Positions 1-64,000 of a stretch of 64,000 nucleotides of DNA are shown here, piece after piece; within the stretch, counting starts at the first letter, position 1; the number at the start of each line of letters is the position of its first letter. Source of the stretch: Candidatus Curtissbacteria bacterium (lineage in GTDB: Bacteria > Patescibacteriota > Microgenomatia > Curtissbacterales > GWA2-41-24). The notes beneath the pieces are model-generated. The model saw only the letters and a list, made by a program, of their open reading frames with translations. It did no database searches and was not told where the DNA came from. The stretch covers positions 18,000 through 81,999 of the forward strand of contig JACPEV010000003.1 in the NCBI GenBank assembly GCA_016183325.1, written 5' to 3'. The position numbers and the translations under genes are program-made.

Positions 1-66
1 TTAATAGGGTGGGCAGTTTTAACGTACCCAAATGTATACTTTATTGCCGGAGTTTTGTCAATATAA
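1..66 (+). CDS. 3' end of a membrane protein (partial, runs in from the window edge)
   Basis: Open frame LIGWAVLTYPNVYFIAGVLSI* ending at TAA 64-66. Confidence 0.5.
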   Translation, partial: LIGWAVLTYPNVYFIAGVLSI

Positions 67-90
67 GTCATATCGTCTACAATTCAAGTT

Positions 91-492
91 GTGAACTACA
101 TCGCAATAATTCTTAAGGGTTTTAGTCATGTTTTCTTTCAGGAAAGTATTCTTTTGGGACTGGTGATTGTTGGCGGACTGGCGATGGTTTCACCGATTGC
201 TTTATTGTTAGCATTGGTTGGTAATATCACTGGTTTTTTTACTAGCACACTGCTTGGAGTAAAAAAGCCGATTGTTGAGCTTGGGATTTATGGTTTTAAC
301 GGAGTTCTGATTGGCTGTATGGTGGCATTTTATGTCAAACAGCTTCCGATGGCGGTAGTGATAACTATTGTAACCTCAGCTCTGGCTGCAGCGATTTTTT
401 ATCTATTTTTCCGCAATCAGATTCCGGCTTTTGCCCTACCTTTTACTTTGATGGGATGGCTGATTTTGATGTTACTTAAATACTTTAAGTGA
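91..492 (+). CDS. Urea transporter (UT) family protein, half-length
   Basis: KGFSHVFFQ, GIYGFNGVLIG and AFALPF resemble UT-family repeat motifs; 133 aa, hydrophobic. Confidence 0.65.
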   Translation: MNYIAIILKGFSHVFFQESILLGLVIVGGLAMVSPIALLLALVGNITGFFTSTLLGVKKPIVELGIYGFNGVLIGCMVAFYVKQLPMAVVITIVTSALAAAIFYLFFRNQIPAFALPFTLMGWLILMLLKYFK

Positions 493-500
493 TCGAAGCA

Positions 501-1019
501 CTATCTTTCTAAAATAGGAGGTCCTTCTTTTTCTCTTAAATAGATTTCCCTGCTTCTTCTAGCTGCTTGTAACATTTTATCCTTGTCATTAAGATAGATA
601 ATATATCTCTCTCCTTTGAACCTAATTTTTATGTTGGGATCCGTGACTACTGAAGTTTCTACTCCAGTAACTGGATCGGGTTGGCCATTGACGTGAACTA
701 TCACCTCGGCGGTTTCTGTCCAAAGGCCATCCATTTCCCAGTTTTTAACCAGAGCTAACTCTTCTGGTGAAAGTTGCCAAACTATGCCCCTGACTGATTT
801 ATCTTCGGCAGGTCGAATGCGATAGGCCCTAAAATCCGGACCCCAATCGGCACTTAAAATATTTCTGACCGGTTCTGGAATCTCATCCCACGTTTGGATG
901 CATAGTTCATAGCCATTGAGTCTGGCTGCGTAGCTTTTGGGGATACGGCCAAGAAGTGCTTCCATCATTTCGGAAACACAATTAACTCCGTAGGCGAAAT
1001 ATTCAACTGTATTTGCCAT
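501..1019 (-). CDS. Gamma-glutamylcyclotransferase-like protein
   Basis: N-terminal YFAYG motif and VRGIVW..LS..E segment. Confidence 0.6.
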   Translation of the reverse strand: MANTVEYFAYGVNCVSEMMEALLGRIPKSYAARLNGYELCIQTWDEIPEPVRNILSADWGPDFRAYRIRPAEDKSVRGIVWQLSPEELALVKNWEMDGLWTETAEVIVHVNGQPDPVTGVETSVVTDPNIKIRFKGERYIIYLNDKDKMLQAARRSREIYLREKEGPPILER

Positions 1020-1104
1020 GGGGGATATTTTATCCGATTTTGGATATCAATTCAAACTATCGGTTTGGGAGTAAGTTGTGGATCGCTGAAAGATTTTAGG
1101 ATTG

Positions 1105-1512
1105 CTAAACAAATTGCCAGCCCAAATTTTTGCCATACTTTAAGAAATCTTTGTCAAAAGAGAAGATTTTTCCAATATCAAATTTTTGAATAATTGCAAA
1201 GGATGTGCAATCAAAAAAACTGACATTTTTATCTTTGATTTTTTCGAATATGTCGTGGGCTAATCTGTCAATTTGTTGGTCAATAAAAATTATCTTAAAT
1301 TCACTTTTGCGAATTGAGTCTAAAAAGGCTAGCGATTTTTGTTTGGAAAGACGCATGGCCATAATTGTCGCAACTTCATAAATGACGATATTGGAAATAA
1401 CGACTGGTTCGCCTTCATTGGCTAAGTTGCGACTTTTCTCGTAAGCTATTTGGTGATGAATATTGTCCAGATCCCAAATTGCGATGAAGACATTGGAGTC
1501 GACAAAAACCAT
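1105..1512 (-). CDS. vapC: PIN-domain (VapC) toxin
   Basis: VFVDSN, SFFDCTS and FSFDKDF PIN motifs. Confidence 0.9.
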   Translation of the reverse strand: MVFVDSNVFIAIWDLDNIHHQIAYEKSRNLANEGEPVVISNIVIYEVATIMAMRLSKQKSLAFLDSIRKSEFKIIFIDQQIDRLAHDIFEKIKDKNVSFFDCTSFAIIQKFDIGKIFSFDKDFLKYGKNLGWQFV

Positions 1513-1766
1513 TATTTTGCGTATTTGGATTTGTCCCCGTAAAGATAGCGTTTATAATCTTGGGCCAATTTTTTCAGACCGCTTCTGCCAGCTTTCTTGG
1601 CCATGGCCAAAAGAACCGATGCATCCCCTTTTTGCGCAGGAGTTTTGCCAAGTTGCTTATCAATTGTTTCCCTAATGACAGCCGAAAGTGATTTGGCTTT
1701 GCGCCTGGCTTCAAGCTGCAAATGTTGATATTGCTCAAGTCTTAGATTCATCTGCGTCCTAATCAT
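1512..1766 (-). CDS. RHH/CopG-type antitoxin
   Basis: MIRTQ..L N-terminus, coupled to the PIN gene; TACATCT direct repeats upstream (1766-1786). Confidence 0.8.
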   Translation of the reverse strand: MIRTQMNLRLEQYQHLQLEARRKAKSLSAVIRETIDKQLGKTPAQKGDASVLLAMAKKAGRSGLKKLAQDYKRYLYGDKSKYAK

Positions 1767-1838
1767 ACATCTTACATCTTACATCTATAGAGCTCTGTTG
1801 TCAATGCCAAAATCGCCAAAATCGCCCGTGTAGACAAA

Positions 1839-2465
1839 TTAATGACTTAAGCGCACAATTTTGGTGACTTTGGATTTAGGCGACAGACGTTTGGCCGCTA
1901 TTATTTCGATGATGTTTTGGCCATCTTTTAGGGCAAGTTGATAAGAGAAGTTGCCATCGGAATCGACTGGAGCAAATTCGCCGTTTATAGAAACTGTTGC
2001 CTCTTTTTCCGTTTGACCTGAGATAACAATATTGGAGACTTGGGTTGTGAAGTCATCGGGAGGAGTTGTAACTTGCAGTTTCGGACTTTCTAAAATGGAA
2101 GAATATTGGATTACCAAGTAAATAATGAATATGAGAATTGCCAGAGCAGACGCGAAGTTGACGATCCTTTTGGGGGTCAGAAGAAGTTTTTTGGGTTTTT
2201 CGAAAACTGTGGTTTTTGGAGGATACTTTTTTTCATCAAACTCTCTTCTGTAAAGAGCCAAGGTGTGTTGGGCGTCTAACCCCAGATAAGAAGCATAATT
2301 TTGGATAAATCCTCTAACTATCGTCGGTTCTGGCAACTTAACCCAATTTGCGGATTCCAGAGCTTCGAGGAGTTCTTTTTTAATTAAAAGATCACGGGCA
2401 GCTCGCTCAAGGGAGATTCGTTTAGCTTTTCTTTTCGATGAAAGAATTTCAGAAAACGTTGTCAT
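1839..2465 (-). CDS. rodZ: RodZ-like HTH membrane protein
   Basis: N-terminal HTH (RGFIQNYASYLGLD), TM helix, Ig-like C-terminus; follows ftsK. Confidence 0.8.
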   Translation of the reverse strand: MTTFSEILSSKRKAKRISLERAARDLLIKKELLEALESANWVKLPEPTIVRGFIQNYASYLGLDAQHTLALYRREFDEKKYPPKTTVFEKPKKLLLTPKRIVNFASALAILIFIIYLVIQYSSILESPKLQVTTPPDDFTTQVSNIVISGQTEKEATVSINGEFAPVDSDGNFSYQLALKDGQNIIEIIAAKRLSPKSKVTKIVRLSH

Positions 2466-2480
2466 TATTTGTTGAACAAT

Positions 2481-4562
2481 TTATGAAGCTTGAGTTTGAG
2501 TTTGTAGAAACTCCTCAGCGTTTTTAACCAGAACGTCACGCGGTTTTGAACCTTCACCGGGGCCGACGATACCGGCTGACTCAAGTTCGTCCAAAAGTCT
2601 AGCTGCCCTGGCATAACCGATTCTTAGTCTTCTTTGAAGAAGAGAGGCGGAAGCTCGATCATACTGGCAAATTGTTCTGACTGCTTCTTCGAATAGATCA
2701 TCATGTGATCCGGCTACGCCGAACATTTTACCGACGGGAATTTGAGTGACTTCTTCGGTGTATTCAGGAGCAAGACCAGATCTTTTGAGAAAGTTAATTA
2801 AATTTCTGATTTCAGTATCCGAGACGAAGACACCCTGGAGCCTCATAGGTTTTGCAGCATCAGGAGGTACGTAAAGAAGATCACCTTTACCTAGAAGTTT
2901 GTCAGCGCCAGGTTGATCGATAATGACTCTGGAGTCAACCATTGAGGAAACATTAAAGGCGACTCGGCAAGGAATATTGGCTTTGATAAGACCGGTTATG
3001 ACGTCGACTGAGGGCCTTTGGGTGGCAATAACCAAATGAATGCCGGTTGCTCTAGCCATAGCGGCAATTCTACAAATGGCGTCTTCTACCTCAACCGGGG
3101 CAAATTCCATCAGATTATGAAGCTCGTCGACGACAATGATAATATAAGGAAGGGCTTGAAAACCAGAAAATTCATTATAGGCAGCAATATTCCTGACTTG
3201 GGCTTCATGAAAAAGCTTGTAGCGTCTATCCATTTCGGCCATAGCCCATTTTAGAGCTGAAAGAATTTTATCCGGCTCGACGATGACTGGAGTCAATAAA
3301 TGGGGAATATCGTTATATTCTGAAAGCTCGACTCTTTTGGGGTCGGCAAGGATCAGTTTAATCTCTTGAGGGCTGGCTCTAAAAAGTAACGTCGCAATGA
3401 GGGCATTTAAAAGCACAGATTTACCGGAACCGGTTGTACCGGCTATTAGAACATGAGGCATCTTGGCAATATCGGCAACGACGATGCTGCCTGAGACATC
3501 TAGCCCTAGACCAACTGCGGTTTTTGATTTATTGGAAAGGAGAACATCACTTGAGAGAATGTTTTTCAGAGGAACAAACTCTGGCGAAATATTGGGAATT
3601 TCGATACCGACTAGAGATTTACCAGGAATGGGAGCCTCAATTCTGACATTGCCTGTAAGTGTAGCTAAAGCCAAAGCAAGATCATTTTGAAGAGCTAGAA
3701 TTTTGGAAAGTTTGGTACCCATGGGAATTTCCAAGGCATATTGAGTCACCGTTGGGCCCAAATTGACTTCGACAACTTTGGCGGCAATTCCGAAACTTTC
3801 GAGGGTTTTCTCTATCGTATGAGCATTTTGTTTTACGTTACCGCGATTAGCGGCAGTGCCGTGAGAATTTGAAAGCAGTGAAAGAGGCGGATACTGCCAA
3901 ATTTGGCCTGGTGGCGGATTGTTAACGATGGTCTGATTTGGGGCAAAAACTTTATCGTTTCTGGGGGTGGGGGGAGATTTTCTAGGAAGTGCGTAGACTT
4001 CTTGCCCAGATTTAGTAATAAATTGGGGTTTACCTATAATTTTTTGTTTGATAAATTTTAGTATATTTTTGATCTTTTGGTAGACTTTAACAATTTGGGC
4101 AATAGCCTGATCCAAGCTGGTATTGAAGGCGATAACTAATGATATAAGAAAGATAAAAAATAAAACAAAAGCCGCTCCGACGGGGGTGAGAAGCGGTGAA
4201 ATTATTAACCAAAGAGACTTACCAAAAAGCCCAGAAAAATTTTGGGATAGTGGAGCAATTAGCCCTATGAGAGATAAAATCGCCGCAAAGAAACCTGCGA
4301 TAACATTTGTTTTGGAAAACCGTGAATTAATATGGAGAAAAGGTAGGCTAATAATAATAGCCAGAGGTGGTAAAAAAATAATCCCTATGCCAAAAAGGTT
4401 GTAAAAATAATCTCTCGTGGCTAGCAGAATTCCGGCTTGCGTGAAGAACGACAAAAATAGTAGAACTGAGAAAGCAAGTACAGTAAAGCCAATAATATTC
4501 ATGATTGTTTTCTTTTCTAACTGAAGAGGTGAGGTTAATTTTGCCTTTCGGTACTTTCTCAT
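2481..4562 (-). CDS. ftsK: DNA translocase FtsK/SpoIIIE
   Basis: TM N-terminus, GTTGSGKS Walker A, ATQRPS, gamma domain LQRRLRIGYARAAR. Confidence 0.97.
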   Translation of the reverse strand: MRKYRKAKLTSPLQLEKKTIMNIIGFTVLAFSVLLFLSFFTQAGILLATRDYFYNLFGIGIIFLPPLAIIISLPFLHINSRFSKTNVIAGFFAAILSLIGLIAPLSQNFSGLFGKSLWLIISPLLTPVGAAFVLFFIFLISLVIAFNTSLDQAIAQIVKVYQKIKNILKFIKQKIIGKPQFITKSGQEVYALPRKSPPTPRNDKVFAPNQTIVNNPPPGQIWQYPPLSLLSNSHGTAANRGNVKQNAHTIEKTLESFGIAAKVVEVNLGPTVTQYALEIPMGTKLSKILALQNDLALALATLTGNVRIEAPIPGKSLVGIEIPNISPEFVPLKNILSSDVLLSNKSKTAVGLGLDVSGSIVVADIAKMPHVLIAGTTGSGKSVLLNALIATLLFRASPQEIKLILADPKRVELSEYNDIPHLLTPVIVEPDKILSALKWAMAEMDRRYKLFHEAQVRNIAAYNEFSGFQALPYIIIVVDELHNLMEFAPVEVEDAICRIAAMARATGIHLVIATQRPSVDVITGLIKANIPCRVAFNVSSMVDSRVIIDQPGADKLLGKGDLLYVPPDAAKPMRLQGVFVSDTEIRNLINFLKRSGLAPEYTEEVTQIPVGKMFGVAGSHDDLFEEAVRTICQYDRASASLLQRRLRIGYARAARLLDELESAGIVGPGEGSKPRDVLVKNAEEFLQTQTQAS

Positions 4563-4634
4563 AAGAGGATTTTGAATATTGACTTACTATTTCCTATTGT
4601 ACAACATTTTGGTGTAAATTGCTATAGGCCAATT

Positions 4635-5708
4635 TTACCAGATTGGAACATACTCCTTAAGATTTTCTGGCGTAATAGTGATTTTGGTGGCTTTGCCTTC
4701 AATTTTTAATTTAGCAAATTTACGACAAATCCCGTTTATGGTCCTATCCAAGGTTCTGAGACCCGCATCAAAACCCAATGGTCTGACAATTTGGTGCCAG
4801 ACTGCATCATCTAGAGAGATGTCGTTTGGAGAAAGACCAGAGGCGATGATGGACCTTGGCAAAAGATAATTTTTACCAATGATGATCTTTTGCTCATCAG
4901 AATAGGATGGCATATCAAGTGTCTCCATTCTGTCCAAGACAGCTGTTGCAATACCTGCGGTGTTATTGGCTGTTGTCACAAACAGGACTTCTGATAAATC
5001 AAATGGGTAATCTATATAGTGATCCAAAAAACTGCTATTTTGCTCAGGATCTAAAAGCTCCACCAAAACCCCCATGATATCGGCTTTTGCTTCTTCGGTG
5101 ACACGGTCAATTTCATCTAGGAGTATGACGGGGTTTTTGGCACCAACCCTTCTTAATACTTTCATAATCTGGCCCGGTTCTGCATCCGGATAGGCACGGG
5201 ATCTGCCGCGGAGTTGCAATGCATCACCCATACCGCCCATGGGAATTCGGCCGAATTTACGTCCAAGAGCTTGAGCAATGGAATAACCCATGGTTGTTTT
5301 ACCAGTGCCAACTAAACCAAGGAGTAACAGTGACGGAGCTTTAGGCCCAGATTGCTTTTGGGCTTGGTTTTTTTTAAGGCTGGCGACAGAGATATACTCT
5401 AGAATACGTTCTTTGACACTTTCTAGTCCATAATGATTGGAATCTAAAACTTTTTTGGCATTTTCCAAGGACAATATTTCTTCACTTCGAGTGCTCCAGG
5501 GAAGATTAACTACCCAGTCTAAATATCTTGCGACAGATTCATATTCTTGGGAATAACCAGATGAAGCAGCTAGTCTTGTGAGTCTTCCTATCATGGCCTC
5601 GGCTTTTTTGCGGAGGTCTTCTGGAATACGAGAATTTAAAAGCTTTTCTTCCAGAATTTGGAGATCTTCCCCCTGGGTTTTTATTTTATCTTGGGCAGGA
5701 GTTTTCAT
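4635..5708 (-). CDS. Lon-like AAA+ ATPase lacking the protease domain
   Basis: HYGLESVKERILEY, GLVGTGKT, LLDEID and LLDPEQN; ends right after the AAA module. Confidence 0.85.
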   Translation of the reverse strand: MKTPAQDKIKTQGEDLQILEEKLLNSRIPEDLRKKAEAMIGRLTRLAASSGYSQEYESVARYLDWVVNLPWSTRSEEILSLENAKKVLDSNHYGLESVKERILEYISVASLKKNQAQKQSGPKAPSLLLLGLVGTGKTTMGYSIAQALGRKFGRIPMGGMGDALQLRGRSRAYPDAEPGQIMKVLRRVGAKNPVILLDEIDRVTEEAKADIMGVLVELLDPEQNSSFLDHYIDYPFDLSEVLFVTTANNTAGIATAVLDRMETLDMPSYSDEQKIIIGKNYLLPRSIIASGLSPNDISLDDAVWHQIVRPLGFDAGLRTLDRTINGICRKFAKLKIEGKATKITITPENLKEYVPIW

Positions 5709-6691
5709 TTTATGTTAATTAAACCAGAAAATTGATTCTCCTTCAAAGCAAATTCAAATTTGTTGATTTTTTGAAGAATTTCTGAAACTTGAGTTTCTTT
5801 ATTAAAAAGTAACTGGTAGAAATCCCCGGTTGCGGGGTTTTGGGTGGTACTTTGGAATAAGATTGCGATTGAGATCTTCTGGCTATTGTCTGATTTAGGA
5901 AATTCAATTGAGTCTGTCTGCTTTAAGTTGGATAATTCCTGCGCGGCTTCATATGAGGAAACGAAAAAAATATCTTGACCTTGCCTAAAAAGAGTGAAGG
6001 TTCTGGGATTGTCCTCTTTTGATAATTTGATTAAATGATAGTCAATATTTTGGCGAGTTTCCTGAAAGTAGACAGGTTCACCGGCAATTTGAACGTTTTT
6101 TAATGTTTCAAAATTAACCCTGTCGTTTTTAAAAATGATGGCCAGATCGGCATTTTGGCCAAAAATAATCAAACACTGGCCGGCCTCCGATGGTAAGTTA
6201 TTATTAAACCAGGCCGCAAACTCCGGGGGTAGAAAAAATCTTGACTTTACAAATTCTTTAAAGTCGGGGGCCGCGACTGCCAAGTTTGTGCTATTGGGAA
6301 TTTTATACTTTCCGGCTGGAAATTCTTTTGAATTTAGGCGTCGTGCTGTTGTGCCTTGAAAATTAACCTCCCCCGAACCCAGGTTAAGCTTTGCTTTTAT
6401 TGGGAGAATAAAAGCAAGTTTGGCTTGCGAGGTTGCATCTAAGCTGAACTCCACGCCTTTTTTGGTGCTTTGCGGCAAATTTAACTTTTCAAGGATTTGA
6501 GAAAATTTATCTTGATCAGTGTCTTGGAGGTTGAAATTTATTTCGAATTTATTATTTTGAGCTTGCAATATCAAAAAACTAGATTTTTGATGCAAACTTT
6601 TAAAATTTAAAAAGGCAATAAAGAGAATTAGAAAAAATGAAAAAATGATGAGTGTCCCCAAAAATATTTTACTGTTTTTGGGGGTGGTCAT
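5705..6691 (-). CDS. Hypothetical membrane-anchored protein
   Basis: 328-aa ORF with N-terminal TM helix, in operon with pnp and the Lon-like gene. Confidence 0.75.
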   Translation of the reverse strand: MTTPKNSKIFLGTLIIFSFFLILFIAFLNFKSLHQKSSFLILQAQNNKFEINFNLQDTDQDKFSQILEKLNLPQSTKKGVEFSLDATSQAKLAFILPIKAKLNLGSGEVNFQGTTARRLNSKEFPAGKYKIPNSTNLAVAAPDFKEFVKSRFFLPPEFAAWFNNNLPSEAGQCLIIFGQNADLAIIFKNDRVNFETLKNVQIAGEPVYFQETRQNIDYHLIKLSKEDNPRTFTLFRQGQDIFFVSSYEAAQELSNLKQTDSIEFPKSDNSQKISIAILFQSTTQNPATGDFYQLLFNKETQVSEILQKINKFEFALKENQFSGLINIK

Positions 6692-6694
6692 TTT

Positions 6695-8884
6695 TTAATA
6701 CCTTTTGGGGGGGCCTCTCCGATCACGTCTGTCATGCTGACCAAATCTCCTGGGAGAGAAACCTTTTCTCTCTCTGGTGGACTGGCGAGCTGCGTCTTGA
6801 CCAAAATTCATAGAAAGGTTAACTCGGCCTTGATCGTCTACTTCTGTTACCCTGACTTTAACCATTTGACCGATTTTGACAATATCTTCAACTTTTTCAA
6901 CTCTGTAGGGTGCAAGTTTTGAAATGTGAACTAAACCTTCTTTGCCTGGAAGGATTTCGACCATTGCGCCAAAGGGCAAAATTCGTCTTACCTGACCTTC
7001 GTAAACTTCTCCCGGCTGAGCTTCTTTGACGATACCTTCGACCCATTGCGCGGCTTTTTGAGCAGCTTCGCGATCTTTACTACTAATAGTCACAGTGCCT
7101 TCATCGTTGATGTCGATGGCACAGCCAGTGGCTGAGATTATTTTGTTAATGGTTCGGCCACCGGAGCCAATCACTTCTCCAATTTTTGCGGGATCAATTT
7201 TGACCAAAATTACTGTGGGCGCATGTGGAGAAATTTTCTCTCTTGATGTGGGAATAGTCGAAAGCAGCTTTTGCAAAATGTTAAGGCGAGCGGTCTTTGC
7301 TTTTTGCAGCGCTTCTTCTATCATTTTTGGTGGCACGCCTTTTAATTTAGTATCCATTTGAATAGCTGTAATGCCATTTTTGGTACCGGCCACTTTAAAA
7401 TCCATGTCGCCCTGGGAATCCTCCTGATAAGCAATATCAGTCAAGAGAAGATATTTTGATTTGTCAGATTTGTCGGTGATAAGACCTATCGAGATACCAG
7501 CAACCGGTTCTTTGATCGGAACTCCTGCATCCATCAAGGCTAGAGTTGAACCGCAGGTTGAGGCCATCGATGTTGAACCGGCTGAAGAGAGAACTTCTGA
7601 AACAACCCGAATGGTATAAGGGAATACGTCCTGAGATGGTAAAACCGGAACAAGAGCTTTTTCGGCCAAAGCACCATGACCGATTTCTCTGCGACCTGGC
7701 GAACCCAGTCTTCTAACTTCTCCGGTAGAAAATGGCGGAAAGTTATAGTGATGCATGTATTTCTTAGTGCCCTCTCCACTCATTCCCTCGATTAGCTGTT
7801 CAAGCGCAGGCGAGGCTAAAGTCAAGATTGAAATGACTTGAGTTTCGCCTCTTTGAAAAAATCCTGATCCGTGGGTTCTTGGCAGCATGCCAACTTTTGT
7901 GGTAATTGGCCTGATCTCATCGGGCGTTCTTCCATCAACACGCTTTTTTGCGGTTAATATTTGATTTCTTAGAAAGTCGGCTACGGCATCATCTAAAATG
8001 TCTTTTAAGTGTTTGGCTGAAATTTCTGAACCTTCCTTAATGAACTCTTCCTCTAGTTTCTGGGCAGATTCACTAAACCAATTTTCATCCTGCACAACTT
8101 GAGGTTTTTCAAGATCCTTAATAATTTCGCCCTCTATGAAATCTTTGATCTTTTTTTCTTGTTCTTGGGATAATTTCTTTGATTCATAAGACTGTTTTTG
8201 ACGACCGGCTTCTCTTGTGAAATCTTCAATTAGTGAAATTATGGTTTGGCCTTCTTTAAGTCCAAACTCTATTGCTTCAAACATAGCTTTTTCTTCCACC
8301 TCTTGTCCTGCTGCTTCTACCATAACGATTTCGTCTTTGGAAGTTGCGAGCACCAAGTCTAAGTTGGAAAATTTCCTTTCTTCTTCCGTCGGGTTAAGCA
8401 TGTAGCCTCCATTCTGGCGGCCTATCCTGACACCAGCGATCGGACCTGTCCATGGAATATCAGAAATAGAAAGTGCAGCTGAAGCTGCAATCAGTGAAAG
8501 GACGTCCGGGTCATTTTCTTGATCTACAGATAAAACCGTGATAACAACTTGAACTTCTGCTTGGTAATCTTTGGGGAATAAGGGTCTAATTGAGCGGTCG
8601 ATGAGCCTTGCAGTTAGAATTGCTTTTTCGCTAGGTCTACCTTCACGCTTGATAAATCTGGAAGTGGAAATTTTTCCGCCAGCGTATAGCCTTTCTTCAT
8701 AGTCAACAGCAAGCGGAAAGAAGTCCACGCTTGGCGCGGCAGGTTGAGAAACGGCGGTAGCTAAAACTACTGTTTCGCCGTAAGTGGCTAAAACTGCTCC
8801 GTTGGCCTGTCCTGCAAGCTCACCAGTTTCAAGGCTCAGTTTTTTACCTGCAATATCAATTTCGCGTTTTACAATTTTTGGCAT
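6695..8884 (-). CDS. pnp: Polyribonucleotide nucleotidyltransferase
   Basis: FFPLAVDYEE, RREIGHGALAE, GDMDFKVAG; KH and S1 domains. Confidence 0.98.
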   Translation of the reverse strand: MPKIVKREIDIAGKKLSLETGELAGQANGAVLATYGETVVLATAVSQPAAPSVDFFPLAVDYEERLYAGGKISTSRFIKREGRPSEKAILTARLIDRSIRPLFPKDYQAEVQVVITVLSVDQENDPDVLSLIAASAALSISDIPWTGPIAGVRIGRQNGGYMLNPTEEERKFSNLDLVLATSKDEIVMVEAAGQEVEEKAMFEAIEFGLKEGQTIISLIEDFTREAGRQKQSYESKKLSQEQEKKIKDFIEGEIIKDLEKPQVVQDENWFSESAQKLEEEFIKEGSEISAKHLKDILDDAVADFLRNQILTAKKRVDGRTPDEIRPITTKVGMLPRTHGSGFFQRGETQVISILTLASPALEQLIEGMSGEGTKKYMHHYNFPPFSTGEVRRLGSPGRREIGHGALAEKALVPVLPSQDVFPYTIRVVSEVLSSAGSTSMASTCGSTLALMDAGVPIKEPVAGISIGLITDKSDKSKYLLLTDIAYQEDSQGDMDFKVAGTKNGITAIQMDTKLKGVPPKMIEEALQKAKTARLNILQKLLSTIPTSREKISPHAPTVILVKIDPAKIGEVIGSGGRTINKIISATGCAIDINDEGTVTISSKDREAAQKAAQWVEGIVKEAQPGEVYEGQVRRILPFGAMVEILPGKEGLVHISKLAPYRVEKVEDIVKIGQMVKVRVTEVDDQGRVNLSMNFGQDAARQSTRERKGFSPRRFGQHDRRDRRGPPKRY

Positions 8885-9048
8885 TAAATTATTACTTGAG
8901 GATTCTGGGGAGTTAGAAATCGGATAGCGAGAACCAGCTTTTGATTTGCACTATTCAACTTCCAACAACCCACTCCTCTAATTAGTCGTCTAATTTTAAC
9001 TTAAATTTTCTTTTTTTGCAAGTTAATGAGGGCCACAAGGATATTGCC

Positions 9049-9084
9049 TTATTTGCTTAAACCTATTTTCCCAATTATATCCTT
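9049..9084 (-). repeat. Orphan recoded copy of the rpsO 3' tail (KDIIGKIGLSK*)
   Basis: Translates to the S15 C-terminus with different codons, about 44 nt after the rpsO stop. Confidence 0.85.
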
Positions 9085-9127
9085 AAGGCCCGCAGTCGAG
9101 TCCTACTCGACGAGGACCGCAAAGATA

Positions 9128-9391
9128 TTATTTGGGCAAACCGATCTTGCCGATAATATCTTTATATCTTTCGGGAGCTTTTCTCATTAGATAGTGCAAG
9201 AGACGACGACGTTTATTGATTATAGAGAGTAAACCCCGTCTTGAATGATCATCGTGTTCGTGAGATTTAAGATGTTCAACTACATTGCCGACTCTTTGAG
9301 ATAAAAGGGCGATTTGAACCTCTGGTGAGCCAGTATCCCCCTCGTGCGTTTTAAATTTATCGATTACCTGTTTTTTAGAAGTTATTGCCAT
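9128..9391 (-). CDS. rpsO: 30S ribosomal protein S15
   Basis: DTGSPEVQIALL and DDHSRRGLL motifs; upstream of pnp. Confidence 0.98.
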   Translation of the reverse strand: MAITSKKQVIDKFKTHEGDTGSPEVQIALLSQRVGNVVEHLKSHEHDDHSRRGLLSIINKRRRLLHYLMRKAPERYKDIIGKIGLPK

Positions 9392-9446
9392 AAAGATAGT
9401 AACTAGCGACTAGTTTCTAGTGACTAGTCCAGAATAGTACTACAAT

Positions 9447-10475
9447 TTAGTTTTCTCTGTCAAAGGATTTTGATCCTCGATAAATTTTCGGAGGTTTGAG
9501 CCAATCTTTCTCAGAGGTTTTTTGGCGCTCAACTTCTTCAAGTGGTGTGATATCAAATGGAACTTGAGGCATTTTATCATCATTTTGAGAAATTGGAGTT
9601 TGCAGAGCATTTTGCAAATTTGATTGATTCTGGAAATTATATACTGACTGACTGGTTATTACTGGGTTGGGAGTTGGTGGGGTAAATTGTTGAGAAGATT
9701 GCTTTGGAATGCTTGCACTTTTTGATTCGCTGGCGAGACTGGCTCGGCCCGCCCCAAATTTAATTAACCAAGCAGCAATTTGAAAACTATTTTGGGTACA
9801 TTTGGCAGGAGAGAAACTTTCTGTAGATTGGGAAATTCCAGTGAATAAATTATAGGCGATGTCCTCATCTACTGGAAGTGCCAAGTCTTGAATAAACTGA
9901 GCAGTTACCTCACAAACACTTGCCGATTCTGGATTGGAGAAGTTTATTTGAGCAAATTTTTGGTTCACTTGTTCAACACTTACGTTGACTATGTAGGTAC
10001 TTGAGTCTAAATTTTGTTCACGAGTAATAACTTTTATCAGATCTTCCGATGATTTAAATCCTATTGCAAAAATTAAATCTGGTTTTGCGGGTACTTGTTC
10101 GAATGAAATTTTATCTTGGGAGAGGCCTTTTGAACCTGGGAATGGATGAATGACAATTTTTAATTTATTTTCTTCTAAAAAGTAAGTAACTTTATCAACA
10201 CTTTCTACTGCATCTTGAACGACTACAGCCAAGTTTGCGGTACCTTGTGATTGACCGATTTTGTCGACTCCATAAAGCAAAGTGCCATCTTTAACAGTCG
10301 GTGATTTGCCTATAATAGAAACATTTTTGCTTAATTTTTGACAAGAAAGGTAAAGCGCTAGTCCTGCGGCGAGTCCATCTATGCCAGTATCTTGAAAAAC
10401 GGCAATTAAAATATTCTCTGCTTTAGTGATTTTTTCAAGAGTTTTGTCTTTGGTAATTTGATCCATATCAACCAA
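9447..10475 (-). CDS. DHH-family (NrnA-like) phosphoesterase, apparently degenerate, with low-complexity tail
   Basis: IDGLAAGLAL, SASVCE and LFTGI..T.SF segments; position after infB; DHH motif not evident. Confidence 0.6.
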   Translation of the reverse strand: MVDMDQITKDKTLEKITKAENILIAVFQDTGIDGLAAGLALYLSCQKLSKNVSIIGKSPTVKDGTLLYGVDKIGQSQGTANLAVVVQDAVESVDKVTYFLEENKLKIVIHPFPGSKGLSQDKISFEQVPAKPDLIFAIGFKSSEDLIKVITREQNLDSSTYIVNVSVEQVNQKFAQINFSNPESASVCEVTAQFIQDLALPVDEDIAYNLFTGISQSTESFSPAKCTQNSFQIAAWLIKFGAGRASLASESKSASIPKQSSQQFTPPTPNPVITSQSVYNFQNQSNLQNALQTPISQNDDKMPQVPFDITPLEEVERQKTSEKDWLKPPKIYRGSKSFDREN

Positions 10476-10483
10476 TGAGGCAT

Positions 10484-10626
10484 GTCCGCAGGCAGACGTA
10501 CACGGCTCGTGCTAAGTCAGACTTGGCTATCGAGTTTGACTCGGTGCCGCGATTTTAACGGGTGAAACCCGTTCAGTCTTACCTTTCGCCTTCAGGTGTT
10601 ATTTGTACATGGCTTACGGAGCGGAC
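10484..10626 (-). ncRNA. Candidate 6S-like structured RNA
   Basis: Intergenic and GC-richer; ends pair (GTCCGC/GCGGAC, GTACA/TGTAC) into a long rod with internal bubble and hairpins. Confidence 0.45.
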
Positions 10627-10641
10627 TGGACAGGTAAATTT

Positions 10642-12096
10642 TTAGCCCAAAGATTCTATAATATCTCCCTCACTAAAGTCAACGTTTGTAGCGAATCCTA
10701 TCCCACAGTCTTGACCTGAAAGTACAGTTTCGGCATCTTTTTTGAATCTTTTTAAGGAGATGATTTTTGATTCTAAACTTTGACCATTTGTACGTTTAAT
10801 AATGACACTGTCCCCTATTTTTAACCTGCCATGTGTAACGACTGCGCCGGCTATTTTTTTACCTTCGATATTAAAAGCGGCGACAATTTTGGCGCGGCCG
10901 GCAACCTTCAATTCGTGTTTGGCCTCTTGAAAACTTGTAGCAACTTCTTCCATATCTTCTAAGAGCTGATAAATAACATCATAACTCTTGATGACTATTC
11001 CCTCTCTTTCTGCTCGCGATTTGATTTGTCCTGAAATTTTGGTATTAAAGGATAGGATGGGTGAATCGGTTGTTTTTGCAAAGGAGATGTCATTTTCAGT
11101 TACTTGCCCAATACCAGATGAAATGACTAATAAGTCTTTCGGCAAGTTTTCAAGAATTGCTTCAAGAGAGCCGGCTACATCAGCCTTAATGATAACCTTA
11201 AATCTACCTTTAGCTTGTTGAGCTCTGGCAATAATATCTGCCATATCTAGTGGTTTTTTAGAGAGTACTCTCGTTTGAGTTTGTTCGCGAATAATCGAGC
11301 CAACTTCTAATACTTTTTTGAAACCTAAAACTTCTACCGGTTTACCTGGAAGGGCTTCTTCAACAATTTGTCCATTTTCATCAACTAAAGCCTTAATTGT
11401 AACGCTCTCATTGTCAATCTCGATTTTTCGGTTTTTCCCTAGCGTACCTTTCTTAACAATTACAGTAACCACAGGCCCCCGATTCTTGTCCAAAAATGAC
11501 TCTACAACAACTGATTCCAATGGCTCATTTGGCTGGCTTTGTTCTGGGGACAGCTGCCATACTAAATTGATCATTTCCAGCAGCTCTTTTATACCCCTGT
11601 TCTTTATTGCTGCAACCTCGACTAAAGGGACGTCACCTCCGTAGCTTTCAACGACTACGTCTTCTTTTTGAAGTTGTTTCTTGACTTTTTCGAGATTAAT
11701 GTCTGGAAGATCAGTTTTGGTAATGGCAACAATATATGGTTTTTGTGAAGCTTTAATATGTTTGATGGCCTCGACTGTTTGTGGCTTGACGCCATCATCA
11801 GCGGAAACGACTAGAATTATGATGTCTGCAATGTTTGCGCCACGTGAGCGCATTTTCTCGAAGGCTGCGTGTCCTGGCGTATCGATAAAAGTAATCGGCT
11901 TACCTTCGTGGATTATTTGGTAAGCACCAATATGCTGAGTGATGCCACCGTGTTCACGGGCAGCAACATTAGTTTTTCTGATAGTATCAAGGAGAGTAGT
12001 TTTACCGTGATCAACATGACCCAAAACGGTCACGACTGGTGGTCGAAAGTTGGTGTCTGGTTTCTGGTTCATAGTTACTGAAATTAGCGACGGCAA
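10642..12096 (-). CDS. infB: Translation initiation factor IF-2 (short form, no N-domain)
   Basis: RPPVVTVLGHVDHGKT, GGITQHIGAY, DTPGH. Confidence 0.97.
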   Translation of the reverse strand: MPSLISVTMNQKPDTNFRPPVVTVLGHVDHGKTTLLDTIRKTNVAAREHGGITQHIGAYQIIHEGKPITFIDTPGHAAFEKMRSRGANIADIIILVVSADDGVKPQTVEAIKHIKASQKPYIVAITKTDLPDINLEKVKKQLQKEDVVVESYGGDVPLVEVAAIKNRGIKELLEMINLVWQLSPEQSQPNEPLESVVVESFLDKNRGPVVTVIVKKGTLGKNRKIEIDNESVTIKALVDENGQIVEEALPGKPVEVLGFKKVLEVGSIIREQTQTRVLSKKPLDMADIIARAQQAKGRFKVIIKADVAGSLEAILENLPKDLLVISSGIGQVTENDISFAKTTDSPILSFNTKISGQIKSRAEREGIVIKSYDVIYQLLEDMEEVATSFQEAKHELKVAGRAKIVAAFNIEGKKIAGAVVTHGRLKIGDSVIIKRTNGQSLESKIISLKRFKKDAETVLSGQDCGIGFATNVDFSEGDIIESLG

Positions 12097-12106
12097 AACT
12101 TTTCAT

Positions 12107-13375
12107 TTAAGCTTTATCGCCATGCCTGCCGGTCCTCGACTCTGAGGGACTCGGACTCGAATGAGCAGGCAGGCCATCATCAGGACTTGATGATTCATTG
12201 CTTTGGGATGTTGCAACTTTCGACACTGATTTAGATCTGTTTTTCACTGATTTTCTGGCAACTACTGTTTTTGCTGTCTTAGTACTGTCTGGCACTGTAC
12301 TTTTGACAATGTTTTCAGTGTTTTTTTCAGTGCTTTGGGTGGTTGCAGTCTTTTCTGACTCTTCGACAATTCCGAGCGCTTTCTTGGCTTCTTCTTTAGC
12401 GGCCTTTTCTTTAGCCTCGACTTCTTTAGGGGAACCACTTTTACCGCGAATATCGATTTTGTAACCTGTGAGTTTGGCGGCAAGGCGGACATTTTGACCT
12501 TCTTTGCCGATAGCAAGCGAGAGTTGATTATCTGGCGCAGTAACTTCGGCAGTTTTGTCTTTTTCGTTAACTTTAACTTGTAATTCTTTGGCAGGAGAAA
12601 GGGCAGCTCTTATGAATTCTGCAGGGTCTTCCTGAAAGGCAATGACGTCAATTTTTTCGTCGCCAAGTTCATTGATAACTGCTTGGACTCTAACGCCTTT
12701 CTGGCCGACACACGAACCAACCGGATCGACCCCAAGCTGATTGGAGTAAACAGCAATTTTTGATCTCGAACCAGCTTCTCTAGCAACTACTTTGATTTCG
12801 ACAGAGCCTTGGGCAATTTCAGGAACTTCTTGACGAAATAGTCCTTCCAAAAGACCGTTTGCGGCTCTTGAGACGATAATTTCCTGACCTCTGGTGCCCT
12901 CTTTAATACCAACGACGAAAAATTTGAGCCGTTGATTAACGTAATATTTTTCGTTATGAGATTGTTCATTCGGCGGCATGATGGCTTCGGTTTTGCCAAG
13001 ATTGACGGTGACAACCGGGCCGGAAATGCGCTGAACAAGACCGGAGACAATTGTGCCTACTTTTGATGAGTATTCATCAAGGATAGCATTTTTCTCCGCT
13101 TCCCTGATTCGTTGTAAGATTACTTGTTTGGCGGTTTGAGCGGCTATTCTGCCAAAACCGGAGGGGGTGATATTTTTCTTGCCTTTGGTAAGTTGAACCT
13201 CTCCGGTATTGGCATCGAGATTGACTTCGATGCCTTCCGGATCGCCGAAATCTTTGCGGTAGGCAGCTAAAATTGCCTGTTTGATGGAGTCGATGACCAC
13301 TTCCGGTTCGACTCCCCGCTCGGAGCAAACCTGATTTAGGGCAGACGCAAATTCGGTTCTTGCTTGGATAGCCAT
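12107..13375 (-). CDS. nusA: Transcription termination factor NusA
   Basis: FGRIAAQTAKQ, DPVGSCVG, LAIGKEGQNVRLAAKLTG. Confidence 0.97.
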   Translation of the reverse strand: MAIQARTEFASALNQVCSERGVEPEVVIDSIKQAILAAYRKDFGDPEGIEVNLDANTGEVQLTKGKKNITPSGFGRIAAQTAKQVILQRIREAEKNAILDEYSSKVGTIVSGLVQRISGPVVTVNLGKTEAIMPPNEQSHNEKYYVNQRLKFFVVGIKEGTRGQEIIVSRAANGLLEGLFRQEVPEIAQGSVEIKVVAREAGSRSKIAVYSNQLGVDPVGSCVGQKGVRVQAVINELGDEKIDVIAFQEDPAEFIRAALSPAKELQVKVNEKDKTAEVTAPDNQLSLAIGKEGQNVRLAAKLTGYKIDIRGKSGSPKEVEAKEKAAKEEAKKALGIVEESEKTATTQSTEKNTENIVKSTVPDSTKTAKTVVARKSVKNRSKSVSKVATSQSNESSSPDDGLPAHSSPSPSESRTGRHGDKA

Positions 13376-13379
13376 TTAT

Positions 13380-13418
13380 TCGTTAATAGTTAATAGTTAA
13401 TCGTTAATGGTTAATAGG
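13380..13418. repeat. Heptamer tandem repeat (TTAATNG)n
   Basis: ttaatag ttaatag ttaatcg ttaatgg ttaatag upstream of nusA. Confidence 0.8.
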
Positions 13419-13536
13419 TAAGAAACTATATTTAAAAAAAGGCGCTAGTTCGCGCCTTAGACTCTTAACTTTCTAAAATGCAATCGGATTTTAGCAAAAT
13501 AGTATACTTGAGTCAACTTTATGAATGAACAGAGCT

Positions 13537-13590
13537 TGCTGAAAACCTAAGCCAAACTGTCATTCTGGGGAGCGAAGCGACTCCAGAATC
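13537..13590. repeat. GTCATTCTG-type palindromic repeat (partial copy)
   Basis: Near reverse-complement match to 60580-60634 and related to the in-frame copy at 52661-52770. Confidence 0.8.
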
Positions 13591-13644
13591 TGAACCTAGA
13601 TTTTAAAATTTTGCGTAAGTCGTATTAACTACAAAGTAATATTT

Positions 13645-14196
13645 ATGAAACCTCAGGAAGTTTTAAATAAACTAGAAGCGCAAACCAAGGATCAATTCTT
13701 GCCGATTATTGGGCCGGTGAAAGGAAAAGTTTTGGTCGATGTTGTTAAGAAGCACAAACCGAAAAGGGTTTTGGAAATTGGGACCTTGGTTGGTTATTCG
13801 GCGATTTTGATGAATATGCATTTGCAAAGAGGATCAAAGATTACCACAATTGAGATTGATCCCAAGACTGCAATTATTGCTAAGTCTAACTTCAAAAAGG
13901 CTGGTATCGCAGCGATGGTTGACCTTAAGGTTGGCAATGCTCTTGATGTGATTCCAAAGCTTGTGGGGCCTTTTGATCTTTTGTTTCTGGATGCGGCTAA
14001 AGAAGAATATTTTGATTATTTAATATTAGCTGAGTAAAAATTAAGCAAAAATGCGGTAGTGGTTGCAGACAATGTCGGCATGTTTGCGGATGCGATGGCC
14101 GATTATCTTGAATATGTAAGAAGCTCCGGGAAATACAAAAGTAAAACTTATGATTTTGGCTTTGATGCGGTTGAGGTGAGTGTTGTGGCGTCTTGA
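13645..14196 (+). pseudogene. O-methyltransferase (COMT/YrrM-like) with internal TAA
   Basis: VLEIGTLVGYS and FDLLFLDA; the frame resumes after TAA 14035-14037 as KLSKNAVVVADNV... to TGA 14196. Confidence 0.8.
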
Positions 14197-14309
14197 CCTT
14201 CCAAATTAGGCGCTTTTGATGGTAGAAGACTTACTTTTAAGGTAATATATTCAATCATAATGGCAAGTTCTTTTGCTTTTGAACCAATTTTTGTCAAGCA
14301 TTTTTCATT

Positions 14310-14347
14310 CTATACCATTTTGTGACGATCGTCAGAAAATAGTATAG
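14310..14347. repeat. 38-bp spaced palindrome CTATAC-N7-TGACGATCGTCA-N7-GTATAG
   Basis: Further copies at 15755-15792 and 36144-36181 with identical spacing. Confidence 0.85.
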
Positions 14348-14718
14348 ATTGGGCTTGCTCGACGAGGTCGGGCCTTGTTTTTCTTAAACTTATACTCGAC
14401 CGGGGTGTTGCTCTTCCCATGATTTCTGACGAGCAGCGCCAATTTCTTCTATATCCGGATGACGTCTTTCGAGCTCCATCAAAACAATACCATGGGCAAT
14501 ATTCCTGAATACTTCATCCCATGTTTCCTCGCCATGGATTTCGAGTCCATGTTCTTCAAAATCCTTGGCTGAAATTGACGTTTCTTTAATTAGTCTTGTT
14601 GCTAAATCAACTAGATTAACATTCGATTCAACAACAGTATCCCAAGCTGCATTCCATGGTACATACGGAACTTGAACCCCGGGTGTCTCTTCAAAGAGTT
14701 TTTGAGTTTTATATCTTT

Positions 14719-15569
14719 GGGTAATACCTGATTTTAGCCACTAGAATCAGTAATCTTTTTCAGTATTCGCTTTACCTGTTTTTCTGTATCCATATTGCGA
14801 TAATTGTATCGCCAAACATACTCTCCCAAAAAGAGGGGAAGATATTTTCTTCTCACTCCTCCTTTGGCGGCCAGTTTTCTTTTAAGATAACCCCAAAAGC
14901 CTTCCAGGCCATTGATATGATTCTTGCCTCGAACGTATTCTCTTTCCCCGTGTTTGACTGTTCTATGAACATAACCTTTAGCAGCCAGTCCTGTATATGC
15001 TCTCCAGGTGTCGGAGCAGATCCTAGAACCAACTTTAACTCTCCTGGTGATAATTGGCAACAAATCAATGGCTTCTGTGTCATCAACCAGCTTGGCAAAC
15101 ACCTTGCCATGACGGGTTAAAATACCGAAGACCGGTTGTTTTGTTGTTCCGAATCCTCGTTTGCTTTCTGCCTCTTTTCTGAGTTGGTTTTTCCGTTTGT
15201 TTTTCTTTTGACCACCAAGATAAGTTTCATCTACTTCGACTGTTCCCGAGAAAACCCTTGGTACATCTCTGGCCATCACCTTTCTGGTTACCATTACGGC
15301 TTTCTCTACTGAATAATGGCTGATTCCTGTTTGCCGGCAGATGGTTTTGATACTGTGTCCCAGTAAAAACCATAACAAAACCTTGTACCAGTTTCTCCTG
15401 GTTAACCCCAGGCCTCCCAGTTTTGGTTTCCACTCATAAAGACAGTTTTTGCAACGCTTTTTACCCCGTCTGACCGAGTAAAGATGTCTGTTTTGGCATC
15501 TAGGGCAAGAATAACCCTTCATAACAACCTAATTCTAACATTGTTAGTGGCTGTTTTCAGGGATTACCC
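14719..15569 (-). mobile_element. IS1595-family insertion sequence (851 bp)
   Basis: Imperfect TIRs GGGTAATACCTGATTTTAGCCACTA / GGGTAATCCCTGAAAACAGCCACTA; 7-bp target duplication TATCTTT (14712-14718, 15570-15576). Confidence 0.92.
14734..15522 (-). CDS. IS1595-family transposase
   Basis: CxxC zinc ribbon, VEVDETYLGG, SDTWRAY, HINGLEGFWG, EYVWRYN. Confidence 0.95.
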   Translation of the reverse strand: MKGYSCPRCQNRHLYSVRRGKKRCKNCLYEWKPKLGGLGLTRRNWYKVLLWFLLGHSIKTICRQTGISHYSVEKAVMVTRKVMARDVPRVFSGTVEVDETYLGGQKKNKRKNQLRKEAESKRGFGTTKQPVFGILTRHGKVFAKLVDDTEAIDLLPIITRRVKVGSRICSDTWRAYTGLAAKGYVHRTVKHGEREYVRGKNHINGLEGFWGYLKRKLAAKGGVRRKYLPLFLGEYVWRYNYRNMDTEKQVKRILKKITDSSG

Positions 15570-15801
15570 TATCTTTCATAAGCTCTTTGGACGAATTCAT
15601 CTAATAACGGTCGATTTTCGCCTTCTTGTGGGGACTGGAGATCCTTCATGGTGGCGAGATTATATTAAAATCTTTGTTGCAAATCAATTTTAGGACCGGG
15701 GAATTTTAAAATGACGAGGTCGGACCTGGTAATTTTGGATAAAAGCCAATCATTCTATACTGTTTTGTGACGATCGTCATAATTTAGTATAGAATCAGAT
15801 T

Positions 15802-16674
15802 TTAGAAAGTTTCTTCGAGTTCTTCGAGAAGGTCTTTTTGATGCCGATTGAGGCGAGTTGGTACCTGGATTCTGATGGTGACGTAGTGGTCGCCTTGGCC
15901 GTGGCCGGAGACGCGGGGGACACCTTTGCCGCGAAGGCGGATTTGAGTTCCTGATTGGGTACCCGCCGGGATACGGATTTTGACAAAACCATCAATGGTT
16001 TCTATTTCTTTAACTGTCCCAAGGGCAGCTTGTGAGAAGGATATTTCATCTTGAGTAACAATATCGTAGCCTCTTCTTTTGAACCTTGGATGAGGAGAAA
16101 CTTCACAAACGAGAATGAAGTTTGAGAAACGGATTTCCGAGCCGTCATCCACACCTGCCGGGATTTTGATTTTTTGTTTTTTACCCGCTTCGCCGCGAGG
16201 CGAGCCTTCGACTTCGACCTCTTTTTGGACACCATGAACCGCTTCCATAAAGTCAAGTTTTATGATGTAGCGGGGTAGTCTTGCTTGACGACCAAAAGGT
16301 GATCGTTCACCAAAAACCATTTCGAAAATGTCAAATGGGTCGGAGAAACCTCCGAAATCAAAGTTGAAATCCTGCGGTCCGCCTTGTGATGTCCAGGTAT
16401 ATGTACGAAATCCTCCAGGACCAGCGCCAGCGCCACCAAATCCTCCGCCCGGCTCAAAGGCCGCGTGGCCAAACTGATCGTATGCTGATTTTTTCTGAGC
16501 ATCGGAAAGAACCTGATAGGCTTCGTTTATTTCTTTAAATTTTTCCTCGGCACCTGGAGCCTTGTTAACATCTGGATGATACTTCCTGGCCATGGTGCGA
16601 TAGGCCCGCTTTAGCTCATCAGGGCTGGAGTTTTTTGAAACACCCAGAATTTCGTAGTAATCGCGTTTAGCCAT
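15802..16674 (-). CDS. dnaJ: DnaJ-family chaperone without zinc finger
   Basis: J domain with HPD, G/F-rich region, C-terminal domain; no CxxCxGxG repeats. Confidence 0.93.
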
Positions 16675-16712
16675 GGATAGTAATTATATATCTAAATATC
16701 CCTTCGTGGTAT

Positions 16713-16827
16713 TTATTCTTCGAGAGAGCCCTTCGATGTAACTCAGGGTAAACTCCGCGAATCGAGAAGTTACCTTAAAAATTAATGTTAATTTAAAGGG
16801 TAAGTTCTCACTTCGTTCGAACAATAA
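16713..16827 (-). repeat. MITE-like TTATTGTTCGA...TCGAAGAATAA family element
   Basis: Same ends as the GIY-YIG-flanking sequences, in inverted orientation. Confidence 0.7.
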
Positions 16828-16860
16828 ATGGAGTTGCATAGGAAAGTAGGAATTTTTAGA

Positions 16861-17289
16861 TCAATTAGAAATTTTCTTGCCTTGTAAATCTTGTCCGCCA
16901 TAGGTCGCTGTTGTCTTGTTGACACGAAACTCCAGTTGGCCGATTTGCTGATTTTCTGATGAAAGTTCTACTTTGTAAACTCCTGCCAAAGGAAGTGGAA
17001 AATTAACAAGTTCGGTTAACAAATTGGTTTTGCCGTTTTGGCCAAGAGTGACTTTAAGTTCGCGCTCGGGAAATTTTTGGTCTGTTTGGCCGGGCGGAAC
17101 AATTTTAAGCTTTAGAGGGTATTCAGTCCCTGGCTGACCTCGAAGAACAGTAACTAAAAACATTCGCGGCCAATTGGTAGGAAGATTGGCTACAAAAAAC
17201 TGGTCGAAAATACCGACTATTGAAAGCTTTTGTTCCTGGGAAACGGTGGCATAGTCGCAAAGAACGAAGATATCTGTAGATAGATTCAT
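16861..17289 (-). CDS. Hypothetical protein (DUF6941-like)
   Basis: LCDYA..KLSIVGIFD motif; 142 aa. Confidence 0.65.
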   Translation of the reverse strand: MNLSTDIFVLCDYATVSQEQKLSIVGIFDQFFVANLPTNWPRMFLVTVLRGQPGTEYPLKLKIVPPGQTDQKFPERELKVTLGQNGKTNLLTELVNFPLPLAGVYKVELSSENQQIGQLEFRVNKTTATYGGQDLQGKKISN

Positions 17290-17398
17290 TTTTAAATTTC
17301 TAATTGATCTAATTAACCTAATTTCTAAATAATTTCTTGAATTAGAAAATTTCTAAATTGGGATTTTGTTAGAAATTAGAAATTAGTAATTAGGAATT

Positions 17399-19357
17399 TT
17401 ATTCTTTGACGACTTCCCCTTCTTCTACGTCACCGGTTTTGCCGGACTTTGATCCCGGGCCTTTTGAATCGTCTGTTTGACCATCAGTAGGTTGACCTTG
17501 GGGCTGATTTTGATCGTCTGCTGGTTGACTCTGGCTGGCGCCGGGCTGACCCGCTTCGCCACCAGGCGAGCCGTACATTGATTGGCCTATTTTGGAAAGG
17601 ACACTGGAGAGTTCTTCGGTTTTGGCTTTAACTTCATCAATGGGACCGGCTGCTTGGATATCCTTAAGTGCCTTGATTTTTTCCTCGACTTCGGTCTTGA
17701 CTTCAGCGGGAACCTTGTCGCCGGCATCTTTGAGCGCTTTTTCGGCTTGATAGACAAGAGCATCTGCTCTGTTTCTGGTTTCAATCTCTTCTTTTTTGGC
17801 TTCATCTTCCTTGGCATGTTCCTCGGCTTCTTTGGTCATTCTGTCGATCTCGTCTTTGGTGAGACCGGTTGAACCGGTGATCTTTATTGACTGTTCCTTA
17901 CCTGTGGCTTTGTCTTTAGCCTTAACATTTAGGATTCCATTGGCGTCAAGATCAAAGGTGACTTCAACTTGAGGAATACCGCGGGGTGCCGGAGGAATGC
18001 CATCTAGGATAAATCGGCCGAGTGATTTGTTGTCGGCGGCCATCGGACGCTCTCCTTGGAGAACATTAATTTCAACAGACGTTTGATTGTCCGATGCGGT
18101 TGAGAAAACTTCGGATTTTGATGTAGGAACGGTAGTGTTTCTTTGAATCAGTGCGGTTGAGACACCGCCAAGAGTTTCAATTCCAAGAGTTAGCGGCGTG
18201 ACGTCCAGGAGAACCATTTCTTTCATCTCGCCGCCTAAAACTGCTCCTTGAACTGCGGCACCAACTGCCACAACTTCATCCGGATTGATGCCTTTGTGAG
18301 GCTCCTTGCCAAAAAAGTCCTGAACTTTTTGGGTTACCAGAGGCATCCTGGTCATACCGCCAACTAGAACAATCTCGTCAACTTTACTCGGGTCAATCTT
18401 GGCATCTTTCAGACAAGCTTTCACCGGACCGAAAGTTTTTTCGACAAGATCGCCGACGATTGATTCAAGTTTAGCTCGCGAAAGTTTGGTTGCAAGATGC
18501 TTTGGGCCGGTTTGGTCGGCGGTTAGATATGGAATCGAGATTTCCGTTTCGAGTGTAGTTGAAAGTTCAATTTTGGCTTTTTCAGCTGCATCACGAAGTC
18601 GTTGCAGCGCAGGCCTGTCCTTTGAAATATCCATACCAGATTCCTTGTTAAACTCCGTGGTCAAATACTCCACAATTTTGGCGTCGAAATCATCACCGCC
18701 AAGATGGGTATCACCATTGGTGGCTTTGACTTCAAATACACCTTCGCCCAGTTCCAAAATAGAGATATCAAAAGTGCCGCCGCCAAGATCGTAAACCGCA
18801 ATAGTGTGGGCATGAGATTTATCGAGACCATAGGCAAGGGCAGCAGCGGTTGGCTCGTTGATAATTCGCTCAACCTGAAGACCGGCAATTTCACCTGCTT
18901 GCTTGGTGGCTTGCCTTTGGGAATCGTCAAAGTAAGCTGGGACGGTAATTACTGCTTTTTCCACTTTGCCTCCAAGATAGGCTTCGGCGTCGGCTTTGAT
19001 TTTTTGCAGGATCATGGCGGAAATTTCTTGAGGAGTGTAATCTTTGCTTTCGACAGAAACGACGGCCATACCTTCACGGCCCGCTTTGATGTCATATGGA
19101 AGCCACTTAATATCTCTTTGAACTTCAGCGTCTTTGTATTTTCTGCCCATCAGCCTTTTTATAGAAAAGATAGTGGTTTTAGGGTTAACAATCATTTGAC
19201 GTTTGGCAACATCACCAACGATATGTTTTGTCGGATCCACCACAGATGGGATGATATTTCTGCCTTCTGCCGAGTGGATGACTTTAGGCTTTCCGCCCTC
19301 GACAACGGCTACTACTGAATTTGTTGTACCTAAATCAATACCTATTATTTTCGACAT
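17399..19357 (-). CDS. dnaK: Chaperone DnaK
   Basis: [36 protein letters not shown]. Confidence 0.99.
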
Positions 19358-19478
19358 TTATTCTCCTTTTCGTCGAAAATTCGCGAATTTAAACGAATTT
19401 TTAACGAATGTAAACGAATGAACGAATATTGGTTCAAATTAGTTCTCATTAGTTCAGATTCGTCAGCGTGAACTTTGT

Positions 19479-20135
19479 TCACGCATAATCTCCAAATTCT
19501 TTGCCACTTTGGGCCTTTTGTTCAGCTGCTTGATCGACTTTAGTACGTTCGACCGCAACTTTTACAGGTCGAATAACCTTATCATTTATTTTATAACCCT
19601 TAGCAACAACTTTAACAATCTTGCCATCATTTTGGCCTTCAATCACTTCGATTGCCTCATGAAGTTTTGGGTCAAACTGGACACCTTCTGCAGGGATTTC
19701 TTCGACTCCTTCTTGGGCAAGAACATCCTTAAACTGCTTTATAACCATTTCTAACCCTTGATCATTTAAGTGTTTTTGGGCGCTTTCAAGATTATCCAAA
19801 ATCGGCAAAAGCTTTTCAATTAAGATTATTGAGGATAGCTGGCTTAAAAGTTTTCTTTCATCATCGACTCTTCGCTCTAAATTTCTGTAATCTGCAAGTG
19901 CCCTTTTGAGCTGGTCCTCAAGACTTGCCCGCCTAGACTCGTCTTGGGCGAGGCTGGCAACCACTGAGGACACTGCAACCACCAAGGTCTCTGATTTAGA
20001 ACTGTCTTGCACTGACTTCTCAGTGTCTTCATGTTTCTTTTCAGTGCTCTCAGTGGTTACAATTTTTTCAGTGACCTCTTTGGTTACAGGTTTTTCTTCA
20101 ATATGATCAGTTGCGGCAGATTTAGTTTTGCCCAT
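19479..20135 (-). CDS. grpE: Nucleotide exchange factor GrpE
   Basis: RALADYRN, FDPKLHEA, KGYKINDKVIRP; between hrcA and dnaK. Confidence 0.95.
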   Translation of the reverse strand: MGKTKSAATDHIEEKPVTKEVTEKIVTTESTEKKHEDTEKSVQDSSKSETLVVAVSSVVASLAQDESRRASLEDQLKRALADYRNLERRVDDERKLLSQLSSIILIEKLLPILDNLESAQKHLNDQGLEMVIKQFKDVLAQEGVEEIPAEGVQFDPKLHEAIEVIEGQNDGKIVKVVAKGYKINDKVIRPVKVAVERTKVDQAAEQKAQSGKEFGDYA

Positions 20136-20147
20136 ATATTTCCTGAG

Positions 20148-20870
20148 TTAAATTCCCGTAAAGCCTGATAAAAGTTGCGAAAAGTATCTCATGGTTGGAA
20201 TAATTACCTGATAGTTAAGTCTGGATGGCCCGACAATAGCTATTACCCCTCTGTGATTTGGCATTGTGTAGCGCGAAACAACAAATCCACAGGGTTCCAA
20301 GTACGGAACACCAAGTTCTTCACCAAAGAGGATCTTAATTTGTTCTTCAGCTGCAAGTTGATCGAAGACTTGTCTTAGCATTTCAACCTTGTCGATCATG
20401 GAAAGTACGGTTTTGGTAATATCGATGTCGTAAAATTCTGGCATATCAAGAATGTTGGCCATGCCTGCGGCATAAATGTCGTTATTTTCGTTTGAGGCGA
20501 GGGCGAGTGAGTGAGTTTGATCGGCAAGAGCTTTTGTGGTGTGGCGAAGTAGTTGGTCAAACCTGTCTTTTGCTTCTGAAAGTTCTTCTTTTATAGCAAC
20601 TTCATCTTTTAGCGATAGAGTTTTTTCTTCCATGAGCTGGTCAACGTAGAATTTCATGCCTGCTGATGTAGGAATTCTGCCGGCTGAAGTGTGCAGTTGT
20701 TTTAGATAGCCGAGGTTGGTGAGTTTGACCATTTCGTTTCTGATGGTTGCAGGCGAAACACCGAGTCCGGCTTCTTTTTCAATGGTTTCTGAACCTACTG
20801 GATCGGCAGTTTCGATGTACTTTTCGATAATTGCTCGAAGTAGATTCTTTTGGCGATCTGAAAGGTCCAT
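20148..20870 (-). CDS. hrcA: Heat-inducible transcription repressor HrcA
   Basis: PVGSE, SPATIRNEM, HTSAGRIPT, GPSRLNY. Confidence 0.95.
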   Translation of the reverse strand: MDLSDRQKNLLRAIIEKYIETADPVGSETIEKEAGLGVSPATIRNEMVKLTNLGYLKQLHTSAGRIPTSAGMKFYVDQLMEEKTLSLKDEVAIKEELSEAKDRFDQLLRHTTKALADQTHSLALASNENNDIYAAGMANILDMPEFYDIDITKTVLSMIDKVEMLRQVFDQLAAEEQIKILFGEELGVPYLEPCGFVVSRYTMPNHRGVIAIVGPSRLNYQVIIPTMRYFSQLLSGFTGI

Positions 20871-20906
20871 GATTAATTTCCAATTAATCCCGAGTTTATC
20901 GAGGGA

Positions 20907-20944
20907 TTAGCAGACAATGTACCACGAGTGCTAATCGTTGTCAA
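20907..20944 (-). promoter_or_regulatory. CIRCE operator overlapping the sigma70 promoter of hrcA
   Basis: TTAGCACTC-N10-GTCTGCTAA on the minus strand; TTGACA-N17-TACATT. Confidence 0.85.
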
Positions 20945-21033
20945 GAGGCAATCAATTATATGATTGCCTCGTAGACCCTGAGCGAAGCCTTGTACCGGAC
21001 GGTACGGGGCGAAGCCGAAGGGTCAGAGTGGAG

Positions 21034-21519
21034 CTAGACTCCAAAATATTCGAGAATATAATTTTTACCATCTGATCTCATTTTGGATTTGTGGATTTTG
21101 AGATTTTTCTTTTTCTTGAGAAAAAAGGTCTCGATCATTCTGTAGTCGCTGGGCACAGCATGAACTTTTATCTTTGGCAGTTCTTTTTTAGTAAACCATC
21201 TGACTTCACCTTCATTTTTAGTTTGGGCAGTATTCTCTTGGGCTCTTGTTTCGCAAACCCAGATCATAAAATGACCAATTTTTGATTTTCCCTTATAAAG
21301 AATCTCCTCGACCGCACCTCGAAGGGCAATAAATTTGATATCAAGACTGCTTTCTTCTTTTATTTCACGAATAATTGCTTCTTCAATCGTTTCGCCGTAT
21401 TCCATTTTGCCGCCCGGCAAACACCAAAGTCCAAAGTACGGCTCCTTGATTCTTTTGATCAGAAGAAATTTATCTTTATAAATAACCGGGGAAGCAACTA
21501 TGTTTAGGATTTGATTCAT
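21034..21519 (-). CDS. NUDIX hydrolase
   Basis: PGGKMEYGETIEEAIIREIKEES Nudix box; probable start at MNQIL. Confidence 0.9.
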   Translation of the reverse strand: MNQILNIVASPVIYKDKFLLIKRIKEPYFGLWCLPGGKMEYGETIEEAIIREIKEESSLDIKFIALRGAVEEILYKGKSKIGHFMIWVCETRAQENTAQTKNEGEVRWFTKKELPKIKVHAVPSDYRMIETFFLKKKKNLKIHKSKMRSDGKNYILEYFGV

Positions 21520-21555
21520 GGCAATTTCCACAATACCATGATACAATTGTATTGT

Positions 21556-21810
21556 ATGGATTATATCACTACTAATGTTAGGTTTCATAAAGAAGAGTAC
21601 ATGCGGCTAAAAGAGGAGGCGGCAAGAACTCGGAAGAGTTTTTCTGCTATCGTGAGAGAAAAAGTGCGTTCTAAAAGGAAAAAGCTGTCTAAAGCAGAAG
21701 TTGATAAGATAATGGCAGAAACTGAAAAGTTAGCGAGAGAGATAGGTAAGTATACTAAGGGATTTGATTCGGTTAAAGCCTTAAGAGAAATTCGATATCA
21801 TGATAGATGA
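21556..21810 (+). CDS. Antitoxin (RHH-like)
   Basis: Small ORF overlapping the PIN gene; ends in DSVKALREIR. Confidence 0.75.
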   Translation: MDYITTNVRFHKEEYMRLKEEAARTRKSFSAIVREKVRSKRKKLSKAEVDKIMAETEKLAREIGKYTKGFDSVKALREIRYHDR

Positions 21811-22226
21811 TAATCGTCGATGCTTCTGTCGCCAACAAACTTTTTTTGACTCACGAATCAGGATATAAGCAAGTTAAAACAATCTTCAGGAAGCATGTTA
21901 ATGACACTGAAAAAATCCTCGTTCCAGATCTTCTTTTCTATGAAATAGCTAATACACTAGCCACGAAATTAATGGTTCCCAGTGTAAAGATCGGTTTGGC
22001 TCTGAACCAACTTGATAAATACGACCTTGAGATTTTTCGGTCTAGTTTAAAAGATATTTTCAAAATTGCTGTTTTTGCAAAAGAATTCCACGTTTCAGTT
22101 TACGATGCAACATATGCAGTTCTAGCAAAAGAAAAAGGTTGTGAATTGATTACTGCCGATGAGAAATTTGTGAAACAAGTGAATTTGTCTTTTGTCAAAA
22201 GCTTGCAGGATTATTCAGATGTGTAA
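21807..22226 (+). CDS. vapC: PIN-domain (VapC) toxin
   Basis: IIVDASV, SVYDATY, LITADEK. Confidence 0.9.
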   Translation: MIIVDASVANKLFLTHESGYKQVKTIFRKHVNDTEKILVPDLLFYEIANTLATKLMVPSVKIGLALNQLDKYDLEIFRSSLKDIFKIAVFAKEFHVSVYDATYAVLAKEKGCELITADEKFVKQVNLSFVKSLQDYSDV

Positions 22227-22287
22227 AGCTATATCATCCCCGAGGGCGTGAAGTTATTCGGCGTTTTTTTAAATATTCGAGGCTAAA

Positions 22288-22315
22288 TACTCTAATACTC
22301 TAGAGTATTAGAGTA
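22288..22315. repeat. 28-bp palindromic site P1 TACTCTAATAC-TCTAGA-GTATTAGAGTA
   Basis: Perfect palindrome; variants at 25004, 26326, 27299 and 28471. Confidence 0.9.
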
Positions 22316-22435
22316 ATAAAGATAATCATAAAATTACAAAAGCTAGATTTCTTCATTATCCCGACTCGCCAAGCTATTCCAAACCCGGTTCGGAATACGT
22401 TGGCGAGTAAGGTGAGTTCTGCAATTTCTGAAAGT

Positions 22436-22590
22436 TCAGGCGGGTACGGGAGCGTTTGATGCTATCAAACCTTCATCCTTAAGCTCTGTCCATAATTCTA
22501 CAGGAATCGGAAATTTCACCATTTGGAAATTTTCCTCCGCTTCTTTTGGAGTTCTGGCGCCGGGAATTATTGCCGCAACTGCAGAATGGA
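22436..22590 (-). pseudogene. Aldo/keto reductase, C-terminal fragment
   Basis: HSAVAAIIPGARTPKEAEENFQMVKFPIPVELWTELKDEGLI..PVPA*. Confidence 0.75.
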
Positions 22591-22819
22591 CTTCTCCGCT
22601 TCAGTGTCGGCAGGGCGAGGGCCAAAAAACGAAAGACCCCAGACAAAGAATACCGGGGTCGGCGCGGGTTGGCACGCTAGTTTCTCCGCGGCTTCGGCGG
22701 CTGCGTTTTCCTCAGCTCGGGGCCGAGGACGATGTCGGAGGGCTGTACGAGCCATTAGGCACCCCTTGAACAAAGGATGCCCCTATTATAGGCTTTTCGA
22801 ATGAACCGTCAAGAAGCTA

Positions 22820-23494
22820 CTAAGGGATTTGTTGTGATTTACGCCTCTGGCGTTGGTTTGTGCCGACGTAGTGCTCCACAGCGTTTCGATCCAAGAACCA
22901 TTGCAGCCCGCGCTTCACAGCCGGCAACTTACGGCGTCGTATCAGATAGGCGACGTTGGTGGGGTGACAGCCGAGGATTTCAGCTGCCTCCGCGATCGTA
23001 ACCGTCGCAGAGGGAGACGCGTCTGTTAGCTCCTTCAGCGAAGCGGCATCTACGACGTTATGGAGCTCCTCGACCGCTCCGTTCGTAAAGATGTTGACTC
23101 TTGTGCGTCGCCGATTGGCATTGCACTCAATGGAAAGAACTGCCTGAGCATGCTTAGGCTGGTAACCTGCCGCTATTCTATCTACCGTGTACTCGCGCGA
23201 TTGAGGGTCAAAGGTGCCGGCAATAAACTGTAGCCTGACAAGCCTATCATCAGGATGCACTTGTACGTGAACGGGCGGATCCCCTTCGTTGCCTAGCCTC
23301 CAAACGTAGCCCTTCCCAAAGGACGGATGCTCAAATGCTTCGGCGTCTGTCCCTAATACTGCGTTCACTGCCTCTACCAGAAACGGCTCTCCAGGCCGCC
23401 ACAAACAATGGAGTCCGTCGGTTTCACGCTCTGCAACGGTCGGGTCGGCCGTAACGGAGCTGCGGGTGCCTGCTATTCTCTCCTGGCTGCTCAC
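22820..23494 (-). CDS. Protein with C-terminal excisionase-like HTH (HTH_17), within a high-GC insert
   Basis: VTIAEAAEILGCHPTNVAYLIRRRKLPAVK..WF; GC visibly much higher than the flanks. Confidence 0.7.
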   Translation of the reverse strand: MSSQERIAGTRSSVTADPTVAERETDGLHCLWRPGEPFLVEAVNAVLGTDAEAFEHPSFGKGYVWRLGNEGDPPVHVQVHPDDRLVRLQFIAGTFDPQSREYTVDRIAAGYQPKHAQAVLSIECNANRRRTRVNIFTNGAVEELHNVVDAASLKELTDASPSATVTIAEAAEILGCHPTNVAYLIRRRKLPAVKRGLQWFLDRNAVEHYVGTNQRQRRKSQQIP

Positions 23495-23637
23495 AACTCG
23501 TATGATTATACCATGGCGCCGTGTTAGTAACGGTAACGAAAGGTGGGATGAAACGGCGGGGGGAGTGACACGCTCCTAAATTTCGTGTAACATGCACATG
23601 TAACGCGGATCAGGTAGTGTTTGGATCGGAGACCCTC

Positions 23638-23856
23638 ATGATCCCTCGGGTGACCATCGACGACATCGCCAGCGACACGAGGCTCTCCCGCAAGACCGTG
23701 TCCCTAGCTTTGCGTCACGACCAATCTGTTGCTGCTGCAACACTCCGTCGGGTCCTAGACGCGGCTGAGCGTCTCGGCTATACACGTAGCCGAGCCGAAA
23801 CGGCGCTCCTTGGGGTGGTGGTCCCTTACTTCAATCATCCGTTCTACTCCGAGTAA
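23638..23856 (+). pseudogene. LacI-family regulator, N-terminal fragment
   Basis: VTIDDIA...SRKTVSLAL...AERLGY...NHPFYSE, cut at the junction with the AKR gene. Confidence 0.8.
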
Positions 23857-24069
23857 TGTTTCGGCTTGTCCGAGCGCGTACTTTGGGGCGGTATCGAAAT
23901 AATTAACTCCCAATTTTAAAGCTGTTTTGACTTTACCAATGGTTGCGGCTTCATCCGGGTTCTCAAAATCCAAAAGGCCCGTTCCTAGGCCAAGGCGGGT
24001 AACAAAAACTCCGGTTTGACCAATTTCTACTTTTTGGGTGGGGACGAAAGAGGATTTAGGTCTTTCCAT
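23850..24069 (-). pseudogene. Aldo/keto reductase, N-terminal fragment
   Basis: IGQTGVFVTRLGLGT...GVNYFDTAPKYALGQAETLLG. Confidence 0.85.
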
Positions 24070-24175
24070 ACCGAGCAATTATACATCAGGAAGGTTTTTA
24101 AATTTTTAAAACGGTTAAGAATGCTTCTTAGGAGTTGTCCCTCTCACTTTAAAGCTTCGGAGGGCAAGCGACTTA

Positions 24176-24592
24176 TTACTTATCAATCCCGAATCGTTTG
24201 AATTTATTTGATTTATACTGCTTGTCAAAGCTAAAAACTGTATCCAGACCTTTTCCTTTTAGAATTGCCATATTAACACAGTCTGTGAAACGTGAGTTTT
24301 TGGACGTTTGTTTTTTGAAAAGCTCCAAAGCAGAACGCCTGAGAGCAGCATCAACTTCGATAATTTCCATTTGGCTTGCAAGAATTTCTTCTGCAAATTC
24401 TATCGCTTTATTTAAACCGACTTTTTGACTGATAATTGTCACTGCTTCTCCAAAAGCAGGGTCTGAAGTGAATAGTAATATAGCCTGTTCATCTACAAGA
24501 TTACTTAACTCTATTGCTTTTGAGTGGCTTGAATCTTCTATGGTGTTGAGTGCGACAAAAGCATCAGCGTCGACGAGAAGTTTTTTGATCAT
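24176..24592 (-). CDS. vapC: PIN-domain (VapC) toxin
   Basis: LLVDADAF, FTDCVN, VFSFDK. Confidence 0.9.
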   Translation of the reverse strand: MIKKLLVDADAFVALNTIEDSSHSKAIELSNLVDEQAILLFTSDPAFGEAVTIISQKVGLNKAIEFAEEILASQMEIIEVDAALRRSALELFKKQTSKNSRFTDCVNMAILKGKGLDTVFSFDKQYKSNKFKRFGIDK

Positions 24593-24905
24593 TTAGAAAA
24601 CGCTCCAGCCTCTTTTCTTCTGCTTTTGTTAATGTAGTGGTTCTCTTATCCTTACCGTACTTGGAAGATTTTTCTCCGTAAAGATAACTATATAAATTAG
24701 TAGAAAGATCCTTGGGGCCATGGCCTGCATTAGCAGCTAATCTCAAAAGGACGGCCCCAGGATTTTCCTTTTTTCGTTTTTCAATATTAAGACTTTTTTC
24801 CAGAATATTCCTGACAACTTCGGCTGTGGTTTTGCCATGCCTGCGGGCTTCGATTACGAGTTCCCTTTCAATTTCCGGAGTTAAATAAAGCTGTTTTCTG
24901 ATCAT
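24564..24905 (-). CDS. RHH-type antitoxin
   Basis: MIRKQLYL start; paralog of 1512-1766; TACAT repeats upstream. Confidence 0.8.
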   Translation of the reverse strand: MIRKQLYLTPEIERELVIEARRHGKTTAEVVRNILEKSLNIEKRKKENPGAVLLRLAANAGHGPKDLSTNLYSYLYGEKSSKYGKDKRTTTLTKAEEKRLERFLNDQKTSRRR

Positions 24906-25003
24906 GTATACATTATACATCATACATTTATTGTAGCGTGTTGTCAAATTTTGAGCACGGCTAAGAAGGCTTCTTGGGTAATTATTAAACATTCTAGGCT
25001 AAA

Positions 25004-25031
25004 TACTCTAATGATCTAGATTAATAGAGTG
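25004..25031. repeat. Palindromic site P2 TACTCTAATGA-TCTAGA-TTAATAGAGTG
   Basis: Overlaps the stop codon of the GNAT gene. Confidence 0.85.
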
Positions 25032-25566
25032 AAGACTCCATTAACCAAGAATCTACTTTTTTGCCTTCGTGCTGTTCGTGATTCTTGAGAATTTTGATTT
25101 TCTTGAAACCGGCTTTTTCGTAGGCTCGAATAGCTCGGGGATTATCGACATGAGGATCAGTGACAACTTTTTTGCCTTGTAGTTTTTTAAAAATGTGGTC
25201 GGTGATCATTTTAAGAACTTGTGGTCCGATACCCTTGTTCCAATATTCAACTTCTCCAATATACATATCCACCGCCCAGATGCCATTTGTATCATCCAAT
25301 TCGTAGTCTTTTGCTTTGATAACCGGATAATATTGAATGTACCCAATTTCTTTGTTGTTGTAGGAAAAAAAACATGGAACAATTTTGTTTTTGCCAAGTA
25401 CCCTTGGGCTATATTTTCTTTTGACCTTAGAAAGATATTGCGGGTTGGTACGACCGCCGTAAAATTCAAGAACTCTTTTGTCTGTTAACCATTTAGCAAT
25501 CTGCCTGTAATCGGATTCTTTATCCTCTATTTGCCGAATTTTTAACTGGCCTTTTTTGAGAAGCAT
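25021..25566 (-). CDS. GNAT acetyltransferase resembling AAC(6')-Ie/Im
   Basis: KWLTDKRVLEFYGGR, IGYIQYY, DMYIGE..YWNKGIG, DPHVDNPRAIRAYEKAGF. Confidence 0.75.
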   Translation of the reverse strand: MLLKKGQLKIRQIEDKESDYRQIAKWLTDKRVLEFYGGRTNPQYLSKVKRKYSPRVLGKNKIVPCFFSYNNKEIGYIQYYPVIKAKDYELDDTNGIWAVDMYIGEVEYWNKGIGPQVLKMITDHIFKKLQGKKVVTDPHVDNPRAIRAYEKAGFKKIKILKNHEQHEGKKVDSWLMESSLY

Positions 25567-25574
25567 ATAAACGG

Positions 25575-26267
25575 TTAGTTCAAATCGTATTTTCCTATAA
25601 TTTTTGTTGAGCTTGGGTGACATACTGAATTTGTGGTAATAAGACAAATTGTCCTGACCGATAACTTCCCAACTTCAACAACTTTTAACTTTTTAATTTT
25701 TTCTAAGAAAAGATTGCTTGGATGGGTAATATATCGGCAGACCGTAATGTTACCGAAAAAGATTTCATCCGATTCGTAACTTTTATTGTCTGGAACGCTT
25801 GCTTTGATTAAATTTTTTCTTAAATCTAGAACTAAATCTTTTAATGAATCATTTGAATAACATCTGATTCCAAGACTGGTTGGGAGTTCGAATAAACCTT
25901 TCACTGTGAATTCTAATTCTTTATGCTTCGGGATTATTTGATCAAAAGCTGTTTTTGCTTTTTCGACGTCCTCATCTGTAAATAACGGTGGATCACTAAT
26001 CGTTCGAATATTTTGAATAGTTAAATGAAGGCTTCGTGGTAGGTAAAAATATTGATTACTGTCTGCTTCTCTGAGAGGTTCAATAATTTTGGAAACAATT
26101 ATTTTTTGAAGATTTTCGGGAATAAAAATAACACTGGTTAAACCAATGCGGTTATCATTTGCATAATCTGCGACAGGTTCAACTATAGTTGTAGGTATTT
26201 TACCTTGTTTAAACTTTCCCTCAAGTTTTTCAAAAAGTTCAAATTGCTTCTTTTGATACGAAATCAT
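25575..26267 (-). CDS. 2H phosphoesterase / 2'-5' RNA ligase-like protein
   Basis: SLHLTIQ motif; second motif degenerate (NITV). Confidence 0.6.
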   Translation of the reverse strand: MISYQKKQFELFEKLEGKFKQGKIPTTIVEPVADYANDNRIGLTSVIFIPENLQKIIVSKIIEPLREADSNQYFYLPRSLHLTIQNIRTISDPPLFTDEDVEKAKTAFDQIIPKHKELEFTVKGLFELPTSLGIRCYSNDSLKDLVLDLRKNLIKASVPDNKSYESDEIFFGNITVCRYITHPSNLFLEKIKKLKVVEVGKLSVRTICLITTNSVCHPSSTKIIGKYDLN

Positions 26268-26325
26268 GAGGAAATTATATCTTAAGCATCGCCAGAAAGA
26301 ATTATTGGAGAATTCCTAAGCTAAA

Positions 26326-26353
26326 TACTCTAATACTCTAGAGTAATAGAGTA
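26326..26353. repeat. Palindromic site P3 TACTCTAATAC-TCTAGA-GTAATAGAGTA
   Basis: One mismatch to P1. Confidence 0.9.
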
Positions 26354-26371
26354 AAGAATCCAAGCACTTAA

Positions 26372-26947
26372 TTATGCGAACGAAATGGCAAGGACTATGA
26401 GCATACTTGCAGCAAAGCCGAGCGCTAGTTCTGCCAGAGAATGATGCTCGAGTTGCATGCGAGCCCAACTGATAACTCCCACTAGCGGAAGCGCAATAGC
26501 GTATTGTCGGCCATAGACCACAACAAGTCCGATAACTACGGCCGCAAATACGGCTACATGAAGGCTTGCCTTGATATACAAGTTGAGAATGGTAAAGGCG
26601 AACAAACCAGCTAGCATCATGTAAACAATAAGGCTGAGGTTTTGTGTGAATGACAGGGCATTCATTTCAATGATAAGTATCGGGGTTAGTACCGAAGCAA
26701 CCACAAACAAATAAATCCGCCTTTCCTTACGTTGCGTGACAAAGAGATCGGAGATTATGCCCATCTTCGACATTACAATCTGACATACAATGGGGATCAT
26801 AATAGTTGGAAAGACCAAAGCAATGATCGCAATAATAGCAGAGAAAAAGCTGAGACCTTCGTTATGGATTGCAACTAGTAGCCCACAGAAGCCAACAATT
26901 AATGGGTGAGAAATTAGTGATATTGCTAATGCAATGCGTCTTTGCAT
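26372..26947 (-). CDS. PAP2-like integral membrane protein
   Basis: K.SLH and WAR..L.HH..E motifs; multiple TM helices. Confidence 0.7.
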   Translation of the reverse strand: MQRRIALAISLISHPLIVGFCGLLVAIHNEGLSFFSAIIAIIALVFPTIMIPIVCQIVMSKMGIISDLFVTQRKERRIYLFVVASVLTPILIIEMNALSFTQNLSLIVYMMLAGLFAFTILNLYIKASLHVAVFAAVVIGLVVVYGRQYAIALPLVGVISWARMQLEHHSLAELALGFAASMLIVLAISFA

Positions 26948-26960
26948 TGGGTTTATTTCT

Positions 26961-27254
26961 TTAAATTTTTAATACAGCCAAAAACGCTTCCTGGGGAATA
27001 TCAACTTGGCCAAAGCGGCGCATTCTCTTTTTGCCTTTTTTCTGCTTCTCAAGTAGTTTCATTTTGCGGGTGACGTCGCCGCCGTAGAGTTTGGCGGTGA
27101 CGTCTTTGCGGTACGAGGCGATTGTTTCTCGGGCGATGATTTTGCCGCCCGGCAAACACCAAAGTCCAAAGTACGGCTCCTTGATTCTTTTGATCAGAAG
27201 AAATTTATCTTTATAAATAACCGGGGAAGCAACTATGTTTAAAATTTTGTCCAC
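26961..27254 (-). other. Chimeric ORF: NUDIX 5' head fused in frame to the lepA 3' tail
   Basis: ILNIVASP...LPGGK identical to the 21034-21519 protein; IIARET...FLAVLKI identical to the LepA C-terminus; junction in shared ATTTTGCC. Confidence 0.9.
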
Positions 27255-27298
27255 AAAGTATGGGAGAATTATATCCTACGGGCAATTTCGAATCTAAA

Positions 27299-27326
27299 TA
27301 CTCTAATGATCTAGATTATTAGAGTG
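27299..27326. repeat. Palindromic site P4 TACTCTAATGA-TCTAGA-TTATTAGAGTG
   Basis: Overlaps the stop codon of the CYTH gene. Confidence 0.85.
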
Positions 27327-27860
27327 AGATTTAATTGATTTTTTTAAAATTAAATCAAGATTTGAATCTTTGATGATTTTGTCTAAATAAGGTAGAAATT
27401 TTTGCTTGTAGAAATTGAATTCTTTTTCGGATTCTTTTGAATTTTTGGTCGTTTCAATCTCGAAAATTTTGCCGACAGTTAATATATTATCTAGATTGAA
27501 GATTGTATTGCCTTTTTTCCAAAGCTCGCGTTTTTTGTAAACAGTAGCTTTAATTCCTAAAACTTTTTTCAGATATGGTAAAAGTTTTTTATCTTTTACA
27601 GAAAGTAGGCTTACTTTTGCTTGGTTGCTTTTGTTTTCTTGAAAAGCTCTTCTTTTGTAATAAATTATGGTTTGTTTCCCTTTCTGTATTCTTAATTTAA
27701 GTCTTGGATGGATCTTGATATCCGATTGAGGTAAGTTGAAAAAGTAATCTTTTTGAAAAAAAGTTCCAACTTTCTTGGCATTTAACTCTTTTAGAATTTT
27801 CCTAATTGGAGAAAAATCGTTGCAAAAATACTTCAGCTCGAGATTAACTTTATTTTGCAT
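27303..27860 (-). CDS. CYTH-domain protein (CyaB-like)
   Basis: NLELKY, QKDYFF, RLKLR, KKRELW, FEIE. Confidence 0.8.
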   Translation of the reverse strand: MQNKVNLELKYFCNDFSPIRKILKELNAKKVGTFFQKDYFFNLPQSDIKIHPRLKLRIQKGKQTIIYYKRRAFQENKSNQAKVSLLSVKDKKLLPYLKKVLGIKATVYKKRELWKKGNTIFNLDNILTVGKIFEIETTKNSKESEKEFNFYKQKFLPYLDKIIKDSNLDLILKKSIKSHSNNLDH

Positions 27861-28421
27861 CTAGAAAGTCAGATTTTGGTACATTAATATTTGATCGATA
27901 AATTTGTCCCGGTGGACTATTCCTTTTGGAAGCACACCATATTTTTTAAACCCGAAGTTTTTATACATTTCAATCGCTATATTATTGTTTGCATAGACAA
28001 CTAGCGTGACAATTTTTAGATTGAAGAGATTTTTCCCTGCTTCTTCTAAAATTTTTTCTGTTAAAAGTTTCCCGATGCCTTGATTTCTAAATTGTTTGGC
28101 CACCGAAATGCCAAAATCACCAACATGTGTTTCAACTCTTTCTCTAAGTGTTATGTTTGCGATCCCAATTAAGGCCTTTTGGGAGTAGGCCAAGATGTGA
28201 ATATCTTCATTTTTATTCATTTTATTAAGAACGTTATCTAAATATTTTTTTTCTTCGTCAACTGTTAGTTGTTGTCCTTGGAAACTGATATACGTACGCT
28301 CTTTTGAAAGCGTGTTGATGTAATTTAAAAGATCTTTGAGATCATTCGCTTCGGGGTAACGTAAAACAATTGGGAGACCGTTTTTAATTTTGCCTTCGAA
28401 GATAATTTGTCCTGGTTGCAT
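27861..28421 (-). CDS. GNAT acetyltransferase
   Basis: HVGDFGISV..FRNQGIG, NNIAIEMYKNFGF. Confidence 0.88.
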   Translation of the reverse strand: MQPGQIIFEGKIKNGLPIVLRYPEANDLKDLLNYINTLSKERTYISFQGQQLTVDEEKKYLDNVLNKMNKNEDIHILAYSQKALIGIANITLRERVETHVGDFGISVAKQFRNQGIGKLLTEKILEEAGKNLFNLKIVTLVVYANNNIAIEMYKNFGFKKYGVLPKGIVHRDKFIDQILMYQNLTF

Positions 28422-28470
28422 AAATAAGATTATATCCTAAGCTGTCGCTTTAGAAGATTTCTAAGCTTAA

Positions 28471-28498
28471 TACTCTATTACTCTAGAGTAACGGTAAT
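28471..28498. repeat. Palindromic site P5 (right arm degenerate)
   Basis: TACTCTATTAC-TCTAGA-GTAACGGTAAT. Confidence 0.75.
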
Positions 28499-28670
28499 TT
28501 GTACTTTTAGAATCTCGACTCGCAGAGCTATTCCAATATTCCAAACCGGGTTTAGAATACGTTGGCGAATAAGGTTGGCTCTGCAATTTCTGACAAAATT
28601 CCTGTGAACTACATCACTTCCGATGTGTGTTTGTTGACAAAGTGGTTCCGATATTATAGGATATGTTCCT

Positions 28671-29192
28671 ATGGCTAACGTCGAACAAGACCCAAACTCA
28701 GGAGAGGCCATTATAGTTGATCCAAGATCTCGTGCTGAGTTCTGGGCTTCACAGGGTATTCCCTTTGCCACTCACGAATTTGCGATTTATGCAAATCTTG
28801 CTGAACAAGAAAGAGACTCTTTAATGACGGAGGCTCATTTGAATGCGGCTGAGAGAGCTAAAAAGTTGTCTTTGCAGGAGATAACTGACATAAAAACTGG
28901 GCCTTTTGAAACAACTCCAAAGGACGTTCAGTGGGCTGATTATTGGACCCGAAGAGTCCTAGGTATCGCTGATTATTCTGGATTTGGCTTATCAAGAAGG
29001 CAAGTTCTAACTAACCTGTTTACAAGAGACGACAAACTTGGAAACGCGGCCAGAGAGACATTTATTACTGCTTGGGAGTCTTTGGTAACCTATTTGAGAA
29101 CGGCAACAGAGCAAGCAAAACCTGAGACTCAAGCCCACTTAGAACTAGCGAAATACTTGCAACAAAGATCCGAACAAAGAGGAACTATCTAA
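28671..29192 (+). CDS. Hypothetical protein
   Basis: 173-aa ORF with ATG start; no recognised motif. Confidence 0.65.
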   Translation: MANVEQDPNSGEAIIVDPRSRAEFWASQGIPFATHEFAIYANLAEQERDSLMTEAHLNAAERAKKLSLQEITDIKTGPFETTPKDVQWADYWTRRVLGIADYSGFGLSRRQVLTNLFTRDDKLGNAARETFITAWESLVTYLRTATEQAKPETQAHLELAKYLQQRSEQRGTI

Positions 29193-29243
29193 TCTTCAAA
29201 ACTCTATTTATCATACTCTGTAGTATGGTATTAAAGTGATTTA

Positions 29244-31115
29244 TTATATTTTTAATACAGCTAAGAATGCCTCTTGGGGAATATCTACTTGCCCAAAACG
29301 CCTCATTCTCTTTTTGCCTTTTTTCTGCTTCTCAAGTAGTTTCATTTTGCGGGTGACGTCGCCGCCGTAGAGTTTGGCGGTGACGTCTTTGCGGTACGAG
29401 GCGATTGTTTCTCGGGCGATGATTTTGCCCGCCCCCTTCGCCGAGGCTACGGAGGCCGAGCCGATGGCCGCCTGAATCGGTATAGGAATTTGTTGGCGAG
29501 GAATGGCATCTTTTAGTTTTTCGCAAAGTTTTCGGGCAATTTCTTCCGCGCGCACTCGCGGCACTATTTGGGACAGCCCTTCTATCGGTTCGTGGTTAAC
29601 CAGAATATCAAGTTTAACAAGATCGGCCGGGCGATAGTCTGCTATTTCAAAATCTAATGAGGCATAGCCCGAGGTTTGTGACTTGAGCTGATCATAGAAG
29701 CCGATTAAAAGTTCAAGAAGGGGAATTTTCGCTTCTATTTTTAAAAGATTGCCGATTGTTTCAAAATTTTCTTGCTCTCCCCTTTTATCGGTGATAAGCT
29801 TTGACACTACTCCCGAATAAGCCTGAGGAACAAATATCGTAACGCTGGCGATGGGCTCTTTGACGTTTTTTTCAGTCGGGTCAAAATCGCCGGCTTTGTT
29901 GATCAGTTTGTCGTTAACAATGAAATTGACAGAGGGAGAAGTTGTAATGATGTCCAGATCGTATTCACGCTCAAGGCGTTCTTGGGTGATTTGAGCATGC
30001 AAAAGTCCTAAAAAACCAATTCTGAATCCTTGGCCAAGACTGATGGAAGATTCTGTGGTGAAGCTAAGCGATGAATCATTTAGTTTGAGTTTTTCGAGTG
30101 CATCTTTGAGTTTGACAAGGTCTTTGGGGTCTGAGGGGTAAAATGACAGGAAAACAACAGGTTTGGCCGCTTGATAACCAGGAAGTGGTTGAGCCGGCGA
30201 TTTGGGATCGGTGATAGTATCTCCAACTTTTACTTTTGATAAATCTTTAAGGTTAGTTACAACAAAGGCGATCTCCCCGCTGGTTACGTTTTCGACGAAG
30301 TGGGGTTTGGGGGTAAGATAACCTATTTGCAAAATGGTGGCCTTGGCATTCGGGTTGGCCAAAAATAAAATCCGGTCCCCCACATTTATTCTGCCTCCAA
30401 AGACACGGACCGTTGCAACGACACCTTTGTAAGGGTCTAGGGAAGAATCGAAGATTAGTGCTTGGGGTTTGCTCACCCCCGGGGAGCCAGAGCTCACCCC
30501 GGGGGTGTTGCCTGGCGCAGGAATGCGGTCAATTATTGCACGAATAACTGCTTCGACACCCTCGCCGGTTCTGGCGGAGACTTTGATGATTTCTTTTTCG
30601 GAAAATCCAAGAGAGACCAGTTCTTGTGCCGTCTTTTCAATTTGAGCTTGTGGCAAATCAATTTTGTTAATCACCGGAATAATAGTTAAATTGGCTTCAA
30701 GGGCAAGATTAAAATTGGCCAAAGTTTGAGCTTGGATTCCCTGAGTTGCATCGACTACCAGAACTGCGCCTTCTACAGAAGCAAGTGATCGTGAAACTTC
30801 GTAGGAAAAGTCGACGTGGCCGGGAGTATCGATCAAATTCAAAACAAAGTTTTGAATTTGAGGTGAATCGTTAATGGTTAATGGTTCATCGGGAGATTCT
30901 TTTTCAATACGATTAACGATAAACGATGAACGATACACTAATCGTATGGCTTTCAACTTAATGGTGATGCCGTGTTCGCGCTCAAGCTCTAGGCTGTCGA
31001 GAAGTTGTTCTGGGTGATTTTGATCAACTGCACCGCAGATTTCCATGATACGGTCGGCAAGAGTCGATTTACCGTGGTCGACGTGGGCGATGAGGGCAAA
31101 ATTACGAATTTCCAT
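29244..31115 (-). CDS. lepA: Elongation factor 4 (LepA)
   Basis: [41 protein letters not shown]. Confidence 0.98.
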   Translation of the reverse strand: MEIRNFALIAHVDHGKSTLADRIMEICGAVDQNHPEQLLDSLELEREHGITIKLKAIRLVYRSSFIVNRIEKESPDEPLTINDSPQIQNFVLNLIDTPGHVDFSYEVSRSLASVEGAVLVVDATQGIQAQTLANFNLALEANLTIIPVINKIDLPQAQIEKTAQELVSLGFSEKEIIKVSARTGEGVEAVIRAIIDRIPAPGNTPGVSSGSPGVSKPQALIFDSSLDPYKGVVATVRVFGGRINVGDRILFLANPNAKATILQIGYLTPKPHFVENVTSGEIAFVVTNLKDLSKVKVGDTITDPKSPAQPLPGYQAAKPVVFLSFYPSDPKDLVKLKDALEKLKLNDSSLSFTTESSISLGQGFRIGFLGLLHAQITQERLEREYDLDIITTSPSVNFIVNDKLINKAGDFDPTEKNVKEPIASVTIFVPQAYSGVVSKLITDKRGEQENFETIGNLLKIEAKIPLLELLIGFYDQLKSQTSGYASLDFEIADYRPADLVKLDILVNHEPIEGLSQIVPRVRAEEIARKLCEKLKDAIPRQQIPIPIQAAIGSASVASAKGAGKIIARETIASYRKDVTAKLYGGDVTRKMKLLEKQKKGKKRMRRFGQVDIPQEAFLAVLKI

Positions 31116-31198
31116 TGTGGATTAGTATAACATCGAGTTAAGGCCAAATTCGCACTAGAAAGAAATTAGGTAACTACTCACCATTACTGATACATCAA

Positions 31199-31255
31199 TT
31201 ATTGTTCGAGGCTAACAGCCGAGAACTAAACTTCTCGCTCGCGCTCGAAGAATAG
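31199..31255 (+). repeat. Minimal MITE-like element (left and right GIY-YIG element ends only)
   Basis: TTATTGTTCGAG...GAGAACT-AA-ACTTCTC...TCGAAGAATAG. Confidence 0.8.
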
Positions 31256-31287
31256 AACCCTATCAATACCTGTGAGTAGTTACGAAA

Positions 31288-31426
31288 TTAGTTACTGGAA
31301 ATTTGATAATAGTAATGGAGAGTGGAAAATGGAAAATGACTTAATTAATGCTTTCCAATCTCCCTCAGGGCCGGGCCAGAGGCAAGTTTCGATTACCATT
31401 TTCCAGTTTCTAGTTACCAATCTCTA
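31288..31426. repeat. Left copy of the inverted repeat flanking murJ
   Basis: 34-bp core 31352-31385 is the exact reverse complement of 33170-33203. Confidence 0.85.
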
Positions 31427-31430
31427 AATT

Positions 31431-33098
31431 TCACGGGTTTGGCTGTTGGGCGTCGATAGAGGTTGGGGCGGGACTAACCAGGCGGGATGGTAAGGTGATG
31501 ACTTTTTTAACTAAATGATAAAAAATTACGACTTCTTTAACTTTGAGAAGCCAGGATAGAAAAATATAAACTGAAAGACCGATCAGGGTGGCGGTTGCTG
31601 TTAGAAAAATTAATCCGATGGTTCTGGTTGTGTCAAAGACAAGTTGATCTAGAAGTTTCATGGGGATATAGAGTGCAACTGCGGTTAAAAGTGCAATAAG
31701 GCCCATTTTGAATGCTGGAAGAAGTAGCTCTTTTTTGTTAAAAACTACTTTTTTATCCAAAAGATAGAGCAGCAAAATGGCGTTTAAAATGTTGCTTATA
31801 GAGTATGCTAGGGCAAGATAAATGATCGATAGTTTGAGAACTAAAATAAAAATCAGACTTAAGATGATGTTAATACTGACTGTAAAAACATTAACCTTTA
31901 CTGGAGTTAGACTATCTCTTATGGCATAAAATCCTCTCAAAAGAAGAAGACTGACGGCTTGGGCGGCAATACCTATCGAAAAGGCCATCAGCGTTCTGCC
32001 AGTTAAGACTGTGATCTCCCAGGGAAATTCGCGAGCACCGAAGACAAGACGTACAGCAGGAATTCTCAGAATTGCCAGGATGGCAGCAGCGGGCAAAATT
32101 AGAAAGAGAATCTGATGGAAGGAATCGATGAATATCTTTTTAAACTGTTCATATCTTTTGGCATTAAATTCAACAGAAAGTGAAGGCAGAGCTGCCTGGA
32201 CGATACTGCCAGCAAAAAGAGAGATTGGCAAAAGCTGTAAAACTTGGGCGAAGGTAAAGGTAACGATTGAACCTACGGCGACGACTGATGCAAGAGCTAT
32301 GTTTATAATGTCAGAAATTCTAAGAAGAGCAAGAGATATCGACCTTGGCCACATTAAAGCAAATACTTCACGAACATCTTTATTTTTAAAATCCAAGATA
32401 AACGTCACTCGAAACCCTAGGGAAAGAGCGAGTGGCAATTGAATAACCAAATGCAGAAGAGCGCCTAGGACCATACCAACCGCGGGAGCGTAAATGCCCA
32501 AAACAGGAGCTAAAAAAATGATTGAGATAATAATACCGACGTTATAAAAAATCGAGGCAATTGCTGGAATAATGAATCTTTGAAATGATTGGAGAATACC
32601 TGTCAAAAAAATCGAGCCGACAAAGAAAAGTTGGGCAAAAATCATGATACGCATGAGACGGGCGATTAGTGGTTTGGTAAGAGGATCTTGATCCACAAGG
32701 CCAGGAGCAACGATAGGTGCTATAAAATCGGCAGTGGCGACGATTAAAATAGCAAAAATAACAAAAACTAAAAGGGCAGTAGAAATCATGGTGGATGAAA
32801 AATTCCAAGCTTTTTCGAGCTTGTCGTGGGAGAGAAATTTGGAGAAAACTGGAATGAAAGCCAAGGCAATTGTTCCGAAGATCAAAACTTCAAATATGGC
32901 ATCGGGTACGATTGAGGCAGCGATGAAGCTATCCAGAAGATGAATATTATCACCAAAGTAAGAGGCTAAAAGACGGTAGCGGATCAGTCCTAAGATCCTG
33001 GAGATGGCGACCGAGGCAACGATAACAAAGGCGGCAGTAAGGATATTTTCTTGTTTTCTCTTGAAAAAATCAGTGCCATTTTTGAGGATGTACAGCAT
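31431..33098 (-). CDS. murJ: Lipid II flippase MurJ (MviN)
   Basis: SRILGLIR, AFIPVFS, ALPSLS, RGFYA..D..TP; many TM helices. Confidence 0.93.
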   Translation of the reverse strand: MLYILKNGTDFFKRKQENILTAAFVIVASVAISRILGLIRYRLLASYFGDNIHLLDSFIAASIVPDAIFEVLIFGTIALAFIPVFSKFLSHDKLEKAWNFSSTMISTALLVFVIFAILIVATADFIAPIVAPGLVDQDPLTKPLIARLMRIMIFAQLFFVGSIFLTGILQSFQRFIIPAIASIFYNVGIIISIIFLAPVLGIYAPAVGMVLGALLHLVIQLPLALSLGFRVTFILDFKNKDVREVFALMWPRSISLALLRISDIINIALASVVAVGSIVTFTFAQVLQLLPISLFAGSIVQAALPSLSVEFNAKRYEQFKKIFIDSFHQILFLILPAAAILAILRIPAVRLVFGAREFPWEITVLTGRTLMAFSIGIAAQAVSLLLLRGFYAIRDSLTPVKVNVFTVSINIILSLIFILVLKLSIIYLALAYSISNILNAILLLYLLDKKVVFNKKELLLPAFKMGLIALLTAVALYIPMKLLDQLVFDTTRTIGLIFLTATATLIGLSVYIFLSWLLKVKEVVIFYHLVKKVITLPSRLVSPAPTSIDAQQPNP

Positions 33099-33128
33099 TG
33101 TGGTAGAATACTTGCGAAACTCGAAACC

Positions 33129-33304
33129 TAGAAATTGGTTACTGGAAACTGGAAATTGGTAATGGAAATTTGCCTCTGGCCCGGCCCTGAGGGAGATTGG
33201 AAATTAGTTAGGAGCTATTTTCCCATTTTCTACTTTCCACTTTCCATTACTACTTTCTCTTTTTCAAGAAAAAATATGCTCTCATATTTTCCAGTAACTA
33301 TTTT
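33129..33304. repeat. Right copy of the inverted repeat flanking murJ
   Basis: Inverted match to 31288-31426. Confidence 0.85.
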
Positions 33305-33363
33305 CGCCTTGATTCTGATTTCGTGCTTAGGATTTCGGATTTTGTAGAGTAATCTTAATAGAT

Positions 33364-33636
33364 ATGCCGGTAACAAAACAAGCAATCAAAAAGGTTAGGC
33401 AAGACAGGCGAAAGACTGTTTATAACCTTCGTGTGAAGAAGATCTATAAGGCAACGGTCTCGGCTTTTGGCAAGAAGCCGACAATTGCAGGTTTAAGTGC
33501 TGTTTATAGAGCTTTAGATAGGGCTGCTAAGGTTAATGTCATCCATAAAAACAAGGCTTCAAGGCTTAAATCCAGATTATCGAAATTGATAAAGGTGAAA
33601 AAGGTGAGTAAGAAATCGGCGGGCGCGAAAACATAA
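33364..33636 (+). CDS. rpsT: 30S ribosomal protein S20
   Basis: AIKKVRQ, LDRAAKVNVIHKNKASRLKSRL. Confidence 0.96.
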   Translation: MPVTKQAIKKVRQDRRKTVYNLRVKKIYKATVSAFGKKPTIAGLSAVYRALDRAAKVNVIHKNKASRLKSRLSKLIKVKKVSKKSAGAKT

Positions 33637-33682
33637 TTTGCTTGACAAAAGGTTGCTTCCCATATTACGCTAGATAAAGAGT

Positions 33683-33970
33683 ATGAAAAAACTTGCCCGC
33701 CTAGACTCGAATAAATCTGGAAATTCAAACCCTCGCTTGGCGAGGCTGGCCCGCTTGATAGGTTTCTCTTCTTCAGTAGGAATTGCGCTTTCTAGGGTTG
33801 GTAGTATTTTTGCCCAGTCTCCTTCAGCTGCTCCGGCAACTGGCGGTGGAGCAACTAGCGGAGCACTGCCTTCTGCAGGCACAACTGAGTTGACTTATAT
33901 TCTATTTCTGGGAGGAGTAATACTGTTTGTTTTTGGAACCATAAAACTTCTTTTGAGCTTCCGGGATTAG
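33683..33970 (+). CDS. Small exported/membrane protein with an LPxAG-TM sorting-like signal
   Basis: FAQ...GALPSAG followed by TM; TTGACA promoter upstream; N-terminus contains a palindromic repeat. Confidence 0.6.
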   Translation: MKKLARLDSNKSGNSNPRLARLARLIGFSSSVGIALSRVGSIFAQSPSAAPATGGGATSGALPSAGTTELTYILFLGGVILFVFGTIKLLLSFRD

Positions 33971-35103
33971 TTTTCTTCTAATTTAAAAATTTCTCCTTGA
34001 ACGTATTCGGCCAGGTCTGTCCAGCTACCACCTTTGGGGACAAGAACAAATTGGCCTTGGTAACTTGCCGGATCGCCGGATTCCAGGACTGATTCTTTTC
34101 TACCTTGATCTAAAACCACACGTCTTATCGTGGAAGGATCGATTTTTTGGAAAAGTTTTAGAAAAAGAGGAACGTCGCTGCTTGAGACGTCAGTATCTAT
34201 GGACTGGCCAAAGGTATTGGCCAGATCAAGTATTGTTTTTGGACTGGCAAAGGTTTCTTGCGAAATTACTTTTTGGCGGAAGGCAAGAATAATTTTTTGC
34301 TGGCGGGCAGAGCGAGCGAAGTCGGAGCCCTCGTCATTTGTGCCATATCGAGATCTGACAAATTTTAGGGCAGTGACTCCATCAAAATGGGCTGGGCCTT
34401 TTTTAAAGGTAATAGTTTCGTAGCGGCAGGTGAAAGGGTTGTTTTGATCGTTAATTTCGGAAAGCAGCATTGCTGATCCGGTTGCATCTTTAACAACTTT
34501 TACAATTTGGCTATCTTTTTCTTGATCTTCAATAGTTAGTCCACAAGTATCTTCTTCTTTGCTGGGAATCGGGTATTTGGGATCAGTGAAAGTATTTTCT
34601 ACTTCAAGATCGAGACCGCCGACTTGATCTATTGCTTTTGTAAAACCATCAAACTCTACACGCAGGGCATAATGCGCGGGAATACCGAAAAGTTCGCTGA
34701 CTGTTTTTTTGGCCTGCTGTAAGCCCTGACCTTTTTCTTGACCGAAAGCGTAAGCAGCGTTGATTTTTGCGCCTTGTGATGGAGCCCAAAGATCTCTCGG
34801 TATGGAAATTAAAACAACATCTTTACCATTCTTTTCAATCGAAGCCAAAATAATAGTATCAGTAAGATCAGGCCCTTCGTGCCCAGCACCGCCAGTGCCG
34901 AGTAGTAAAATGTTTATTCTCCCATTATCATTTTTAAGTCCTGTGTCAGTAATTAACTGAATAACTGTAGCTGGACCTTTAAAAATATACTTATCGAGAT
35001 TAAAAAATTTAATTAAAATAACTGCAAGGATTGTCAAAATTGCAGAAAAAGCCAGAATATTAAATACTGAAATTCTCCTTTTTTTGGAGCCTAGGTCGCT
35101 CAT
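33967..35103 (-). CDS. LytR-CpsA-Psr (LCP) family protein
   Basis: LTDTII, ISIPRDLW, KINAAYA, FVRSR, SDFARSARQQ. Confidence 0.93.
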   Translation of the reverse strand: MSDLGSKKRRISVFNILAFSAILTILAVILIKFFNLDKYIFKGPATVIQLITDTGLKNDNGRINILLLGTGGAGHEGPDLTDTIILASIEKNGKDVVLISIPRDLWAPSQGAKINAAYAFGQEKGQGLQQAKKTVSELFGIPAHYALRVEFDGFTKAIDQVGGLDLEVENTFTDPKYPIPSKEEDTCGLTIEDQEKDSQIVKVVKDATGSAMLLSEINDQNNPFTCRYETITFKKGPAHFDGVTALKFVRSRYGTNDEGSDFARSARQQKIILAFRQKVISQETFASPKTILDLANTFGQSIDTDVSSSDVPLFLKLFQKIDPSTIRRVVLDQGRKESVLESGDPASYQGQFVLVPKGGSWTDLAEYVQGEIFKLEEN

Positions 35104-35108
35104 AATTT

Positions 35109-35825
35109 TTAAGCGGCGGAGTTTAAGATCTGTATAAAATTCTGGGGATCAAGGCTATTTGTACCTACCAAGGCTCCGTTAATCATCCCTTTTTCCAAAA
35201 AAGATTTTGTGTTCTCGGGAGTAACGGATCCTCCATAGACAACAACATAGTCGCCTTTGGCCAGCTTCGCACGCCCGCTCCGACTCGGAATCGAGGCGAG
35301 CGCAGCGAGGCGAGCTTTTAGCGTTTCGCTTACCGCCTTGGCGTTTTCGGGAGTGTCGGGATTACCGGTACCGATGGCGAAAACAGGTTCATAGGCAACT
35401 ATTTCGATGCCTTGCGGAATTGGGGTGTCTGGTCCCTGGACACAAAAGATGGGAGTAATACCAGCTTTTTGGGCATTTAGAACTTTTTGGACAAGAATGT
35501 CGTCTGTTTCTGCAAAATTCTGGCGTCTTTCGGAATGACCAATGATGGCATAGCTGACAAGACCTGCAATTTGAGAAGCGGCAACTTCACCGGTGTAGGC
35601 GCCTTGTTCAAATCGGGAGATATCTTGTGCTCCCAGTTTCAATGAAGAAGAAAGCGACGCCAGTTTTTGGTTTGCTGAGGCAATAAATGTGGCGGTAGGA
35701 CAAACAATGATTGTGCCGGGAAATGAGCCTGTCCCCTTAGTTATTTCTTCAAGCCAAAGGCTCATTTCGTCCCAAGTTTTGTTGGCCTTGAGATTGGCAA
35801 TAACTAGCGGCAGCCGATCATTCAT
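35109..35825 (-). CDS. tpiA: Triosephosphate isomerase
   Basis: ANLK, GAYTGE, IIGHSERR, AYEPVFAIGTG, YGGSV. Confidence 0.96.
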   Translation of the reverse strand: MNDRLPLVIANLKANKTWDEMSLWLEEITKGTGSFPGTIIVCPTATFIASANQKLASLSSSLKLGAQDISRFEQGAYTGEVAASQIAGLVSYAIIGHSERRQNFAETDDILVQKVLNAQKAGITPIFCVQGPDTPIPQGIEIVAYEPVFAIGTGNPDTPENAKAVSETLKARLAALASIPSRSGRAKLAKGDYVVVYGGSVTPENTKSFLEKGMINGALVGTNSLDPQNFIQILNSAA

Positions 35826-36081
35826 GTTTGGAGATAATATTTATTAAGTTTTCTTTTGAGGTGGCTCCAATTATTCTTTCGAGTTCTTTGTCATCTTTGA
35901 TGATGATATAGGTGGGGATGGACATGACACCGTATTTGGCAGTTAGCTCTTGGTTTTCATCGACATTGATTTTTTCAATTTGGACTTTTCCGGTAAGCTC
36001 TTTTTCCAGCTCGTCCATAATCGGCTCCATAAATTTACATGGGGCGCACCACTCGGCCCAAAAATCTAAAAGTTTTAGCAT
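35818..36081 (-). CDS. trxA: Thioredoxin
   Basis: DFWAEWCAPCK. Confidence 0.93.
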   Translation of the reverse strand: MLKLLDFWAEWCAPCKFMEPIMDELEKELTGKVQIEKINVDENQELTAKYGVMSIPTYIIIKDDKELERIIGATSKENLINIISKHE

Positions 36082-36306
36082 ACTTGTGTAATTATACAAA
36101 AATGCCCCAAGTTTCGTCAGTTGCAGGAATTTAAAGAAGTAAACTATACAAATTTCTGACGATCGTCAAAGAACAGTATAAATTAAATTTGATACTATGA
36201 TTCGAATCATTAGAACAATTGCTGCTAAACAAATCCAGCAATTTAATAATAAAACAATAGAACAATTATTATAATCTATAAATTTGAAGAGGGAGAAGAT
36301 ATTAGT

Positions 36307-37182
36307 TTATATTTTTGTATAGTATTTTTCATTTGTTCCATAAACAGTACAGGTATGTGCACCAACAGACAAACTTAGCTTAGGGACAGGGTATGATTTG
36401 TCCTTAATGGAATAAAATTTCCAATCTTTACTTAAATCTTCTATAGCGGCACTAGAGCTCGGCTCACCCCAAACTACAAGTGTTCCCGGGACAAATTTCT
36501 GATACTCTTTATATTCGTTTCTATGCTCTTTTAAATATTTTTCTGCACATTCAATTGCTTCTTCAGGAGAATAGTCAATATTGGCTATAGATAATTCTGG
36601 ATCGTTAATCTTAAAGTGCTCGGGCAAATCCCAATAAACATTACAAGTTTGAGCCCCAACGTAAAAATTGGGACTAAAGGGAAATTTTTCGGGCTTGGTT
36701 TTATGATTCATATACATGAAGTAGCAGAATTTGTCTTCTTTGCTATATTTGCTGTTTTTTTCTAAAAGTTGTGAGCAAGAATAAGACTCTTTTCCCGATT
36801 CTTTATCATCAATAATTAGACTGCTCAAGATGGGATATACGATTTGGTTTTCAGCTACGAAATCCTTTACGCATTGCTTAGCTTGTTCAGGTGTAACCTC
36901 TTTATATTCGTCTTTTAAATAGAGATCCTTATATTCACAAGTATAACCTCCTAACACACATCCAAAATTATCACTCCCTCCTCCGCAATAAGCAGCTAAA
37001 TTACACTTATCTTTAGGACAACCATTTTCCATTGAACAGTAAGAGAAAAGTACGTTGGGAACTGGGTTAGTATAGAGGATTTGTCTAGAAATGGATCTAG
37101 AGTGGATGAAATAAAAGATTCCACCTGTTACAAGTAGTCCTATTACAACCAAGATTAAAATCGGAGCAAAACCGCGGCGCAC
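36307..37182 (-). CDS. Cys-rich surface protein with prepilin-like leader (MRRGFAPILIL)
   Basis: Probable GTG start at 37182; RRG|FA class III-like leader plus TM; variable Cys-rich body. Confidence 0.75.
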   Translation of the reverse strand: MRRGFAPILILVVIGLLVTGGIFYFIHSRSISRQILYTNPVPNVLFSYCSMENGCPKDKCNLAAYCGGGSDNFGCVLGGYTCEYKDLYLKDEYKEVTPEQAKQCVKDFVAENQIVYPILSSLIIDDKESGKESYSCSQLLEKNSKYSKEDKFCYFMYMNHKTKPEKFPFSPNFYVGAQTCNVYWDLPEHFKINDPELSIANIDYSPEEAIECAEKYLKEHRNEYKEYQKFVPGTLVVWGEPSSSAAIEDLSKDWKFYSIKDKSYPVPKLSLSVGAHTCTVYGTNEKYYTKI

Positions 37183-37249
37183 AATTTTATAATTGCACTT
37201 TTTACGGCCGTTGACAATGGAGAACATCTGTGTGTATAATTGTGTGTAT

Positions 37250-37489
37250 ATGAGAACAAATGTAATTTTACCTGATGATTTAATTGCAGAAATAGATAAG
37301 ATAGCGGGCGCCAGAAAAAGAAGTAAATTCTTAGAAGAAGCCGCACGTGATCGGATTGAGTCAGAAAAATTAATGGATGCTTTTGAAAAAGCTCGAGGTA
37401 TTTTGAAGAACGATCCCAGATTTGCCACCAGAGCTAAAGTCCGCAAGTATATTCGTGACTTCAGACGCAAAAATAGTTACAGATTCTAA
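37250..37489 (+). CDS. RHH antitoxin
   Basis: MRTNVILPDDL..RSKF; TTGACA/TATAAT promoter. Confidence 0.85.
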   Translation: MRTNVILPDDLIAEIDKIAGARKRSKFLEEAARDRIESEKLMDAFEKARGILKNDPRFATRAKVRKYIRDFRRKNSYRF

Positions 37490-37491
37490 TC

Positions 37492-37869
37492 ATGCCCGTG
37501 GTTAGATATCTTCTTGACTCCGACGTAATCATAGAATATCTAAAAGATAACAGAGAAACAGTCACGCTTATAAATAAGACTGGTGGTAAAGGGTTATCTT
37601 GCAGCGTTTTAACTATTATTGAGGTTAAACGAGGCGTGAGACCAAAACAAGAAGCTACTTCAGCAGATTTATTCAAAATAATCAAAGCTTACCCTGTGGA
37701 TAAACAGATTGCAGAACTTGCTGTTGCTTTTGCACGGGAATGGCAGGGAAAGGGCAAATTTTTGCAGCTAGTTGATGCTTGCATTGCCGCAACTTGTGTT
37801 ATCTACGATTTGACTCTGGTTACGTATAACAAGCGTGATTATCCGATGAAAGAGCTGAGGATAATTTAG
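37492..37869 (+). CDS. vapC: PIN-domain (VapC) toxin
   Basis: YLLDSDV, DACIAATC, LVTYNKRDY. Confidence 0.92.
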   Translation: MPVVRYLLDSDVIIEYLKDNRETVTLINKTGGKGLSCSVLTIIEVKRGVRPKQEATSADLFKIIKAYPVDKQIAELAVAFAREWQGKGKFLQLVDACIAATCVIYDLTLVTYNKRDYPMKELRII

Positions 37870-37953
37870 TCGAGGAATTTGTCCACCTAATCTTACCTCA
37901 AGTCTTTTCATCCGCCAGTTGGCGGAACGACTTGAAGAGCGATCTTTGGCGGA

Positions 37954-38020
37954 TCAGTCTATAAACTGAAAGGTGGAGAGGATTTGGTTGAATTAAAATC
38001 GGAGCAAAACCGCGGCGCAT
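37954..38020 (-). repeat. 67-nt 'empty' head::tail unit 1 (MRRGFAPILI / FNQILSTFQFID*)
   Basis: Leader codons joined out of frame to the conserved tail motif. Confidence 0.85.
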
Positions 38021-38138
38021 ACTTTTATCTTGGCAGTTTTGGCGCAGTTTTACAAATTCTGACATAACTACTCGCGTAGTTACTTACAAAGTAATGGATA
38101 TTGACAAATGTAATGCAATTTGTTAAATTTAATGCATT

Positions 38139-38390
38139 ATGAGCTATATTGTTTCCATCACCTCACAAGGGCAAATTAGCATCCCGGCAAAAATACGTCG
38201 AGAGCTTGGATTGGATAAAAAGAAAAAGGCATTAGTGACGGTCAAGGAAGGAAATATTGTCGTGGAACCTGTAAAGGATTTGCTGGAACTGCGAGGTTCA
38301 TTAAAAACTACTATAAAAGCGACCCGTAAACAAATTCGTGATGCGTTCGAAACGTATCTGGGGAAAGAAGCTGTTAAAGGGATAAGGTGA
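38139..38390 (+). CDS. AbrB/MazE-type antitoxin
   Basis: ITSQGQISIPAKIRRELG. Confidence 0.9.
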   Translation: MSYIVSITSQGQISIPAKIRRELGLDKKKKALVTVKEGNIVVEPVKDLLELRGSLKTTIKATRKQIRDAFETYLGKEAVKGIR

Positions 38391-38770
38391 CGAGAACTGT
38401 TATTGACGCAAATGCTTTCCTAAGACTTCTATTGGACGATATCCCAAGCCAAGCAGATCAAATTCAAAAGATTCTTCTTGAAGCGAAGAAAAATAAAAAG
38501 GAGTTGTTAGTACCGCAGATTATTATTTTTGAAATAGTGTTTGCTCTCGAGAAATATTATCATTTTCCTAAACAAAAAATTGTAGATAATATTAAGTCAA
38601 TTTTAGCAATGAGGTATTTTAAAATTCAAGACAGAGAAATCTTTAAAAGGGCAATAGATCTTTTTGATAAAAAGAATGTTTCATTAACTGATTGTTTTCT
38701 TGTGTATTTTGTACAGCACAACGATGCAAATCTCTTCAGTTTCGATAAAGATTTAAAGAAATTACAGTAA
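38387..38770 (+). CDS. vapC: PIN-domain (VapC) toxin
   Basis: VIDANAF, SLTDCF, FSFDKDL. Confidence 0.9.
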   Translation: MTRTVIDANAFLRLLLDDIPSQADQIQKILLEAKKNKKELLVPQIIIFEIVFALEKYYHFPKQKIVDNIKSILAMRYFKIQDREIFKRAIDLFDKKNVSLTDCFLVYFVQHNDANLFSFDKDLKKLQ

Positions 38771-38832
38771 AAGATAAGCTTCATTACTCTTTAAAGTAGA
38801 TTAGTCGGGGGATTGATCCTACTTTTAGCGGA

Positions 38833-38899
38833 TCAGTTAATAAACTGAAAGGTGGAGAGGATTTGGTTGAATTAAAATCGGGGCAAAACCGCGGCGCAT
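38833..38899 (-). repeat. 67-nt 'empty' head::tail unit 2 (MRRGFAPILI / FNQILSTFQFIN*)
   Basis: Same junction as unit 1, with 3 substitutions. Confidence 0.85.
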
Positions 38900-39040
38900 A
38901 CTTTTATCATGGCAGTTGGAGAGAAAAGAGTCAAAGTTTCAATGAGTCTATGAAATACCAAAACCACGCAATAGCGTGAAAGTGGTATGTGGACCGTTTT
39001 GGTTGCTAGGGTAAACTCAGTGATGAATCTTACAGCACAT

Positions 39041-39128
39041 TGTCATTGCGAGGAGTCCTTCGACTTCTCTCAGGACGAGAAAGCAATCTAATACATAAAA
39101 AATTGATTCGTTTCACTCGCGATGACAA
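39041..39128. repeat. TGTCATTGCGAG...CTCGCGATGACA palindromic element with nested CCTTCGAC...CAGGAC unit
   Basis: Terminal inverted repeats visible in the sequence. Confidence 0.7.
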
Positions 39129-39203
39129 ATGTAATTATCCAGTTTAAAGATCTAAAGGTGAAGCAGATTTGTTTCTAACTTAATGGGATTTCTCACTAAA
39201 AAG

Positions 39204-40250
39204 TTATTTAAGTCTTTGATATTTCACCCCATCCCAATCTAATAGTTCTTGATTAAAATCATAACTAGTAGAAATAGGTCCGCCAGACTCACTTTTTGCA
39301 TTCAATAAATTATTCTTACATGAATAAAAACCACTCTCTGAGAAATCGGAGTGATTCCACTCGAAAGTTGACTGTCCATAGTCTGAAAGAGTTGTTCCCT
39401 CTTGAAATTGTATACTCCAATAACCCATTTCAGCTCCATTTGGTCCAAGTCCAACCTCATGCTTATCTACCGAACGAAAAGTAGAATTACTAAAAAGAGT
39501 ACAAAAATCTGAATTATTTGGTCCGATCTGGGAATTTAAAAATTTAAAGGTGGAGAGGATTTGGTGAAAAACTCCAAGAATATCATTCTTTTTAAGATAA
39601 GTATCCCAATAATGAATGACGATCACTATCAGTGAGCCATCAAAATTGCCGGGTATATAGTATGTTTTTGTTATCTGCGATGTATGATTTGATTCATAAA
39701 TACAGAGTGGATGGGAGACTTGCACCATTGCCCTGACATTTCCTATTATTACTTCGTTCGGTTCATTCAAGTAATATATACCGGCTGGTCCTTGGCAGGC
39801 TATTGGCGTCTCGCTTAGGTTAATTTTCCAGAAAGAACTTTTGGGATTAAATAATTCTGCTTGCGTAATTTCCTTTTCTCCATATTTTTTTCTAAATTCT
39901 GTTGTTTCTACTGATATTTCTCCATAAACTCTGCTAGGTTGATCTATTTCATAATAAATTTCTGCATTTCGGGCTTCATTTTCGAAATCAGCATTAGTGT
40001 TACTAATGATTTTAAATTGCCAAGAATCAGGGTATTTCAGGGTAAATTTTCCCACTGTATTTGTATATGTCTTCCAATTGGCCCCGATTGAATCGGGGTT
40101 AGCTGTTTCGTCGGTTGAAGATGGGGACGGTGATGTTGTTGATTGAGGTTGTGATTGAGTTTTAGGTTTACTTTGCTGATATAGAAAGGCTCCGATTACA
40201 GAGATAGCAACTATGATTAGAATTAAAATCGGGGCAAAACCGCGGCGCAT
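39204..40250 (-). CDS. Surface protein with prepilin-like leader and PsbP-like WKTY...QILSTF domain plus an extra C-terminal domain
   Basis: MRRGFAPILIL, S/T/P linker, NWKTYTN..FTLKYP, FHQILSTFKF. Confidence 0.8.
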   Translation of the reverse strand: MRRGFAPILILIIVAISVIGAFLYQQSKPKTQSQPQSTTSPSPSSTDETANPDSIGANWKTYTNTVGKFTLKYPDSWQFKIISNTNADFENEARNAEIYYEIDQPSRVYGEISVETTEFRKKYGEKEITQAELFNPKSSFWKINLSETPIACQGPAGIYYLNEPNEVIIGNVRAMVQVSHPLCIYESNHTSQITKTYYIPGNFDGSLIVIVIHYWDTYLKKNDILGVFHQILSTFKFLNSQIGPNNSDFCTLFSNSTFRSVDKHEVGLGPNGAEMGYWSIQFQEGTTLSDYGQSTFEWNHSDFSESGFYSCKNNLLNAKSESGGPISTSYDFNQELLDWDGVKYQRLK

Positions 40251-40342
40251 AATTTTATCTTGGCAGTTTTCGGGAAACTTTACAAACTATACCCCAAATT
40301 CTTTTGGTATACTGAGAAACTATAAGTATTCACCTTTTTCCA

Positions 40343-40429
40343 ATGTCATCCTCGCGAAAGCGAGGATCCAGCTTCAATTAAATAGATTCCCGCATTCGCG
40401 GGAATGACAAGTGGGGGGCGGGAATGACA
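40343..40429. repeat. GTCAT-type palindromic element containing a dRS3-like ATTCCC-N8-GGGAAT
   Basis: ATTCCCGCATTCGCGGGAAT at 40386-40405; region flanked by 23-bp direct repeats 40299-40321 and 40461-40483. Confidence 0.75.
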
Positions 40430-40495
40430 AATTAACTAAAAACTTAAATTTGCCATCAATTTCTTTTGGTATACTGAGAAACTGACTTTCCCAAG

Positions 40496-42376
40496 ATGGA
40501 CATTTTGAAAGATTTAAATTCAGACCAGATTGCTGCAGTTAAGCAAACCGACGGCCCGGTTTTAATTTTAGCAGGTGCTGGCAGCGGAAAAACAAGAGTT
40601 TTGACATATAAGGTTGCCTATTTGATTCAAAAAGGGATCAGACCGGAAAATATCATTGCCATGACATTCACCAACAAAGCGGCCAATGAGATGAAAGAGA
40701 GGGTCTATCGTCTCCTCCACCTCCGAGGCTTCGGCCGTGAGCTCAGCCGAATCGGTGAAAGCTCCTCACACCTCGGAGGTGTTGCCGGCGGTGATTCACC
40801 ATTTGTTGGGACTTTTCATGCTTTTTGTGCAAAACTACTCCGACTTGACGGCAAATTTATTGGAATACCATCGGGCTATTTAATTTATGACGATGACGAC
40901 AGTCTGAGTTTAATTAAAAAAATTATGTCTGATAACAATATTTCGGTTAAAAATTTCAGGCCGAGTTCAATTTTGAACGCTATTTCTTCTGCAAAAAGTG
41001 AATTAATCGGGCCGACCGATTACATACAGTTTGCAAGAGGTTACTTTGCTGAAACGGTTGCCAAAGTTTATGAACCATATCAGGCGACTTTACATGAAAT
41101 AAATGCTTGCGACTTTGATGATCTTTTAATGCAGACAGTTAGACTTTTTCGAGAATATCCAAATGTCCTTGAAAAATGGGCAGTGCGATTCCAGTACGTA
41201 TTGGTTGACGAATATCAAGACGTAAATACCGCTCAATATGTTTTAACTAAACAACTTGCAAGTGTCCATGGTAATCTGACAGTGGTCGGTGATGCATCCC
41301 AGGCGATTTATTCTTTTAGAGGAGCGGATTTTAGGAATATTTTAAACTTCGAAAGAGACTTCCCTAAGGCGAAGGTTTTTAATTTGGAGCGAAATTATAG
41401 ATCAACTCAGACAATACTTTCGGCTGCAAATGTAGTGATTGCTAAAAACAGTTCACATCCGATTTTGAAACTTTGGACAAAAAACGATCAGGGTGATCTG
41501 ATTAGTACTTACAATGCCCACAATGAAGTCGATGAGGCGAATTTTATTGTTGAGATGATAGTTTCTTCGGGTAAATCGTTGTCTTGCTTCGCTGTACTTT
41601 ACCGAACTAATGCTCAATCAAGAACGATTGAGGAAGCACTCCTTCATGCCAATATTCCCTATAAACTGTACGGCGGGGTAAGTTTCTATGCCAGAAAGGA
41701 AGTCAAAGACGTCTTAGCTTACTTAAGATTGATTGCCAACCCACGCGACAACGTTTCCAAAAATCGGATTGAGAAATTGGGTAAGAAGCGGTATGAGAAA
41801 TTTGAAGAGCTGGTTAAGAGATTCCAAGGGTCGGACCCTCAAGAAAGAAAAGGTTCTAAAAAGGGTCCGACCCTAAATAGGTTGCCACCGATAGATCTTA
41901 TTGATAAAGTTTTGGCGGCAACTGATTACCTAGCACTGATCGATGATGGTTCGGAACAAGGATTATCTCGAGTTGAAAACGTAAAGGAATTACGATCTGT
42001 GGCTGCTGACTTTGAAAATTTGGCAACTTTTTTGGAAGCGGTTACTTTGATGGAGGGTAAGGTTGCCCCTGATAAATCGTATGAGGCCGAGTCTGACTCG
42101 GTGAAGTTGATGACTTTGCATGCTGCAAAGGGATTGGAGTTTGATAATGTTTTTATCATTGGTATGGAGGAAGGACTCTTTCCCCATTCGCGCAGTATGC
42201 TAGACGTGGCGCAGCTTGAGGAAGAAAGAAGATTGGCTTATGTGGGCATGACGCGGGCAAAGCAAAAATTGTACCTAACTTATGCCACAAACCGCCTTTA
42301 TTTTGGAACCCAAAGTTCCAATTTAGTTTCGCGATTTGTGGTGGATATACCGGAAGAATTAATAACCCCCATCTAG
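40496..42376 (+). CDS. pcrA: ATP-dependent DNA helicase UvrD/PcrA
   Basis: AGAGSGKT, DEYQD, VGDASQ, NYRST, HAAKGLEF, EERRLAYVGMTRA. Confidence 0.95.
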   Translation: MDILKDLNSDQIAAVKQTDGPVLILAGAGSGKTRVLTYKVAYLIQKGIRPENIIAMTFTNKAANEMKERVYRLLHLRGFGRELSRIGESSSHLGGVAGGDSPFVGTFHAFCAKLLRLDGKFIGIPSGYLIYDDDDSLSLIKKIMSDNNISVKNFRPSSILNAISSAKSELIGPTDYIQFARGYFAETVAKVYEPYQATLHEINACDFDDLLMQTVRLFREYPNVLEKWAVRFQYVLVDEYQDVNTAQYVLTKQLASVHGNLTVVGDASQAIYSFRGADFRNILNFERDFPKAKVFNLERNYRSTQTILSAANVVIAKNSSHPILKLWTKNDQGDLISTYNAHNEVDEANFIVEMIVSSGKSLSCFAVLYRTNAQSRTIEEALLHANIPYKLYGGVSFYARKEVKDVLAYLRLIANPRDNVSKNRIEKLGKKRYEKFEELVKRFQGSDPQERKGSKKGPTLNRLPPIDLIDKVLAATDYLALIDDGSEQGLSRVENVKELRSVAADFENLATFLEAVTLMEGKVAPDKSYEAESDSVKLMTLHAAKGLEFDNVFIIGMEEGLFPHSRSMLDVAQLEEERRLAYVGMTRAKQKLYLTYATNRLYFGTQSSNLVSRFVVDIPEELITPI

Positions 42377-42390
42377 TAAAATAGTTTTGA

Positions 42391-43571
42391 ATGATCTTTA
42401 AATCTATCCCCCGGCAAGTTAAAAATCTGGGACTGGTGAGTCTTTTTAATGATATCGCTTCTGAAATGCTTTATCCGGTGATGCCGATTTTTTTAACGCA
42501 AGTGTTGGCGGCTCCAGTTGCTGTGGTGGGCATTATTGAAGGCGTGGCAGAGGGATCTTCTGCAATTTTTAAGACTCTATTTGGCTTGTGGTCGGACAAA
42601 CTTGGCAAGCGGAAAATATTTGTAGTTTTTGGCTATCTTTCTTCGGCGATTGCTAAAGTTATTATTGCTTTATCGATAATTTGGCCATGGGTATTTTTGG
42701 GAAGATTTGTTGACAGATTTGGCAAGGGAGTAAGAACAGGCGCGCGAGATGCTTTGCTTTTGGAAGCGGCTGATAAGAACAATAAGGGGTTGATTTTTGG
42801 CTTTCACAGATCCATGGATAGCGCCGGCGCGGTTTTGGGACCACTGATTGGTTTTTTCCTGCTTTTAAGTTTTGAGGAAAATATCAGATTGATTTTGTAT
42901 TTAGCCGCGATTCCCTCTCTTTTTGCTTTATTCTTTTTGATTTTCATCAAAGATGCCAAAAAAAATGAGAAGAAGAATTTGAGGTTGAGTCTAACTTTTA
43001 AAAATTTACCTAGTCAATTCAAATTATTTCTCTTAACTGTCGCGATTTTTTCGCTGGGAAACAGTTCTGATGTTTTTTTGATATTGCGAGCACAAAATTT
43101 GGGTTTAACTTTGAGCTTGGTGATTCTTGCTTATGTTATTTATAACTTTGTCTACACTTTTGCTTCAACACCCGCCGGAGGTTTCTCGGACAAAATCGGG
43201 CCTAAAAAGATTTTTTGGTGGGAATTTTAATTTATATTGCAGTTTATTTGGGATTTGCATTTACCAATAGTGCCTTTTATGTTTGGCCGCTGTTTGCAAT
43301 TTATGGATTTTATATTGCGCTGACAGATGGAATTGCTAAGGCATTAGTCGGGTCGTATATTGAAAAAGAACAAGCAGGAACGGCGTATGGGGTACTGCAG
43401 ACGACGATTTCCATCTTTACACTTTTGGCATCGGTGATTGGCGGATTTTTGTGGCAGGTAATCTCACCGCAAGCGACTTTTTTATTCGCAGCTGGTTGTG
43501 CCTTGTTAGCTTTGGGATTATTTTTAGCTTATGGCAAGATTAGGGTAAAAGAGGATTTGATTGAACATTGA
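42391..43571 (+). pseudogene. MFS transporter with a frameshift in a T-run
   Basis: ORFs 42391-43230 and 43215-43571 form one MFS protein; adding one T to T6 at 43211-43216 restores KKIFLVGIL. Confidence 0.8.
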
Positions 43572-43614
43572 GATTTCGGGTTGACATACTACCTCGGGAA
43601 TCAATAATAGCTAT

Positions 43615-44199
43615 ATGAACTTAAAAATATTCGCATTCGCTGTATCGAGAAGTTTAGACTTTTACACTTGGTTCCCTATTTTACTTTTAATATCTATTTT
43701 TAATTAGGGCTTAACCGACGGGCAAATTAAGATTCTTCTTCCGCTTTTATTGTTTTTTGACGTGTTTATTCCCATTTTTCTTTTCTTTTTAATTCTAAAA
43801 AGAGGTGGCATAAGTGACATCGATGTGACTAAACGTGAGGAAAGATATAAGTTATTCGGTGGCATGACAGTGATACTAATTATCCCAACGATTTTTGCCT
43901 ATATTTTCGGTAATAATCTTTTCTTTGTGCTGCATCTAATTTCCTTAATTGCAGCGTTCACGCTGTATTTAATAACTTTACGCTTTAAGATTAGCGGTCA
44001 TCTTATCATGAATAGTGGGGGTATCTTTATTATAAATTATCTGTTTGACTGGAAACTGTTATGGCTTTTTGTAATTGTCCTTATTGTCGCCTTTGCGAGA
44101 ATTTATTTGAAGAAACATACGATTTTGGAAATTTTGACTGGTGGATTGGTAGGATTTCTCGTTCCTTACTTAGTCCTCAAATTTTTTAAGTTAATTTAA
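43615..44199 (+). pseudogene. PAP2-like membrane protein with in-frame TAG
   Basis: ATG 43615 is in frame with the 43750 ORF; TAG at 43705-43707; KISGH and ARIYLKKHT motifs; paralog of 26372-26947. Confidence 0.7.
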
Positions 44200-44259
44200 A
44201 AGCCGCGCAAAATGCGCAATTGAGAAATTTGCGCGGATAGTGTGGGCTGTGCGGATATT

Positions 44260-44580
44260 TTACAGGTGAGCAGACTTGCTGTTGGTTTGGGGAACAATGC
44301 GAATTTCCAGGCGTGCCTTTAGGGCTTTGGTGATTTTTTCAAGTGTTTTAAAAGTATAAGCCGTGTAATCGGCGGACTCCAGCCGGGCGATGTTTGATTG
44401 TTTGGTACCCACGAGTTTGGCCAATTGAGCTTGAGTTAAACCTGCTTTTTTACGCAAATCGTAAACTTGGAATGCAATATCCCAAGCCCTATCTGCCTTC
44501 TCTAAACCTTCCGCAAGGTTTGGACGTTGTTTTAATAATTTTTCTGTAAATCTATCTAAATCGTCTTTTTTTCTTTTCAT
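44260..44580 (-). CDS. Xre-HTH antitoxin (HigA-like)
   Basis: LRKKAGLTQAQLA..QSNIARLES. Confidence 0.9.
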   Translation of the reverse strand: MKRKKDDLDRFTEKLLKQRPNLAEGLEKADRAWDIAFQVYDLRKKAGLTQAQLAKLVGTKQSNIARLESADYTAYTFKTLEKITKALKARLEIRIVPQTNSKSAHL

Positions 44581-44581
44581 A

Positions 44582-44935
44582 TCAGCTTTCCTTAATTTTA
44601 ATTTCTCTTAATCTTTTTCTAGCCAATTCCAGTTCGTTACTTGGTATCTTCTGTTGCTTCTTTATAAAAACATGTAAAAGAATTATTACTCGCCCTTTTT
44701 CAAAAGTGTATAAGATCCTTAAGATATTATTTCCTGATTTGATCCTTAATTCCCATAATCCAGGTTCAACATATTTTGACAATGGCTCACGATGGTAAGC
44801 CCTCTTTCTTAATTTTTCAATACCGCTTCTGGTTTTGACGACTAAGTCTATATTGGTTTTAGCCAAATCCAGTAGAAATTCTTCGACAGGACTTTTACCA
44901 TCGACGTCTTTATAAAAATAGATTCCAAAGTCCAT
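44582..44935 (-). CDS. RelE/HigB-like toxin (Gp49/DUF891)
   Basis: SPVEEFL, GLWELRI, LLHVFIKKQQK. Confidence 0.9.
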   Translation of the reverse strand: MDFGIYFYKDVDGKSPVEEFLLDLAKTNIDLVVKTRSGIEKLRKRAYHREPLSKYVEPGLWELRIKSGNNILRILYTFEKGRVIILLHVFIKKQQKIPSNELELARKRLREIKIKES

Positions 44936-44977
44936 TTTTATTATATCAATTTTGATATAAAAATCAAGGGGCAATAA

Positions 44978-45142
44978 TTACTTTTTAGATTTCTTCTCCT
45001 TTTCGCCATAATCTCGACTACTGATTAGAATGACTAGGGGTTTACCGGAGCGGGTGATGAGAATCTTTTTGCGGCCAAAGTGAACTTCGTTGAGAATATC
45101 TGCAAAATGTTGTCTGGCGAATCTTGCAGTAACTGTTTTCAT
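44978..45142 (-). CDS. Phd/YefM-family antitoxin (orphan)
   Basis: ARQHFADIL..ILITRSGKPLVILIS. Confidence 0.8.
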   Translation of the reverse strand: MKTVTARFARQHFADILNEVHFGRKKILITRSGKPLVILISSRDYGEKEKKSKK

Positions 45143-45319
45143 TAACAGCATTGTATCTTTATGAAAAAATTGTGTCAATTGTGTACATTTGATACATTTT
45201 GTACCGATTGACAACATGGGTATTAAATGTTATTTTGTTTTTATGATGCATAATTTGTGTCTTTATTTAACTGGGGAATCTTCAAAAACTCTTTCAGATT
45301 TCTTCCAGTAAGTATTTTC

Positions 45320-45703
45320 GAAACAGGTGGAAGGTCGGGCTGAAGCCTTCTTAAATCCCGTAAGGGTAAGTAAAGTTCTGCGAGGTTGCGAAGCATTTGG
45401 GTGGGAAAGTTCTGACAAACCCAATTAACAACCAGCCTGTTTCTAAATGCAAATTTCAATATTTGTGGGTAGTGACTGAATTAAACCGCTATGCAGGGTT
45501 AAGGTGGCTTCTGGTCGGATGATGAATTCGGCAGCTGACGGCAAGTGTTGAGGCTAAACAGGAGCGCTGGGGGCCAAAAGTCCGGTTGATGTGAAAGCAA
45601 CCCTACAGCTTGGGACTGACTACTGCAGAGGCTTCCAAACTTGGGAGAGTAGGTTGAGAGGCGAGGAGAAGTCCTCAAATCAAGACAATTCTTCCCTACC
45701 CAC
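45320..45703 (+). ncRNA. Candidate structured ncRNA with a group-I-like core
   Basis: Closing helices 45320-45327/45436-45443 and 45465-45472/45696-45703; GNRA hairpin; P/Q/R/S-like motifs. Confidence 0.5.
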
Positions 45704-45720
45704 TTTGTTACAATTGAATT

Positions 45721-46506
45721 GTGAACATTAAGGTGATTTTTAATGAGTTTAAGAGCCAGGTTACATTTACTCTCTTTTTAATTTGGATTTTGGCGGTTTG
45801 GCATCTGCGGACGATCAACTCTTTTGTCTATCCCCTTTTGGCGGTTCTGACGGTTGCTGTGGCTGACTTGTTTGTAACGTGGATTCGAGATCGTAAGTTA
45901 TATTTCCCTTCCGCATCTTTGGTCACGGGCTTTTTGATTGGGTTGATTATAGCTCCAAGCGAACCATTTTGGATGATTATTCTGGCGGCAATCTTAGCTT
46001 CTCTTTCAAAACAATTTATAAATGTAGGTCTTAGGCAACATATTTTTAATCCGGCAGCATTTGGAATTATGGCAACTTCCTTGGCCTTGAATGTACCGGT
46101 CGCTTGGTGGGCTGTTGCCTGGAGTCGATGGCCTTTGATTATTTTGGTACCTCTAATGATCAGAATTTTATGGCGGATGAAACGCTTGATCTTACCAGTA
46201 ACTTTTTTAACAACTTATTTTATTTATTTATTTTTTCAATTTTCACCAAACGATGCAGTAGTGACATTGGTTGATGGAACTTTTTTGCTTTTCGCGCTAG
46301 TAATGTTGCCGGAGCCAATAACTTCCAAAACTCAAGGTTCATTAAAATACTTGTTTGGTGTAATGGTAGCCTTTTTGGCAATTTTGATTTCAAGGACGAA
46401 CTTTTTAACAGACGCTTTTTTATCTGCCCTTCTGATCTCCAATCTAATAGGATTTTTGTTACTGAGGTTTAGAAAAACTTTTAGCCAAAGCAAAAGACCC
46501 AATTAA
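45721..46506 (+). CDS. RnfD/NqrB-like membrane protein
   Basis: SASLVTGFLIG, SKQ...HIFNPAAFG, VMLPEPITS. Confidence 0.8.
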   Translation: MNIKVIFNEFKSQVTFTLFLIWILAVWHLRTINSFVYPLLAVLTVAVADLFVTWIRDRKLYFPSASLVTGFLIGLIIAPSEPFWMIILAAILASLSKQFINVGLRQHIFNPAAFGIMATSLALNVPVAWWAVAWSRWPLIILVPLMIRILWRMKRLILPVTFLTTYFIYLFFQFSPNDAVVTLVDGTFLLFALVMLPEPITSKTQGSLKYLFGVMVAFLAILISRTNFLTDAFLSALLISNLIGFLLLRFRKTFSQSKRPN

Positions 46507-47001
46507 AATTAAAACAAATCCTCCAGCTAAAAAGGCGAGAGTTGGCGAGATTGATCCAGCAGGCGCAAGTCCGGCTGCGCCGGATGTGGCAATACTTTCT
46601 GGAAGTTGGCCAATTGTAAGGGTGAAAGCAGTCGTCGTTGAGCCAGAAGTGATGGTGACGGTGTTATCACCAGAGAGATCACTTGCTGGAGTCCACGACC
46701 AGTTACCGGAGGAATCGGCTGTTGCGGCAACTGATTGACTGCCGACTGTGCCTGAAACCGCTGCACCAGCTGTGGTAATACCGGAAAAAGTTGGTCTTGC
46801 TGAAGTTACCCAAAATTGATTGGCACCTTGCACAAAGGTAACGCCACCAATTGTGGAGACTAAACCGCTGCCAGCAAAAACAGCATTTAGTAAAAGTCCC
46901 GTTCCCTGGCGGGAAGAGAAAATGGAAAATAGTAAATAGGAGGCAACAATCAAGGCTATAGTCGTTAGTCGTTGAGCATTTAGCGTCAATTGGGCAGGCA
47001 T
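46459..47001 (-). CDS. Secreted Ig-like (Big) domain protein with C-terminal TM
   Basis: RPTFSG..TADSSGNWSWTP; LAPAG followed by TM. Confidence 0.7.
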   Translation of the reverse strand: MPAQLTLNAQRLTTIALIVASYLLFSIFSSRQGTGLLLNAVFAGSGLVSTIGGVTFVQGANQFWVTSARPTFSGITTAGAAVSGTVGSQSVAATADSSGNWSWTPASDLSGDNTVTITSGSTTTAFTLTIGQLPESIATSGAAGLAPAGSISPTLAFLAGGFVLILIGSFALAKSFSKPQ

Positions 47002-47083
47002 AGATTAAGCATAACAACTTCTGGATCCAAAATGCAACGTGGACGGCTGGATAGTTGGATAGAGGGGTGGTAGGATAAGAAAA

Positions 47084-48091
47084 ATGATTGTCAGGGAGGT
47101 TTTGGATAAAGAAAAAGCCGCTTATAACAAACTTGTAAAACACGTAGTTCAATCATGGGAATGGGGAGAATTTCGTAAAAAAGTTGGTTTGGACCTGGCA
47201 AGGATCGGACACTTTGAGGACGATAAAATGCTTTCTGCTTATCAGCTAACTTTTCACTCCGTTCCTTTTCTGAAACAAACAATAGGATATTTACCTAAAG
47301 GTCCAATGGTGGATCAAAAAACGGTTGAAGCCCTTTCTGATTTGGGCGATAAAAAGAATGCCGCCTTTATAAAGATTGAGCCGAATGTGATAGCTAGTGG
47401 GCAAACAGATGGCGAACAGCTTGAAAAGCTGGGGCTGATACCTTCTGCCAAATCGTTATTTACCAGATATAACTTCTTGATCGATCTTACCAAGAGCGAG
47501 GGGGAGCTACTTTCGGCAATGCATCCCAAGACCCGTTACAATATCGGTTTGGCACAAAAAAAAGGCGTAGAGGTTTACGAAAGTGTTGATGATTCCGATT
47601 TTGAGATTTACTTAAAACTTTATTTTGAGACTACAAAAAGACAAGGCTACTTTGGTCATACACCTGACTATCACAAGCTAGTTTGGGAAACATTAAAGCC
47701 ATCTAAGATGGCTCGGTTTTTGATTGCAAAATATAAAGGCAAGCCACTTACAGCTTGGATGCTTTTTAATTTTGGGGAAACAATGTATTATCCTTATGGA
47801 GGATCTTCTAACGAACATAAGGAAGTAATGGCTTCGAACTTGGTTGCCTGGGAAGCAATAAAATTGGGCAAGAGGCTGGGATTTTCCGTTTTTGATATGT
47901 GGGGAGCTTTAGGACCGGAGGCAACCGAAGCCGACCCATGGTATGGATTCCACCGATTCAAGGCCGGCTATGGCCCTTCCCATGTTGAATATATCGGTAC
48001 TTATGACTTGATCTTAAAACCGACTTATTATAATCTTTTGAATATTGCTGACAAATTGCGCTGGACGTTCTTACGGGCAACTAGAAGATAG
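47084..48091 (+). CDS. FemABX-family peptidoglycan bridge transferase
   Basis: QSWEWGEFR, FIKIEP, KTRYNI, YPYGGS, FDMWG, RFKAGYG. Confidence 0.93.
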   Translation: MIVREVLDKEKAAYNKLVKHVVQSWEWGEFRKKVGLDLARIGHFEDDKMLSAYQLTFHSVPFLKQTIGYLPKGPMVDQKTVEALSDLGDKKNAAFIKIEPNVIASGQTDGEQLEKLGLIPSAKSLFTRYNFLIDLTKSEGELLSAMHPKTRYNIGLAQKKGVEVYESVDDSDFEIYLKLYFETTKRQGYFGHTPDYHKLVWETLKPSKMARFLIAKYKGKPLTAWMLFNFGETMYYPYGGSSNEHKEVMASNLVAWEAIKLGKRLGFSVFDMWGALGPEATEADPWYGFHRFKAGYGPSHVEYIGTYDLILKPTYYNLLNIADKLRWTFLRATRR

Positions 48092-48496
48092 CCATCACAT
48101 TTTTTGACATGTCAAATTTTGTGATGGTTTTAGTTTTTGACTTATAGTTTAATTGGCCTATTGCAGGATTTTCTCAGGTTTAGTATAATTTTAGCACTTC
48201 AATTTTCGATTTTCCCGATAAATTTGCAGCTTCTAAACATTTTAACGATTTTTTGGCACTTCCGAGCCACTTAGTATATCTAAAGATCGATAATTCTGAC
48301 AAAATTTGGCAATTTTGTTACACTTTTTGACAATTTGAGCTTTTAAAGTTGATAAACTTCGTGACTATTTTGAATATTTAATCTTTGGACAGGAAAGAAA
48401 ATGGACAAATAACCGGATGGTTTTTTGCAGGACCTATAATTGGTTTCTTCTTGTCGGACTTCGTCAGCGAGGATGACAGTTTTGGGTTATCATGAA

Positions 48497-49024
48497 ATGA
48501 TGGAGGATAACCAACCGCAAAGTTTAGAAGATTTAAACAGGTTATCTCAGCAAAAACAAGAAAAGGAGGCTTCTGTTTTTGGCTATATTATTATCAGCCT
48601 TATTATCCCCCCGTTTAGTACTGCTTGGGCCATGTATCGCGCTTGGAAAAAAGGTGTTTTATATCGATTTGTTCCGGTATTAACAATTGTCTATACGATT
48701 CTTTTTGCACTGTATAGTTGGCTTCTTTTGTCTTCTCCGGGTGCAGTTTCGAGTGTTTTAGGTAAGAATCTACTGAAACAACCAGAAGTACCCAGCGGCC
48801 AAAATACAATATTTGTGATTATGACTGTAGTTTTGACAATAGCCGGGATTGTGGGCGGTTTTTATCTTAGAAATAAAGCGCAGAAAGAAGATACGCTTCC
48901 AACTGTTATGATTTTAGCTCTAATTTTCATTTTGCTATTGCAGTTTTGGGTCGGATTTTCAGAACTTTCATTTGTGGGCTCGATAATAAATCAGTCGGTC
49001 GGGAATATTTATGAAGGTTTGTAG
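48497..49024 (+). CDS. Hypothetical membrane protein
   Basis: Four hydrophobic segments. Confidence 0.7.
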   Translation: MMEDNQPQSLEDLNRLSQQKQEKEASVFGYIIISLIIPPFSTAWAMYRAWKKGVLYRFVPVLTIVYTILFALYSWLLLSSPGAVSSVLGKNLLKQPEVPSGQNTIFVIMTVVLTIAGIVGGFYLRNKAQKEDTLPTVMILALIFILLLQFWVGFSELSFVGSIINQSVGNIYEGL

Positions 49025-49243
49025 TCAAATTTTGTAGAGCAAAATGCCGTTTTGGGATTTTTCTGGTTTTTTGGTGGGGAAAGGGATGGTTTTGTCGGTG
49101 TTGACGATGATGCGAGCTCCACGCTTGGCGTTTTGATAGACGAATTTTTCAAATCTGGGCATGGTTTTGGCGCGGCCGTAGACGAAAATGACATCGGCTT
49201 CTTTGAGATCGGCTTGCCAGAGGTCTTTGCGAATCACTATCAC
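49025..49243 (-). pseudogene. Orphan duplicate of the 3' third of the SAM methyltransferase
   Basis: 49068-49186 identical to 50041-50159; flanks diverged. Confidence 0.85.
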
Positions 49244-49280
49244 ACCTCCGAGGTGTGAAGAGCTTTCACCTATACGATAA

Positions 49281-49964
49281 TTATTTATCCTTGTTCCAAA
49301 GTCCTAAGAAACCTGTGGCCAAAAAGAGACCGGCTAAGGTATCTTTACATTGCAGCTCCAGTGTTGGGATATCTTCAATTGCATACCAATCCTTATCTCC
49401 AACTTTAATGTCTTCATCTTCTCCCAATGACTGTTGATACTTTAGTTCCGTGGCATCAACCTCTGCTAGAAAAAAAGGGGATTTGGTGTGAGAATTAGAA
49501 GTGCTGAAATAAACTTCTCCAATTTGCTGAATTGATATTGGTTCAAGGCCCGTTTCCTCTTTAACTTCGCGAAGTGCTGCTTCTTTCGGGTCTTCATGTT
49601 CCCAAAACCGGACTTGACCCTGAGGGATATTTTTTACATAAACATTGCCCTGTTGTCCATTTTCATCTTTGAGGAGAACTCTACGTTCCTCAGGAAGTAA
49701 GAATTCAATTTTTTCCCCTCTCCTTCTAAAAACTACTACAAAGACTCCTCGACCATCTGCATGAAGATCAATCTTGTCAAAAATTCTACCTGTCTCATTG
49801 TTGATAACTGCTATATGACTAATCGTGGCCCAGCCAGGATCATAGACTTCTGACCAGTCGGGAATTTGTTCACCTGAAGTGGTTTGAACAACCCAATTTG
49901 GTCTTGGAATTCTCTGGCGTTCTTCTGGGGTTAGCCCGGAAAATGGAACGACTCTATCTGGCAT
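49281..49964 (-). CDS. NUDIX hydrolase (ADP-ribose pyrophosphatase-like)
   Basis: EDPKEAALREVKEETGL. Confidence 0.8.
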   Translation of the reverse strand: MPDRVVPFSGLTPEERQRIPRPNWVVQTTSGEQIPDWSEVYDPGWATISHIAVINNETGRIFDKIDLHADGRGVFVVVFRRRGEKIEFLLPEERRVLLKDENGQQGNVYVKNIPQGQVRFWEHEDPKEAALREVKEETGLEPISIQQIGEVYFSTSNSHTKSPFFLAEVDATELKYQQSLGEDEDIKVGDKDWYAIEDIPTLELQCKDTLAGLFLATGFLGLWNKDK

Positions 49965-49997
49965 GGTAGCTATTTATATAAAAAAGTGCTTTAGAAG

Positions 49998-50600
49998 TCA
50001 AACTTTATAGAGGTAAAAGCCGTTTTCGGCTTTAGTAGGGTTTTTGGTGGGGAAAGGGATGGTTTTGTCGGTGTTGACGATGATGCGAGCTCCACGCTTG
50101 GCGTTTTGATAGACGAATTTTTCAAATCTGGGCATGGTTTTGGCGCGGCCGTAGACGAAGATAACGTTGGCTGATGACAGATCGGCTTCCCAAAGATCTT
50201 GACGCTTGATGGTGATGGTTCCTTTTTTTATTGTTCGAGCCTGTCGAGAACTAATAATCAAAGACTTCTCGACTCGCTGGCGCTCGCTCGAAGAATAACC
50301 AAGAAGGCCTGCTTTAAATCTTGTAAACATCACCAAAAGCGGATTGAGTTCGTAGCCAATGGCGTGAGCACCTTTTTTGGCCGCTGCAAAGAGCAGACGG
50401 CCGTCACCGGAGCCAAGATCAATAACCGTATCACCTTTTTTAATCGATGCAAGTTTGATAATCGTTGAGATTTTATCTCTTCTGGTGGCAACGTACGGCA
50501 GTTCTAAAAAAGCATCGAAGGCAAAAAGAAGAAAAATAATCAAAAGATAAAGTAAAAGAAGAATAATTAGGAACAAGAAAATAATTATTATGATTTGCAT
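49998..50600 (-). CDS. Class I SAM-dependent methyltransferase
   Basis: PYVAT, VIDLGSGDGR, GYELNP; in-frame repeat insertion at 50228-50298. Confidence 0.88.
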   Translation of the reverse strand: MQIIIIIFLFLIILLLLYLLIIFLLFAFDAFLELPYVATRRDKISTIIKLASIKKGDTVIDLGSGDGRLLFAAAKKGAHAIGYELNPLLVMFTRFKAGLLGYSSSERQRVEKSLIISSRQARTIKKGTITIKRQDLWEADLSSANVIFVYGRAKTMPRFEKFVYQNAKRGARIIVNTDKTIPFPTKNPTKAENGFYLYKV

Positions 50601-50630
50601 TTATGGTAGCTTCTCGACCTCGTCCTTCGA

Positions 50631-50728
50631 CACATTCGATATCAGCCTTCACCTTCGGTGAATCTGATATATCAGAGGAGCGTCATTGAATCGAAGATTC
50701 AAGACGACCTGCTGATATAAACTCAGTG
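50631..50728. repeat. Nested multi-hairpin element (inverted copy at 58757-58853)
   Basis: CACATTCGATATCA...TGATATAAACTCAGTG shared between copies, with substitutions in the hairpins. Confidence 0.8.
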
Positions 50729-50766
50729 CAAGCAAGCTCAGGACTTCGCTCGAAAAAGAAAGAATT

Positions 50767-51069
50767 TTATTGTTCGAGCGTTAGCGAGAACTATTAAATA
50801 ATAATTCTTTCTTCTGCCTACTAAAATCTTTTAATTGATGTTCTCGATCTCTAGCCTGAATTATTTCTGTAAATTCTTCTACGTAACAGAGCCTTTTGAA
50901 ACCATGTCTGGATGTAAATTTAGACCCTTTACCAATTTTATGCTGTTCCATTCTTTTTTCTAAATCCCAGGTAATTCCGGTGTAATAAAAACCGTCTAAA
51001 CATTCAATAATGTAAACATACCACTTCCATTGTTTATTTAATGAACTTCTCACTTCGTTCGAAGAATAA
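50767..51069 (-). mobile_element. Candidate autonomous GIY-YIG palindromic element
   Basis: GIY-YIG ORF bounded by the same left and right ends as the MITE-like copies. Confidence 0.55.
50781..51053 (-). CDS. GIY-YIG nuclease (YhbQ/UPF0213-like)
   Basis: WYVYIIEC.DG.YYTGIT.DLEKR..QH, ARDREHQLK. Confidence 0.92.
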   Translation of the reverse strand: MRSSLNKQWKWYVYIIECLDGFYYTGITWDLEKRMEQHKIGKGSKFTSRHGFKRLCYVEEFTEIIQARDREHQLKDFSRQKKELLFNSSR

Positions 51070-51079
51070 TATGTATTTG

Positions 51080-51118
51080 TTAAATTTTAGCTAGGCTGAA
51101 CGGACAGATGGAATTATA
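51080..51118 (-). repeat. Orphan recoded copy of the helicase-nuclease 3' tail (YNSICPFSLAKI*)
   Basis: Same 12 residues as the gene end, with 9 of 12 codons different. Confidence 0.9.
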
Positions 51119-51153
51119 TCAGCCCTCGCTTCGCTCGCCTGATGTAACAGCAT

Positions 51154-54100
51154 TTACTGTATTTTTGCTAAAGAAAAAGGACAAATGCTGTTATAGGCGC
51201 AGTAAACACAAGCCGGTTCGCGGCCGAAATATTTGGGGTTGGCGACAAAAGAATTATTTTTGGTATCACGGCGGATTTTGTCGGCAGTTTCCAAAATCAA
51301 CTCTTCGGTTTTTTCTAAATCTTTTTGAGTGGGAGTGTGTGCTCCTTCGATGCCGGTTTCCAAGAAGTTGAGGACGACCTTTTCGGGAACGATCCTGTGG
51401 CGCTTAAAGTAGTAAAGCGCGTAGATAGCAAGCTGAATTGATTCTTTAGCCTGAGAATCGGCTTTGTCTTGATCGATGTTTTCGGAAGATTTGTAATCGA
51501 TGATGGTGATTTTCCCGCCAGGTTTTACATCTACCCTATCAAAACGACCGGTAATCGTGACACCTTTTAGCGCGAAATCGAACCTTGCTTCGATAAGGCT
51601 GGGCAGATCTTTTGATTTTGATTCTCGTTGCCAAAAATTTTGGAGGGCAAGTTTGCCTTGAGATTTTCTTTTTTCTTCATGTTCGATGGTTAAAAATCCT
51701 TCACTATCCCAAGCGTTTTCGAAAATTTCCAAAAGCTGGGGAAGGGTTAAAATCCTGCCGCTTTTTTTGGCCCGGAAAAATCCGGCAACGGCGCTGTGGA
51801 GAGCGGCACCGTATACGATAGCGTGATGCCTGAGAGTAGGAATTCTAAGGATATGAATATAGCGGTATTTGTAGGCACACGTTAGATAATCGTCGATTGA
51901 ACCTTGGGTAAGTTTTAAAACATCGACATCGAAAAGTAAAGTTTGGGTTGTGCGGGTAGGTGTTGGTGCAAATTTTTCGATTTTTTCCAGTGGTGAGAGT
52001 CTGGCAATCTCCGCGTCTGATTTGATCTTATCTAATGCTTCCAGCACAAACGGGGATATTTTTTTGACTCTGGCTCCACCAATATCGCGAGACCAGGAAA
52101 AGTAAAGCAAATCTTTAGCACGAGTCATGCCGACATAGAAAAGGCGCCTTTCCTCTTGTTGGTGCCAATCACCGATGGGCAGAGTTTCTTTGATCAAGAC
52201 TTCGGGAACCTCGATGGCATCACCTCGCGCGCGTGTTGGGAAACGATCGGCAACTAAATTGACCAAAAAAACGACCGAAAATTCCAAACCTTTGGCGCCA
52301 TGGACAGTCATTACATTGACGGCATCCACTTCTGGATCAAACTGGACTGTGGCAGGGTCATCACCAGCCCCCCGAATCGCTTCGAGATAATCGACGAATT
52401 GGGTGACTGATTCGACCTTAGCTACGTCAACAAATTCTTTAATTTTATCGAAGAATTTTGCAATATTCTGGATTTTAAGCTGATTTTCAACGCCGCCTTG
52501 CCTTTCTAACTTTTTGAGATAACCGGTTGTTTTCAAAAAGCCGTAGGTAACTTTGCCTACATTTTCGCGCCTGGAGAGTTTAATTGACTCATCAAGATCT
52601 AACAAAAGTTTTTCGATGATGGCTTTGGACTCTTCTGATAGGTCTAAATCTGATATTCCACTGTCATTCTGGCCCTTCGGCAGTGAGCTGCTCAGGACAG
52701 TCGAACTGCTTGTCCAGAATCCGCTTTTTTTGATTCTGGAGTCGTCGCTTCGCTCCTCCCCAGAATGACGGTGTTGGGGTGTAAGTCTATCTAGATTTTT
52801 TAGAACATAATAAAGTGAGCGATTTTTTCTTTTGGCGTATGAAGCGAGTTTGATGGCATCGGCAGGCGGCATTTTGTAAACATCAGATGTACTGAGATTA
52901 AAAAGGTTAAGACTATCTTCAAAATTGGAAATGGCTGTTAAGAAAGAGATTAGGAGATTTACTTCTTCCTGCTGGTATAGGCCTGATGAACCGACAAATT
53001 TATGGGGAATACCCTTCATATTAAGAGCGCGCAAGAAATGGTCGGCTTGGGCGTTGGCGCGAACAAGAATGGCGAAATCGCGATATGAATAACCATCTCT
53101 GCCACCTCCGAGGTGTGAGGAACTTTCACCTCGGAGGTATTTGCTTCTTTTAGCCATTAACTTTTCAATTTCTGCAGCCACTAGATCAGCTTCTTCTGAA
53201 ATTGTATCGGCGAAAATTTCCTGAGGGGATAAGCCATGCCTTATTCCAAGCTCACCCCGGGGGTGTAACCAGACAGCCTTTAATTTTTTATCTATTTTGT
53301 TTTGGACTTCCAGCCGGTCGGGGTCATTGTGGCGGATGAGACGATAAGCACTATTTAAAATGGATTGGGTTGAACGGTAGTTTTGGTTTAGAACCACTTG
53401 GTGGGCTTTTGGATATGTTTTTTTAAACTCTAAAATGTTTGAAATTGCAGCGCCGCGGAATTTGTAGATTGAATTATGAACAACAATATTGTTTGCAATA
53501 AAATTATGCGTTTTTTCAATTTCAAGATCATAGACTGTTAGTGTTTTTTCTTCTTCTGTGATTTCAATTATTTCATCATAATAAACCCGATTATTAACAA
53601 CTATCGGTACACGATGGCCAAGAACTAGATTACTTGCTGGCATTATCAGGGCTGGCTTGCTCTGAAAGCTTGCAAAACCTAAAGCGAATTTTGCCTCTAG
53701 AAAACCACCAGTAAAATCAGTTATTTTTTGTGCGAGTTTGCCCAGATTTAACAAATCGCTGCTTTGAATTCTTAATCTTAGGCCTTTTTTTGCTTTCTGG
53801 AGTTGATAGCCCGCATCTTGCAATAGTTTAATTATCTTAGGATTAGTGGTCTCTAAGTGCAGTGTGTGGGCTATCAATGGGCTTTTAAGAATTTCCTTGG
53901 ATTTGGAGTGATAATTTCTTGAACAGATTTCCAAATTAATTTTTATTCTTCGACTTGATCCTCGAGTGACTGCATTTAAGGTATAGTGAGAAGAATTGAG
54001 GTCTATATGTAAGTCTTGAGCCAGTTTAGCAGCGTTAGCATAACTATCAATATCTTTGTATAACTTCATGAGGGAATCTCCTTTTATTTCAATTCCAATC

Positions 54101-55386
54101 CGTTCTTGAAAAACCGTCGGTGGAATCCCGTATTTGAGAGCCCAAAACATTTCGTAATATCTTGCTTCAGAATCTGTTCTAAATGCTCTTATGCCTATTA
54201 TTTTATCAGCAGATCTTTCCAGCCTAAGTCTCGTAGCAAGATCATTAGTAACTCCAATTCTCCAACCTAAGTTCTGTCTATACATCAAATAAACATAGTG
54301 ATACTGGTTTTGGGAGACTTTGGATGGGACATAACAGAAAACTTTATGATTGTCGGTTAATGTTAGCTTACATCCACTTTTTGTTTTAACCGTTAATAAG
54401 CGTGCAGTTTTTCTGTTCTTGAAGACCTTTGTTATCTTTGAGATGCCTAAGTGACCTTTACCAACCGCAGTTAGAACTTGGTCGCTAATTTTGAGCTTTT
54501 CAATCTTTCTCTTGCCATTGGAAGTAGTAATGAGAGTGCCAGGAGGCAAGCATTGATCATCGTCGCCAACAACACAGATGTTTTTGTGACTGGCGGCGAG
54601 CAATTTGACCAGTTCGTTTTGGGCATAATTGGTATCTTGGTATTCATCGACTAAGATGTATTTGAATTGATCTTGATATTTTTTGAGAATTTTGGGGCGC
54701 TTTTGGAAAAGTTCGATGGTTTTGACAACTTGATCACCAAAATCCAAAAAACCGGCTTCGTCTTTAAATTTCTCGTATTGCTGATAAGAACTTGCTAATT
54801 CTTGATATTTCTTGGCTTCGATCCTTCGACTTCGCTCAGGACCTTCGGTTTTCTCTTCTTTTCTGGCGTCAGTTGCCAGTCGTTTAGAGTATAGCGAGAA
54901 TTCCTCCGGATTGATGTTTTCGTCCTTAAGTCTGGAGAAAAAAGAAAGAATTGCAGAGATGAATTTTGTAGGATTAGAAAGTGGAAGATAGTACTCTAGA
55001 TTAAACCTGAAAAGGTTTTGTTGGAAAAAGAGAACTTGTTGAGGGCGAGAAAGAACTTTGAAATCTGGAGAAAGACCAATTTCCAGAACATTGTCGCGCA
55101 AAATTCTGTCACCAAAAGCATGAAAGGTAGAAATCCAGGTGTCGATAAAACCGTAAGGGACAAGTATATCCACGCGTTCTTCCATTTCGGCGGCAGCTTT
55201 GTCGGTAAAGGTCAGCGCCAAAATTTCCGAAGGTTTGGCGAGGCGTTTTTCAATAATGTAGGCAATACGTCTTGCGATAACGGCGGTTTTGCCAGTGCCA
55301 GCACCGGCGATTATTAAAAGCGGCCCTTCGGTTGTGGTAACCGCCTGTTTTTGCTCAAGGTTGAGATCTTTGAGAATATCTGACAT
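51154..55386 (-). CDS. UvrD/AdnB-like helicase with C-terminal PD-(D/E)XK nuclease, intein-containing
   Basis: AGAGTGKT, DEYQD, HGAKGLEF, GRFDRVD..IIDYKS, four Fe-S-type Cys residues. Confidence 0.92.
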   Translation of the reverse strand: MSDILKDLNLEQKQAVTTTEGPLLIIAGAGTGKTAVIARRIAYIIEKRLAKPSEILALTFTDKAAAEMEERVDILVPYGFIDTWISTFHAFGDRILRDNVLEIGLSPDFKVLSRPQQVLFFQQNLFRFNLEYYLPLSNPTKFISAILSFFSRLKDENINPEEFSLYSKRLATDARKEEKTEGPERSRRIEAKKYQELASSYQQYEKFKDEAGFLDFGDQVVKTIELFQKRPKILKKYQDQFKYILVDEYQDTNYAQNELVKLLAASHKNICVVGDDDQCLPPGTLITTSNGKRKIEKLKISDQVLTAVGKGHLGISKITKVFKNRKTARLLTVKTKSGCKLTLTDNHKVFCYVPSKVSQNQYHYVYLMYRQNLGWRIGVTNDLATRLRLERSADKIIGIRAFRTDSEARYYEMFWALKYGIPPTVFQERIGIEIKGDSLMKLYKDIDSYANAAKLAQDLHIDLNSSHYTLNAVTRGSSRRIKINLEICSRNYHSKSKEILKSPLIAHTLHLETTNPKIIKLLQDAGYQLQKAKKGLRLRIQSSDLLNLGKLAQKITDFTGGFLEAKFALGFASFQSKPALIMPASNLVLGHRVPIVVNNRVYYDEIIEITEEEKTLTVYDLEIEKTHNFIANNIVVHNSIYKFRGAAISNILEFKKTYPKAHQVVLNQNYRSTQSILNSAYRLIRHNDPDRLEVQNKIDKKLKAVWLHPRGELGIRHGLSPQEIFADTISEEADLVAAEIEKLMAKRSKYLRGESSSHLGGGRDGYSYRDFAILVRANAQADHFLRALNMKGIPHKFVGSSGLYQQEEVNLLISFLTAISNFEDSLNLFNLSTSDVYKMPPADAIKLASYAKRKNRSLYYVLKNLDRLTPQHRHSGEERSDDSRIKKSGFWTSSSTVLSSSLPKGQNDSGISDLDLSEESKAIIEKLLLDLDESIKLSRRENVGKVTYGFLKTTGYLKKLERQGGVENQLKIQNIAKFFDKIKEFVDVAKVESVTQFVDYLEAIRGAGDDPATVQFDPEVDAVNVMTVHGAKGLEFSVVFLVNLVADRFPTRARGDAIEVPEVLIKETLPIGDWHQQEERRLFYVGMTRAKDLLYFSWSRDIGGARVKKISPFVLEALDKIKSDAEIARLSPLEKIEKFAPTPTRTTQTLLFDVDVLKLTQGSIDDYLTCAYKYRYIHILRIPTLRHHAIVYGAALHSAVAGFFRAKKSGRILTLPQLLEIFENAWDSEGFLTIEHEEKRKSQGKLALQNFWQRESKSKDLPSLIEARFDFALKGVTITGRFDRVDVKPGGKITIIDYKSSENIDQDKADSQAKESIQLAIYALYYFKRHRIVPEKVVLNFLETGIEGAHTPTQKDLEKTEELILETADKIRRDTKNNSFVANPKYFGREPACVYCAYNSICPFSLAKIQ
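53473..54552 (-). mobile_element. Intein (360 aa) in helicase motif III
   Basis: VVGDDDQ|CLPPGT ... LTDNH ... VYDLEIEKTHNFIANNIVVHN|SIYKFRGA. Confidence 0.93.
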
Positions 55387-55419
55387 TCGGAAGTTATTTT
55401 ATCACGTAGTATTTCGGAC

Positions 55420-55836
55420 TTAGGATAATACTTCTATTTTTAGACCGTTGATTTTTCGCGGCAACCTTCGGTCTGCAGTTACGAAAATCTCTGCGCCTGA
55501 CTCGAGAGCAGTGGCCAGGTGAATTGCGTCTGGAGTTCTTATCTGCTTATATTGCGCTCGAATTTGAGCAGATTTGATTGCTATATTTCTAGTAAAATCG
55601 ACTATGGAAATATTGCCAGAATTGGATATGAAATTTAAATATGCGTGCACTTTTCTAATTAATCCTTCTTTGTAGACACCAACAAGTATCTCTTGGAGTG
55701 TTAAAACGGATGTGAAGACTTGAAGATTTGTTTCTTTTATCTCGAAAAGTTTTTTTCTAGATGCGTTGCCTGACCTGCCTTTATTTTCTAATGCATAGAT
55801 AAAGATATTGGAATCTAAGGCGATTTTTAATCCCAC
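55420..55836 (-). CDS. vapC: PIN-domain (VapC) toxin
   Basis: LDSNIFIY, RTPDAIHLATA, FVTADR. Confidence 0.92.
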   Translation of the reverse strand: MGLKIALDSNIFIYALENKGRSGNASRKKLFEIKETNLQVFTSVLTLQEILVGVYKEGLIRKVHAYLNFISNSGNISIVDFTRNIAIKSAQIRAQYKQIRTPDAIHLATALESGAEIFVTADRRLPRKINGLKIEVLS

Positions 55837-56075
55837 GAATTTCTTTCTTCATCAAGATATTTTTCGATATCTTTGGTATTTTTCCATAATCCCCTTAGAT
55901 TCTTAATGTAATCGTCAGGCCAAACCCATGCCCGCTTACCCGGCTTTGGTGACAGAATAATCTGATTTCCCTTAGTATCAATGTCCAGTTTCTGACCAGG
56001 TTTAACCTTAATCTTTTTGCGGATTTCTTTGGGTATGACTACTTGATATTTGGTACTGACAGACGTTTGGATCAT
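55827..56075 (-). CDS. AbrB-type antitoxin
   Basis: VSTKYQVVIPKEIR. Confidence 0.9.
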   Translation of the reverse strand: MIQTSVSTKYQVVIPKEIRKKIKVKPGQKLDIDTKGNQIILSPKPGKRAWVWPDDYIKNLRGLWKNTKDIEKYLDEERNSWD

Positions 56076-56159
56076 TTCGTATTACATTTTACCAAAACGT
56101 ATTACGTTTTGTCAATCACGCAGACTGAGATTTCTTCGTGGCGGAGGTGAAGAAGTTGG

Positions 56160-56966
56160 TTAATTTGGTCTTTGCCAATCGATGCCAAAATGATGTTTAA
56201 GATCTAATTCTTTCCAGTAATCAAATTCAATAGAGGCATTGAAAGGATCTTGCAACAATTGCGGGGAGAATAATTTTCCCAAAATATCTTCAAGGTCGAT
56301 TCTTTTTGGGAAGCTTAACTGATCAACATGTTTGTTGGTAACTCTTCTTTCGAGAGTGATAATTTGTCCATCATTTACTCTAACTTCGGAACCATCCCAA
56401 TTATTAATAATAATTGAACCCTTTGCATCTGGAAACATTGAAACAAGACTTTTCTCTTTAAGGGCAGAACTCTTAAAATTTAATGAATTGAACTCTAGGT
56501 TCTGATAGTAGATATCAAGAATATTACTTTCATACTGAACGCGTATTCCAAAATGACTCGAAGATAATAGGAATACGTTTATGTGCTCTGGTGATCTGCC
56601 GGTTAATAACCTCTCCCCATATTTATCGATTGAGAACCTAACTGGATATTCATCGAAATATTCGATTGATAATTTTGATGATAAATCGTCTATATCGAAA
56701 TCTTTGTTATGTGGAGTCTTGTAGTAATTTCGTGCATAGCATACTTGGTCGTAAAAAAAACTCTGTCCAACATAAAACAGATTTTCAGGTACAATTTTTA
56801 ACCCGGTCCAATATATCTGCGATTCTAATGAATTCACATAATCAATAAAGGCTATTTGAATATCTTTGGGTACTTTGCCATTTTCTAAGCCAGACAGTGG
56901 GAACATTCTCGAATCATGGAATGAGGTGTTAGGAGGAAGAAAATCGGAAAATTGTTCGTCGTTCAT
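56160..56966 (-). CDS. Hypothetical protein
   Basis: 268-aa ORF, AT-rich, no recognised motif. Confidence 0.7.
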   Translation of the reverse strand: MNDEQFSDFLPPNTSFHDSRMFPLSGLENGKVPKDIQIAFIDYVNSLESQIYWTGLKIVPENLFYVGQSFFYDQVCYARNYYKTPHNKDFDIDDLSSKLSIEYFDEYPVRFSIDKYGERLLTGRSPEHINVFLLSSSHFGIRVQYESNILDIYYQNLEFNSLNFKSSALKEKSLVSMFPDAKGSIIINNWDGSEVRVNDGQIITLERRVTNKHVDQLSFPKRIDLEDILGKLFSPQLLQDPFNASIEFDYWKELDLKHHFGIDWQRPN

Positions 56967-57004
56967 TGATATGTGAAGCCAAATTATATCACTATTGATA
57001 GAAT

Positions 57005-57064
57005 TTACTTGCTTTTGAGGGATTTTATGGCTTTTGCTTCGATAGTTTATTTCAGAGATTTTAT
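57005..57064 (-). repeat. Orphan recoded copies of the rmuC 3' tail (IEAKAIKSLKSK* and IKSLK*)
   Basis: RmuC ends IEAKTTKSLKSK*; the copies lie beyond mazEF. Confidence 0.8.
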
Positions 57065-57426
57065 TCTAGCGGTTCGAGGCCAAGCACGATTTTTAGAGCT
57101 TCTTCGACTTCGTAAAGCTTTTCTTTGGTAAGAGTACTAAGTTTTTTGGCAAGGCGGGATTTGTCGATTGCTCTAATTTGGTTTGGTAGGGCAACTGAAT
57201 TTTTATCCAAGAAGCTATTTTCTTTTTCCAGCAATATTCTCTCTGGGCCTAGTATTTCGGGAACTTGTGATGAGATAGGAATTATAATGACAAGAGGTGA
57301 GATCTTATTTATTTCGTTTGCGGAAATAACAATGACGGGTCTTTTCTTGGCAACTTCCCAACCTTTTCCTGGAATTAAATCAGCGACCCAGATTTCTCCG
57401 CGTTTTGGTTTTAATACTCTGGCCAT
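57061..57426 (-). CDS. mazF: MazF/PemK toxin
   Basis: KRGEIWVADL.P..G.E..K.RPVIVIS, QIRAIDKSRL. Confidence 0.93.
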   Translation of the reverse strand: MARVLKPKRGEIWVADLIPGKGWEVAKKRPVIVISANEINKISPLVIIIPISSQVPEILGPERILLEKENSFLDKNSVALPNQIRAIDKSRLAKKLSTLTKEKLYEVEEALKIVLGLEPLE

Positions 57427-57644
57427 CCATCTAGTTCAGTTGCCTTCCAAGTCTCTGCTTCTTTTTTGTCAAATTCGCGATTTGCCTTTAAACTTCTAAT
57501 CAAATCTTTTTTAAGATTCTTTTTGCGATGCAGTTTTTCTTCGAGCGCCTTTGCAATAAATTTGCTGCGAGACCTTGAAGGGATAGTTTTGCGAAGATCT
57601 CGGGCTAAATTTGATGGGAGTGTGATATTTATTCTTTGTTGCAT
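57411..57644 (-). CDS. RHH antitoxin (NdoAI-like)
   Basis: RINITLP..RSKFI; overlaps mazF. Confidence 0.85.
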   Translation of the reverse strand: MQQRINITLPSNLARDLRKTIPSRSRSKFIAKALEEKLHRKKNLKKDLIRSLKANREFDKKEAETWKATELDGWPEY

Positions 57645-57685
57645 TACACACTAATTATACACACTCTATAATTCTGTGTCAACAA

Positions 57686-58681
57686 TTATTTTGATTTCAG
57701 GGACTTTGTGGTTTTGGCTTCTATATTCTGTACGGTTGATATTCGAGAGGATAAGCGGGAAAAGCGGGAGTTTACGTCGTCAGTTGAGGCGGCGGCGTTT
57801 TTGATGTGTTTGGTAAGAACTGAGAGCGATCCACCGAATTTTTCGGTTTCGTCGCCGATCTCTCTTAAGGCGGCCAGTATCTGGCCGGCGCTTTTTTCGA
57901 TTTTTGAGCCTTCAAGAGACATAATTATGGCGCGAAGATAGGCGTAGAGTGTGTTAGGTGAAACCGGACGGACACGTTTTCGGTAGGCATATTCATCCAG
58001 TTGGGGGCTATTGGTCAGAATTTCGTAGTAGATTGGTTCCGAGGGAATATACATGAGGGCAAAGTCGAGTGTGCCTTCTTGAGGACGGATGTATTTAGTG
58101 GAGATTGCATCGATGTGTTTTTTGATGTCGGCAATAAATGACTTTCGATAAAGATCCCGATCCTTTTCGCCTTCGGCTTTGGCCATTTTTCTGAAATTTT
58201 CCATGGGAAATTTGGCATCAATCGGGATTATCCCCTGTTCAAGTTTTAAGGCGGCATCGACAATTTCGCCGGATTTAAAAGCATATTGCAGATGGAAATT
58301 TTGCTTAGGCAAAGTTTGGCCAAGTAAATCTTTTAAGATGGACTCGCCTATTTGACCGCGAAGCTTTGGCGAGCGCAAGAATTCTTGCAAATCTTTCATA
58401 CTTCTGCCAAGTTCGGTCATTTCACCGACGGATTTTGAAACTCCGGAGATAACCTGGGCGGCACGATCCAGTCTTTCGTTGATGGCGCGTGTCTGGCGGA
58501 CCATCGAATCGGTCGTCTTATCCATTGATCCGCGCATATCGGAAACTAACTGGGTTAAAAGTTTTGTGGTTTCGTCAGAGTTTTTATTTTCGGTTAATTT
58601 TTTAATTTGCAAATAGAGAATGGCGAAGGCGGCGATGACTATCAGGGTGCCGACGACAAATAATGCTGTTTGAGAATCCAT
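57686..58681 (-). CDS. rmuC: DNA recombination protein RmuC
   Basis: RGQIGE..L, IPIDAKFP, DFALMYIPSE, VSPNTL. Confidence 0.93.
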   Translation of the reverse strand: MDSQTALFVVGTLIVIAAFAILYLQIKKLTENKNSDETTKLLTQLVSDMRGSMDKTTDSMVRQTRAINERLDRAAQVISGVSKSVGEMTELGRSMKDLQEFLRSPKLRGQIGESILKDLLGQTLPKQNFHLQYAFKSGEIVDAALKLEQGIIPIDAKFPMENFRKMAKAEGEKDRDLYRKSFIADIKKHIDAISTKYIRPQEGTLDFALMYIPSEPIYYEILTNSPQLDEYAYRKRVRPVSPNTLYAYLRAIIMSLEGSKIEKSAGQILAALREIGDETEKFGGSLSVLTKHIKNAAASTDDVNSRFSRLSSRISTVQNIEAKTTKSLKSK

Positions 58682-58711
58682 CCTGATGATTTTAGCAGAT
58701 ATATGAAATCT

Positions 58712-58908
58712 TTATTGTTCGAGCGTAGTCGACCCTTCGATTTTACTCAGGGTCGACACTGAGTTTATATCAGCAGGTCAATTTGAAACTTCGTTTCAAT
58801 ATTGCTCCTCTGATATATCAGATTCGCCGAAGGCGAAGGTTGATATCGAATGTGTCGAGAACTTACCTTAAGGAAACTTCTCGACTCGCTCCGCTCGCTC
58901 GAAGAGTA
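58712..58908 (+). repeat. MITE-like element with two nested insertions at GTCGA
   Basis: TTATTGTTCGA...GTCGA[..]GTCGA[..]GTCGA-GAACT...ACTTCTC...TCGAAGAGTA. Confidence 0.75.
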
Positions 58909-58921
58909 TTAATATTAAAGT

Positions 58922-59293
58922 ATGGTTCGGCTTTTACCTTTCTCGTTTTTACTGCTGTTTGCTTCACTTTTCGGTCTGGCGTGGATAGTTGTGGAAGTGG
59001 ATCCGGATTCGACTGAATGGTATATTTTTGCGCTTTTTATTATTCTACTTTTTCTTTCTTTATTTAATTTTCTGGGACTAGTGCTTTATTTTGCCAGAAC
59101 AAGATTTTACAGAAGGTACAGCGCCAACTGGTATTTTAAGACTTCCTATAAAATGGCTTTTTTTTTCGCATTCTTTTTAGCAATTGTGGCGACTTTGGCA
59201 CTTTTTTCGCAAATTAATACTTTTAATGTGACTTTGGCGATATTGGCAGTTTCGCTGTTTGCATTCTGGAGTTATTTGGGAAAGAGAGGTTAG
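58922..59293 (+). CDS. Hypothetical 4-TM membrane protein
   Basis: Hydrophobic 123-aa ORF. Confidence 0.7.
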   Translation: MVRLLPFSFLLLFASLFGLAWIVVEVDPDSTEWYIFALFIILLFLSLFNFLGLVLYFARTRFYRRYSANWYFKTSYKMAFFFAFFLAIVATLALFSQINTFNVTLAILAVSLFAFWSYLGKRG

Positions 59294-60408
59294 AGGTACT
59301 GGTAGTGTTTTTTAATTCTCGTATTCCAATAAAGAGCAATTGGAAAAAGTAATAGAACAGATCCCAAAACCAAAAAAATTATCTGGGGAGATTTTTCCAG
59401 CGAGAAACTGATGAAGGCTATCAGTATCCCCAGAGTTCTTCCAGACGATAAAAAAACTTCGCGGCCGGGCATGGCAAGTTTTAAGTCTTGGTGGGTGTCA
59501 ACGACCATGGCAATCGTTAGATTCCAAAAAATGGGTAGAAGGAAACTGATTGCGCCGGTAAGGATAATCCATAGGTTGAGACTTTCGGTGGCAAATGGAA
59601 ATAAATAAGTAACGACTGCCATTATGACTGTTACCGGATAGAGAAAAACAGCTCTCTTTTGAATTTTGTCGGTAAATTTCCCTAAGATAAAACTCGAGAT
59701 TGCCCCCAAAAGTGCAAGATACGACGCAAATATACCGTAATTTAAGGGAGTGTTGATAAAAAATAGAGTATAAACTGGAATAACCGCAAAGACCATGGCT
59801 TCCCAAATACCTTCAAGAAAAACGTAAATTCTGGTTGCGGCGACATAACTTAGAGCTTTTTTGATTGAATATTCATAACTAAAATCTTTTTGTAAAAAAG
59901 TGAGGTAATAACAAAAAATAAAAACAATGCCGGAGACAAGCCAAACTAAGGAAAATTTTATTTGGGCTAAAATGCCCGCAGCAAACGGAGCAATAATGCT
60001 TATGATTGGGCCAAAGGCGACCATGACAGCTGTGCTTTCTCCTCGTCTGTTTTGAGGAGTGTAATCAAAATGGATAACGTTGTAAACAATAAAAAATAAA
60101 AATATTGAGATACCGTTGGCAATCATCGCCAAATAAAATTGGAGATGGTTTTCTAATCTGACAACTAAAAGGATAAAGATTAGCCAAGCGATAAGAGAGA
60201 ACCGCCAAGCAATTAGCAGTGAAGGTTTTTTGAAAATAAAGAGGCAAATTAATTGTGCCAAAAAAATAATTCCACCTGAAGCGACGATTTCTTTAAATGA
60301 AAAACCTTCTTTTAAGAAGTATGTTGGTAATAAAGACCGGCTAAAAGTGACGAAGAAAATGTAGGAAAAATAGAATAGGAGAAGTGCTCTGAATTCCCTA
60401 ACGTACAT
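59290..60408 (-). CDS. MFS transporter
   Basis: About 12 TM helices; GKFTDKIQKR motif A-like loop. Confidence 0.8.
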   Translation of the reverse strand: MYVREFRALLLFYFSYIFFVTFSRSLLPTYFLKEGFSFKEIVASGGIIFLAQLICLFIFKKPSLLIAWRFSLIAWLIFILLVVRLENHLQFYLAMIANGISIFLFFIVYNVIHFDYTPQNRRGESTAVMVAFGPIISIIAPFAAGILAQIKFSLVWLVSGIVFIFCYYLTFLQKDFSYEYSIKKALSYVAATRIYVFLEGIWEAMVFAVIPVYTLFFINTPLNYGIFASYLALLGAISSFILGKFTDKIQKRAVFLYPVTVIMAVVTYLFPFATESLNLWIILTGAISFLLPIFWNLTIAMVVDTHQDLKLAMPGREVFLSSGRTLGILIAFISFSLEKSPQIIFLVLGSVLLLFPIALYWNTRIKKHYQYL

Positions 60409-60460
60409 GACAAAAGAATCAAAGCATCAAAGTGTCAAGGAATCAAGGGGAGAGAAGAGC

Positions 60461-60634
60461 TTGTTGAAAACCTCTTAGCCTCGCAACAATCAGAAAAGGC
60501 TATTAAGACAAGCCATCAGTTTGTCATTCTGGCCCTAAGGTCCGGGTCTAGGACTTGTCCAGAATCCTTACTAGAATCAGATTCTGGAGTCGCTTCGCTC
60601 CCCAGAATGACAGTTTGACTTAGGTTTTCAACAA
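60461..60634. repeat. GTCATTCTG...CAGAATGAC palindromic element within outer TTGTTGAAAACCT inverted repeats
   Basis: Inner element 60522-60612; outer IR 60461-60473 / 60622-60634. Confidence 0.8.
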
Positions 60635-60636
60635 AC

Positions 60637-61101
60637 TTAAGGGGAGAGAATTATAATTCCCTCTCTCCAGCCGCCGGGGTCTTTGATAATAGAGTCGTCT
60701 TTTGTATAGAGATGAGATGTGATGGCAATGGCTTTGTTTTTGAAACTGGCGGGAGGCGCCCATTCGATTTCAAAAGGGACTAAGTTGTCTTCACCGATAA
60801 CTTCCCAACGGTTGTCAACGTAAGTCTTAGCCCAGAAAACAACTTTGGTGATTTTTGAGGTATCAGTGGCCGCCAGTTTAATTTTTAGGTTGTTGCTTCT
60901 TACGATTTCGCCTGATTGGGGAGAAATAATTTGACCATCGACAATATTCTCTTTAGGCAAGTTTTGATTAACAAGCGGCCTGACGATTAAAAAAACGATT
61001 ATTAAGAAAAAAATGATAAGTGCGACTATCCCAAACGGATTTATTGGCCAGCCGGCTTCGCCTTTTTCGATTGGCCCGCGCTTTTCAGAAATTTCTGCCA
61101 T
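60637..61101 (-). CDS. Membrane-anchored Ig-like domain protein
   Basis: TM helix followed by IISPQSGE..V.F..W..IGED..PF...W. Confidence 0.7.
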   Translation of the reverse strand: MAEISEKRGPIEKGEAGWPINPFGIVALIIFFLIIVFLIVRPLVNQNLPKENIVDGQIISPQSGEIVRSNNLKIKLAATDTSKITKVVFWAKTYVDNRWEVIGEDNLVPFEIEWAPPASFKNKAIAITSHLYTKDDSIIKDPGGWREGIIILSP

Positions 61102-61172
61102 ATTTTGCAGTGTAGTGCCCATTTGACTGGGTGTCAAATGATTTTTTTTGAGATAGAATACTTACACTCAGT

Positions 61173-63506
61173 ATGGCTTTTTTGCAAAAAATTGCCACTT
61201 TGATTTTTTCGGCGGTTATTGGTTTTTTGACCTGGTTTATCAGGTTAATCACTTTCATTGGTGACGTTTCCGTTTGGATTGTTAAAGCATTTTTGACAGG
61301 CTATGCTCGACTCTTAAAAAAACTAAATTGGGATGTGCGCAAAAAAGCACCGGTTCTGGCCAAAAAAGTTGAGAGACTTGTCCACCACCCTATCATTCAC
61401 GAAGAGAGAAGCTTTAAAGTTGGACTTTTGACAATTGCAGTCGTGATTTTTTCGATCTGGTATTTTACGCGCGATTTACCAAATCCTAAGTTGCTGGAGA
61501 CCAGACAAGTTGCCCAAACAACCAAGATTTTCGCCAGGAATGGCAAACTACTGTTCAATATCTATACAGACCAAAACCGGACGATTGTACCGCTGTCTGA
61601 GATTCCAGAAAATTTAAGGAAGGCCACTATTGCTATTGAGGACAAAGATTTTTACAGGCATCGGGGTTTTGACATTTTCGGCATTATCAGAGCTACCAGA
61701 AATACGCTATTTGAGGGCAACGTGCAAGGTGGTTCAACGATCACCCAGCAGCTTGTCAAAAGTGTTTTCCTTTCCCCTGAGCGAACTTTGTCCCGCAAAA
61801 TTAAAGAGCTGTACTTGGCCTTTAGGGTGGAAATGGCTTTTGCAAAAGATAGGATTTTGGAAATTTACTTAAATCAGGTGCCTTATGGCGGTACCGCGTG
61901 GGGCGTGTCTGCTGCGGCAGAACAGTATTTTGGCAAGAATGTGCATGATCTGACTTTGGGAGAAGCGGCATTTTTGGCTGGCTTGCCGGCAGCGCCCAGT
62001 TTCTATTCCCCATTCGGACAAGACCCTCAACGGTCGCGAGACAGGCAAAAACAAGTTTTGAGAAGAATGGTCGAGGACAGAATGATATCCAAAGAAGACG
62101 CAGAAAAAGCTGGTAAGGAAGAGTTAAAAATTAAACCTCAGATAAATGACATTCGTGCCCCCCATTTTGTAATGTTTGTACGGGAATACTTAGCCGAAAA
62201 GTACGGAGAAACGGTAGCGGCCCAAGGCGGTCTGAAGGTGACAACAACACTGGATCTTGATATTCAGGAGATGACCCAAAAACAAGTTGCTGAAAACGTG
62301 GAGAAAATTAAGAATTTGCGGGTTTCCAACGGAGCAGCGTTGGTAACCAAACCTGAAACCGGTGAGATTTTGGCGATGGTTGGTTCAAAAGACTTTTTTG
62401 ATCAATCGATCGATGGCAATGTCAACGTGACCATTGCACTTAGGCAACCAGGCTCATCGATAAAACCGATAAATTATGCGACTGCGCTATATCGCAGACT
62501 GATCACAGCGGCCACGGTTCTGATGGATGTGCCGACAACTTTTTCAGCCCAGCCTAAACCTTATAAACCGGTAAATTACGACGGCAAATTTCATGGACCG
62601 GTGCAAGTTAGATATGCACTGGCTAATTCTTACAATATTCCGGCGGTCAAGGTTTTGGCGATTAATGAGGTAGTTGAAATGATAAAAATGGCCAGGGAAA
62701 TGGGAATAACAACTTTTGAGGACGAGTCGCGCTACGGACTTTCTTTAACTTTGGGCGGTGGTGAGGTGAAAATGACTGAAATGGCGCAAGCTTTTGGAGT
62801 TTTTGCCAATGAAGGGACAAGGGTTTATTTGACATCAATATTAAAAGTTGAGGATCCAGATGGCAGAATCTTGGAAGAATTTAAGCCAAAGACCGGAAGG
62901 CGAGTTTTGCCGCCTGAGGTAACATTTCTGATTTCTTCGATACTTTCGGATAACGGCGCAAGATCGGCAGCTTTTGGATCTTCAAGTTTTCTTAACATCC
63001 CAGGAAAGACAGTGGCGGTTAAAACAGGAACAACTGATGATAAACGCGATAACTGGACGATTGGTTATACGCCAAGTTTTCTGGTTGTAACGTGGGTTGG
63101 CAATAATGATAATACGCCGATGCATCCTTATCTTTCCTCCGGAATTACAGGTGCGGCGCCAATTTGGAACGGGATCATGAAGGAAATTTTGAAAGATAAG
63201 GTGGATGAGAAATTTAAGATTCCTTCAGGGGTAAACGGTATTGAAATATGTTCTGTGACCGGCGGTAAGAAAGTTGACGGATGCCCGAGTCGTTTTGAAT
63301 ATTTTATCGCCGGCACGGAACCGAAAGAGGATACGTTCAAAAAAGCCAAGGTTTGGATAGATGTAACCACAGGTAAGATCGTCGAGGCGGGATCACCTAA
63401 CGCGGTAGAAAAAGAAGAAATTATTATTTCCGATCCTTATGAAAAGCGGCAATTTTGTGTAACCTGTCCGATTTCGACTGAACCTTCGCCGACACCGTCA
63501 CCGTGA
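61173..63506 (+). CDS. Class A penicillin-binding protein (PBP1A family)
   Basis: EDKDFY.H.G, GGSTITQQLVK, RQPGSSIKP, SYN, KTGT. Confidence 0.96.
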   Translation: MAFLQKIATLIFSAVIGFLTWFIRLITFIGDVSVWIVKAFLTGYARLLKKLNWDVRKKAPVLAKKVERLVHHPIIHEERSFKVGLLTIAVVIFSIWYFTRDLPNPKLLETRQVAQTTKIFARNGKLLFNIYTDQNRTIVPLSEIPENLRKATIAIEDKDFYRHRGFDIFGIIRATRNTLFEGNVQGGSTITQQLVKSVFLSPERTLSRKIKELYLAFRVEMAFAKDRILEIYLNQVPYGGTAWGVSAAAEQYFGKNVHDLTLGEAAFLAGLPAAPSFYSPFGQDPQRSRDRQKQVLRRMVEDRMISKEDAEKAGKEELKIKPQINDIRAPHFVMFVREYLAEKYGETVAAQGGLKVTTTLDLDIQEMTQKQVAENVEKIKNLRVSNGAALVTKPETGEILAMVGSKDFFDQSIDGNVNVTIALRQPGSSIKPINYATALYRRLITAATVLMDVPTTFSAQPKPYKPVNYDGKFHGPVQVRYALANSYNIPAVKVLAINEVVEMIKMAREMGITTFEDESRYGLSLTLGGGEVKMTEMAQAFGVFANEGTRVYLTSILKVEDPDGRILEEFKPKTGRRVLPPEVTFLISSILSDNGARSAAFGSSSFLNIPGKTVAVKTGTTDDKRDNWTIGYTPSFLVVTWVGNNDNTPMHPYLSSGITGAAPIWNGIMKEILKDKVDEKFKIPSGVNGIEICSVTGGKKVDGCPSRFEYFIAGTEPKEDTFKKAKVWIDVTTGKIVEAGSPNAVEKEEIIISDPYEKRQFCVTCPISTEPSPTPSP

Positions 63507-63576
63507 AGCATGAATTATGAAGTTAGAATTATGGGAGATTGTTCAATCCATAATTCATGATTCTTAATTCATAATT

Positions 63577-63999
63577 CTAGTCCAAAAACTGAAAGGTGGA
63601 GAGGATTTGGTCAAAAATTTTTGTATCTTCAAGTATTGCTTTAGAAGTAAACCCTATCATAAAAATTTTTTGATATTTAGGGATGTATACGTTTTGAAAA
63701 GGTACTGTTTCACCAAATCCTTCTGATGAAGTTTTTGCAGGATAAGATGTTTTAAAAGCGGAATATCCATCAACTTTTAAATTTGATTGAGTTGGGATTT
63801 CGATGTAACCATCAGGATTTCTCTCAATGAAATCCTTATACCATTCATTTGGCGGCAATTCTTTAGGATTATTCAAAACACCTGTACTAAGAGAAAAGTC
63901 CGACTGATAATCAAAAAAGATTATTGATTCTGCTACGTCTTCATTTATTAAATTTTCATCGCTTACATTGAAATTACCTGGATATTTGATTTGATAAGG
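63577..63999 (-). CDS. PsbP-like surface protein, 3' part (runs off the window edge)
   Basis: Frame open to the edge (PYQIKYPGNF...), ends FDQILSTFQFLD*. Confidence 0.75.
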   Translation of the reverse strand, partial: PYQIKYPGNFNVSDENLINEDVAESIIFFDYQSDFSLSTGVLNNPKELPPNEWYKDFIERNPDGYIEIPTQSNLKVDGYSAFKTSYPAKTSSEGFGETVPFQNVYIPKYQKIFMIGFTSKAILEDTKIFDQILSTFQFLD

Positions 64000-64000
64000 G

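Follow-up and report, generated by a model that had tools for sequence, protein, structure and literature searches.

The last codons of several genes in Candidatus Curtissbacteria bacterium, a tiny bacterium from groundwater, have been replaced by incoming gene ends from related species, and the copies lying downstream are the former working ends, displaced as scars. In the window analyzed here (the whole stretch of 64,000 nt; coordinates are counted from its start), five genes are concerned and fall into two classes: class A (rpsO and a helicase-nuclease gene) carries mini-units, and class B (lepA, a methyltransferase (MTase) gene, and rmuC) carries cargo. We favor an account with two routes, one for the mini-units and one for the cargo, at a probability of roughly 0.58.

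Displaced gene ends in the window and in relatives

A preliminary description of this DNA had reported tail copies behind the five genes, and all of them are present, on the minus strand. It had also held that the peptide is conserved while the codons differ. Changes are indeed mostly synonymous for rpsO (36-nt scar; 7 synonymous and 1 non-synonymous codon changes relative to the gene end), the helicase gene (39 nt; 9 and 0), rmuC (39 nt; 6 and 2), and lepA, whose 186-nt scar 1 is identical to the gene over its first 126 nt and has 10 synonymous and no non-synonymous changes in the last 60 nt. The claim fails for the MTase gene, because its 219-nt scar, with 119 identical nt, shows 16 non-synonymous vs. 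8 synonymous changes.

A genome-wide search for stop-anchored tail matches (score of at least 40, within 5 kb downstream) gave a clear excess over controls: 29 out of 1305 ORFs, some of them tandem paralogues, vs. 0/1305 on the opposite strand and 0/2610 in the downstream DNA of other genes. Upstream matches (10/1305) were by eye mostly paralogues or reciprocal hits. Once the 8 of 43 matches sitting in long open frames were removed, 35 scars remained behind 30 genes; 27 of these measure 30-63 nt, shorter ones falling under the score threshold. Tail copies outside genes lay within 6 kb downstream in 26 cases, upstream in one, and on the opposite strand in one, and 25 distant hits were by eye ends of paralogues, IS or repeats, plus one further scar. 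In the family, scars occur at 24/128 loci of relatives (control, 0/128). The preliminary suggestion of a general host mechanism is too wide on these data, because none of the 199 loci in a phylum sample carried scars (nusG 0/80, rplK 0/85, rplA 0/34).

The genome is a metagenome bin, and the scars might be assembly chimeras of co-occurring strains. Logan contigs from two runs, which may themselves be the source of the window, bridge the helicase tail and scar (50130-52761) and the rmuC-mazEF-scar region (53109-58757) with no differences and even depth, so gene and scar are spanned in these two cases; at the MTase gene the contigs stop at the 119-nt repeat, which stays unbridged, and the cargo contig has a depth like its flanks. 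The bridged cases, the recurrence of the geometry in independent genomes (24/128 loci), and the covariation of arms with tails described below make chimeras a negligible prospect. Among the 15 of 58 joints listed from contigs, there was no circular or excised unit.

Mini-units with a fixed join

In a class A unit (55-100 nt), a tail and its stop are followed by an arm complementary to the beginning of that same tail, and then by a REP-like hairpin. The rpsO and helicase loci read as follows:
9128..9391, minus: rpsO (ribosomal protein S15; Pfam PF00312); the incoming tail now in use is its final 36 nt (9128-9163)
9119..9130, minus: rpsO arm, complementary in reverse to the first 10 nt of the tail; it overlaps the stop and is followed by a conserved GC
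9085..9118, minus: rpsO core hairpin, family F1 (GC...TA/TT foot)
9049..9084, minus: displaced old rpsO tail, KDIIGKIGLSK and stop
9028..9048, minus: what is left of an earlier unit, namely the arm belonging to the old tail and the beginning of a second F1 core
8993..9021, minus: promoter-like site upstream of pnp, a consensus match no better than chance
51154..55386, minus: UvrD-type helicase-nuclease (Pfam); the tail now in use is its final 42 nt
51145..51156, minus: arm complementary to the start of the helicase tail
51119..51144, minus: helicase core hairpin, family F3; L256 has the same core at the same site
51080..51118, minus: displaced old helicase tail, YNSICPFSLAKI and stop
50781..51053, minus: small GIY-YIG nuclease (UPF0213-like), hairpin-flanked, a candidate enzyme class

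The hairpin-only spacers measure 43 nt (rpsO) and 35 nt (helicase), in agreement with the 35-45 nt first described. The rpsO unit (9085-9163) folds as two adjacent hairpins at -17.1 kcal/mol, compared with -7.0 ± 2.3 for shuffles, and in 11 out of 14 cases a circularized own unit reaches a lower folding energy than chimeras do. The self-complementary arm and the stacked arrays were absent from the preliminary description.

Class A units enter at a fixed position and stack into arrays, with nusG, rplK, and other genes among the targets. All 14 rpsO units begin at K-[D/E], and the nusG join geometry was also seen in a Peribacteria record (L218). Resolution had been described as loose, somewhere near the stop; in the hairpin-only cases the join is instead fixed to the nucleotide across genera, at the hairpin foot. 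Over 19 units, the arm pairs with its own tail at 40 informative positions, with the next tail at 6, and with neither at 1. Arms matching at 7/9 positions or more were found at 6/14 short-scar genes vs. 185/3636 controls, and the join carries a hairpin motif in 9/14 vs. 13/1220, with motifs picked after the cases were seen. A k-mer repeat-mask test gave no information on hairpin adjacency (2/7 short, 2/28 long, 135/1500 background). The join bases vary by gene (TA/AAR, GG/GT, GA/TA, GGG/GTC, the slash marking the join), as do the cores, and this variation is hard to square with one enzyme. Pairing of the arms might also reflect selection acting on the RNA.

Comparison of sisters gave the order of events. 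L032 differs from its sister L037 by the gain of one 69-nt unit: the working tail, arm, and core of L037 are the second unit of L032, with a G-to-E decay. The working end of one sister is thus the displaced unit of the other, with a new diverged tail in front, as expected if a tail from a diverged relative arrives and the old one is left behind. The tails differ at 6/11 synonymous codons vs. 6/49 in the body; upstream of the tail, 33 nt are identical. Similarly, L010 and L038 differ at 9/11 tail codons vs. 7/48 in the body, with one difference in the 35 nt upstream. The recombination anchor proposed inside the gene is not supported for the hairpin-only cases, where no donor anchor is visible upstream. 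The second helicase unit of L256 is the working unit of L255, with different neighbours. For nusG, L121 and L126, from two genera, have identical tails (11/11 codons) and differ at 21/46 codons upstream (p = 0.0012, not significant alone across 351 pairs). These comparisons show the anatomy and the polarity of class A.

Two further readings of the mini-units were weighed. A hairpin element could duplicate a long stretch of its target (tail and arm) as it inserts, later short allele swaps diverging the working copy. The C23 locus of this genome, where two identical tails precede a diverged third, the abundance of F2 repeats (129 loose matches), and the 3-100 bp patches produced by SPDIR (10.1101/2023.11.22.568220; here and below, published systems are cited from excerpts of the sources) are in its favor. 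However, in L032 the new tail, its matching arm, and a different core came as one and left the old unit intact, even the most similar pair of working tail and first scar in the 12 rpsO arrays differs by 7 nt, and the helicase unit shared by L255 and L256 has different downstream neighbours, which leaves this reading rather unlikely. Alternatively, tail, hairpin, and tail could form an ancient RNA element, inherited vertically and serving mRNA stability or read-through, with both copies selected. Arms persist without a scar in L021 and L126, and rpsO scars keep the peptide overall (83 synonymous, 6 non-synonymous codons). Against this, spacer lengths modulo 3 are 0, 1, and 2, so the reading frame is not kept, there was no terminator pattern and no Rfam match, outer copies have decayed (L003, lepA scar 3), and sister genomes differ by whole units; we find such an element very improbable.

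Cargo-bearing gene ends and homology-facilitated recombination

The class B loci contain:
29244..31115, minus: lepA (Pfam)
about 29430-29459, minus: 30-nt in-frame hairpin insertion in lepA, just before the duplicated part, absent in most relatives
27303..29192, no strand assigned: lepA cargo block 1, a 173-aa unknown ORF (plus strand), a GNAT gene, and a CYTH-domain gene
27139..27247, minus: NUDIX 5' fragment, nearly identical to 21404-21512, fused to lepA scar 1
26961..27146, minus: lepA scar 1
25021..26947, minus: lepA cargo block 2, two family-less ORFs and an AAC(6')-like GNAT (under NCBIfam cut-offs)
24944..24982, minus: lepA scar 2
24176..24992, minus: lepA cargo block 3, a probable antitoxin (no Pfam hit) and a PIN toxin
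24098..24172, minus: F4-like hairpin (24128-24172) and decayed lepA scar 3 (24098-24127)
22286..28485, minus: palindrome F5, island-specific, five copies (22286, 25002, 26324, 27297, 28469)
49998..50600, minus: MTase gene, with an in-frame hairpin insertion
49281..49964, minus: NUDIX cargo gene behind the MTase gene
49025..49279, minus: old MTase 3' end, in which 119 identical nt (49068-49186) have diverged sequence on either side
57686..58681, minus: rmuC
57061..57644, minus: rmuC cargo, a probable antitoxin (no Pfam hit) and a MazF/PemK toxin
57047..57064, minus: ambiguous 18 nt behind the rmuC cargo
57005..57043, minus: displaced old rmuC tail

Besides lepA scar 1, two further scars (24944-24982 and 24098-24127) had been overlooked, and the F5 palindrome was not found elsewhere in the genome. 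The MTase scar, first placed at 49025-49243, reaches to about 49279; the old end holds an in-frame hairpin peptide, GESSSHLGGV, also present in a relative's working gene. The "mini copy" of rmuC (57047-57064) may instead be a degenerate F2 hairpin repeat or a decayed scar extension. The scars of rmuC range from 39 to about 120 nt. In genus g17, the same antitoxin and MazF/PemK pair lies behind rmuC, and one and the same mazEF join is found there on resident tails that differ.

Most cargo scars have no hairpin at the join. Microhomology or a variable join was seen for lepA scar 1, fused to the NUDIX fragment through 11 GC-rich nt (27139-27149), and for the rmuC series, and not for the rpsO or nusG mini-units. 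Class B joins, variable and of microhomology type, are closer to the homology-facilitated route first suggested, which fits the cargo cases and is not supported for the hairpin-only ones.

That route could be extended to all cases: transforming DNA would recombine, facilitated by homology or out of register, through a long anchor in the gene body and would join loosely near the stop, the hairpins being passengers. ComEC, DprA, and RecA are present in the genome and no MutS was found over cut-off, so the competence and recombination genes it requires exist. The NUDIX-lepA microhomology, the identical cores of 126 nt (lepA) and 119 nt (MTase), and the variable rmuC scars with mazEF on differing g17 tails all agree with it. 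L260 and L261 carry short scarless patches from diverged donors; ordinary short-patch recombination could therefore mimic a precise join. Published integrase-free uptake of ssDNA via microhomology (HFIR/SPDIR) resembles the cargo class (PMC3240628; 10.1101/2023.11.22.568220). However, the rpsO join is fixed in 14/14 units, the arm follows its own tail (40 vs. 6), and class A shows no donor anchor on one side (33 identical nt in L032/L037; 1/35 difference in L010/L038), which speaks against HFIR for this class. As described, HFIR usually deletes resident DNA, about as much as is inserted, rather than duplicating it (PMC3240628), and the results described for HFIR/SPDIR, deletions or variable microindels, differ from recurrent insertions at a fixed position with hairpin boundaries (PMC3240628; 10.1101/2023.11.22.568220). 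A homology-facilitated route is probably right for the cargo class alone and unlikely for the mini-units; as the single route for all cases it has a minor share of the probability, though a larger one than the other alternatives.

Known systems, candidate enzymes, and a proposed mechanism

A duplicated target 3' end on the far side of the insert is also found in islands of the e14 type: in E. coli icd, the incoming DNA brings the gene 3' end and the resident end becomes a downstream duplicate, icd' (icdC) (PMC6379469). Likewise, tandem ssrA islands of Dehalococcoides are stacked behind an essential gene, each bounded by a 3'-end copy, some without an integration module (PMC3146451). With this shared anatomy, and with two Xer-like and two serine recombinases in the genome, the scars could be what remains of att sites from integrase-borne islands, or else cassettes that an integron- or Xer-like recombinase moves in trans. 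Yet about 30 unrelated target genes face only four recombinases, and one Xer-like gene is itself a target of tail insertion. An e14/icd-type island is not supported: as first described, the window holds no tyrosine or serine integrase, hits to PF00589 (two, on C22 and C26) and PF00239 (two, on C11 and C16) lying outside it. Moreover, the e14 system differs from ours in that here there is no phage or integrase, inserts are 55-100 nt units or a few cargo genes, and units have a self-complementary arm and a REP-like core. The ssrA islands use one RNA target and a dedicated serine integrase (PMC3146451), whereas here many protein genes carry synonymously diverged copies and no dedicated enzyme was found.

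Integron attC sites obey an arm-pairing rule and have the core motifs RYYYAAC ... GTTRRRY. The mini-units resemble integron cassettes in that the unit end pairs with its own start (40 vs. 6), a feature that also speaks for recombinase-moved cassettes, and in their ordered arrays with the newest unit first (L032/L037). GNAT, NUDIX, and toxin-antitoxin cargo and plausible recruitment from transforming ssDNA are further likenesses (PMC12614218; 10.1101/2022.09.11.507474). In contrast to integrons, the units begin with the host gene's own tail and target only that gene, and there is no IntI: the scores for integron integrase TIGR02249 are 112 and 65 bits vs. a cut-off of 265, with none above it in this 95% complete genome. 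attC core motifs occur at 1/14 short-spacer joins (3/14 start with GTT; the xer join was mis-placed by the detector). Overall, we consider a recombinase-based origin improbable.

CGTC- and GTAG-tagged REPs are short palindromic repeats after and inside genes, the CGTC repeats not being tied to transposase genes (PMC3733652); the excerpted text reports no gene-tail carriage and does not contain the word "duplication". Ssn nucleases offer another likeness, small single-domain GIY-YIG genes lying between clade-specific hairpins (NTS, or SRM) in a competent genome, and this related family cuts transforming ssDNA beside hairpins (PMC11893778). Here, by contrast, the join hairpins are not SRMs (consensus at 0/14) and accompany other GIY-YIG clades, and the role described for Ssn is to restrict integration rather than to insert gene ends (PMC11893778). 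Ten SRM occur in the genome, none beside the six GIY genes tested, three of them CGTC-flanked.

The case for small GIY-YIG nucleases as the enzymes is circumstantial. The protein in the window resembles UPF0213 structures 1zg2 and 1ywl. Among 75 genes from 73 of about 186 loci, with clade labels assigned in this analysis, the F2 hairpin end precedes 10/14 genes of one clade vs. 3/61 others, F4 accompanies 6/6 of another vs. 7/69 others, and a CGTC-flanked clade is so flanked in 10/10. Of 14 GIY genes preceded by a tRNA end, 8 have a displaced copy of it behind them. Array-bearing genomes have slightly more GIY-YIG copies than other genomes (median 5 vs. 3, p = 0.037) and Y1 transposases (2 vs. 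1, p = 0.063), in a comparison of kin, non-independent genomes grouped by eye. A REPtron/RAYT system is not supported, as six Y1 ORFs are flanked by palindromes other than the join hairpins (by eye) and G013, with arrays at three loci, has no Y1 hits at 86% completeness.

Under the two-route account, the mobile class A unit would comprise a tail, a stop, an arm pairing with the tail's own first 9-12 nt, and a REP-like core. It may arrive as transforming single-stranded DNA, computed to form two hairpins, or a dumbbell if circular, that bring the two ends together, and folding would fix the join. The whole unit would insert at the hairpin foot, directly before the matching position of the resident gene, so that the newest units adjoin the gene and older ones decay further out. 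Targeting would proceed through tail homology, filtered by selection for an intact gene. Small single-domain GIY-YIG hairpin nucleases, helped by host ligase and replication, might excise or resolve the unit, a guess at somewhat less than even odds; HUH transposases, Xer-like proteins, or an enzyme-free loop-in at the fork could serve instead. In class B, a tail with cargo would enter or spread through ordinary homologous recombination at one side, the other side being closed by a homeologous or microhomology join within the gene end, a route suggested by the identical cores (126 and 119 nt) and the 11-nt join.

In summary, the last dozen codons of many genes have been swapped for short self-folding DNA of related species, a pattern that points to an undescribed way of putting DNA into essential genes without a viral integrase.

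Displaced gene ends in the genome

The genome studied here, G000, is 1.21 Mb long and 95% complete, and the window corresponds to G000:C4:18000-81999. The comparison set comprised 32 family genomes, among which G000 is the sole representative of its genus. The names rpsO, lepA, rmuC, nusG, and rplK were taken from family searches; secA, ftsZ, uvrA, glmS, leuS, and gyrB are presumed names, given from our own recognition of the sequences.

All five second tail copies of the preliminary description, behind rpsO, lepA, an MTase gene, a helicase-nuclease gene, and rmuC, are present in the window. The probable ancestral tail at each locus was read off from relatives, and we refer to the displaced old tail as a scar. 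The description of a conserved peptide with differing codons fits rpsO, the helicase, lepA, and rmuC, where changes are mostly synonymous, but not the MTase copy (16 non-synonymous versus 8 synonymous codons). The proposed excess of such copies over controls was also found: a genome-wide stop-anchored search returned a downstream copy for 29 of 1305 ORFs, compared with 0/1305 on the opposite strand and 0/2610 in the downstream DNA of other genes; upstream matches occurred for 10/1305 ORFs. Of 43 matches, 8 lay in long open frames and were set aside, which left 35 scars behind 30 genes in G000, a few being paralogue fragments; 27 of the 35 measured between 30 and 63 nt. The units are specific for their target. 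Of the non-gene tail copies, 26 lie just downstream of their own gene, one upstream, and one on the opposite strand. By eye, the 25 distant matches were ends of paralogues, IS elements, or repeats, together with one additional ftsZ scar. Scars are stacked behind secA (four), lepA and ftsZ (three each), and nusG and uvrA (two each).

Caution is warranted in that such scars can be mistaken for att sites or errors of assembly. Contigs of two runs, which may themselves be the source of the assembly, bridge the helicase and rmuC cases without differences. Use of the scars by read-through or frameshifting was rejected because the spacer frames vary, and a terminator or known RNA was rejected as an explanation since none was found. 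Elsewhere in G000, one of two Xer-like recombinase genes (C22:10917) itself carries a tail-arm-core-scar unit, and two tandem hairpin-plus-F2 units (F1-F5 being hairpin or palindrome families) occur at C16:26474, at a start codon rather than a stop.

Architecture and history of the short units

Behind the stop of the new tail, short-spacer cases have an arm, the reverse complement of the first 9-12 nt of that tail; a REP-like core hairpin and finally the old tail come next. The preliminary description had overlooked this self-complementary arm. The arm covaries with the tail that precedes it: across 19 rpsO and nusG units, 40 informative positions of the arm agreed with the tail just upstream and 6 with the following one. 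At secA (C25:33209), the arm pairs with the new tail at 12/12 positions. The join is fixed, with 14/14 rpsO units beginning at one codon behind GC-hairpin-TA or -TT, while the inner hairpins vary. F1-F3 motifs were present at 9 of 14 short-spacer joins versus 13 of 1220 matched windows, given that the motifs were picked after the cases had been seen and that the secA join was placed by hand.

Computed folds of the units are two-hairpin and dumbbell structures. In the rpsO unit, two abutting hairpins take up almost the whole 79 nt (-17.1 kcal/mol, versus -7.0 ± 2.3 for shuffled sequences); when permuted, the unit forms a single long stem. We rejected the idea that recoding is tuned for folding, as inner tail codons fold no better as DNA in array genomes (mean z 0.03) than in others (-0.40, p = 0.36).

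Comparison of sister loci shows the polarity: the old tail is displaced by the new unit. L032 differs from its sister L037 by one additional 69-nt unit, and the second unit of L032 is the working tail, arm, and core of L037 with an acquired G-to-E change. The 33 nt upstream of the tail are identical in the two loci, and synonymous codons differ at 6/11 positions in the tails versus 6/49 in the body; L010 and L038 show a like contrast (9/11 versus 7/48). For the helicase, the second unit of L256 is the working unit of L255, with differing neighbours. Outer scar copies are decayed. Selection for extra divergence was rejected, synonymous divergence being 0.66 between tail and scar within a genome and 0.60 between genomes (p = 0.14). 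This equality, together with rare amino-acid variants shared inside one genome, indicates that congeneric donors suffice. At L038, the scar behind the rpsO stop passes from K-D-I-I-G directly into a GTPase-like N-terminus (I-G-L-V-G-L-P-N-V-G-K), presumably that of ychF, a rearrangement through look-alike sequence.

With a single detector and G000 excluded, short-spacer scars were found in relatives at 10/30 rpsO, 2/25 nusG, 1/21 rmuC, 3/28 lepA, and 3/24 helicase loci, along with five more scars behind cargo; the detector returned 0/128 on reversed sequences and 0/58 on non-family rpsO. Among 21 MTase-bearing loci of relatives, viewed over only 0.3-1 kb downstream, one had an MTase scar. A metagenome scan for close sisters via rpsO was dominated by distant rpsO and gave 4 family-level loci out of 80. 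Farther afield, the nusG geometry is present in a Peribacteria record (L218), and a pattern search of GTDB for the join at nusG gave 3 true nusG arrays among 34 loci, the others being chance matches. One record titled Gammaproteobacteria (L221) carries a nusG array of the type found in the family of G000, and its label looks doubtful. A phylum sample (90 of 110 matched genomes fetched) contained no scars at nusG (0/80), rplK (0/85), or rplA (0/34) loci, which counts against generality.

Cargo joins

Cargo separates gene and scar at lepA, the MTase, and rmuC. An 11-nt microhomology marks the join between the first lepA scar and a NUDIX fragment; this scar has 126 nt in common, without a difference, with the lepA gene, and the MTase gene and scar share 119 identical nt. 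The rmuC scars of relatives are 39 to about 120 nt long, and in one family genus (g17) a single mazEF join was found on differing resident tails. Diverged patches without a scar also exist; sisters L260 and L261 have one over the helicase tail and MTase start.

The simplest reading of this class is homologous recombination plus a short join, since G000 encodes ComEC, DprA, and RecA and no MutS was found over the cut-off. The route of the preliminary description, recombination inside the gene with a loose join near the resident stop, is therefore probably right for the cargo, although homology-facilitated illegitimate recombination as described mostly deletes (PMC3240628). Other features of the window are:

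14734-15522: IS1595-family transposase between nusA and dnaJ
22286-28485: five copies of palindrome F5, confined to the lepA island, at the borders of cargo genes and cassette-spacer-like
22523-23800: foreign-looking, GC-rich block in the lepA island that includes an HTH_17 gene
25021-25647: GNAT gene in the lepA cargo, closest to AAC(6')-Ie aminoglycoside acetyltransferases (141 bits, under the 340 cut-off)
29430-29459 (lepA) and about 50240-50300 (MTase): in-frame hairpin inserts, with different repeats at the same codon in different genomes (L187, L188, L255, L256)
51154-55386: helicase-nuclease gene, containing an intein at about residues 279-639

Candidate enzyme and possible significance

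As first noted, the window lacks an integrase: the two Xer-like and two serine recombinases of G000 all lie outside it, and no integron integrase was found in the genome. In layout the units match e14/icd and stacked ssrA islands, and in behaviour they are like an integron array; however, with neither an integrase nor attC motifs, they belong to none of these. The six Y1 transposase ORFs of G000 are flanked by palindromes other than the join hairpins.

Small GIY-YIG genes number 2-17 per genome, and G000 has 15 GIY-YIG matches. Among 75 such genes from 73 fetched stretches, in which kin are not independent, an F2 end lies ahead of 10/14 genes of one clade versus 3/61 others, and F4 accompanies 6/6 genes of another clade versus 7/69. 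Where a tRNA end lies upstream, a displaced copy of that end follows in 8/14 cases. In G000, the GIY-YIG genes at C20:79022, C20:29464, C11:11957, and C23:12007 lie between a hairpin-split tRNA 5' half and a complete tRNA, a head replacement that mirrors the tail pattern. The genome-level link of GIY-YIG genes to arrays is weak. The related nuclease SsnA is described as cutting transforming ssDNA next to a hairpin (PMC11893778); 12 of the 14 supplements of that paper together contain a single Saccharimonas row and no ssnA there. The join hairpins do not match the SRM, the hairpin motif of that system.

We infer that a unit is delivered as ssDNA by transformation, that the fold sets its join, and that homology guides its targeting; that GIY-YIG nucleases do the cutting is a guess. 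A bolder reading, at a probability of about 0.3, is an integrase-free, integron-like system in which self-folding gene-tail cassettes of 55-100 nt circulate between species as ssDNA dumbbells. Clade-specific GIY-YIG hairpin nucleases would excise them from arrays, and the arm and tail of each cassette would serve as a DNA guide for its insertion at one set position of the essential gene that it matches. In the literature, where most subscription papers and the supplements of the other papers lay beyond reach, we came upon no account of replacement tails delimited by hairpins.

Should a hairpin-reading nuclease be responsible, it would amount to a compact tool for ssDNA insertion that might be programmable. 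C-termini would be exchangeable between species, and the nearest of the four secA scars codes for a C-terminal variant that is longer than the one in the working gene; if the bolder reading is true, scars are a reservoir of alternative C-termini and each conserved gene end is a landing pad for cargo. Through such a route, the abundant hairpin repeats and small GIY-YIG genes would also gain a function. Ultra-small bacteria carry much strain-specific cargo and few integrases, and insertion downstream of dozens of essential genes, with repair of these genes, would account for the sites of their toxin-antitoxin, GNAT, and NUDIX genes.

Follow-up and report, generated by a model that had tools for sequence, protein, structure and literature searches.

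Five palindromes in an accretion hotspot behind lepA of a Curtissbacteria genome as probable orphan sites of a TrpR/YerC-like protein clade

Sites of the dif and pdif type have a 28-bp, 11-6-11 geometry, and pdif sites combine distinct XerC and XerD arms, which give them an inherent orientation, with varied spacers, their modules being bounded by inversely oriented sites (PMC13141974). Integrase-less segments of another kind are found in CIMEs and tandem accretion, where they are stacked at the end of a gene whose tails become duplicated (PMC5704250). As for regulators, the palindromic sites of HisR (YerC/YecD) and TrpR lie upstream of the regulator's own gene, and the residues of the second HTH helix are variable (PMC9413887). 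Finally, in the Ssn/NTS-SRM (PMC11893778) and RAYT/REP systems a small gene has a copy of its own palindromic repeat on either side, gene and repeat form co-evolving pairs, and solo copies are dispersed, a subset of them with a one-sided flank and in association with variable regions. The locus described here shares something with each of them: with pdif and dif the geometry, a cargo of toxin-antitoxin and accessory genes and the lack of an integrase nearby; with CIMEs the stacking and the duplicated tails; and, through related genes in other genomes, the fold and operator position of HisR and TrpR and the flanking, dispersed repeats of the Ssn and RAYT families.

The window analysed is a stretch of 64,000 nucleotides from a Candidatus Curtissbacteria bacterium, in which a sequence-only reading had noticed an integrase-less, cassette-like array after lepA, punctuated by five 28-bp palindromes interpreted as possible XerC/D sites. 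The five palindromes are real, exactly 28 bp long as described and with the central TCTAGA invariant, the one at 28471 being half decayed. Four were matched without mismatches (starts at 22289, 25005, 26327 and 27300; expected number in 100 shuffles, 0), and the fifth scored 43.7 bits with a profile made from the five sites themselves; the consensus first given for all five fits those four but not the copy at 28471, whose right arm has decayed. They lie at 22288..22315 (AC..GT subtype, perfect, with a 7-nt flank at its left), 25004..25031 (GA subtype), 26326..26353 (AC subtype), 27299..27326 (GA subtype) and 28471..28498, with successive spacings of 2716, 1322, 973 and 1172 bp. Arm palindromy, out of 14 pairs, is 14 at 22288, 13 at 26326, 12 at 27299 and 11 at 25004. 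Of the two arm pairings said to co-vary, AC..GT does, whereas the bases of GA..TT are not complementary, so that only the former co-varies. The one-sided flank does give all five the same orientation, and two sites indeed overlap the stop of the preceding gene: the GNAT stop (25021) lies inside the site at 25004, and the site at 27299 provides the CYTH stop codon (27303).

Between lepA (29244..31115, minus strand), at the 3' end of which the insertions fall, and the full-length NUDIX hydrolase that is the last gene ahead of hrcA (21034..21588, minus), the array carries on the minus strand a GNAT acetyltransferase (27861..28421), a CYTH-domain protein (27303..27860), a PAP2-like membrane protein (26372..26947), a 2H phosphoesterase or 2'-5' RNA ligase-like protein (25575..26267), a GNAT distantly like AAC(6')-Ie (25021..25647; 140.7 bits for a cut-off of 340), a FitA-like RHH antitoxin with its PIN toxin (24176..24992) and a broken aldo-keto reductase (22436..24078). 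On the plus strand are a 173-aa ORF without a family match, convergent with lepA (28671..29192), and an RHH-like antitoxin with a PIN toxin (21556..22226). From the cargo named by the sequence-only reading, the two GNATs, CYTH, the 2H-like protein and the two RHH and PIN pairs stood, and the NUDIX gene joins them, but the PAP2-like assignment is a lead and the aldo-keto reductase is split by a GC-rich insert (GC 0.52-0.58) with excisionase-HTH and LacI-HTH ORFs; its N-terminus is near 24078 and its C-terminus, read from the translation, is probably 22436-22600.

Beyond that list, the lepA 3' end recurs four times in the array, which also contains two RAYT-type REPs and a fusion of NUDIX with lepA (NUDIX::lepA). 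The longest lepA copy (26961..27146, minus) has 186 nt, 175 of them identical to lepA, and 10 of its 11 differences fall on third codon positions; a NUDIX 5' fragment (27139..27247, minus), 98% identical to 21404-21512, is joined to it in frame via a short microhomology. Shorter tails, all on the minus strand, lie directly ahead of the 2H gene (26275..26307, decayed and detected only by a lepA pattern, not by local alignment), ahead of the FitA-like RHH-PIN pair (24944..24982, 39 nt) and ahead of the broken aldo-keto reductase (24098..24132, 35 nt, with no adjoining palindrome). In one relative, G001, a 2H homologue comes immediately after lepA. Tails seen as scars lie 18-27 nt beyond a site: on the minus strand, the site at 25004 is followed by flank, linker and lepA tail, and that at 26326 by an 18-nt linker and the decayed tail. 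A tail is clear behind only two of the five sites, and the one at 24098 has no site. One REP-like hairpin (22364..22408) matches repeats flanking a Y1/RAYT-type gene at C14:55840, and a decayed second copy of this unit lies at 28512..28593 (88% identical to 22358-22431). In contigs from four of five sequencing runs, three of them possibly of the source, 21477-27050 falls on a single X1 contig and none of the joints listed lies at a palindrome; no piece among those listed bridges the NUDIX::lepA junction, and in the stretch between the NUDIX repeats sequencing depth drops in X1 and X2 but gives a mixed picture in X4.

The integrase-less array noticed at the outset is indeed one of accretion. 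The cargo of the lepA hotspot differs among 22 of them; lepA tails occur in 6, in no case adjoining such a palindrome, and only 4 of the 22 intervals hold one. Tails are mostly 33-45 nt long, with others of about 78 and 186 nt, and the duplicated target-gene end around integrase-less cargo is a feature of CIMEs and of 3'-end accretion. In our reconstruction, foreign segments composed of a donor lepA end, cargo, site and flank would have entered at the 3' end of lepA, so that with every insertion the previous lepA end was displaced downstream and remained as a 33-45-nt tail, while a single larger block would have joined via microhomology, giving NUDIX::lepA. The tails and the fusion are read directly in the DNA, and the events are placed in this order as their presumed history. 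In several segments the site would then stand at the far end, with the crossover within the lepA tail and not at TCTAGA. In this regard, CYTH, site and flank are common to the array and to the relative G014, where CYTH ends in a 28-mer identical to the site at 27299 and homology ends 5 nt beyond the site. The expectation that breakpoints coincide with the sites was right in that some unit ends, such as that of the G014 CYTH segment, fall beside them, but the visible scars are lepA tails, not TCTAGA junctions. In the ORF lists of the 22 intervals no integrase-bearing relative was noticed, the tails range in length from 33 to 186 nt and microhomology marks one junction, all of which may set the array apart from CIMEs. 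Variable tail lengths and a microhomology junction also fit homology-facilitated illegitimate recombination.

The palindromes themselves find their counterparts in relatives, ultra-small groundwater bacteria of the Ca. Curtissbacteria group within the Microgenomatia, where pairs of 28-bp palindromes bracket the genes of one TrpR/YerC-like clade. Four array sites match these pairs at 25-26 of 28 positions: 22288 at 25 to each of the two sites of locus L050, 25004 at 26 to the downstream site of L048, 26326 at 26 to L050 and 27299 at 26 to L046; the decayed copy at 28471 reaches 20/28, to L050. The clade, with helix VS[N/G/T]ET, is present in seven genomes, in six of which the matched pair agrees at at least 21/26. 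Such a pair surrounds the TrpR-like gene in 48 of 70 full-flank loci as compared with 4 of 600 control ORFs, and in 35 of 47 new loci, the upstream palindrome lying at the start codon or just before it. The proteins (PF01371, about 145 aa) have the TrpR/HisR fold (3KOR, 3FRW, 3G1C), and the class of recognition-helix residue 77 predicts site base 3 in 45 of 53 cases in the sample and in 26 of 37 outside it (shuffled mean 13.0, maximum 23 in 10,000), K, R or Q going with G in 4/4 out-of-sample cases. The top mutual-information pairs are not all within the recognition helix, and the 1-4 residue-base pairs supported independently of the tree are too few for significance. As in TrpR/HisR operators, the regulator gene has at its promoter a palindrome that covaries with the HTH helix of the protein, and fold and covariation together indicate that the TrpR-like protein very probably binds the palindromes that bracket its gene. 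Free mobility of the TrpR-like module was rejected, since its clades sit mostly at conserved loci, and an IS200-like tnpA was likewise dismissed, since what lies between the paired sites is a TrpR-like gene; a search for related loci gave only 2. A literature search, which covered papers without their supplements, returned no publication on TrpR-like genes bracketed by palindromes.

With a probability of roughly 0.6, we regard the five palindromes as orphan predicted binding sites of this one Microgenomatia TrpR/YerC-like clade, lying in a lepA-hrcA accretion hotspot. The operator role, initially only an alternative, becomes their best-supported identity, and a pdif-like system is no longer needed to explain the array, which is instead connected with a family of proteins and DNA sites that follows a simple recognition rule and is represented by about 90 natural protein-site pairs. 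In the Patescibacteria few regulator-site pairs are known. Unlike HisR and TrpR, these proteins have a C-terminal extension and 28-bp in place of 20-bp sites, a second copy lies behind the gene, each genome has several paralogs, each with its own site, and solos are scattered in junctions and coding sequence; no his or trp operon was seen beside the TrpR-like loci read.

The palindromes are probably not Xer cassette sites. That a host XerA or XerC/D-like recombinase recombines the 11-6-11 sites, excising and shuffling both cassettes and the TrpR-like module, with the TrpR-like protein only guarding or selecting sites, is unlikely in our estimation, despite several observations that invite it: exact 28-bp bounds with the most identical part at the centre, some homology breaks at site edges, shuffled module order near galE and rfbA, and a Xer-like recombinase on contig C26 that scores 220.7 bits for a XerA cut-off of 220. 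Moreover, one locus can be in a filled, a solo or an empty state: at the galE junction L030 is filled and L128 has a solo, and of 32 loci upstream of recA 6 are filled, 1 is solo and 22 are siteless (1 edge case, 2 too short). The arms, however, are alike, mirror images around a palindromic centre, which is not the case in pdif (PMC13141974), and the sequence of the sites tracks the TrpR-like paralogs, not the host recombinase, many site types coexisting in one genome with only two tyrosine recombinases. The array sites also differ from pdif and dif in their single orientation and their invariant spacer, always TCTAGA. In-frame copies in cysS and miaA are hard to see as excision scars, and the scars of the array are lepA tails. 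A host dif would be expected in every complete chromosome, but the family consensus, to which this comparison applies, is unmatched in 3 of 5 single-contig genomes, and a dif-like pattern gave seven one-mismatch matches, none of them convincing or at the five sites. attC sites, the partners of an integron integrase, have R and L boxes and extrahelical bases. An integron or attC array (CALIN) was rejected: the recombinases score 111.9 and 65 for an integron-integrase cut-off of 265, and the sites are perfect 28-mers with no Rfam match of note. Our literature search found no cassette system described for Patescibacteria.

The solo palindromes are scattered through the genomes much like REP or NTS repeats, and they follow the resident paralog: those of its type number 9 in G115, 2 in G246 and none in G035, G094 and G089. 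Three kinds of observations, all new here, suggest that sites are copied. Firstly, identity between the two copies at one TrpR-like gene is limited to the 28 bp and highest at the centre, and the copies match better directly than inverted (30:7 with 18 ties, and 16:6 with 15 ties in a second set), broken pairs that they share having equal bases in 57/90 and 25/41 cases in direct but 18/90 and 5/41 in inverted orientation. Secondly, in 7 of 26 genomes the junction upstream of tsaB is occupied by a single solo whose type varies among 3-4, and only 3 of the 7 fit a paralog of their own assembly. Thirdly, in 10 of 30 genomes one codon window of cysS reads as a TrpR-type palindrome with length unchanged, at 28/28 to the genome's own site in G026 and 27/28 in G001, its state being scattered on the tree. 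These direct-orientation asymmetries, type exchanges and cysS palindromes suggest that whole 28-bp units are copied or homogenised, instead of being built by point mutation.

A plain regulon, in which every copy is an operator or transcription roadblock kept by selection and perfected by quasi-palindrome correction, without copying, would assign the sites to autorepression, to the insulation of accessory genes and to the repression of cysS and others. Start codons and promoter-like sequence are indeed overlapped by upstream copies, and three genomes (G001, G023 and G026) have a cysS site that fits a resident paralog, whereas the cysS sites of G012 and G014 do not fit theirs. Tandem TrpR binding proceeds with an 8-bp stagger. 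The one-sided flank can be read as a third degenerate 8-bp repeat, which fits such binding (PDB 1TRR), and HisR, the nearest characterised relative, has 20-bp palindromes and often autoregulates (PMC9413887). Nonetheless, we consider selection without copying rather unlikely, because palindrome-breaking bases are common to both copies at a gene in direct orientation, different types substitute at one junction and codon window, many sites are orphans, and several lie between convergent genes (22288, 29206, L022, L025). Nor does any listed promoter-like or terminator-like match overlap the five sites; intrinsic terminators, a role once considered for them, and sigma-70 promoters were rejected, with counts near those of shuffles (24 vs 18.2 +/- 3.2 and 9 vs 9.2).

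Movement of REP- or NTS-type hairpins by host HUH (Y1/RAYT) transposases or small nucleases, with the TrpR-like link as hitch-hiking, appears very unlikely. The genome has six Y1 transposase genes, RAYT-type REPs adjoin two of the sites, other repeat families occur at the same junctions as the sites, and the one-sided flank recalls NTS (PMC11893778), but around the Y1 genes lie different repeats of their own, and residue-base covariation links the site to the TrpR-like protein. Unlike in Ssn/NTS-SRM and RAYT/REP, the protein is of TrpR fold, no GIY-YIG nuclease or HUH domain was found, and some copies replace coding sequence with length unchanged. The flank is present on 15 of 52 solos as compared with 1 of 145 gene-adjacent sites, which makes the array sites a subclass; among TrpR-like genes only L299, frameshifted, has it as leader.

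Taking orphan TrpR-type sites as the preferred identity, we tentatively suggest, with more doubt than belief, that Microgenomatia may carry self-propagating operators: a non-catalytic TrpR-fold protein would pair its site with look-alikes, host recombination or repair would copy the site over, and bound sites would fix the far end of DNA arriving at hotspots. Copying would reach essential genes such as cysS without change of length, and bound sites fixing the far end of uptake at lepA would explain an integrase-less array with one type of site. No copying enzyme was identified. If the 28-bp copying is true, it is a plain repressor fold that spreads repeats and alters the sequence of essential genes, for which we know of no case in TrpR or HisR; if false, what remains is a common accretion hotspot strewn with orphan repeats. 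A general rule of a site followed by a copy of the upstream gene end was rejected, since by local alignment against shuffles it was clear at 1 of 23 sites (25004), with three further weak or marginal scores. An empty-site comparison of the G115 solos with G035 and G094 was dropped as too diverged for junctions (about 72% identity); G035 has at the module locus a decayed TrpR-like 5' stub and no palindromes.

Within this genome, the site family extends beyond the array, although no copy of the motif had at first been seen elsewhere in the window: position 36190 of the window has a related site of a further type, and a genome scan gave an additional TCTAGA-type site at C27:27402 and four TTTAAA-type sites. 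Genome-wide dispersal, as found here, was what the sequence-only reading itself had named as speaking against cassette sites. Its degenerate sixth copy is a member of another family, located between convergent genes (29206..29233, minus) and matching at 23/28 the upstream site that belongs to the TrpR-like gene carried by this genome on C26, with further copies at C4:7035, C12:1120 and C20:62595. As to the cognate gene of the five sites, none was found among the four TrpR-like matches of this 95%-complete assembly, the best being 41% identical, which makes the array sites orphans and five well-kept copies something that calls for explanation. In this genome, galE runs directly into the next gene.

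The five 28-bp palindromes centred on TCTAGA (at 22288, 25004, 26326, 27299 and 28471) are a real feature of this Microgenomatia (Patescibacteria/CPR) genome. Four of them fit exactly the pattern put forward in the sequence-only reading, found 0 times in 100 shuffles, and their spacing, common orientation and overlap with stop codons were as described there; the fifth, at 28471, is present but with a decayed right arm. Of the co-variation claimed for the arms, GA..TT fails as a complementary pair. The supposed sixth copy (29206-29233) is a different site, matching at 23/28 positions the upstream site of the genome's own TrpR-like gene on contig C26. Nor is the motif confined to the array, with a further TCTAGA-type site at C27:27402 and four TTTAAA-type sites on contigs C14, C19 (two) and C28. 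A profile of the wider family recovered 16 sites of at least 18 bits in the genome versus 0 in five Markov nulls, and the combined pattern is present in 16 of 101 genomes, this one included.

In relatives, pairs of palindromes lie about 450 bp apart and bracket a 145-aa PF01371 (TrpR/YerC-like) gene. A matched pair (19/26 identity or better) was found at 48 of 70 TrpR-like loci with full flanks versus 4 of 600 control ORFs, of which three look PaaX-like by sequence, and at 35 of 47 new full-flank loci. Each TrpR-like paralog has its own palindrome variant: four of the window sites share 25-26 of 28 positions with the sites of one clade (L045-L050/L052, the TCTAGA clade), and the decayed copy 20 of 28. 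The predicted model of this clade has a TrpR/HisR fold (pLDDT 81), and HisR binds 20-bp palindromes through its second HTH helix (PMC9413887). The window sites are very probably operators for TrpR-like proteins, as predicted from these likenesses. The four TrpR-like matches in the assembly (1.21 Mb, 95% complete) all fall outside the TCTAGA clade (best 41%), the galE junction, usual place of this clade, is empty, and a DNA remnant of the gene was not found; the five sites are thus orphans in this assembly. We give a probability of roughly 0.6 to the reading of the whole as orphan predicted TrpR-like operators within an accretion hotspot at lepA. A plain regulon would go well with the predicted operators and less well with their orphan state, and we consider it unlikely.

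Base 3 of the half-site is predicted by the residue that follows 'VS' where the second HTH helix begins (77 in L045 numbering), K/R/Q going with G, T/L/V/M/F/Y with T, and small or acidic residues with C. This rule agrees in 45/53 cases in sample (two rows without the conserved T9 dropped, three probably mis-centred rows kept as misses) and in 26/37 out of sample, where shuffling gave a mean of 13.0 and a maximum of 23 in 10,000; there, I was joined to the hydrophobic class (no instance) and every other residue assigned to C. Moreover, K/R/Q to G held in 4/4 out-of-sample cases, three times contrary to the nearest training protein. Against the rule, the top mutual-information pairs include positions outside the helix, and residue-base pairs independent on the tree are too few for testing. 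Among five single-contig genomes, the family consensus matched 9 times in G115 and twice in G246, each time as the type of the resident gene, and 0 times in G035, G094 and G089, which argues that the palindrome sequence follows the TrpR-like paralog and not a universal dif.

In this regard, the array was initially proposed to consist of XerC/D dif- or pdif-like cassette sites. For pdif, the XerC and XerD arms must differ, the spacers vary and neighbouring sites be inverted (PMC13141974); the window sites share the geometry, but lack all three of these traits. The scars lie in the lepA tail, a displaced copy of the lepA 3' end, and not at TCTAGA, and the genome yielded no integron integrase. 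Xer-like recombination, for which the geometry speaks, seems to us improbable. A second tyrosine recombinase of the genome (C22:10917-11789) is possibly atypical, its HxxR motif being DLRH in our own reading, with the first His replaced.

In the window (contig C4, 18000-81999), the array is flanked by lepA (29244-31115, minus strand) and hrcA-grpE-dnaK-dnaJ (names except lepA read from translations); upstream of hrcA there is an inverted repeat (20911-20937) that we take to be CIRCE-like, and an IS1595/ISXO2-like transposase (14734-15522) adjoins dnaJ. This interval differs among 22 relatives (20 fetched plus L025 and L029), with cargo from a common pool of CYTH, NUDIX, 2H, ITPase-like, TA and methyltransferase genes. 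The window cargo is mostly as the sequence-only reading had it, except that a GC-rich insert interrupts the AKR gene. This foreign insert (22601-23860, GC 0.52-0.58) carries an excisionase-HTH ORF (22820-23494) and a LacI-HTH fragment (23617-23856), and lies with its flanks on one contig in sequencing runs X1 and X2. Four extra lepA 3' ends occur in the window, three of 186, 39 and 35 nt and a decayed one of 33 nt; the longest is identical at 175/186 positions, and all but one of its 11 differences fall at third codon positions. After an interval of 18-27 nt, a lepA tail follows each of the sites 25004 and 26326; the sequences after the other three did not pass as tails when tested, and may be decayed ones. 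Tails occur in 6/22 relatives, preceded in two by a repeat of a different family and in 0 of the 6 directly by a TrpR-type palindrome. Such palindromes are present in 4/22 intervals, one each and of three types. A CYTH gene, site and flank are common to the window and relative G014 (28-mer identical, gene 68% identical), and CYTH orthologs without the site end earlier; the tail and 2H unit mirrors relative G001, where lepA leads directly to 2H. A NUDIX 5' fragment, 98% identical to the full gene, is joined to the 186-nt lepA copy through microhomology, an arrangement suggestive of a tandem fusion between two alleles of the hotspot. We read the array as accretion in tandem onto the end of a gene, like that of CIMEs (PMC5704250), or as the product of homology-facilitated illegitimate recombination. 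Two REP-like hairpins of the Y1 gene on C14 adjoin sites 22288 and 28471, as would suit sites that are themselves HUH-moved hairpins, a reading that we hold to be highly improbable.

Several results suggest that the sites are copied. Two copies at one TrpR-like gene are identical only over the 28 bp, and the bases that break the palindrome agree between them in direct orientation in 57/90 cases versus 18/90 inverted (25/41 versus 5/41 in a second set), to which directional promoter constraints could add. Upstream of tsaB, 7/26 genomes hold one solo (a palindrome without adjoining TrpR-like gene), of 3-4 types, and 0/26 the gene; only 3/7 of these solos match a resident paralog, and many other tsaB junctions have overlapping stop and start. 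Upstream of recA, the 32 loci comprise 6 filled with the gene, 1 solo, 22 without site, 1 edge case and 2 too short, and the galE junction is filled in locus L030 and solo in L128. The one-sided flank, present at 15/52 solos versus 1/145 gene-adjacent sites, marks a subclass of sites; it serves as leader to a single TrpR-like gene, which is frameshifted (L299), and can also be read as a third degenerate 8-bp repeat. Active copying is a possibility that we consider less likely than not. The closest working analogues are Ssn/NTS or RAYT/REP, likewise composed of a small gene with its own repeat on either side and of dispersed solos (PMC11893778), but the TrpR-like gene has no nuclease domain.

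TrpR-type 28-bp palindromes also lie in frame in cysS (C17:5186), a cysS-like gene (C13:21026), miaA (C18:42835), sufC (C15:22059) and rsmI (C20:62595), names read from sequence. The same cysS codon window passes the cut-offs in 10/30 genomes (loci L376-L405), G014 being an eleventh with a palindromic window of low profile score, and alignments show no length change in 29/30. The cysS copy matches its own gene's site at 28/28 positions in G026 and 27/28 in G001, and those of G012 and G014 show no such match; genomes with the palindrome are dispersed over the cysS tree (8 changes versus a shuffled mean of 9.0). Because the native codons at this place are already similar to the core, strong selection with quasi-palindrome correction is an alternative for cysS. 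The published literature searched gave no description of these CPR sites; new here are the one-type orphan array at lepA, the homogenisation of copies as direct repeats, the exchange of site types at fixed junctions and the cysS replacement.

Other repeats were also observed. A further TrpR type is represented by two solos (36190-36217 and C18:51316), for which no matching gene was found in the assembly, and five ACTAGT-centred solos (C2:34294, C21:11670, C25:37935, C25:51652 and C26:30311) are of the type bracketing the TrpR-like gene at C4:96853. The tsaB junction (L177-L202) gathers several repeat families, with two non-TrpR kinds in L179/L180/L197 and L184/L188. For an ITPase-like gene, 5' stubs occur at L159:1458, L167:1433, L161 and L174, and in two genera TrpR-type palindromes of differing type begin at one and the same stub position. 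Finally, the genome has nine genes of an unrelated protein family, PaaX-like (wHTH + Cas2-like; C8:7469, C9:8967, C12:23168, C14:1206, C19:1103, C22:31047, C18:53185, C26:30967 and C4:152680), at least four of them lying, in the same layout, between matched palindromes of their own.

Follow-up and report, generated by a model that had tools for sequence, protein, structure and literature searches.

A short DNA word conserved at module junctions of surface-protein and toxin-antitoxin arrays in the bacterial class of Candidatus Curtissbacteria

We report a short DNA word, here termed the tail, that is kept nearly unchanged across a bacterial class at the junctions between modules of surface-protein gene arrays and that, from sequence comparison, seems to serve as an exchange handle. 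Variable surface proteins form large families in CPR bacteria, which live on host cells. In this work we analyze one array in a 64,000-nt stretch of DNA (the window) from a Candidatus Curtissbacteria bacterium, an ultra-small groundwater-type organism, in which gene heads are either followed by a gene body (filled) or joined to a tail (empty). We consider it moderately probable that such arrays exchange parts by homologous recombination at short anchors, with the empty units representing a copied microhomology deletion scar. Our literature search found no paper on the tail element.

The uvrD-trxA insert

The array constitutes a 4.3-kb insert between uvrD and trxA, holding two filled genes, two empty units and two toxin-antitoxin (TA) modules, in the alternation described by the initial annotation of this DNA. 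The insert is lineage-specific: it is missing at 20 of 20 family loci, with trxA and uvrD adjacent in 18 and one other ORF in the remaining two, in a comparison set where the source genome is the only member of its genus and has no close relative. A second array of the same genome sits at metG-pbp1A, and both are located on contig C4. The assembly path over the region is matched by contigs from three sequencing runs, possibly the source runs, while a single run from another study yielded only short pieces at the region and bridged no junction. The features of the region are as follows:

36140..36185, no strand: palindromic element, with two further copies in the second array (metG-pbp1A)
36277..36306, minus: degenerate tail, in frame right after the stop codon of the 37182 gene
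36307..37182, minus: filled gene (37182 gene), same head as the 40250 gene, Cys-rich body, no Pfam family
37250..37489, plus: RHH antitoxin; its promoter -35 overlaps that of the 37182 gene on the opposite strand
37492..37869, plus: PIN toxin (Pfam)
37866..37953, minus: hairpin module with nested repeat and second tail end, overlapping the PIN stop codon
37954..38020, minus: empty unit B, same head/tail junction as unit A, GCT allele
38027..38055, minus: promoter-like site of empty unit B, resembling that of the 40250 gene
38139..38390, plus: AbrB/MazE-like antitoxin (Pfam)
38387..38770, plus: PIN (VapC-like) toxin (Pfam)
38801..38832, minus: hairpin remnant and degenerate second tail end behind empty unit A
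38833..38899, minus: empty unit A, head (31 nt) and tail (36 nt), GCC allele, 20-aa peptide
38906..38934, minus: promoter-like site of empty unit A, -35 region as in a head stub of genome G018
39042..39126, no strand: palindromic REP-like repeat; similar elements lie at other places in genomes of the family
39204..40250, minus: filled gene (40250 gene), MRRGF head with one N-terminal helix, Pro/Ser linker, PsbP/Mog1-fold domain (predicted), tail motif and 110-aa C-terminal extension
39204..39520, minus: extension module of the 40250 gene
39540..39569, minus: internal copy of the tail (FHQILSTFKF), closing the PsbP domain with its final helix and strand
40058..40112, minus: middle anchor, DETAN...WKTYTN
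40257..40285, minus: promoter-like -35/17/-10 directly before the ATG of the 40250 gene (by eye; absent from the consensus scan)
40295..40321 and 40457..40483, plus: copies of a 27-nt direct repeat on either side of a REP-like palindrome, where the insert adjoins uvrD

The 40250 product is predicted to adopt the PsbP fold: its match to Pfam PsbP_2 (PF18933; E 2.8e-4) lies below the cut-off, which its relatives pass, and the top Foldseek matches of its model (pLDDT 64.8) are CyanoP and PsbP (E 7.6e-6). The model thus has the fold of Pfam PsbP_2/Mog1-PsbP, whereas the body of the 37182 gene, which shares the head and is otherwise unrelated and Cys-rich, as the annotation held, is not PsbP-like, having only weak PepSY-like structural neighbours (TM at most 0.39) and no usable feature match in the ESM Atlas. 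Promoter-like sites, predicted from sequence, stand at all four heads of the window, and the 40250 gene would have a leaderless start. Its tail lies within the protein, at about residues 228-237 of 348, and is followed by the 110-aa extension. This module occurs elsewhere too: in G043 it stands behind a tail (324 nt, 70.7% identity), and in G003 it follows a head immediately. Contigs of other organisms match the middle anchor and the tail of this gene with different DNA in between. Head sequences differ widely within the family; a head search in metagenomes returned a single locus, a filled gene.

Pfam bears out the AbrB-PIN and RHH-PIN identities of the TA modules, with RHH just below the cut-off (20.4 vs 20.5 bits). 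Both modules are oriented opposite to the heads, and the two PIN proteins show no BLASTP similarity (E 25). Many genomes of the class show the same alternation of TA modules with such surface-protein genes, and of 100 downstream neighbours scanned, at least 14 carry TA Pfam families. Rfam returned two weak matches, below gathering score, on a REP-like hairpin.

Conservation of the tail as DNA

In 21 families the silent sites of the Q-I-L-S codons, part of the C-terminal PsbP-like motif, are fixed. ATC, CTC and TCC are used in 75, 76 and 73 of 104 tails, against a background of 22, 12 and 15%, and between-family silent-site identity at Q, I, L and S reaches 0.85, 0.58, 0.59 and 0.53, where 0.60, 0.37, 0.20 and 0.19 are expected. 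A control motif in the same genes, DETANWKTY, is near expectation at D, T, A, N, T and Y, with E (0.63 vs 0.52) and K (0.80 vs 0.66) lying above it. Internal and terminal copies are conserved to an equal degree (ATC 36/45 and CTC 34/45 vs ATC 39/59 and CTC 42/59); one family, f9, uses other codons (ATC in 0 of 10). Tail copies share one orientation, with up to 13 per array, and some stand behind stop codons. Beyond the class the tail pattern is found in too few of the other genomes of the phylum to be informative (5 of 150), and a viral collection yielded one match.

The strongly fixed core measures some 12-15 nt, which is short for RecA and counts against the explanation we prefer, and conservation drops at Thr/Phe, so that the core resembles a protein-binding site more than a homology block. 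All preferred silent choices end in C, making the sense strand C-rich. A two-tier G-quadruplex on the other strand was rejected: the CC pair and the ACC codon needed for its four G runs are kept in only about half of the copies (52 and 50 of 104, respectively). A Chi site or DNA uptake sequence was likewise discarded, as no tail 8-mer exceeds z 1.6 in the genome itself and the best 7-mer (z 3.9) ranks 60.

Empty units, junctions and rival readings

The two 67-nt units with one common junction reported by the annotation were both found, and are identical at 89 of 94 nt including the -10 stub (BLAST against the genome, E 4.6e-37). Their codon labels had been reversed in its listing order: unit A, starting at 38899, carries the GCC of the 40250 gene and unit B, starting at 38020, the GCT of the 37182 gene, so that each unit agrees with the filled gene nearer to it. 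Of the promoter stub said to be repeated, the -10 portion is common to both units, but the promoters diverge upstream of the -10 box, that of unit B resembling the 40250 gene's (89.6% over 67 nt) and that of unit A a head-only stub in G018 with the same -35 region. All five differences between the units match alleles of filled or other genes, as expected from exchange at both halves. The hairpin and second tail end behind unit A recur in G014 and G016 (empty) and in G067 (filled).

The annotation had proposed checking the 67-mer across other genomes, and its junction occurs only in the source genome among those searched. There were no true matches to the head-tail fusion in 400 class genomes, with a pattern detecting 26 of 121 head and tail combinations (one hit, in G053, was a chance match inside another gene), and no CPR match in a species collection, with a pattern detecting 6 of 121; the four matches obtained there were all to non-CPR genomes, judged by title only. 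Other empties have other head-side junctions: promoter to tail in G016, promoter-linker to tail in G014 and stop codon to tail in the genome's own second array. The four fusion types each have 3-5 nt of microhomology and break the tail at differing positions, from about -6 to +3 relative to the Gln codon, all some 9 nt or less from the edge of the tail. The break lies at or before -3 in the source genome and at or after +1 in G016, and these cannot be one bond.

Segments also begin at the tail. A Phd-PIN module is found behind four different upstream sequences; in L024, G005 and G010 an identity of 85-87% begins at -3/-4 of the tail, with pbp1A and mreB at 69-72%, and a fourth carrier, G012, reaches no more than 70-72%. 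G005 and G010 already share 84% identity in the 5' part of metG, so the TA identity is no proof of recent transfer, and a left identity edge at the tail is also expected because bodies are hypervariable. In G045 a tail combines 51 nt upstream of one copy with 145 nt downstream of another. A check of syntenic sites suggested by the annotation revealed filled, empty and absent states at one site within one genus (G026, G016 and G030); at metG-pbp1A, 24 of 25 family loci were readable. The sites that hold empties also commonly hold head-only stubs and frameshifted genes. Taken together, silent-site fixation, TA cassettes starting at the tail and four fusions at its edge suggest that the tail seems to act as a one-sided exchange anchor.

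The annotation's idea of domain swapping accordingly survives in part: the tail is conserved at module junctions and bodies differ between anchors, but paired precise excision sites do not hold up. In that model head and tail are attL/attR-like, bodies are precisely excised or swapped and each empty unit arises independently, consistent with one junction in two units despite different promoters, tail alleles and TA neighbours, and with agreement at 10-11 of 15 nt between the 40250 head and common tail alleles (by eye). Yet the fusion recurs in no second genome while other empties have other junctions, an outcome that the annotation itself had set against its model; the junction is offset by 4 nt from the register of the head/tail similarity, and heads vary widely, making the model very improbable. 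The co-occurring recombinase it called for was not found beside the arrays or in any of 100 scanned downstream neighbours; the genome's two tyrosine recombinases are on contigs C22 and C26 and its two serine recombinases on C11 and C16. No joint of an excised circle was seen among assembled contigs, which drop rare variants. A Xer dif-like reading of the head was dropped, only one arm resembling the Xer site.

A dedicated, unlinked enzyme (recombinase or nickase) using the tail as a one-sided site, with cassettes of tail, cargo, promoter, head and body moved tail-to-tail in integron fashion and empties as rare tail-to-secondary-site events, appears unlikely. Were it so, the Q-I-L-S-T codons would double as a class-wide recombination site within coding sequence and the empties would be off-target products, a doubtful proposition in our judgment. 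The short core fixed in internal and terminal copies alike over 21 families, the same-orientation copies, the four junctions near the tail edge, the degenerate tail behind the unrelated 37182 body and the tails behind stop codons all speak for such an enzyme; the breaks that cannot be one bond, the scanned neighbours and the upstream body sequence retained by 9 of 14 genuine orphan tails (by eye) speak against it, as do the tyrosine recombinases of five tail-rich genomes, which lie on other contigs. In integron, superintegron and CALIN arrays the ends of genes carry a repeat in one orientation, TA modules are scattered among the genes and frequently face the other way, and stop codons overlap the repeat. 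These three features are shared here, and same-orientation sites bound single-gene or TA cassettes; unlike in integron arrays, the integrase profile TIGR02249 (IntI) is over cut-off in none of five genomes including the source, there is no RYYYAAC/GTTRRRY (R box) pair (by eye), cassettes have their own promoters and the break is not fixed. Neither strand of either unit revealed a hairpin or inverted-repeat structure (folding z -0.52 to +0.78), an attC-like hairpin being no better than shuffles. Quite unlikely, in turn, is that something other than recombination preserves the tail, such as RNA or protein binding (a pyrimidine-rich anti-SD-like or G-rich-strand motif), with empties as eroded genes retaining promoter and tail. 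The C-ending silent choices, the frequent decay implied by stubs and frameshifts and the hairpin-bearing tail allele, four of whose six carriers are empties, agree with it, but internal copies as conserved as terminal ones are contrary to a 3'-end signal, CC and ACC are kept in only half of the tails, the tail has no Rfam match at gathering score, and two different TA modules behind one junction are left unexplained.

Under the preferred account of homologous recombination at short anchors, the region would be a small version, confined to one lineage, of an array type widespread in the class, in which genes for membrane-anchored PsbP-like or other putative surface proteins have individual promoters and are interspersed with TA modules, the latter perhaps stabilising the array as the annotation suggested. 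Parts would be swapped at the promoter-head-linker on the 5' side and the tail on the 3' side. The tail would be the anchor common to the families, which would explain the fixation of its silent sites. Incoming DNA would probably derive from other cells, perhaps by transformation, and exchange may depend on RecA; RecA and ComEC were found in five of five genomes tested. The empty units are most likely one deletion scar, later copied. As reconstructed from one genome, a single microhomology (TTC) deletion of a gene body may have left the 67-nt unit, unequal crossover between the scar head and the 37182-gene head would have copied scar and TA module into a second unit with the GCT allele, and one TA module and its promoter end would later have been replaced through the same anchors. 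Tandem duplication of a unit and TA block without later exchange was rejected, the PIN proteins being unrelated.

Known systems and biological meaning

In Anaplasma msp2/p44, the variable centre of a surface-protein family is described as swapped by homologous recombination via conserved 5' and 3' regions (PMC11946796), and conserved anchors around an unrelated variable part are likewise present here. Unlike msp2/p44, these arrays have no single expression site or silent library but a promoter-like site per gene, a far shorter 3' anchor and TA cargo between genes. Rhs loci are reported to decouple modules by homologous recombination at a conserved junction, leaving remnant arrays, with incoming DNA proposed (PMC2935791). 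There toxin tips are swapped with immunity genes, whereas here exchange affects a middle domain or the cargo downstream, and a domain end carries the junction motif. The metG-pbp1A and uvrD-trxA sites resemble the minimal mobile elements of Neisseria, presented as variable cassettes that carry no mobility gene and are flanked by conserved genes (PMC4269198), but their anchors are short motifs within variable genes, in many copies per array. Homology-facilitated illegitimate recombination, described as RecA-dependent in competent bacteria with 3-10-nt microhomologies (PMC6382021), could make the fusions, leaving their clustering at the tail 5' edge unexplained.

By themselves, the empty units are a local curiosity. 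A word of 12-15 nt whose silent sites are fixed in at least 21 families, and which lies at module junctions, offers a concrete and testable handle on surface-protein diversification in these bacteria, usable for mapping cassette boundaries across the class and amenable to recoding and to recombination assays. If a tail-site enzyme does exist, it would amount to a capture system resembling integrons but assembled from other components, stacking and reshuffling surface-protein domains and TA cassettes.

Anatomy and setting of the arrays

Following the layout described in the initial annotation, which is borne out here, surface-protein genes sharing a 5′ leader (head, MRRGF...) alternate with toxin-antitoxin (TA) modules and with empty units, in which the head is fused, without a gene body, to a short Q-I-L-S-type motif (tail; FHQILSTFKF in the 40250 gene):

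40250-39204, minus strand: filled gene (head plus body), 348 aa
38899-38833, minus strand: empty unit (head-tail fusion), 67 nt
between the two empty units: AbrB-PIN pair
38020-37954, minus strand: second empty unit (head-tail fusion), 67 nt
between the second empty unit and the 37182 gene: RHH-PIN pair
37182-36307, minus strand: filled gene, 291 aa

The two empty units are identical at 89 of 94 nt and, as first noticed, have their junction in common. In the model of the 40250 product, an N-terminal helix is joined by a linker to a PsbP/Mog1 domain, and the tail forms the last helix and strand of that domain; the names of homologues indicate CPR of the Microgenomates type. A -35/17/-10-like spacing, ending ~7 nt ahead of the start codon, precedes all four heads (two listed by a promoter scan, two read by eye); promoter-like sites in the region are not in excess of shuffles (15 vs 15.5). 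The RHH-PIN promoter (12/12 consensus) and, on the other strand, that of the 37182 gene overlap in their -35 boxes (window 37189-37240). An element that is palindromic and has promoter-like spacing on either strand (window 36140-36185; 82392-82437 and 83665-83710 of C4, the array contig of this genome, G000; contigs C10 and C27 of genome G017) recurs at the edges of arrays and, in G017, at unrelated sites. Elsewhere in the window, a HigA/HigB-like pair (HTH_3, Gp49) lies 4 kb off the array, as does a solitary Phd antitoxin (44260-45217), and a murJ-like gene is flanked by a 117-nt inverted repeat (82%; 31316-31432 and 33123-33239).

The array lies between uvrD and trxA, with a GC content of 36% vs 40-42% in the flanks. 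Family loci were taken from 20 of the 29 further genomes in which tpiA was matched; in these 20 loci, trxA and uvrD are adjacent in 18 and separated by one other ORF in two, and none carries the array. The trxA of genome G011 (L035:6376-8073; 565 aa) has an intein-like interruption directly after the active-site WC. A second such array occupies the metG-pbp1A interval (G000:C4:81576-85330), begins at window position 63577 and extends beyond the window end. Three genes in it have heads, an AbrB-Doc pair is present, and one tail follows a stop codon; in addition, a 379-nt block occurs twice (91% identity), the Doc end is present in three exact copies of 69 nt, and two heads contain a REP-like insert. 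Across 25 family loci (metG start readable in 24), this site contains nothing (G006, G008, G017, G023), head-only stubs (G018, G024, G013, G021) or, in other genomes, up to several genes and TA modules. Arrays of surface-protein genes alternating with TA modules were found across the class, and a codon-neutral tail pattern has matches in 95 of 201 genomes, a count that includes chance hits, with up to 13 matches in one genome.

Conservation and position of the tail

Judged by its codons, the tail is conserved at the DNA level. A protein pattern identified 104 motifs (44 genomes, 21 families), at loci of a codon-neutral search hand-chosen among the 150 listed of 220 matches. Of these motifs, 75 use ATC for Ile, 76 CTC for Leu (CTN 102) and 73 TCC for Ser (TCN 103), vs 22%, 12% and 15%, respectively, in the remainder of the same genes. 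Between-family pairs, which are not independent, share codons at Q, I, L and S with frequencies of 0.85, 0.58, 0.59 and 0.53 (expected 0.60, 0.37, 0.20 and 0.19), while the Thr and Phe positions are near expectation. Because most positions of DETANWKTY, a middle motif of the same genes used as control, are also near expectation, recent descent of whole genes is excluded. The first match per genome agrees (of 16 true tails in 30 loci, 14 have ATC and 13 CTC). Internal copies do not differ from terminal ones, and family f9 is an exception (ATC 0/10). The tail word is not over-represented genome-wide, folding analysis gave no signal, and a search of the main texts of openly available papers found no account of the tail as an element of DNA.

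The tail also lies at module junctions, a pattern partly expected from hypervariable bodies alone. One Phd-PIN module stands behind four different upstream sequences; its copies in L024, G005 and G010 are 85-87% identical, starting at -3/-4 of the tail, and identity between L024 and G005 stops just past the Gly-Phe codons of the next head. The G012 copy is 70-72% alike; control genes give 72% (mreB) and 69.5% (pbp1A), but 84% for the 5′ part of metG. The 40250-gene extension occurs behind a tail in G043 and behind a head in G003, 15 of 45 internal tails continue into a further PsbP repeat, and one tail, in G045, has the upstream flank of one copy and the downstream flank of another. The window is also matched, at DETANWKTY and again at the tail, by contigs from other organisms in which the intervening DNA differs. 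The tail allele of both empty units has an inserted hairpin, found also in G014, G016, G067 and partly G027, so alleles circulate beyond this genome. A double-hairpin insert of ~30 nt splits the last codons of the tail (window 38832-38801 and 37953-37866; L182, L170, L231); the same allele is present in G067, which belongs to another family.

Origin of the empty units

A head and tail within 36 nt were matched, in 401 genomes, only by the two units of this genome and one chance match, and a stricter pattern gave four matches in a 185,579-species collection, all non-CPR; the conserved junction anticipated elsewhere was not found with these patterns, which are insensitive (they would detect 26/121 and 6/121 head-tail combinations). 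All fetched DNA contains 168 tail-like matches (140 coding, 2 at an edge, 26 orphan). Visual inspection put 12 orphans down to chance and left 14 as genuine; of the latter, five retain some 35-65 nt upstream, four look frameshifted or truncated, and five, representing four junctions, join at the tail edge:

head to tail: this genome, twice
promoter to tail: G016
promoter-linker to tail: G014
stop to tail: second array of this genome

In G096 (L236:80-190), a promoter, ATG and 12 codons precede an in-frame tail opening a longer ORF. The filled and empty alleles predicted for a syntenic site do occur at one site in one genus, with G026 filled, G016 empty beside the same TA, and G030 having neither.

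Each edge junction is compatible with a 3-5-nt microhomology, and no single bond fits all four because their positions spread over roughly -6 to +3 relative to the Gln codon. The proposal that head and tail act as paired attL/attR-like sites is very improbable. A dedicated enzyme that uses only the tail has a low probability, though a higher one. In the search for a co-occurring recombinase, as had been suggested, no recombinase family was found among 100 of 119 next-downstream ORFs (those of up to 420 aa), 14 of which have clear TA families and six PsbP_2. The two tyrosine and two serine recombinases of this genome are all on contigs other than those of the arrays, and in five tail-rich genomes the tyrosine recombinases likewise lie on other contigs. 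The sole recombinase-like neighbour seen is a 533-aa large-serine-recombinase-like ORF in G080 (L124:1129-2730), ~3.4 kb from a tail-bearing gene. All five genomes checked for RecA and ComEC have both.

The simplest history would instead comprise three steps. A single microhomology deletion would have left a head-tail scar; its head and that of the 37182 gene, 88% alike over 49 nt, would then have crossed over unequally, copying the junction and giving the second unit its GCT codon; and one TA with its promoter end would have been replaced via tail and head anchors. Together, these steps would explain why both units have one junction, why their promoters differ and why the two PINs are unrelated.

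The superintegron analogy holds for the look of the array, which nevertheless fails integron tests: no IntI passes the cut-off in five genomes, this one included, and the tail lacks a fold. The array would work like the conserved-flank exchange of msp2/p44 (PMC11946796), rhs (PMC2935791) and minimal mobile elements (PMC4269198).

Follow-up and report, generated by a model that had tools for sequence, protein, structure and literature searches.

The closest described system is the manA RNA (RF01745), which was listed as a cis-regulatory candidate by Weinberg et al. 2010 (PMC2864571) and which clusters with the wcaG and abiF RNAs (PMC9964418). From cis-regulatory candidates the manA RNAs became in vitro assemblies in 2026, with no known role; a cryo-EM study reports pentamers, decamers and a 60-mer cage, held together by L5-L7′ contacts that are combined either with L8-L9′ or with L3-L8′ and a GNRA contact (bioRxiv 10.64898/2026.07.01.735769). 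The hosts of manA are marine phages or Photobacterium, whereas the element described here belongs to CPR bacteria. The 'manA-II' motif of Leptotrichia, a three-stem junction with a terminator located upstream of manA genes (PMC11109978), resembles the element in name only, and this name is taken and not reusable. In a literature search that covered few subscription journals, we found no report of an RNA of this kind from CPR bacteria, no Phd-linked structured RNA and no description of domain 1 (see below).

The window, the whole stretch of 64,000 nucleotides that was analysed, lies on contig C4 of a 1.21-Mb genome that is 95% complete and present in groundwater sequencing runs; no RNA run was among the listed runs that contain it. 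The RNA element is located in the gap between a short Phd gene on the minus strand and an rnfD-like gene, whose start lies 17 nt past the RNA end (Table 1). Its two RNA domains lie in tandem; each covaries and folds on its own. They are patchily distributed, and in most cases a short, divergently oriented Phd gene is the neighbour, the two predicted promoters being separated by a conserved box. Taken as a whole, the locus is best explained, with moderate confidence, as a stand-alone manA-like ncRNA cassette of Microgenomates-type CPR bacteria.

Table 1. Features of the RNA locus, in coordinates of the window.
Feature	Coordinates	Strand	Basis and remarks
Short Phd/YefM gene (54 aa), divergent from the RNA	44978..45142	-	PF02604 positions 1-45 of 74
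Predicted sigma-70 promoter of the Phd gene	45150..45178	-	11/12 consensus matches; consensus only; shuffles give 1.7 such sites
Operator-like box, TGTAC-type half-sites, between the two -35 elements	45179..45204	.	Conserved; putative Phd binding site
Predicted RNA promoter, TTGACA, 17 nt, TATTTT	45208..45236	+	Consensus match
Leader hairpin	45270..45309	+	Sequence not conserved; hairpin here in several homologs, by eye, uncounted
Domain 1, ~125-nt multi-branch RNA module	45320..45443	+	Covariation; no Rfam match; alone, doubled, or before domain 2
Domain 2, ~240-nt manA-like RNA closed by GUGGGUAG/CUACCCAC, then short U run	45465..45703	+	Covariation; weak manA match at homolog L160
manA-type 5′ module: GUGRCUGAAUA, stem-loop, AARGY	45472..45505	+	Includes 2-bp helix 45475-45476 with 45504-45505
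PK1 5′ side, L3-equivalent loop YGCAG	45492..45496	+	90% of cells paired, 12 sequences
PK2, AAGU loop with ACUU at 45639-45642, possible, weak	45543..45546	+	Invariant 12/12, therefore uninformative
Variable arm holding the 3′ strand of the P4 proposed earlier	45579..45617	+	Gapped or different in most homologs
ACUACUGCAG strand, L8-equivalent	45619..45628	+	PK1 3′ side 45623-45627; ACUACUG invariant in 15/15 full copies

The element is almost certainly a real structured RNA. Support for this comes from its homologs; the fold of the single sequence was no better than shuffles (z -0.10). In the structure of domain 2, 96.5% of cells are paired over 12 sequences and 33 of the 70 pairs show two-sided changes, values that were reached by none of 500 shuffles, and slid controls gave 36-48% paired cells. 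Because the structure was drawn on the same 12 sequences, the margin is in part inherent, and the evidence lies in the two-sided changes. For domain 1 (16 sequences), 86% of cells are paired and 14 of 30 pairs are two-sided, a figure that is lowered by the aligner, which misregisters three helices of a second subtype; 21 of 500 shuffles reached the pair count and none the cell count. An earlier note on this DNA had outlined two closed domains and had offered an unnamed large ncRNA as one of its readings, and homologs and covariation bear out both. The strings that it quoted are all in place, with GAGGAGAAGTCC at 45663. Two-sided changes were found in 4 of the 6 counted pairs of the domain 1 closure GAAACAGG/CCTGTTTC (16 sequences), in 3 of the 8 pairs of the domain 2 closure GTGGGTAG/CTACCCAC (12 sequences) and in 2 of the 3 pairs of the cccGTAAggg hairpin. 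The tgcGAAgca hairpin, which it had also described, is not retained in the homolog alignments. A coding reading was rejected because the lengths of 47 of the 62 internal gaps in the domain 2 alignment are not divisible by three. There is often an ATG or GTG 6-12 nt past the -10 box, but the peptides, compared by eye, are not conserved.

Domain 2 and manA share the closing helix GGG(U)AG/CU(A)CCC, beside it the sequence GUGRCUGAAUA, then a 2-bp RC/GY helix around a stem-loop, and then AARGY. Further common elements are an arm with several branches, one that carries ACUACUG and a final arm, which stacks on the closing helix. According to the full-model alignment and the covarying helices, the order of these arms inside the closing helix matches manA, and the arms are larger. 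The 2-bp helix was taken from the Rfam manA structure line and was absent from the structure initially drawn here; its pair 45475/45505 reads A-U in 5, G-C in 4 and G-U in 3 of 12 sequences, and the helix is G-C in all three divergent copies (L359, L390 and L392). In addition, an A-U/U-A swap in the adjoining stem is common to manA (58 and 14 of 72) and the element family. The second motif, ACUACUG, was absent from the pattern used to fetch manA; among 72 viral manA-pattern sequences it is exact in 24, and the manA L8 motif CUGYAG is present in 62. In the 1.2-Mb genome there is a single occurrence of the 5′ motif and likewise of the joint pattern, the latter having been designed with both families already in view.

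The manA_pho34 RNA has an L3-L8 pairing with a possible counterpart in the element, PK1 (YGCAG/CUGCR), where the manA loop numbers are mapped onto the Rfam model by inference. Three pairs of PK1 are invariant over 15 copies. The second pair is G-C in 12 copies, U-A in L390, U-G in L359 and an A-C mismatch in L392, and the outer pair is U-A in 4, C-G in 5 and C-A in 6 of 15, the C-A mismatch being present in 6 of the 12 aligned sequences. The pairing may echo the manA L3-L8′ kissing contact, and the sequence would read alike for contacts within and between molecules. The CAAGU partner of PK2 was not seen in L390 or L392.

When 10 homolog loci (33 kb) were scanned against 4227 Rfam families, manA was the best family by E-value, with a match at L160 that covers domain 2 end to end (model positions 1-192, 19 bits, E 0.72; E 0.011 on the local stretch). 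This was the best score, found in 1 of the 10 loci and below the gathering cut-off of 55.2 bits, and neither the window nor L359 gave a manA match. Taken alone, the L160 score is at noise level, because manA also scores 19.6 bits on a coding stretch of the window's genome. True manA sequences score 152-195 bits, and from 80 viral loci fetched with the manA 5′ motif, all 19 tested pass the cut-off. On 150 genomes of the phylum, the manA family gave noise-level matches only and missed the element. Sequence-only manA profiles miss the element family as well, with 0 of 12 for an HMM of the 3′ part, and a chain of manA blocks scored -1.9 to 10.5 on the family versus shuffled maxima of 15-27. Matches of the domain 2 model on manA loci were not used as support, because these loci were fetched by the shared 5′ motif.

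Several features set the element apart from manA. Domain 2 is ~240 nt long, versus ~190 nt for manA, and the 5′ GACG hairpin that precedes the manA closing helix is absent, an AU-rich linker and domain 1 being found there. Instead of the manA kissing pair of L5 GGUGGU and L7 ACCA, the element has CAAGUG in 12 copies (UAAGUG in one) and no ACCA loop, and the L9 UACAG loop is not kept as such in the element family. The ACUACUG strand lies in an internal loop, not in a hairpin loop; there is an extra hairpin before it and a longer 3′ arm with a GAAG-loop hairpin. The element is furthermore tied to a divergent Phd gene or an upstream PaaX-like gene. Domain 2 is thus probably an enlarged, divergent manA-class RNA, and we call it manA-like and not a member because sequence-only profiles fail, several manA loops are missing and the score is below the cut-off. 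The sub-threshold Rfam scores, the failed profile tests, the extra arms and the different loops would also fit an unrelated new RNA class that converged on a shared 5′ motif, a reading made distinctly unlikely by the same helix order, the covariation of the manA-predicted pair, the presence of ACUACUG at the matching place and the divergent rows of the original manA alignment, which also read GCUGAAUAA...AAAGC (PMC2864571 supplement 5). In one low-depth contig (run X5), the 50-nt 3′ arm at 45633-45684 is replaced by 10 letters, and this short form is nearer the manA length.

In total, with repeats removed, we found 15 full domain 2 copies, 3 partial or remnant ones and 22 domain 1 copies. The homologs come from one CPR class and from metagenomes, with named records of Candidatus Levybacteria and Microgenomates, and domain 1 only was also found in three distinct viral loci. 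Four runs, each from a different study, yielded contigs with partial relatives, in which the match ends at 45697-45704 and other flanks follow. A pattern made from this region gave 3 true copies among 10 matches in genome contigs and 7 among 16 in metagenome contigs; of these 7, one is partial and 3 duplicate sequences already found. A search with the Phd protein in 401 genomes of the class returned 7 genomes at ≥55% identity, including that of the window, and 6 of these 7 contain the RNA. When the 401 class genomes were searched at the DNA level, 7 genomes matched strongly and there were 11 weak matches, one of them real; a DNA search with the window sequence found none in 60 relatives and none in 31 genomes of its own family. 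With the domain 2 model, 96 genomes of one family yielded 5 full copies, 1 remnant and 1 noise match, and another family 1 copy in 17 genomes. Two additional divergent genomes came from the domain 1 model (2 of 21; 4 of 151 including that of the window), which found none in 150 genomes across the phylum. In viral contigs, domain 2 patterns gave no match at first and 9 matches in later searches, none of which passed the model.

Domain 1 is a separable, uncatalogued module: it stands alone in two genomes (L187 and L188), is doubled in L179, and is alone in 4 of 16 viral pattern matches, 3 of them distinct. It represents a separate covarying RNA motif of bacteria and viruses without an Rfam family. 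The lone viral copies, L351 1455-1584, L374 1492-1623 and L385 1492-1641, each follow a promoter-like stretch, and in L351 domain 1 lies opposite groES/groEL. The cassette decays often. In L171 (816-1027), the 3′ half of a copy is fused to a broken Phd gene; in L371 (1494-1737), domain 1 is joined to the 3′ half of domain 2; and in L217 (1501-1560), a 60-nt 5′ remnant is left. Several copies in one family, L187, L188, L216 and L217, are located beside nickel superoxide dismutase-like genes (identified by eye), a placement that points to inheritance by vertical descent, with losses, in that family. L160 is recorded as 'uncultured Gammaproteobacteria', and its sequence is identical to genome G263 of the window's class; it is probably a misbinned contig.

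The Phd gene matches only the N-terminal DNA-binding part of its Pfam family. This part is shared with the Phd/YefM type II antitoxins (PF02604), as is an operator with TGTAC-type half-sites; the half-sites of the box presumably resemble those of YefM operators. Unlike these antitoxins, the protein is ~50 aa long, has no C-terminal toxin-binding part in the Pfam match and no constant toxin partner, and its gene is divergent from an RNA gene. A divergent Phd homolog is present at 12 of the 19 RNA loci examined. The operator box was found by pattern at 12 of 20 loci, 11 of them with the RNA and one, L192, with Phd and the box only, and TTGACA stands at the same place in all 12. Moreover, Phd and domain 2 identities correlate (r 0.68, permutation p 0.009; 10 loci, not independent). 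Phd is not obligatory: BrnT/CopG genes are found at L371, and no regulator was seen at the three viral loci. In the divergent subgroup formed by L359, L390 and L392, both domains lie 300-400 nt downstream of a PaaX-like gene with a Cas2-like central domain (two confirmed by Pfam, the third by eye). A regulator is thus usually adjacent to the RNA, and it is not always the same one. A terminator-like hairpin is located just 5′ of domain 1 in these three loci.

At 7 of 14 loci the downstream gene is convergent, and it is different in each of the other 7. These varied downstream genes argue for a free RNA, and the element is probably not a riboswitch; a constant position 5′ of functionally related genes was not found among the 14 loci, nor a terminator hairpin at the RNA. 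Tandem riboswitch-like aptamers controlling the downstream gene, here the rnfD-like one, as first proposed for the once cis-regulatory candidate manA, would fit the size and modularity of the domains, the doubling of domain 1 in L179 and the short distance to the next gene in the window. We nevertheless consider them very unlikely, given these downstream genes and the -10-like box that the rnfD-like gene has of its own and that is kept in relatives without the RNA. A reading as an rnfD leader was likewise rejected: in family relatives the rnfD-like gene is found without the RNA, and the interval from pcrA to this gene is variable (23 loci searched; variability among the matches listed).

A function as an RNA antitoxin or anti-defence RNA of toxin-antitoxin islands was also considered. 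RelE/HigB-, PIN-, BrnT-, Fic- or pRiA4b-type genes flank many copies, and domain 1 occurs in viruses, but no toxin family is common to the loci and hence there is no cognate toxin. RNA and toxin genes may both simply occupy insertion hotspots, and we regard this function as highly improbable.

The headline of the earlier note was a repurposed group-I-like ribozyme, and P4/P7 covariation, the check that it had named, fails. Its P4 has 72% of cells paired, with 1 of 9 pairs two-sided and 4 pairs mostly gapped, and most of the 3′ strand AACCCTACAGC falls in the variable arm, where homologs have gaps or another sequence. The GGTT of this P4 pairs locally with AACC, with 100% of cells paired and 3 of 4 pairs two-sided (12 sequences). 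In P7, 81% of cells are paired, none of the 6 pairs is two-sided and one pair is broken in 9 of 12 sequences, and its GGCTTC pairs with an upstream GGGGCC, where 3 of 6 pairs are two-sided. It is the GAGG/CCTC hairpin, mentioned in the earlier note as a possible competitor, that is conserved (3 of 4 pairs two-sided). Together, P4 and P7 have 76% of cells paired and 1 of 15 pairs two-sided, which is within shuffles, 87-460 of 500 shuffles reaching the observed values. No exons were found at the element, as the earlier note had said. The same applies to flanking exons, a U-G 5′ splice site and a terminal G as group I splice features, and the flanks differ among homologs. The Rfam check gave no match for the window at the gathering cut-off, and chance matches only in the E-value scan. 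An RF00028 search of the genome returned as its sole match a canonical tRNA intron on contig C16, which serves as a positive control with 59.5 bits, and passed over the element; conversely, the domain 2 model has no match at that intron (L013). In four DNA runs, no joint that skips the whole element was found. The pattern on the strings likened to the R and S elements of tRNA introns gave 2 other matches in 400 class genomes, both inside coding genes, and none homologous in the 80 viral loci inspected (of at least 120). Phage and plasmid collections gave no match. The element is not a splicing ribozyme; its likeness to group I introns (RF00028), such as that of tRNA-Asn, is limited to local strings in the window copy, it lacks conserved P4/P7, exons and splice-site features, and its helix order is different. 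We therefore give almost no credence to a group I core, for which the window strings alone can be drawn as P4, P6 and P7 with a G-C pair and a bulged A. L013 (G000:C16:40720-40952) itself is located in a tRNA-Asn(GUU) gene and contains an open frame in its 5′ part, HNH-type by eye.

For the stand-alone manA-like cassette, we consider it reasonably likely that the Phd protein would bind the box and repress both its own gene and the RNA, which would be switched on when Phd falls, for instance upon stress or infection. More tentatively, the RNA might act in trans as a structural RNA that oligomerises via L3-L8 loop pairing, with domain 1 as an added module; the proposed parallel is the oligomerisation of Photobacterium-type manA RNAs in vitro (bioRxiv 10.64898/2026.07.01.735769). 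The fullest version is a modular RNA operon in which a manA-like RNA, under the control of a toxin-less Phd repressor, assembles into oligomers or cages made of RNA alone via a rewired L3-L8 contact, and carries or co-assembles with a domain 1 module that also occurs alone on viruses; we consider this conjecture on the whole unlikely. If it is true, a cage-forming RNA would for the first time have an identifiable regulator dedicated to it. That a CPR branch has a predicted promoter of its own and a candidate repressor, but no fixed downstream gene, speaks for a manA class that acts as free RNA. In addition, the CPR variants represent a natural test set for the contacts that drive manA assembly.

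Further candidates and observations concern the genome around the element. No tRNA or rRNA was found in the window. Identity with RNase P RNA or tmRNA was rejected, both genes being located elsewhere in the genome (C18:44668-45069 and C4:139133-139538, respectively), and a circularly permuted RNase P was rejected likewise, GGCUUC covarying with another strand and RNase P being found elsewhere. Directly behind the Phd gene, at 44260-44974, lie a RelE/HigB-type gene (PF05973) and an HTH antitoxin, in the same order as in L166. An MFS transporter at 42391-43571 is present as two overlapping frames, split near 43215-43230, and is a single frame in relatives (L025). Elsewhere in the genome, at G000:C16:28957-29031, ARAGORN predicted a tRNA with a CUA anticodon ('Pyl').
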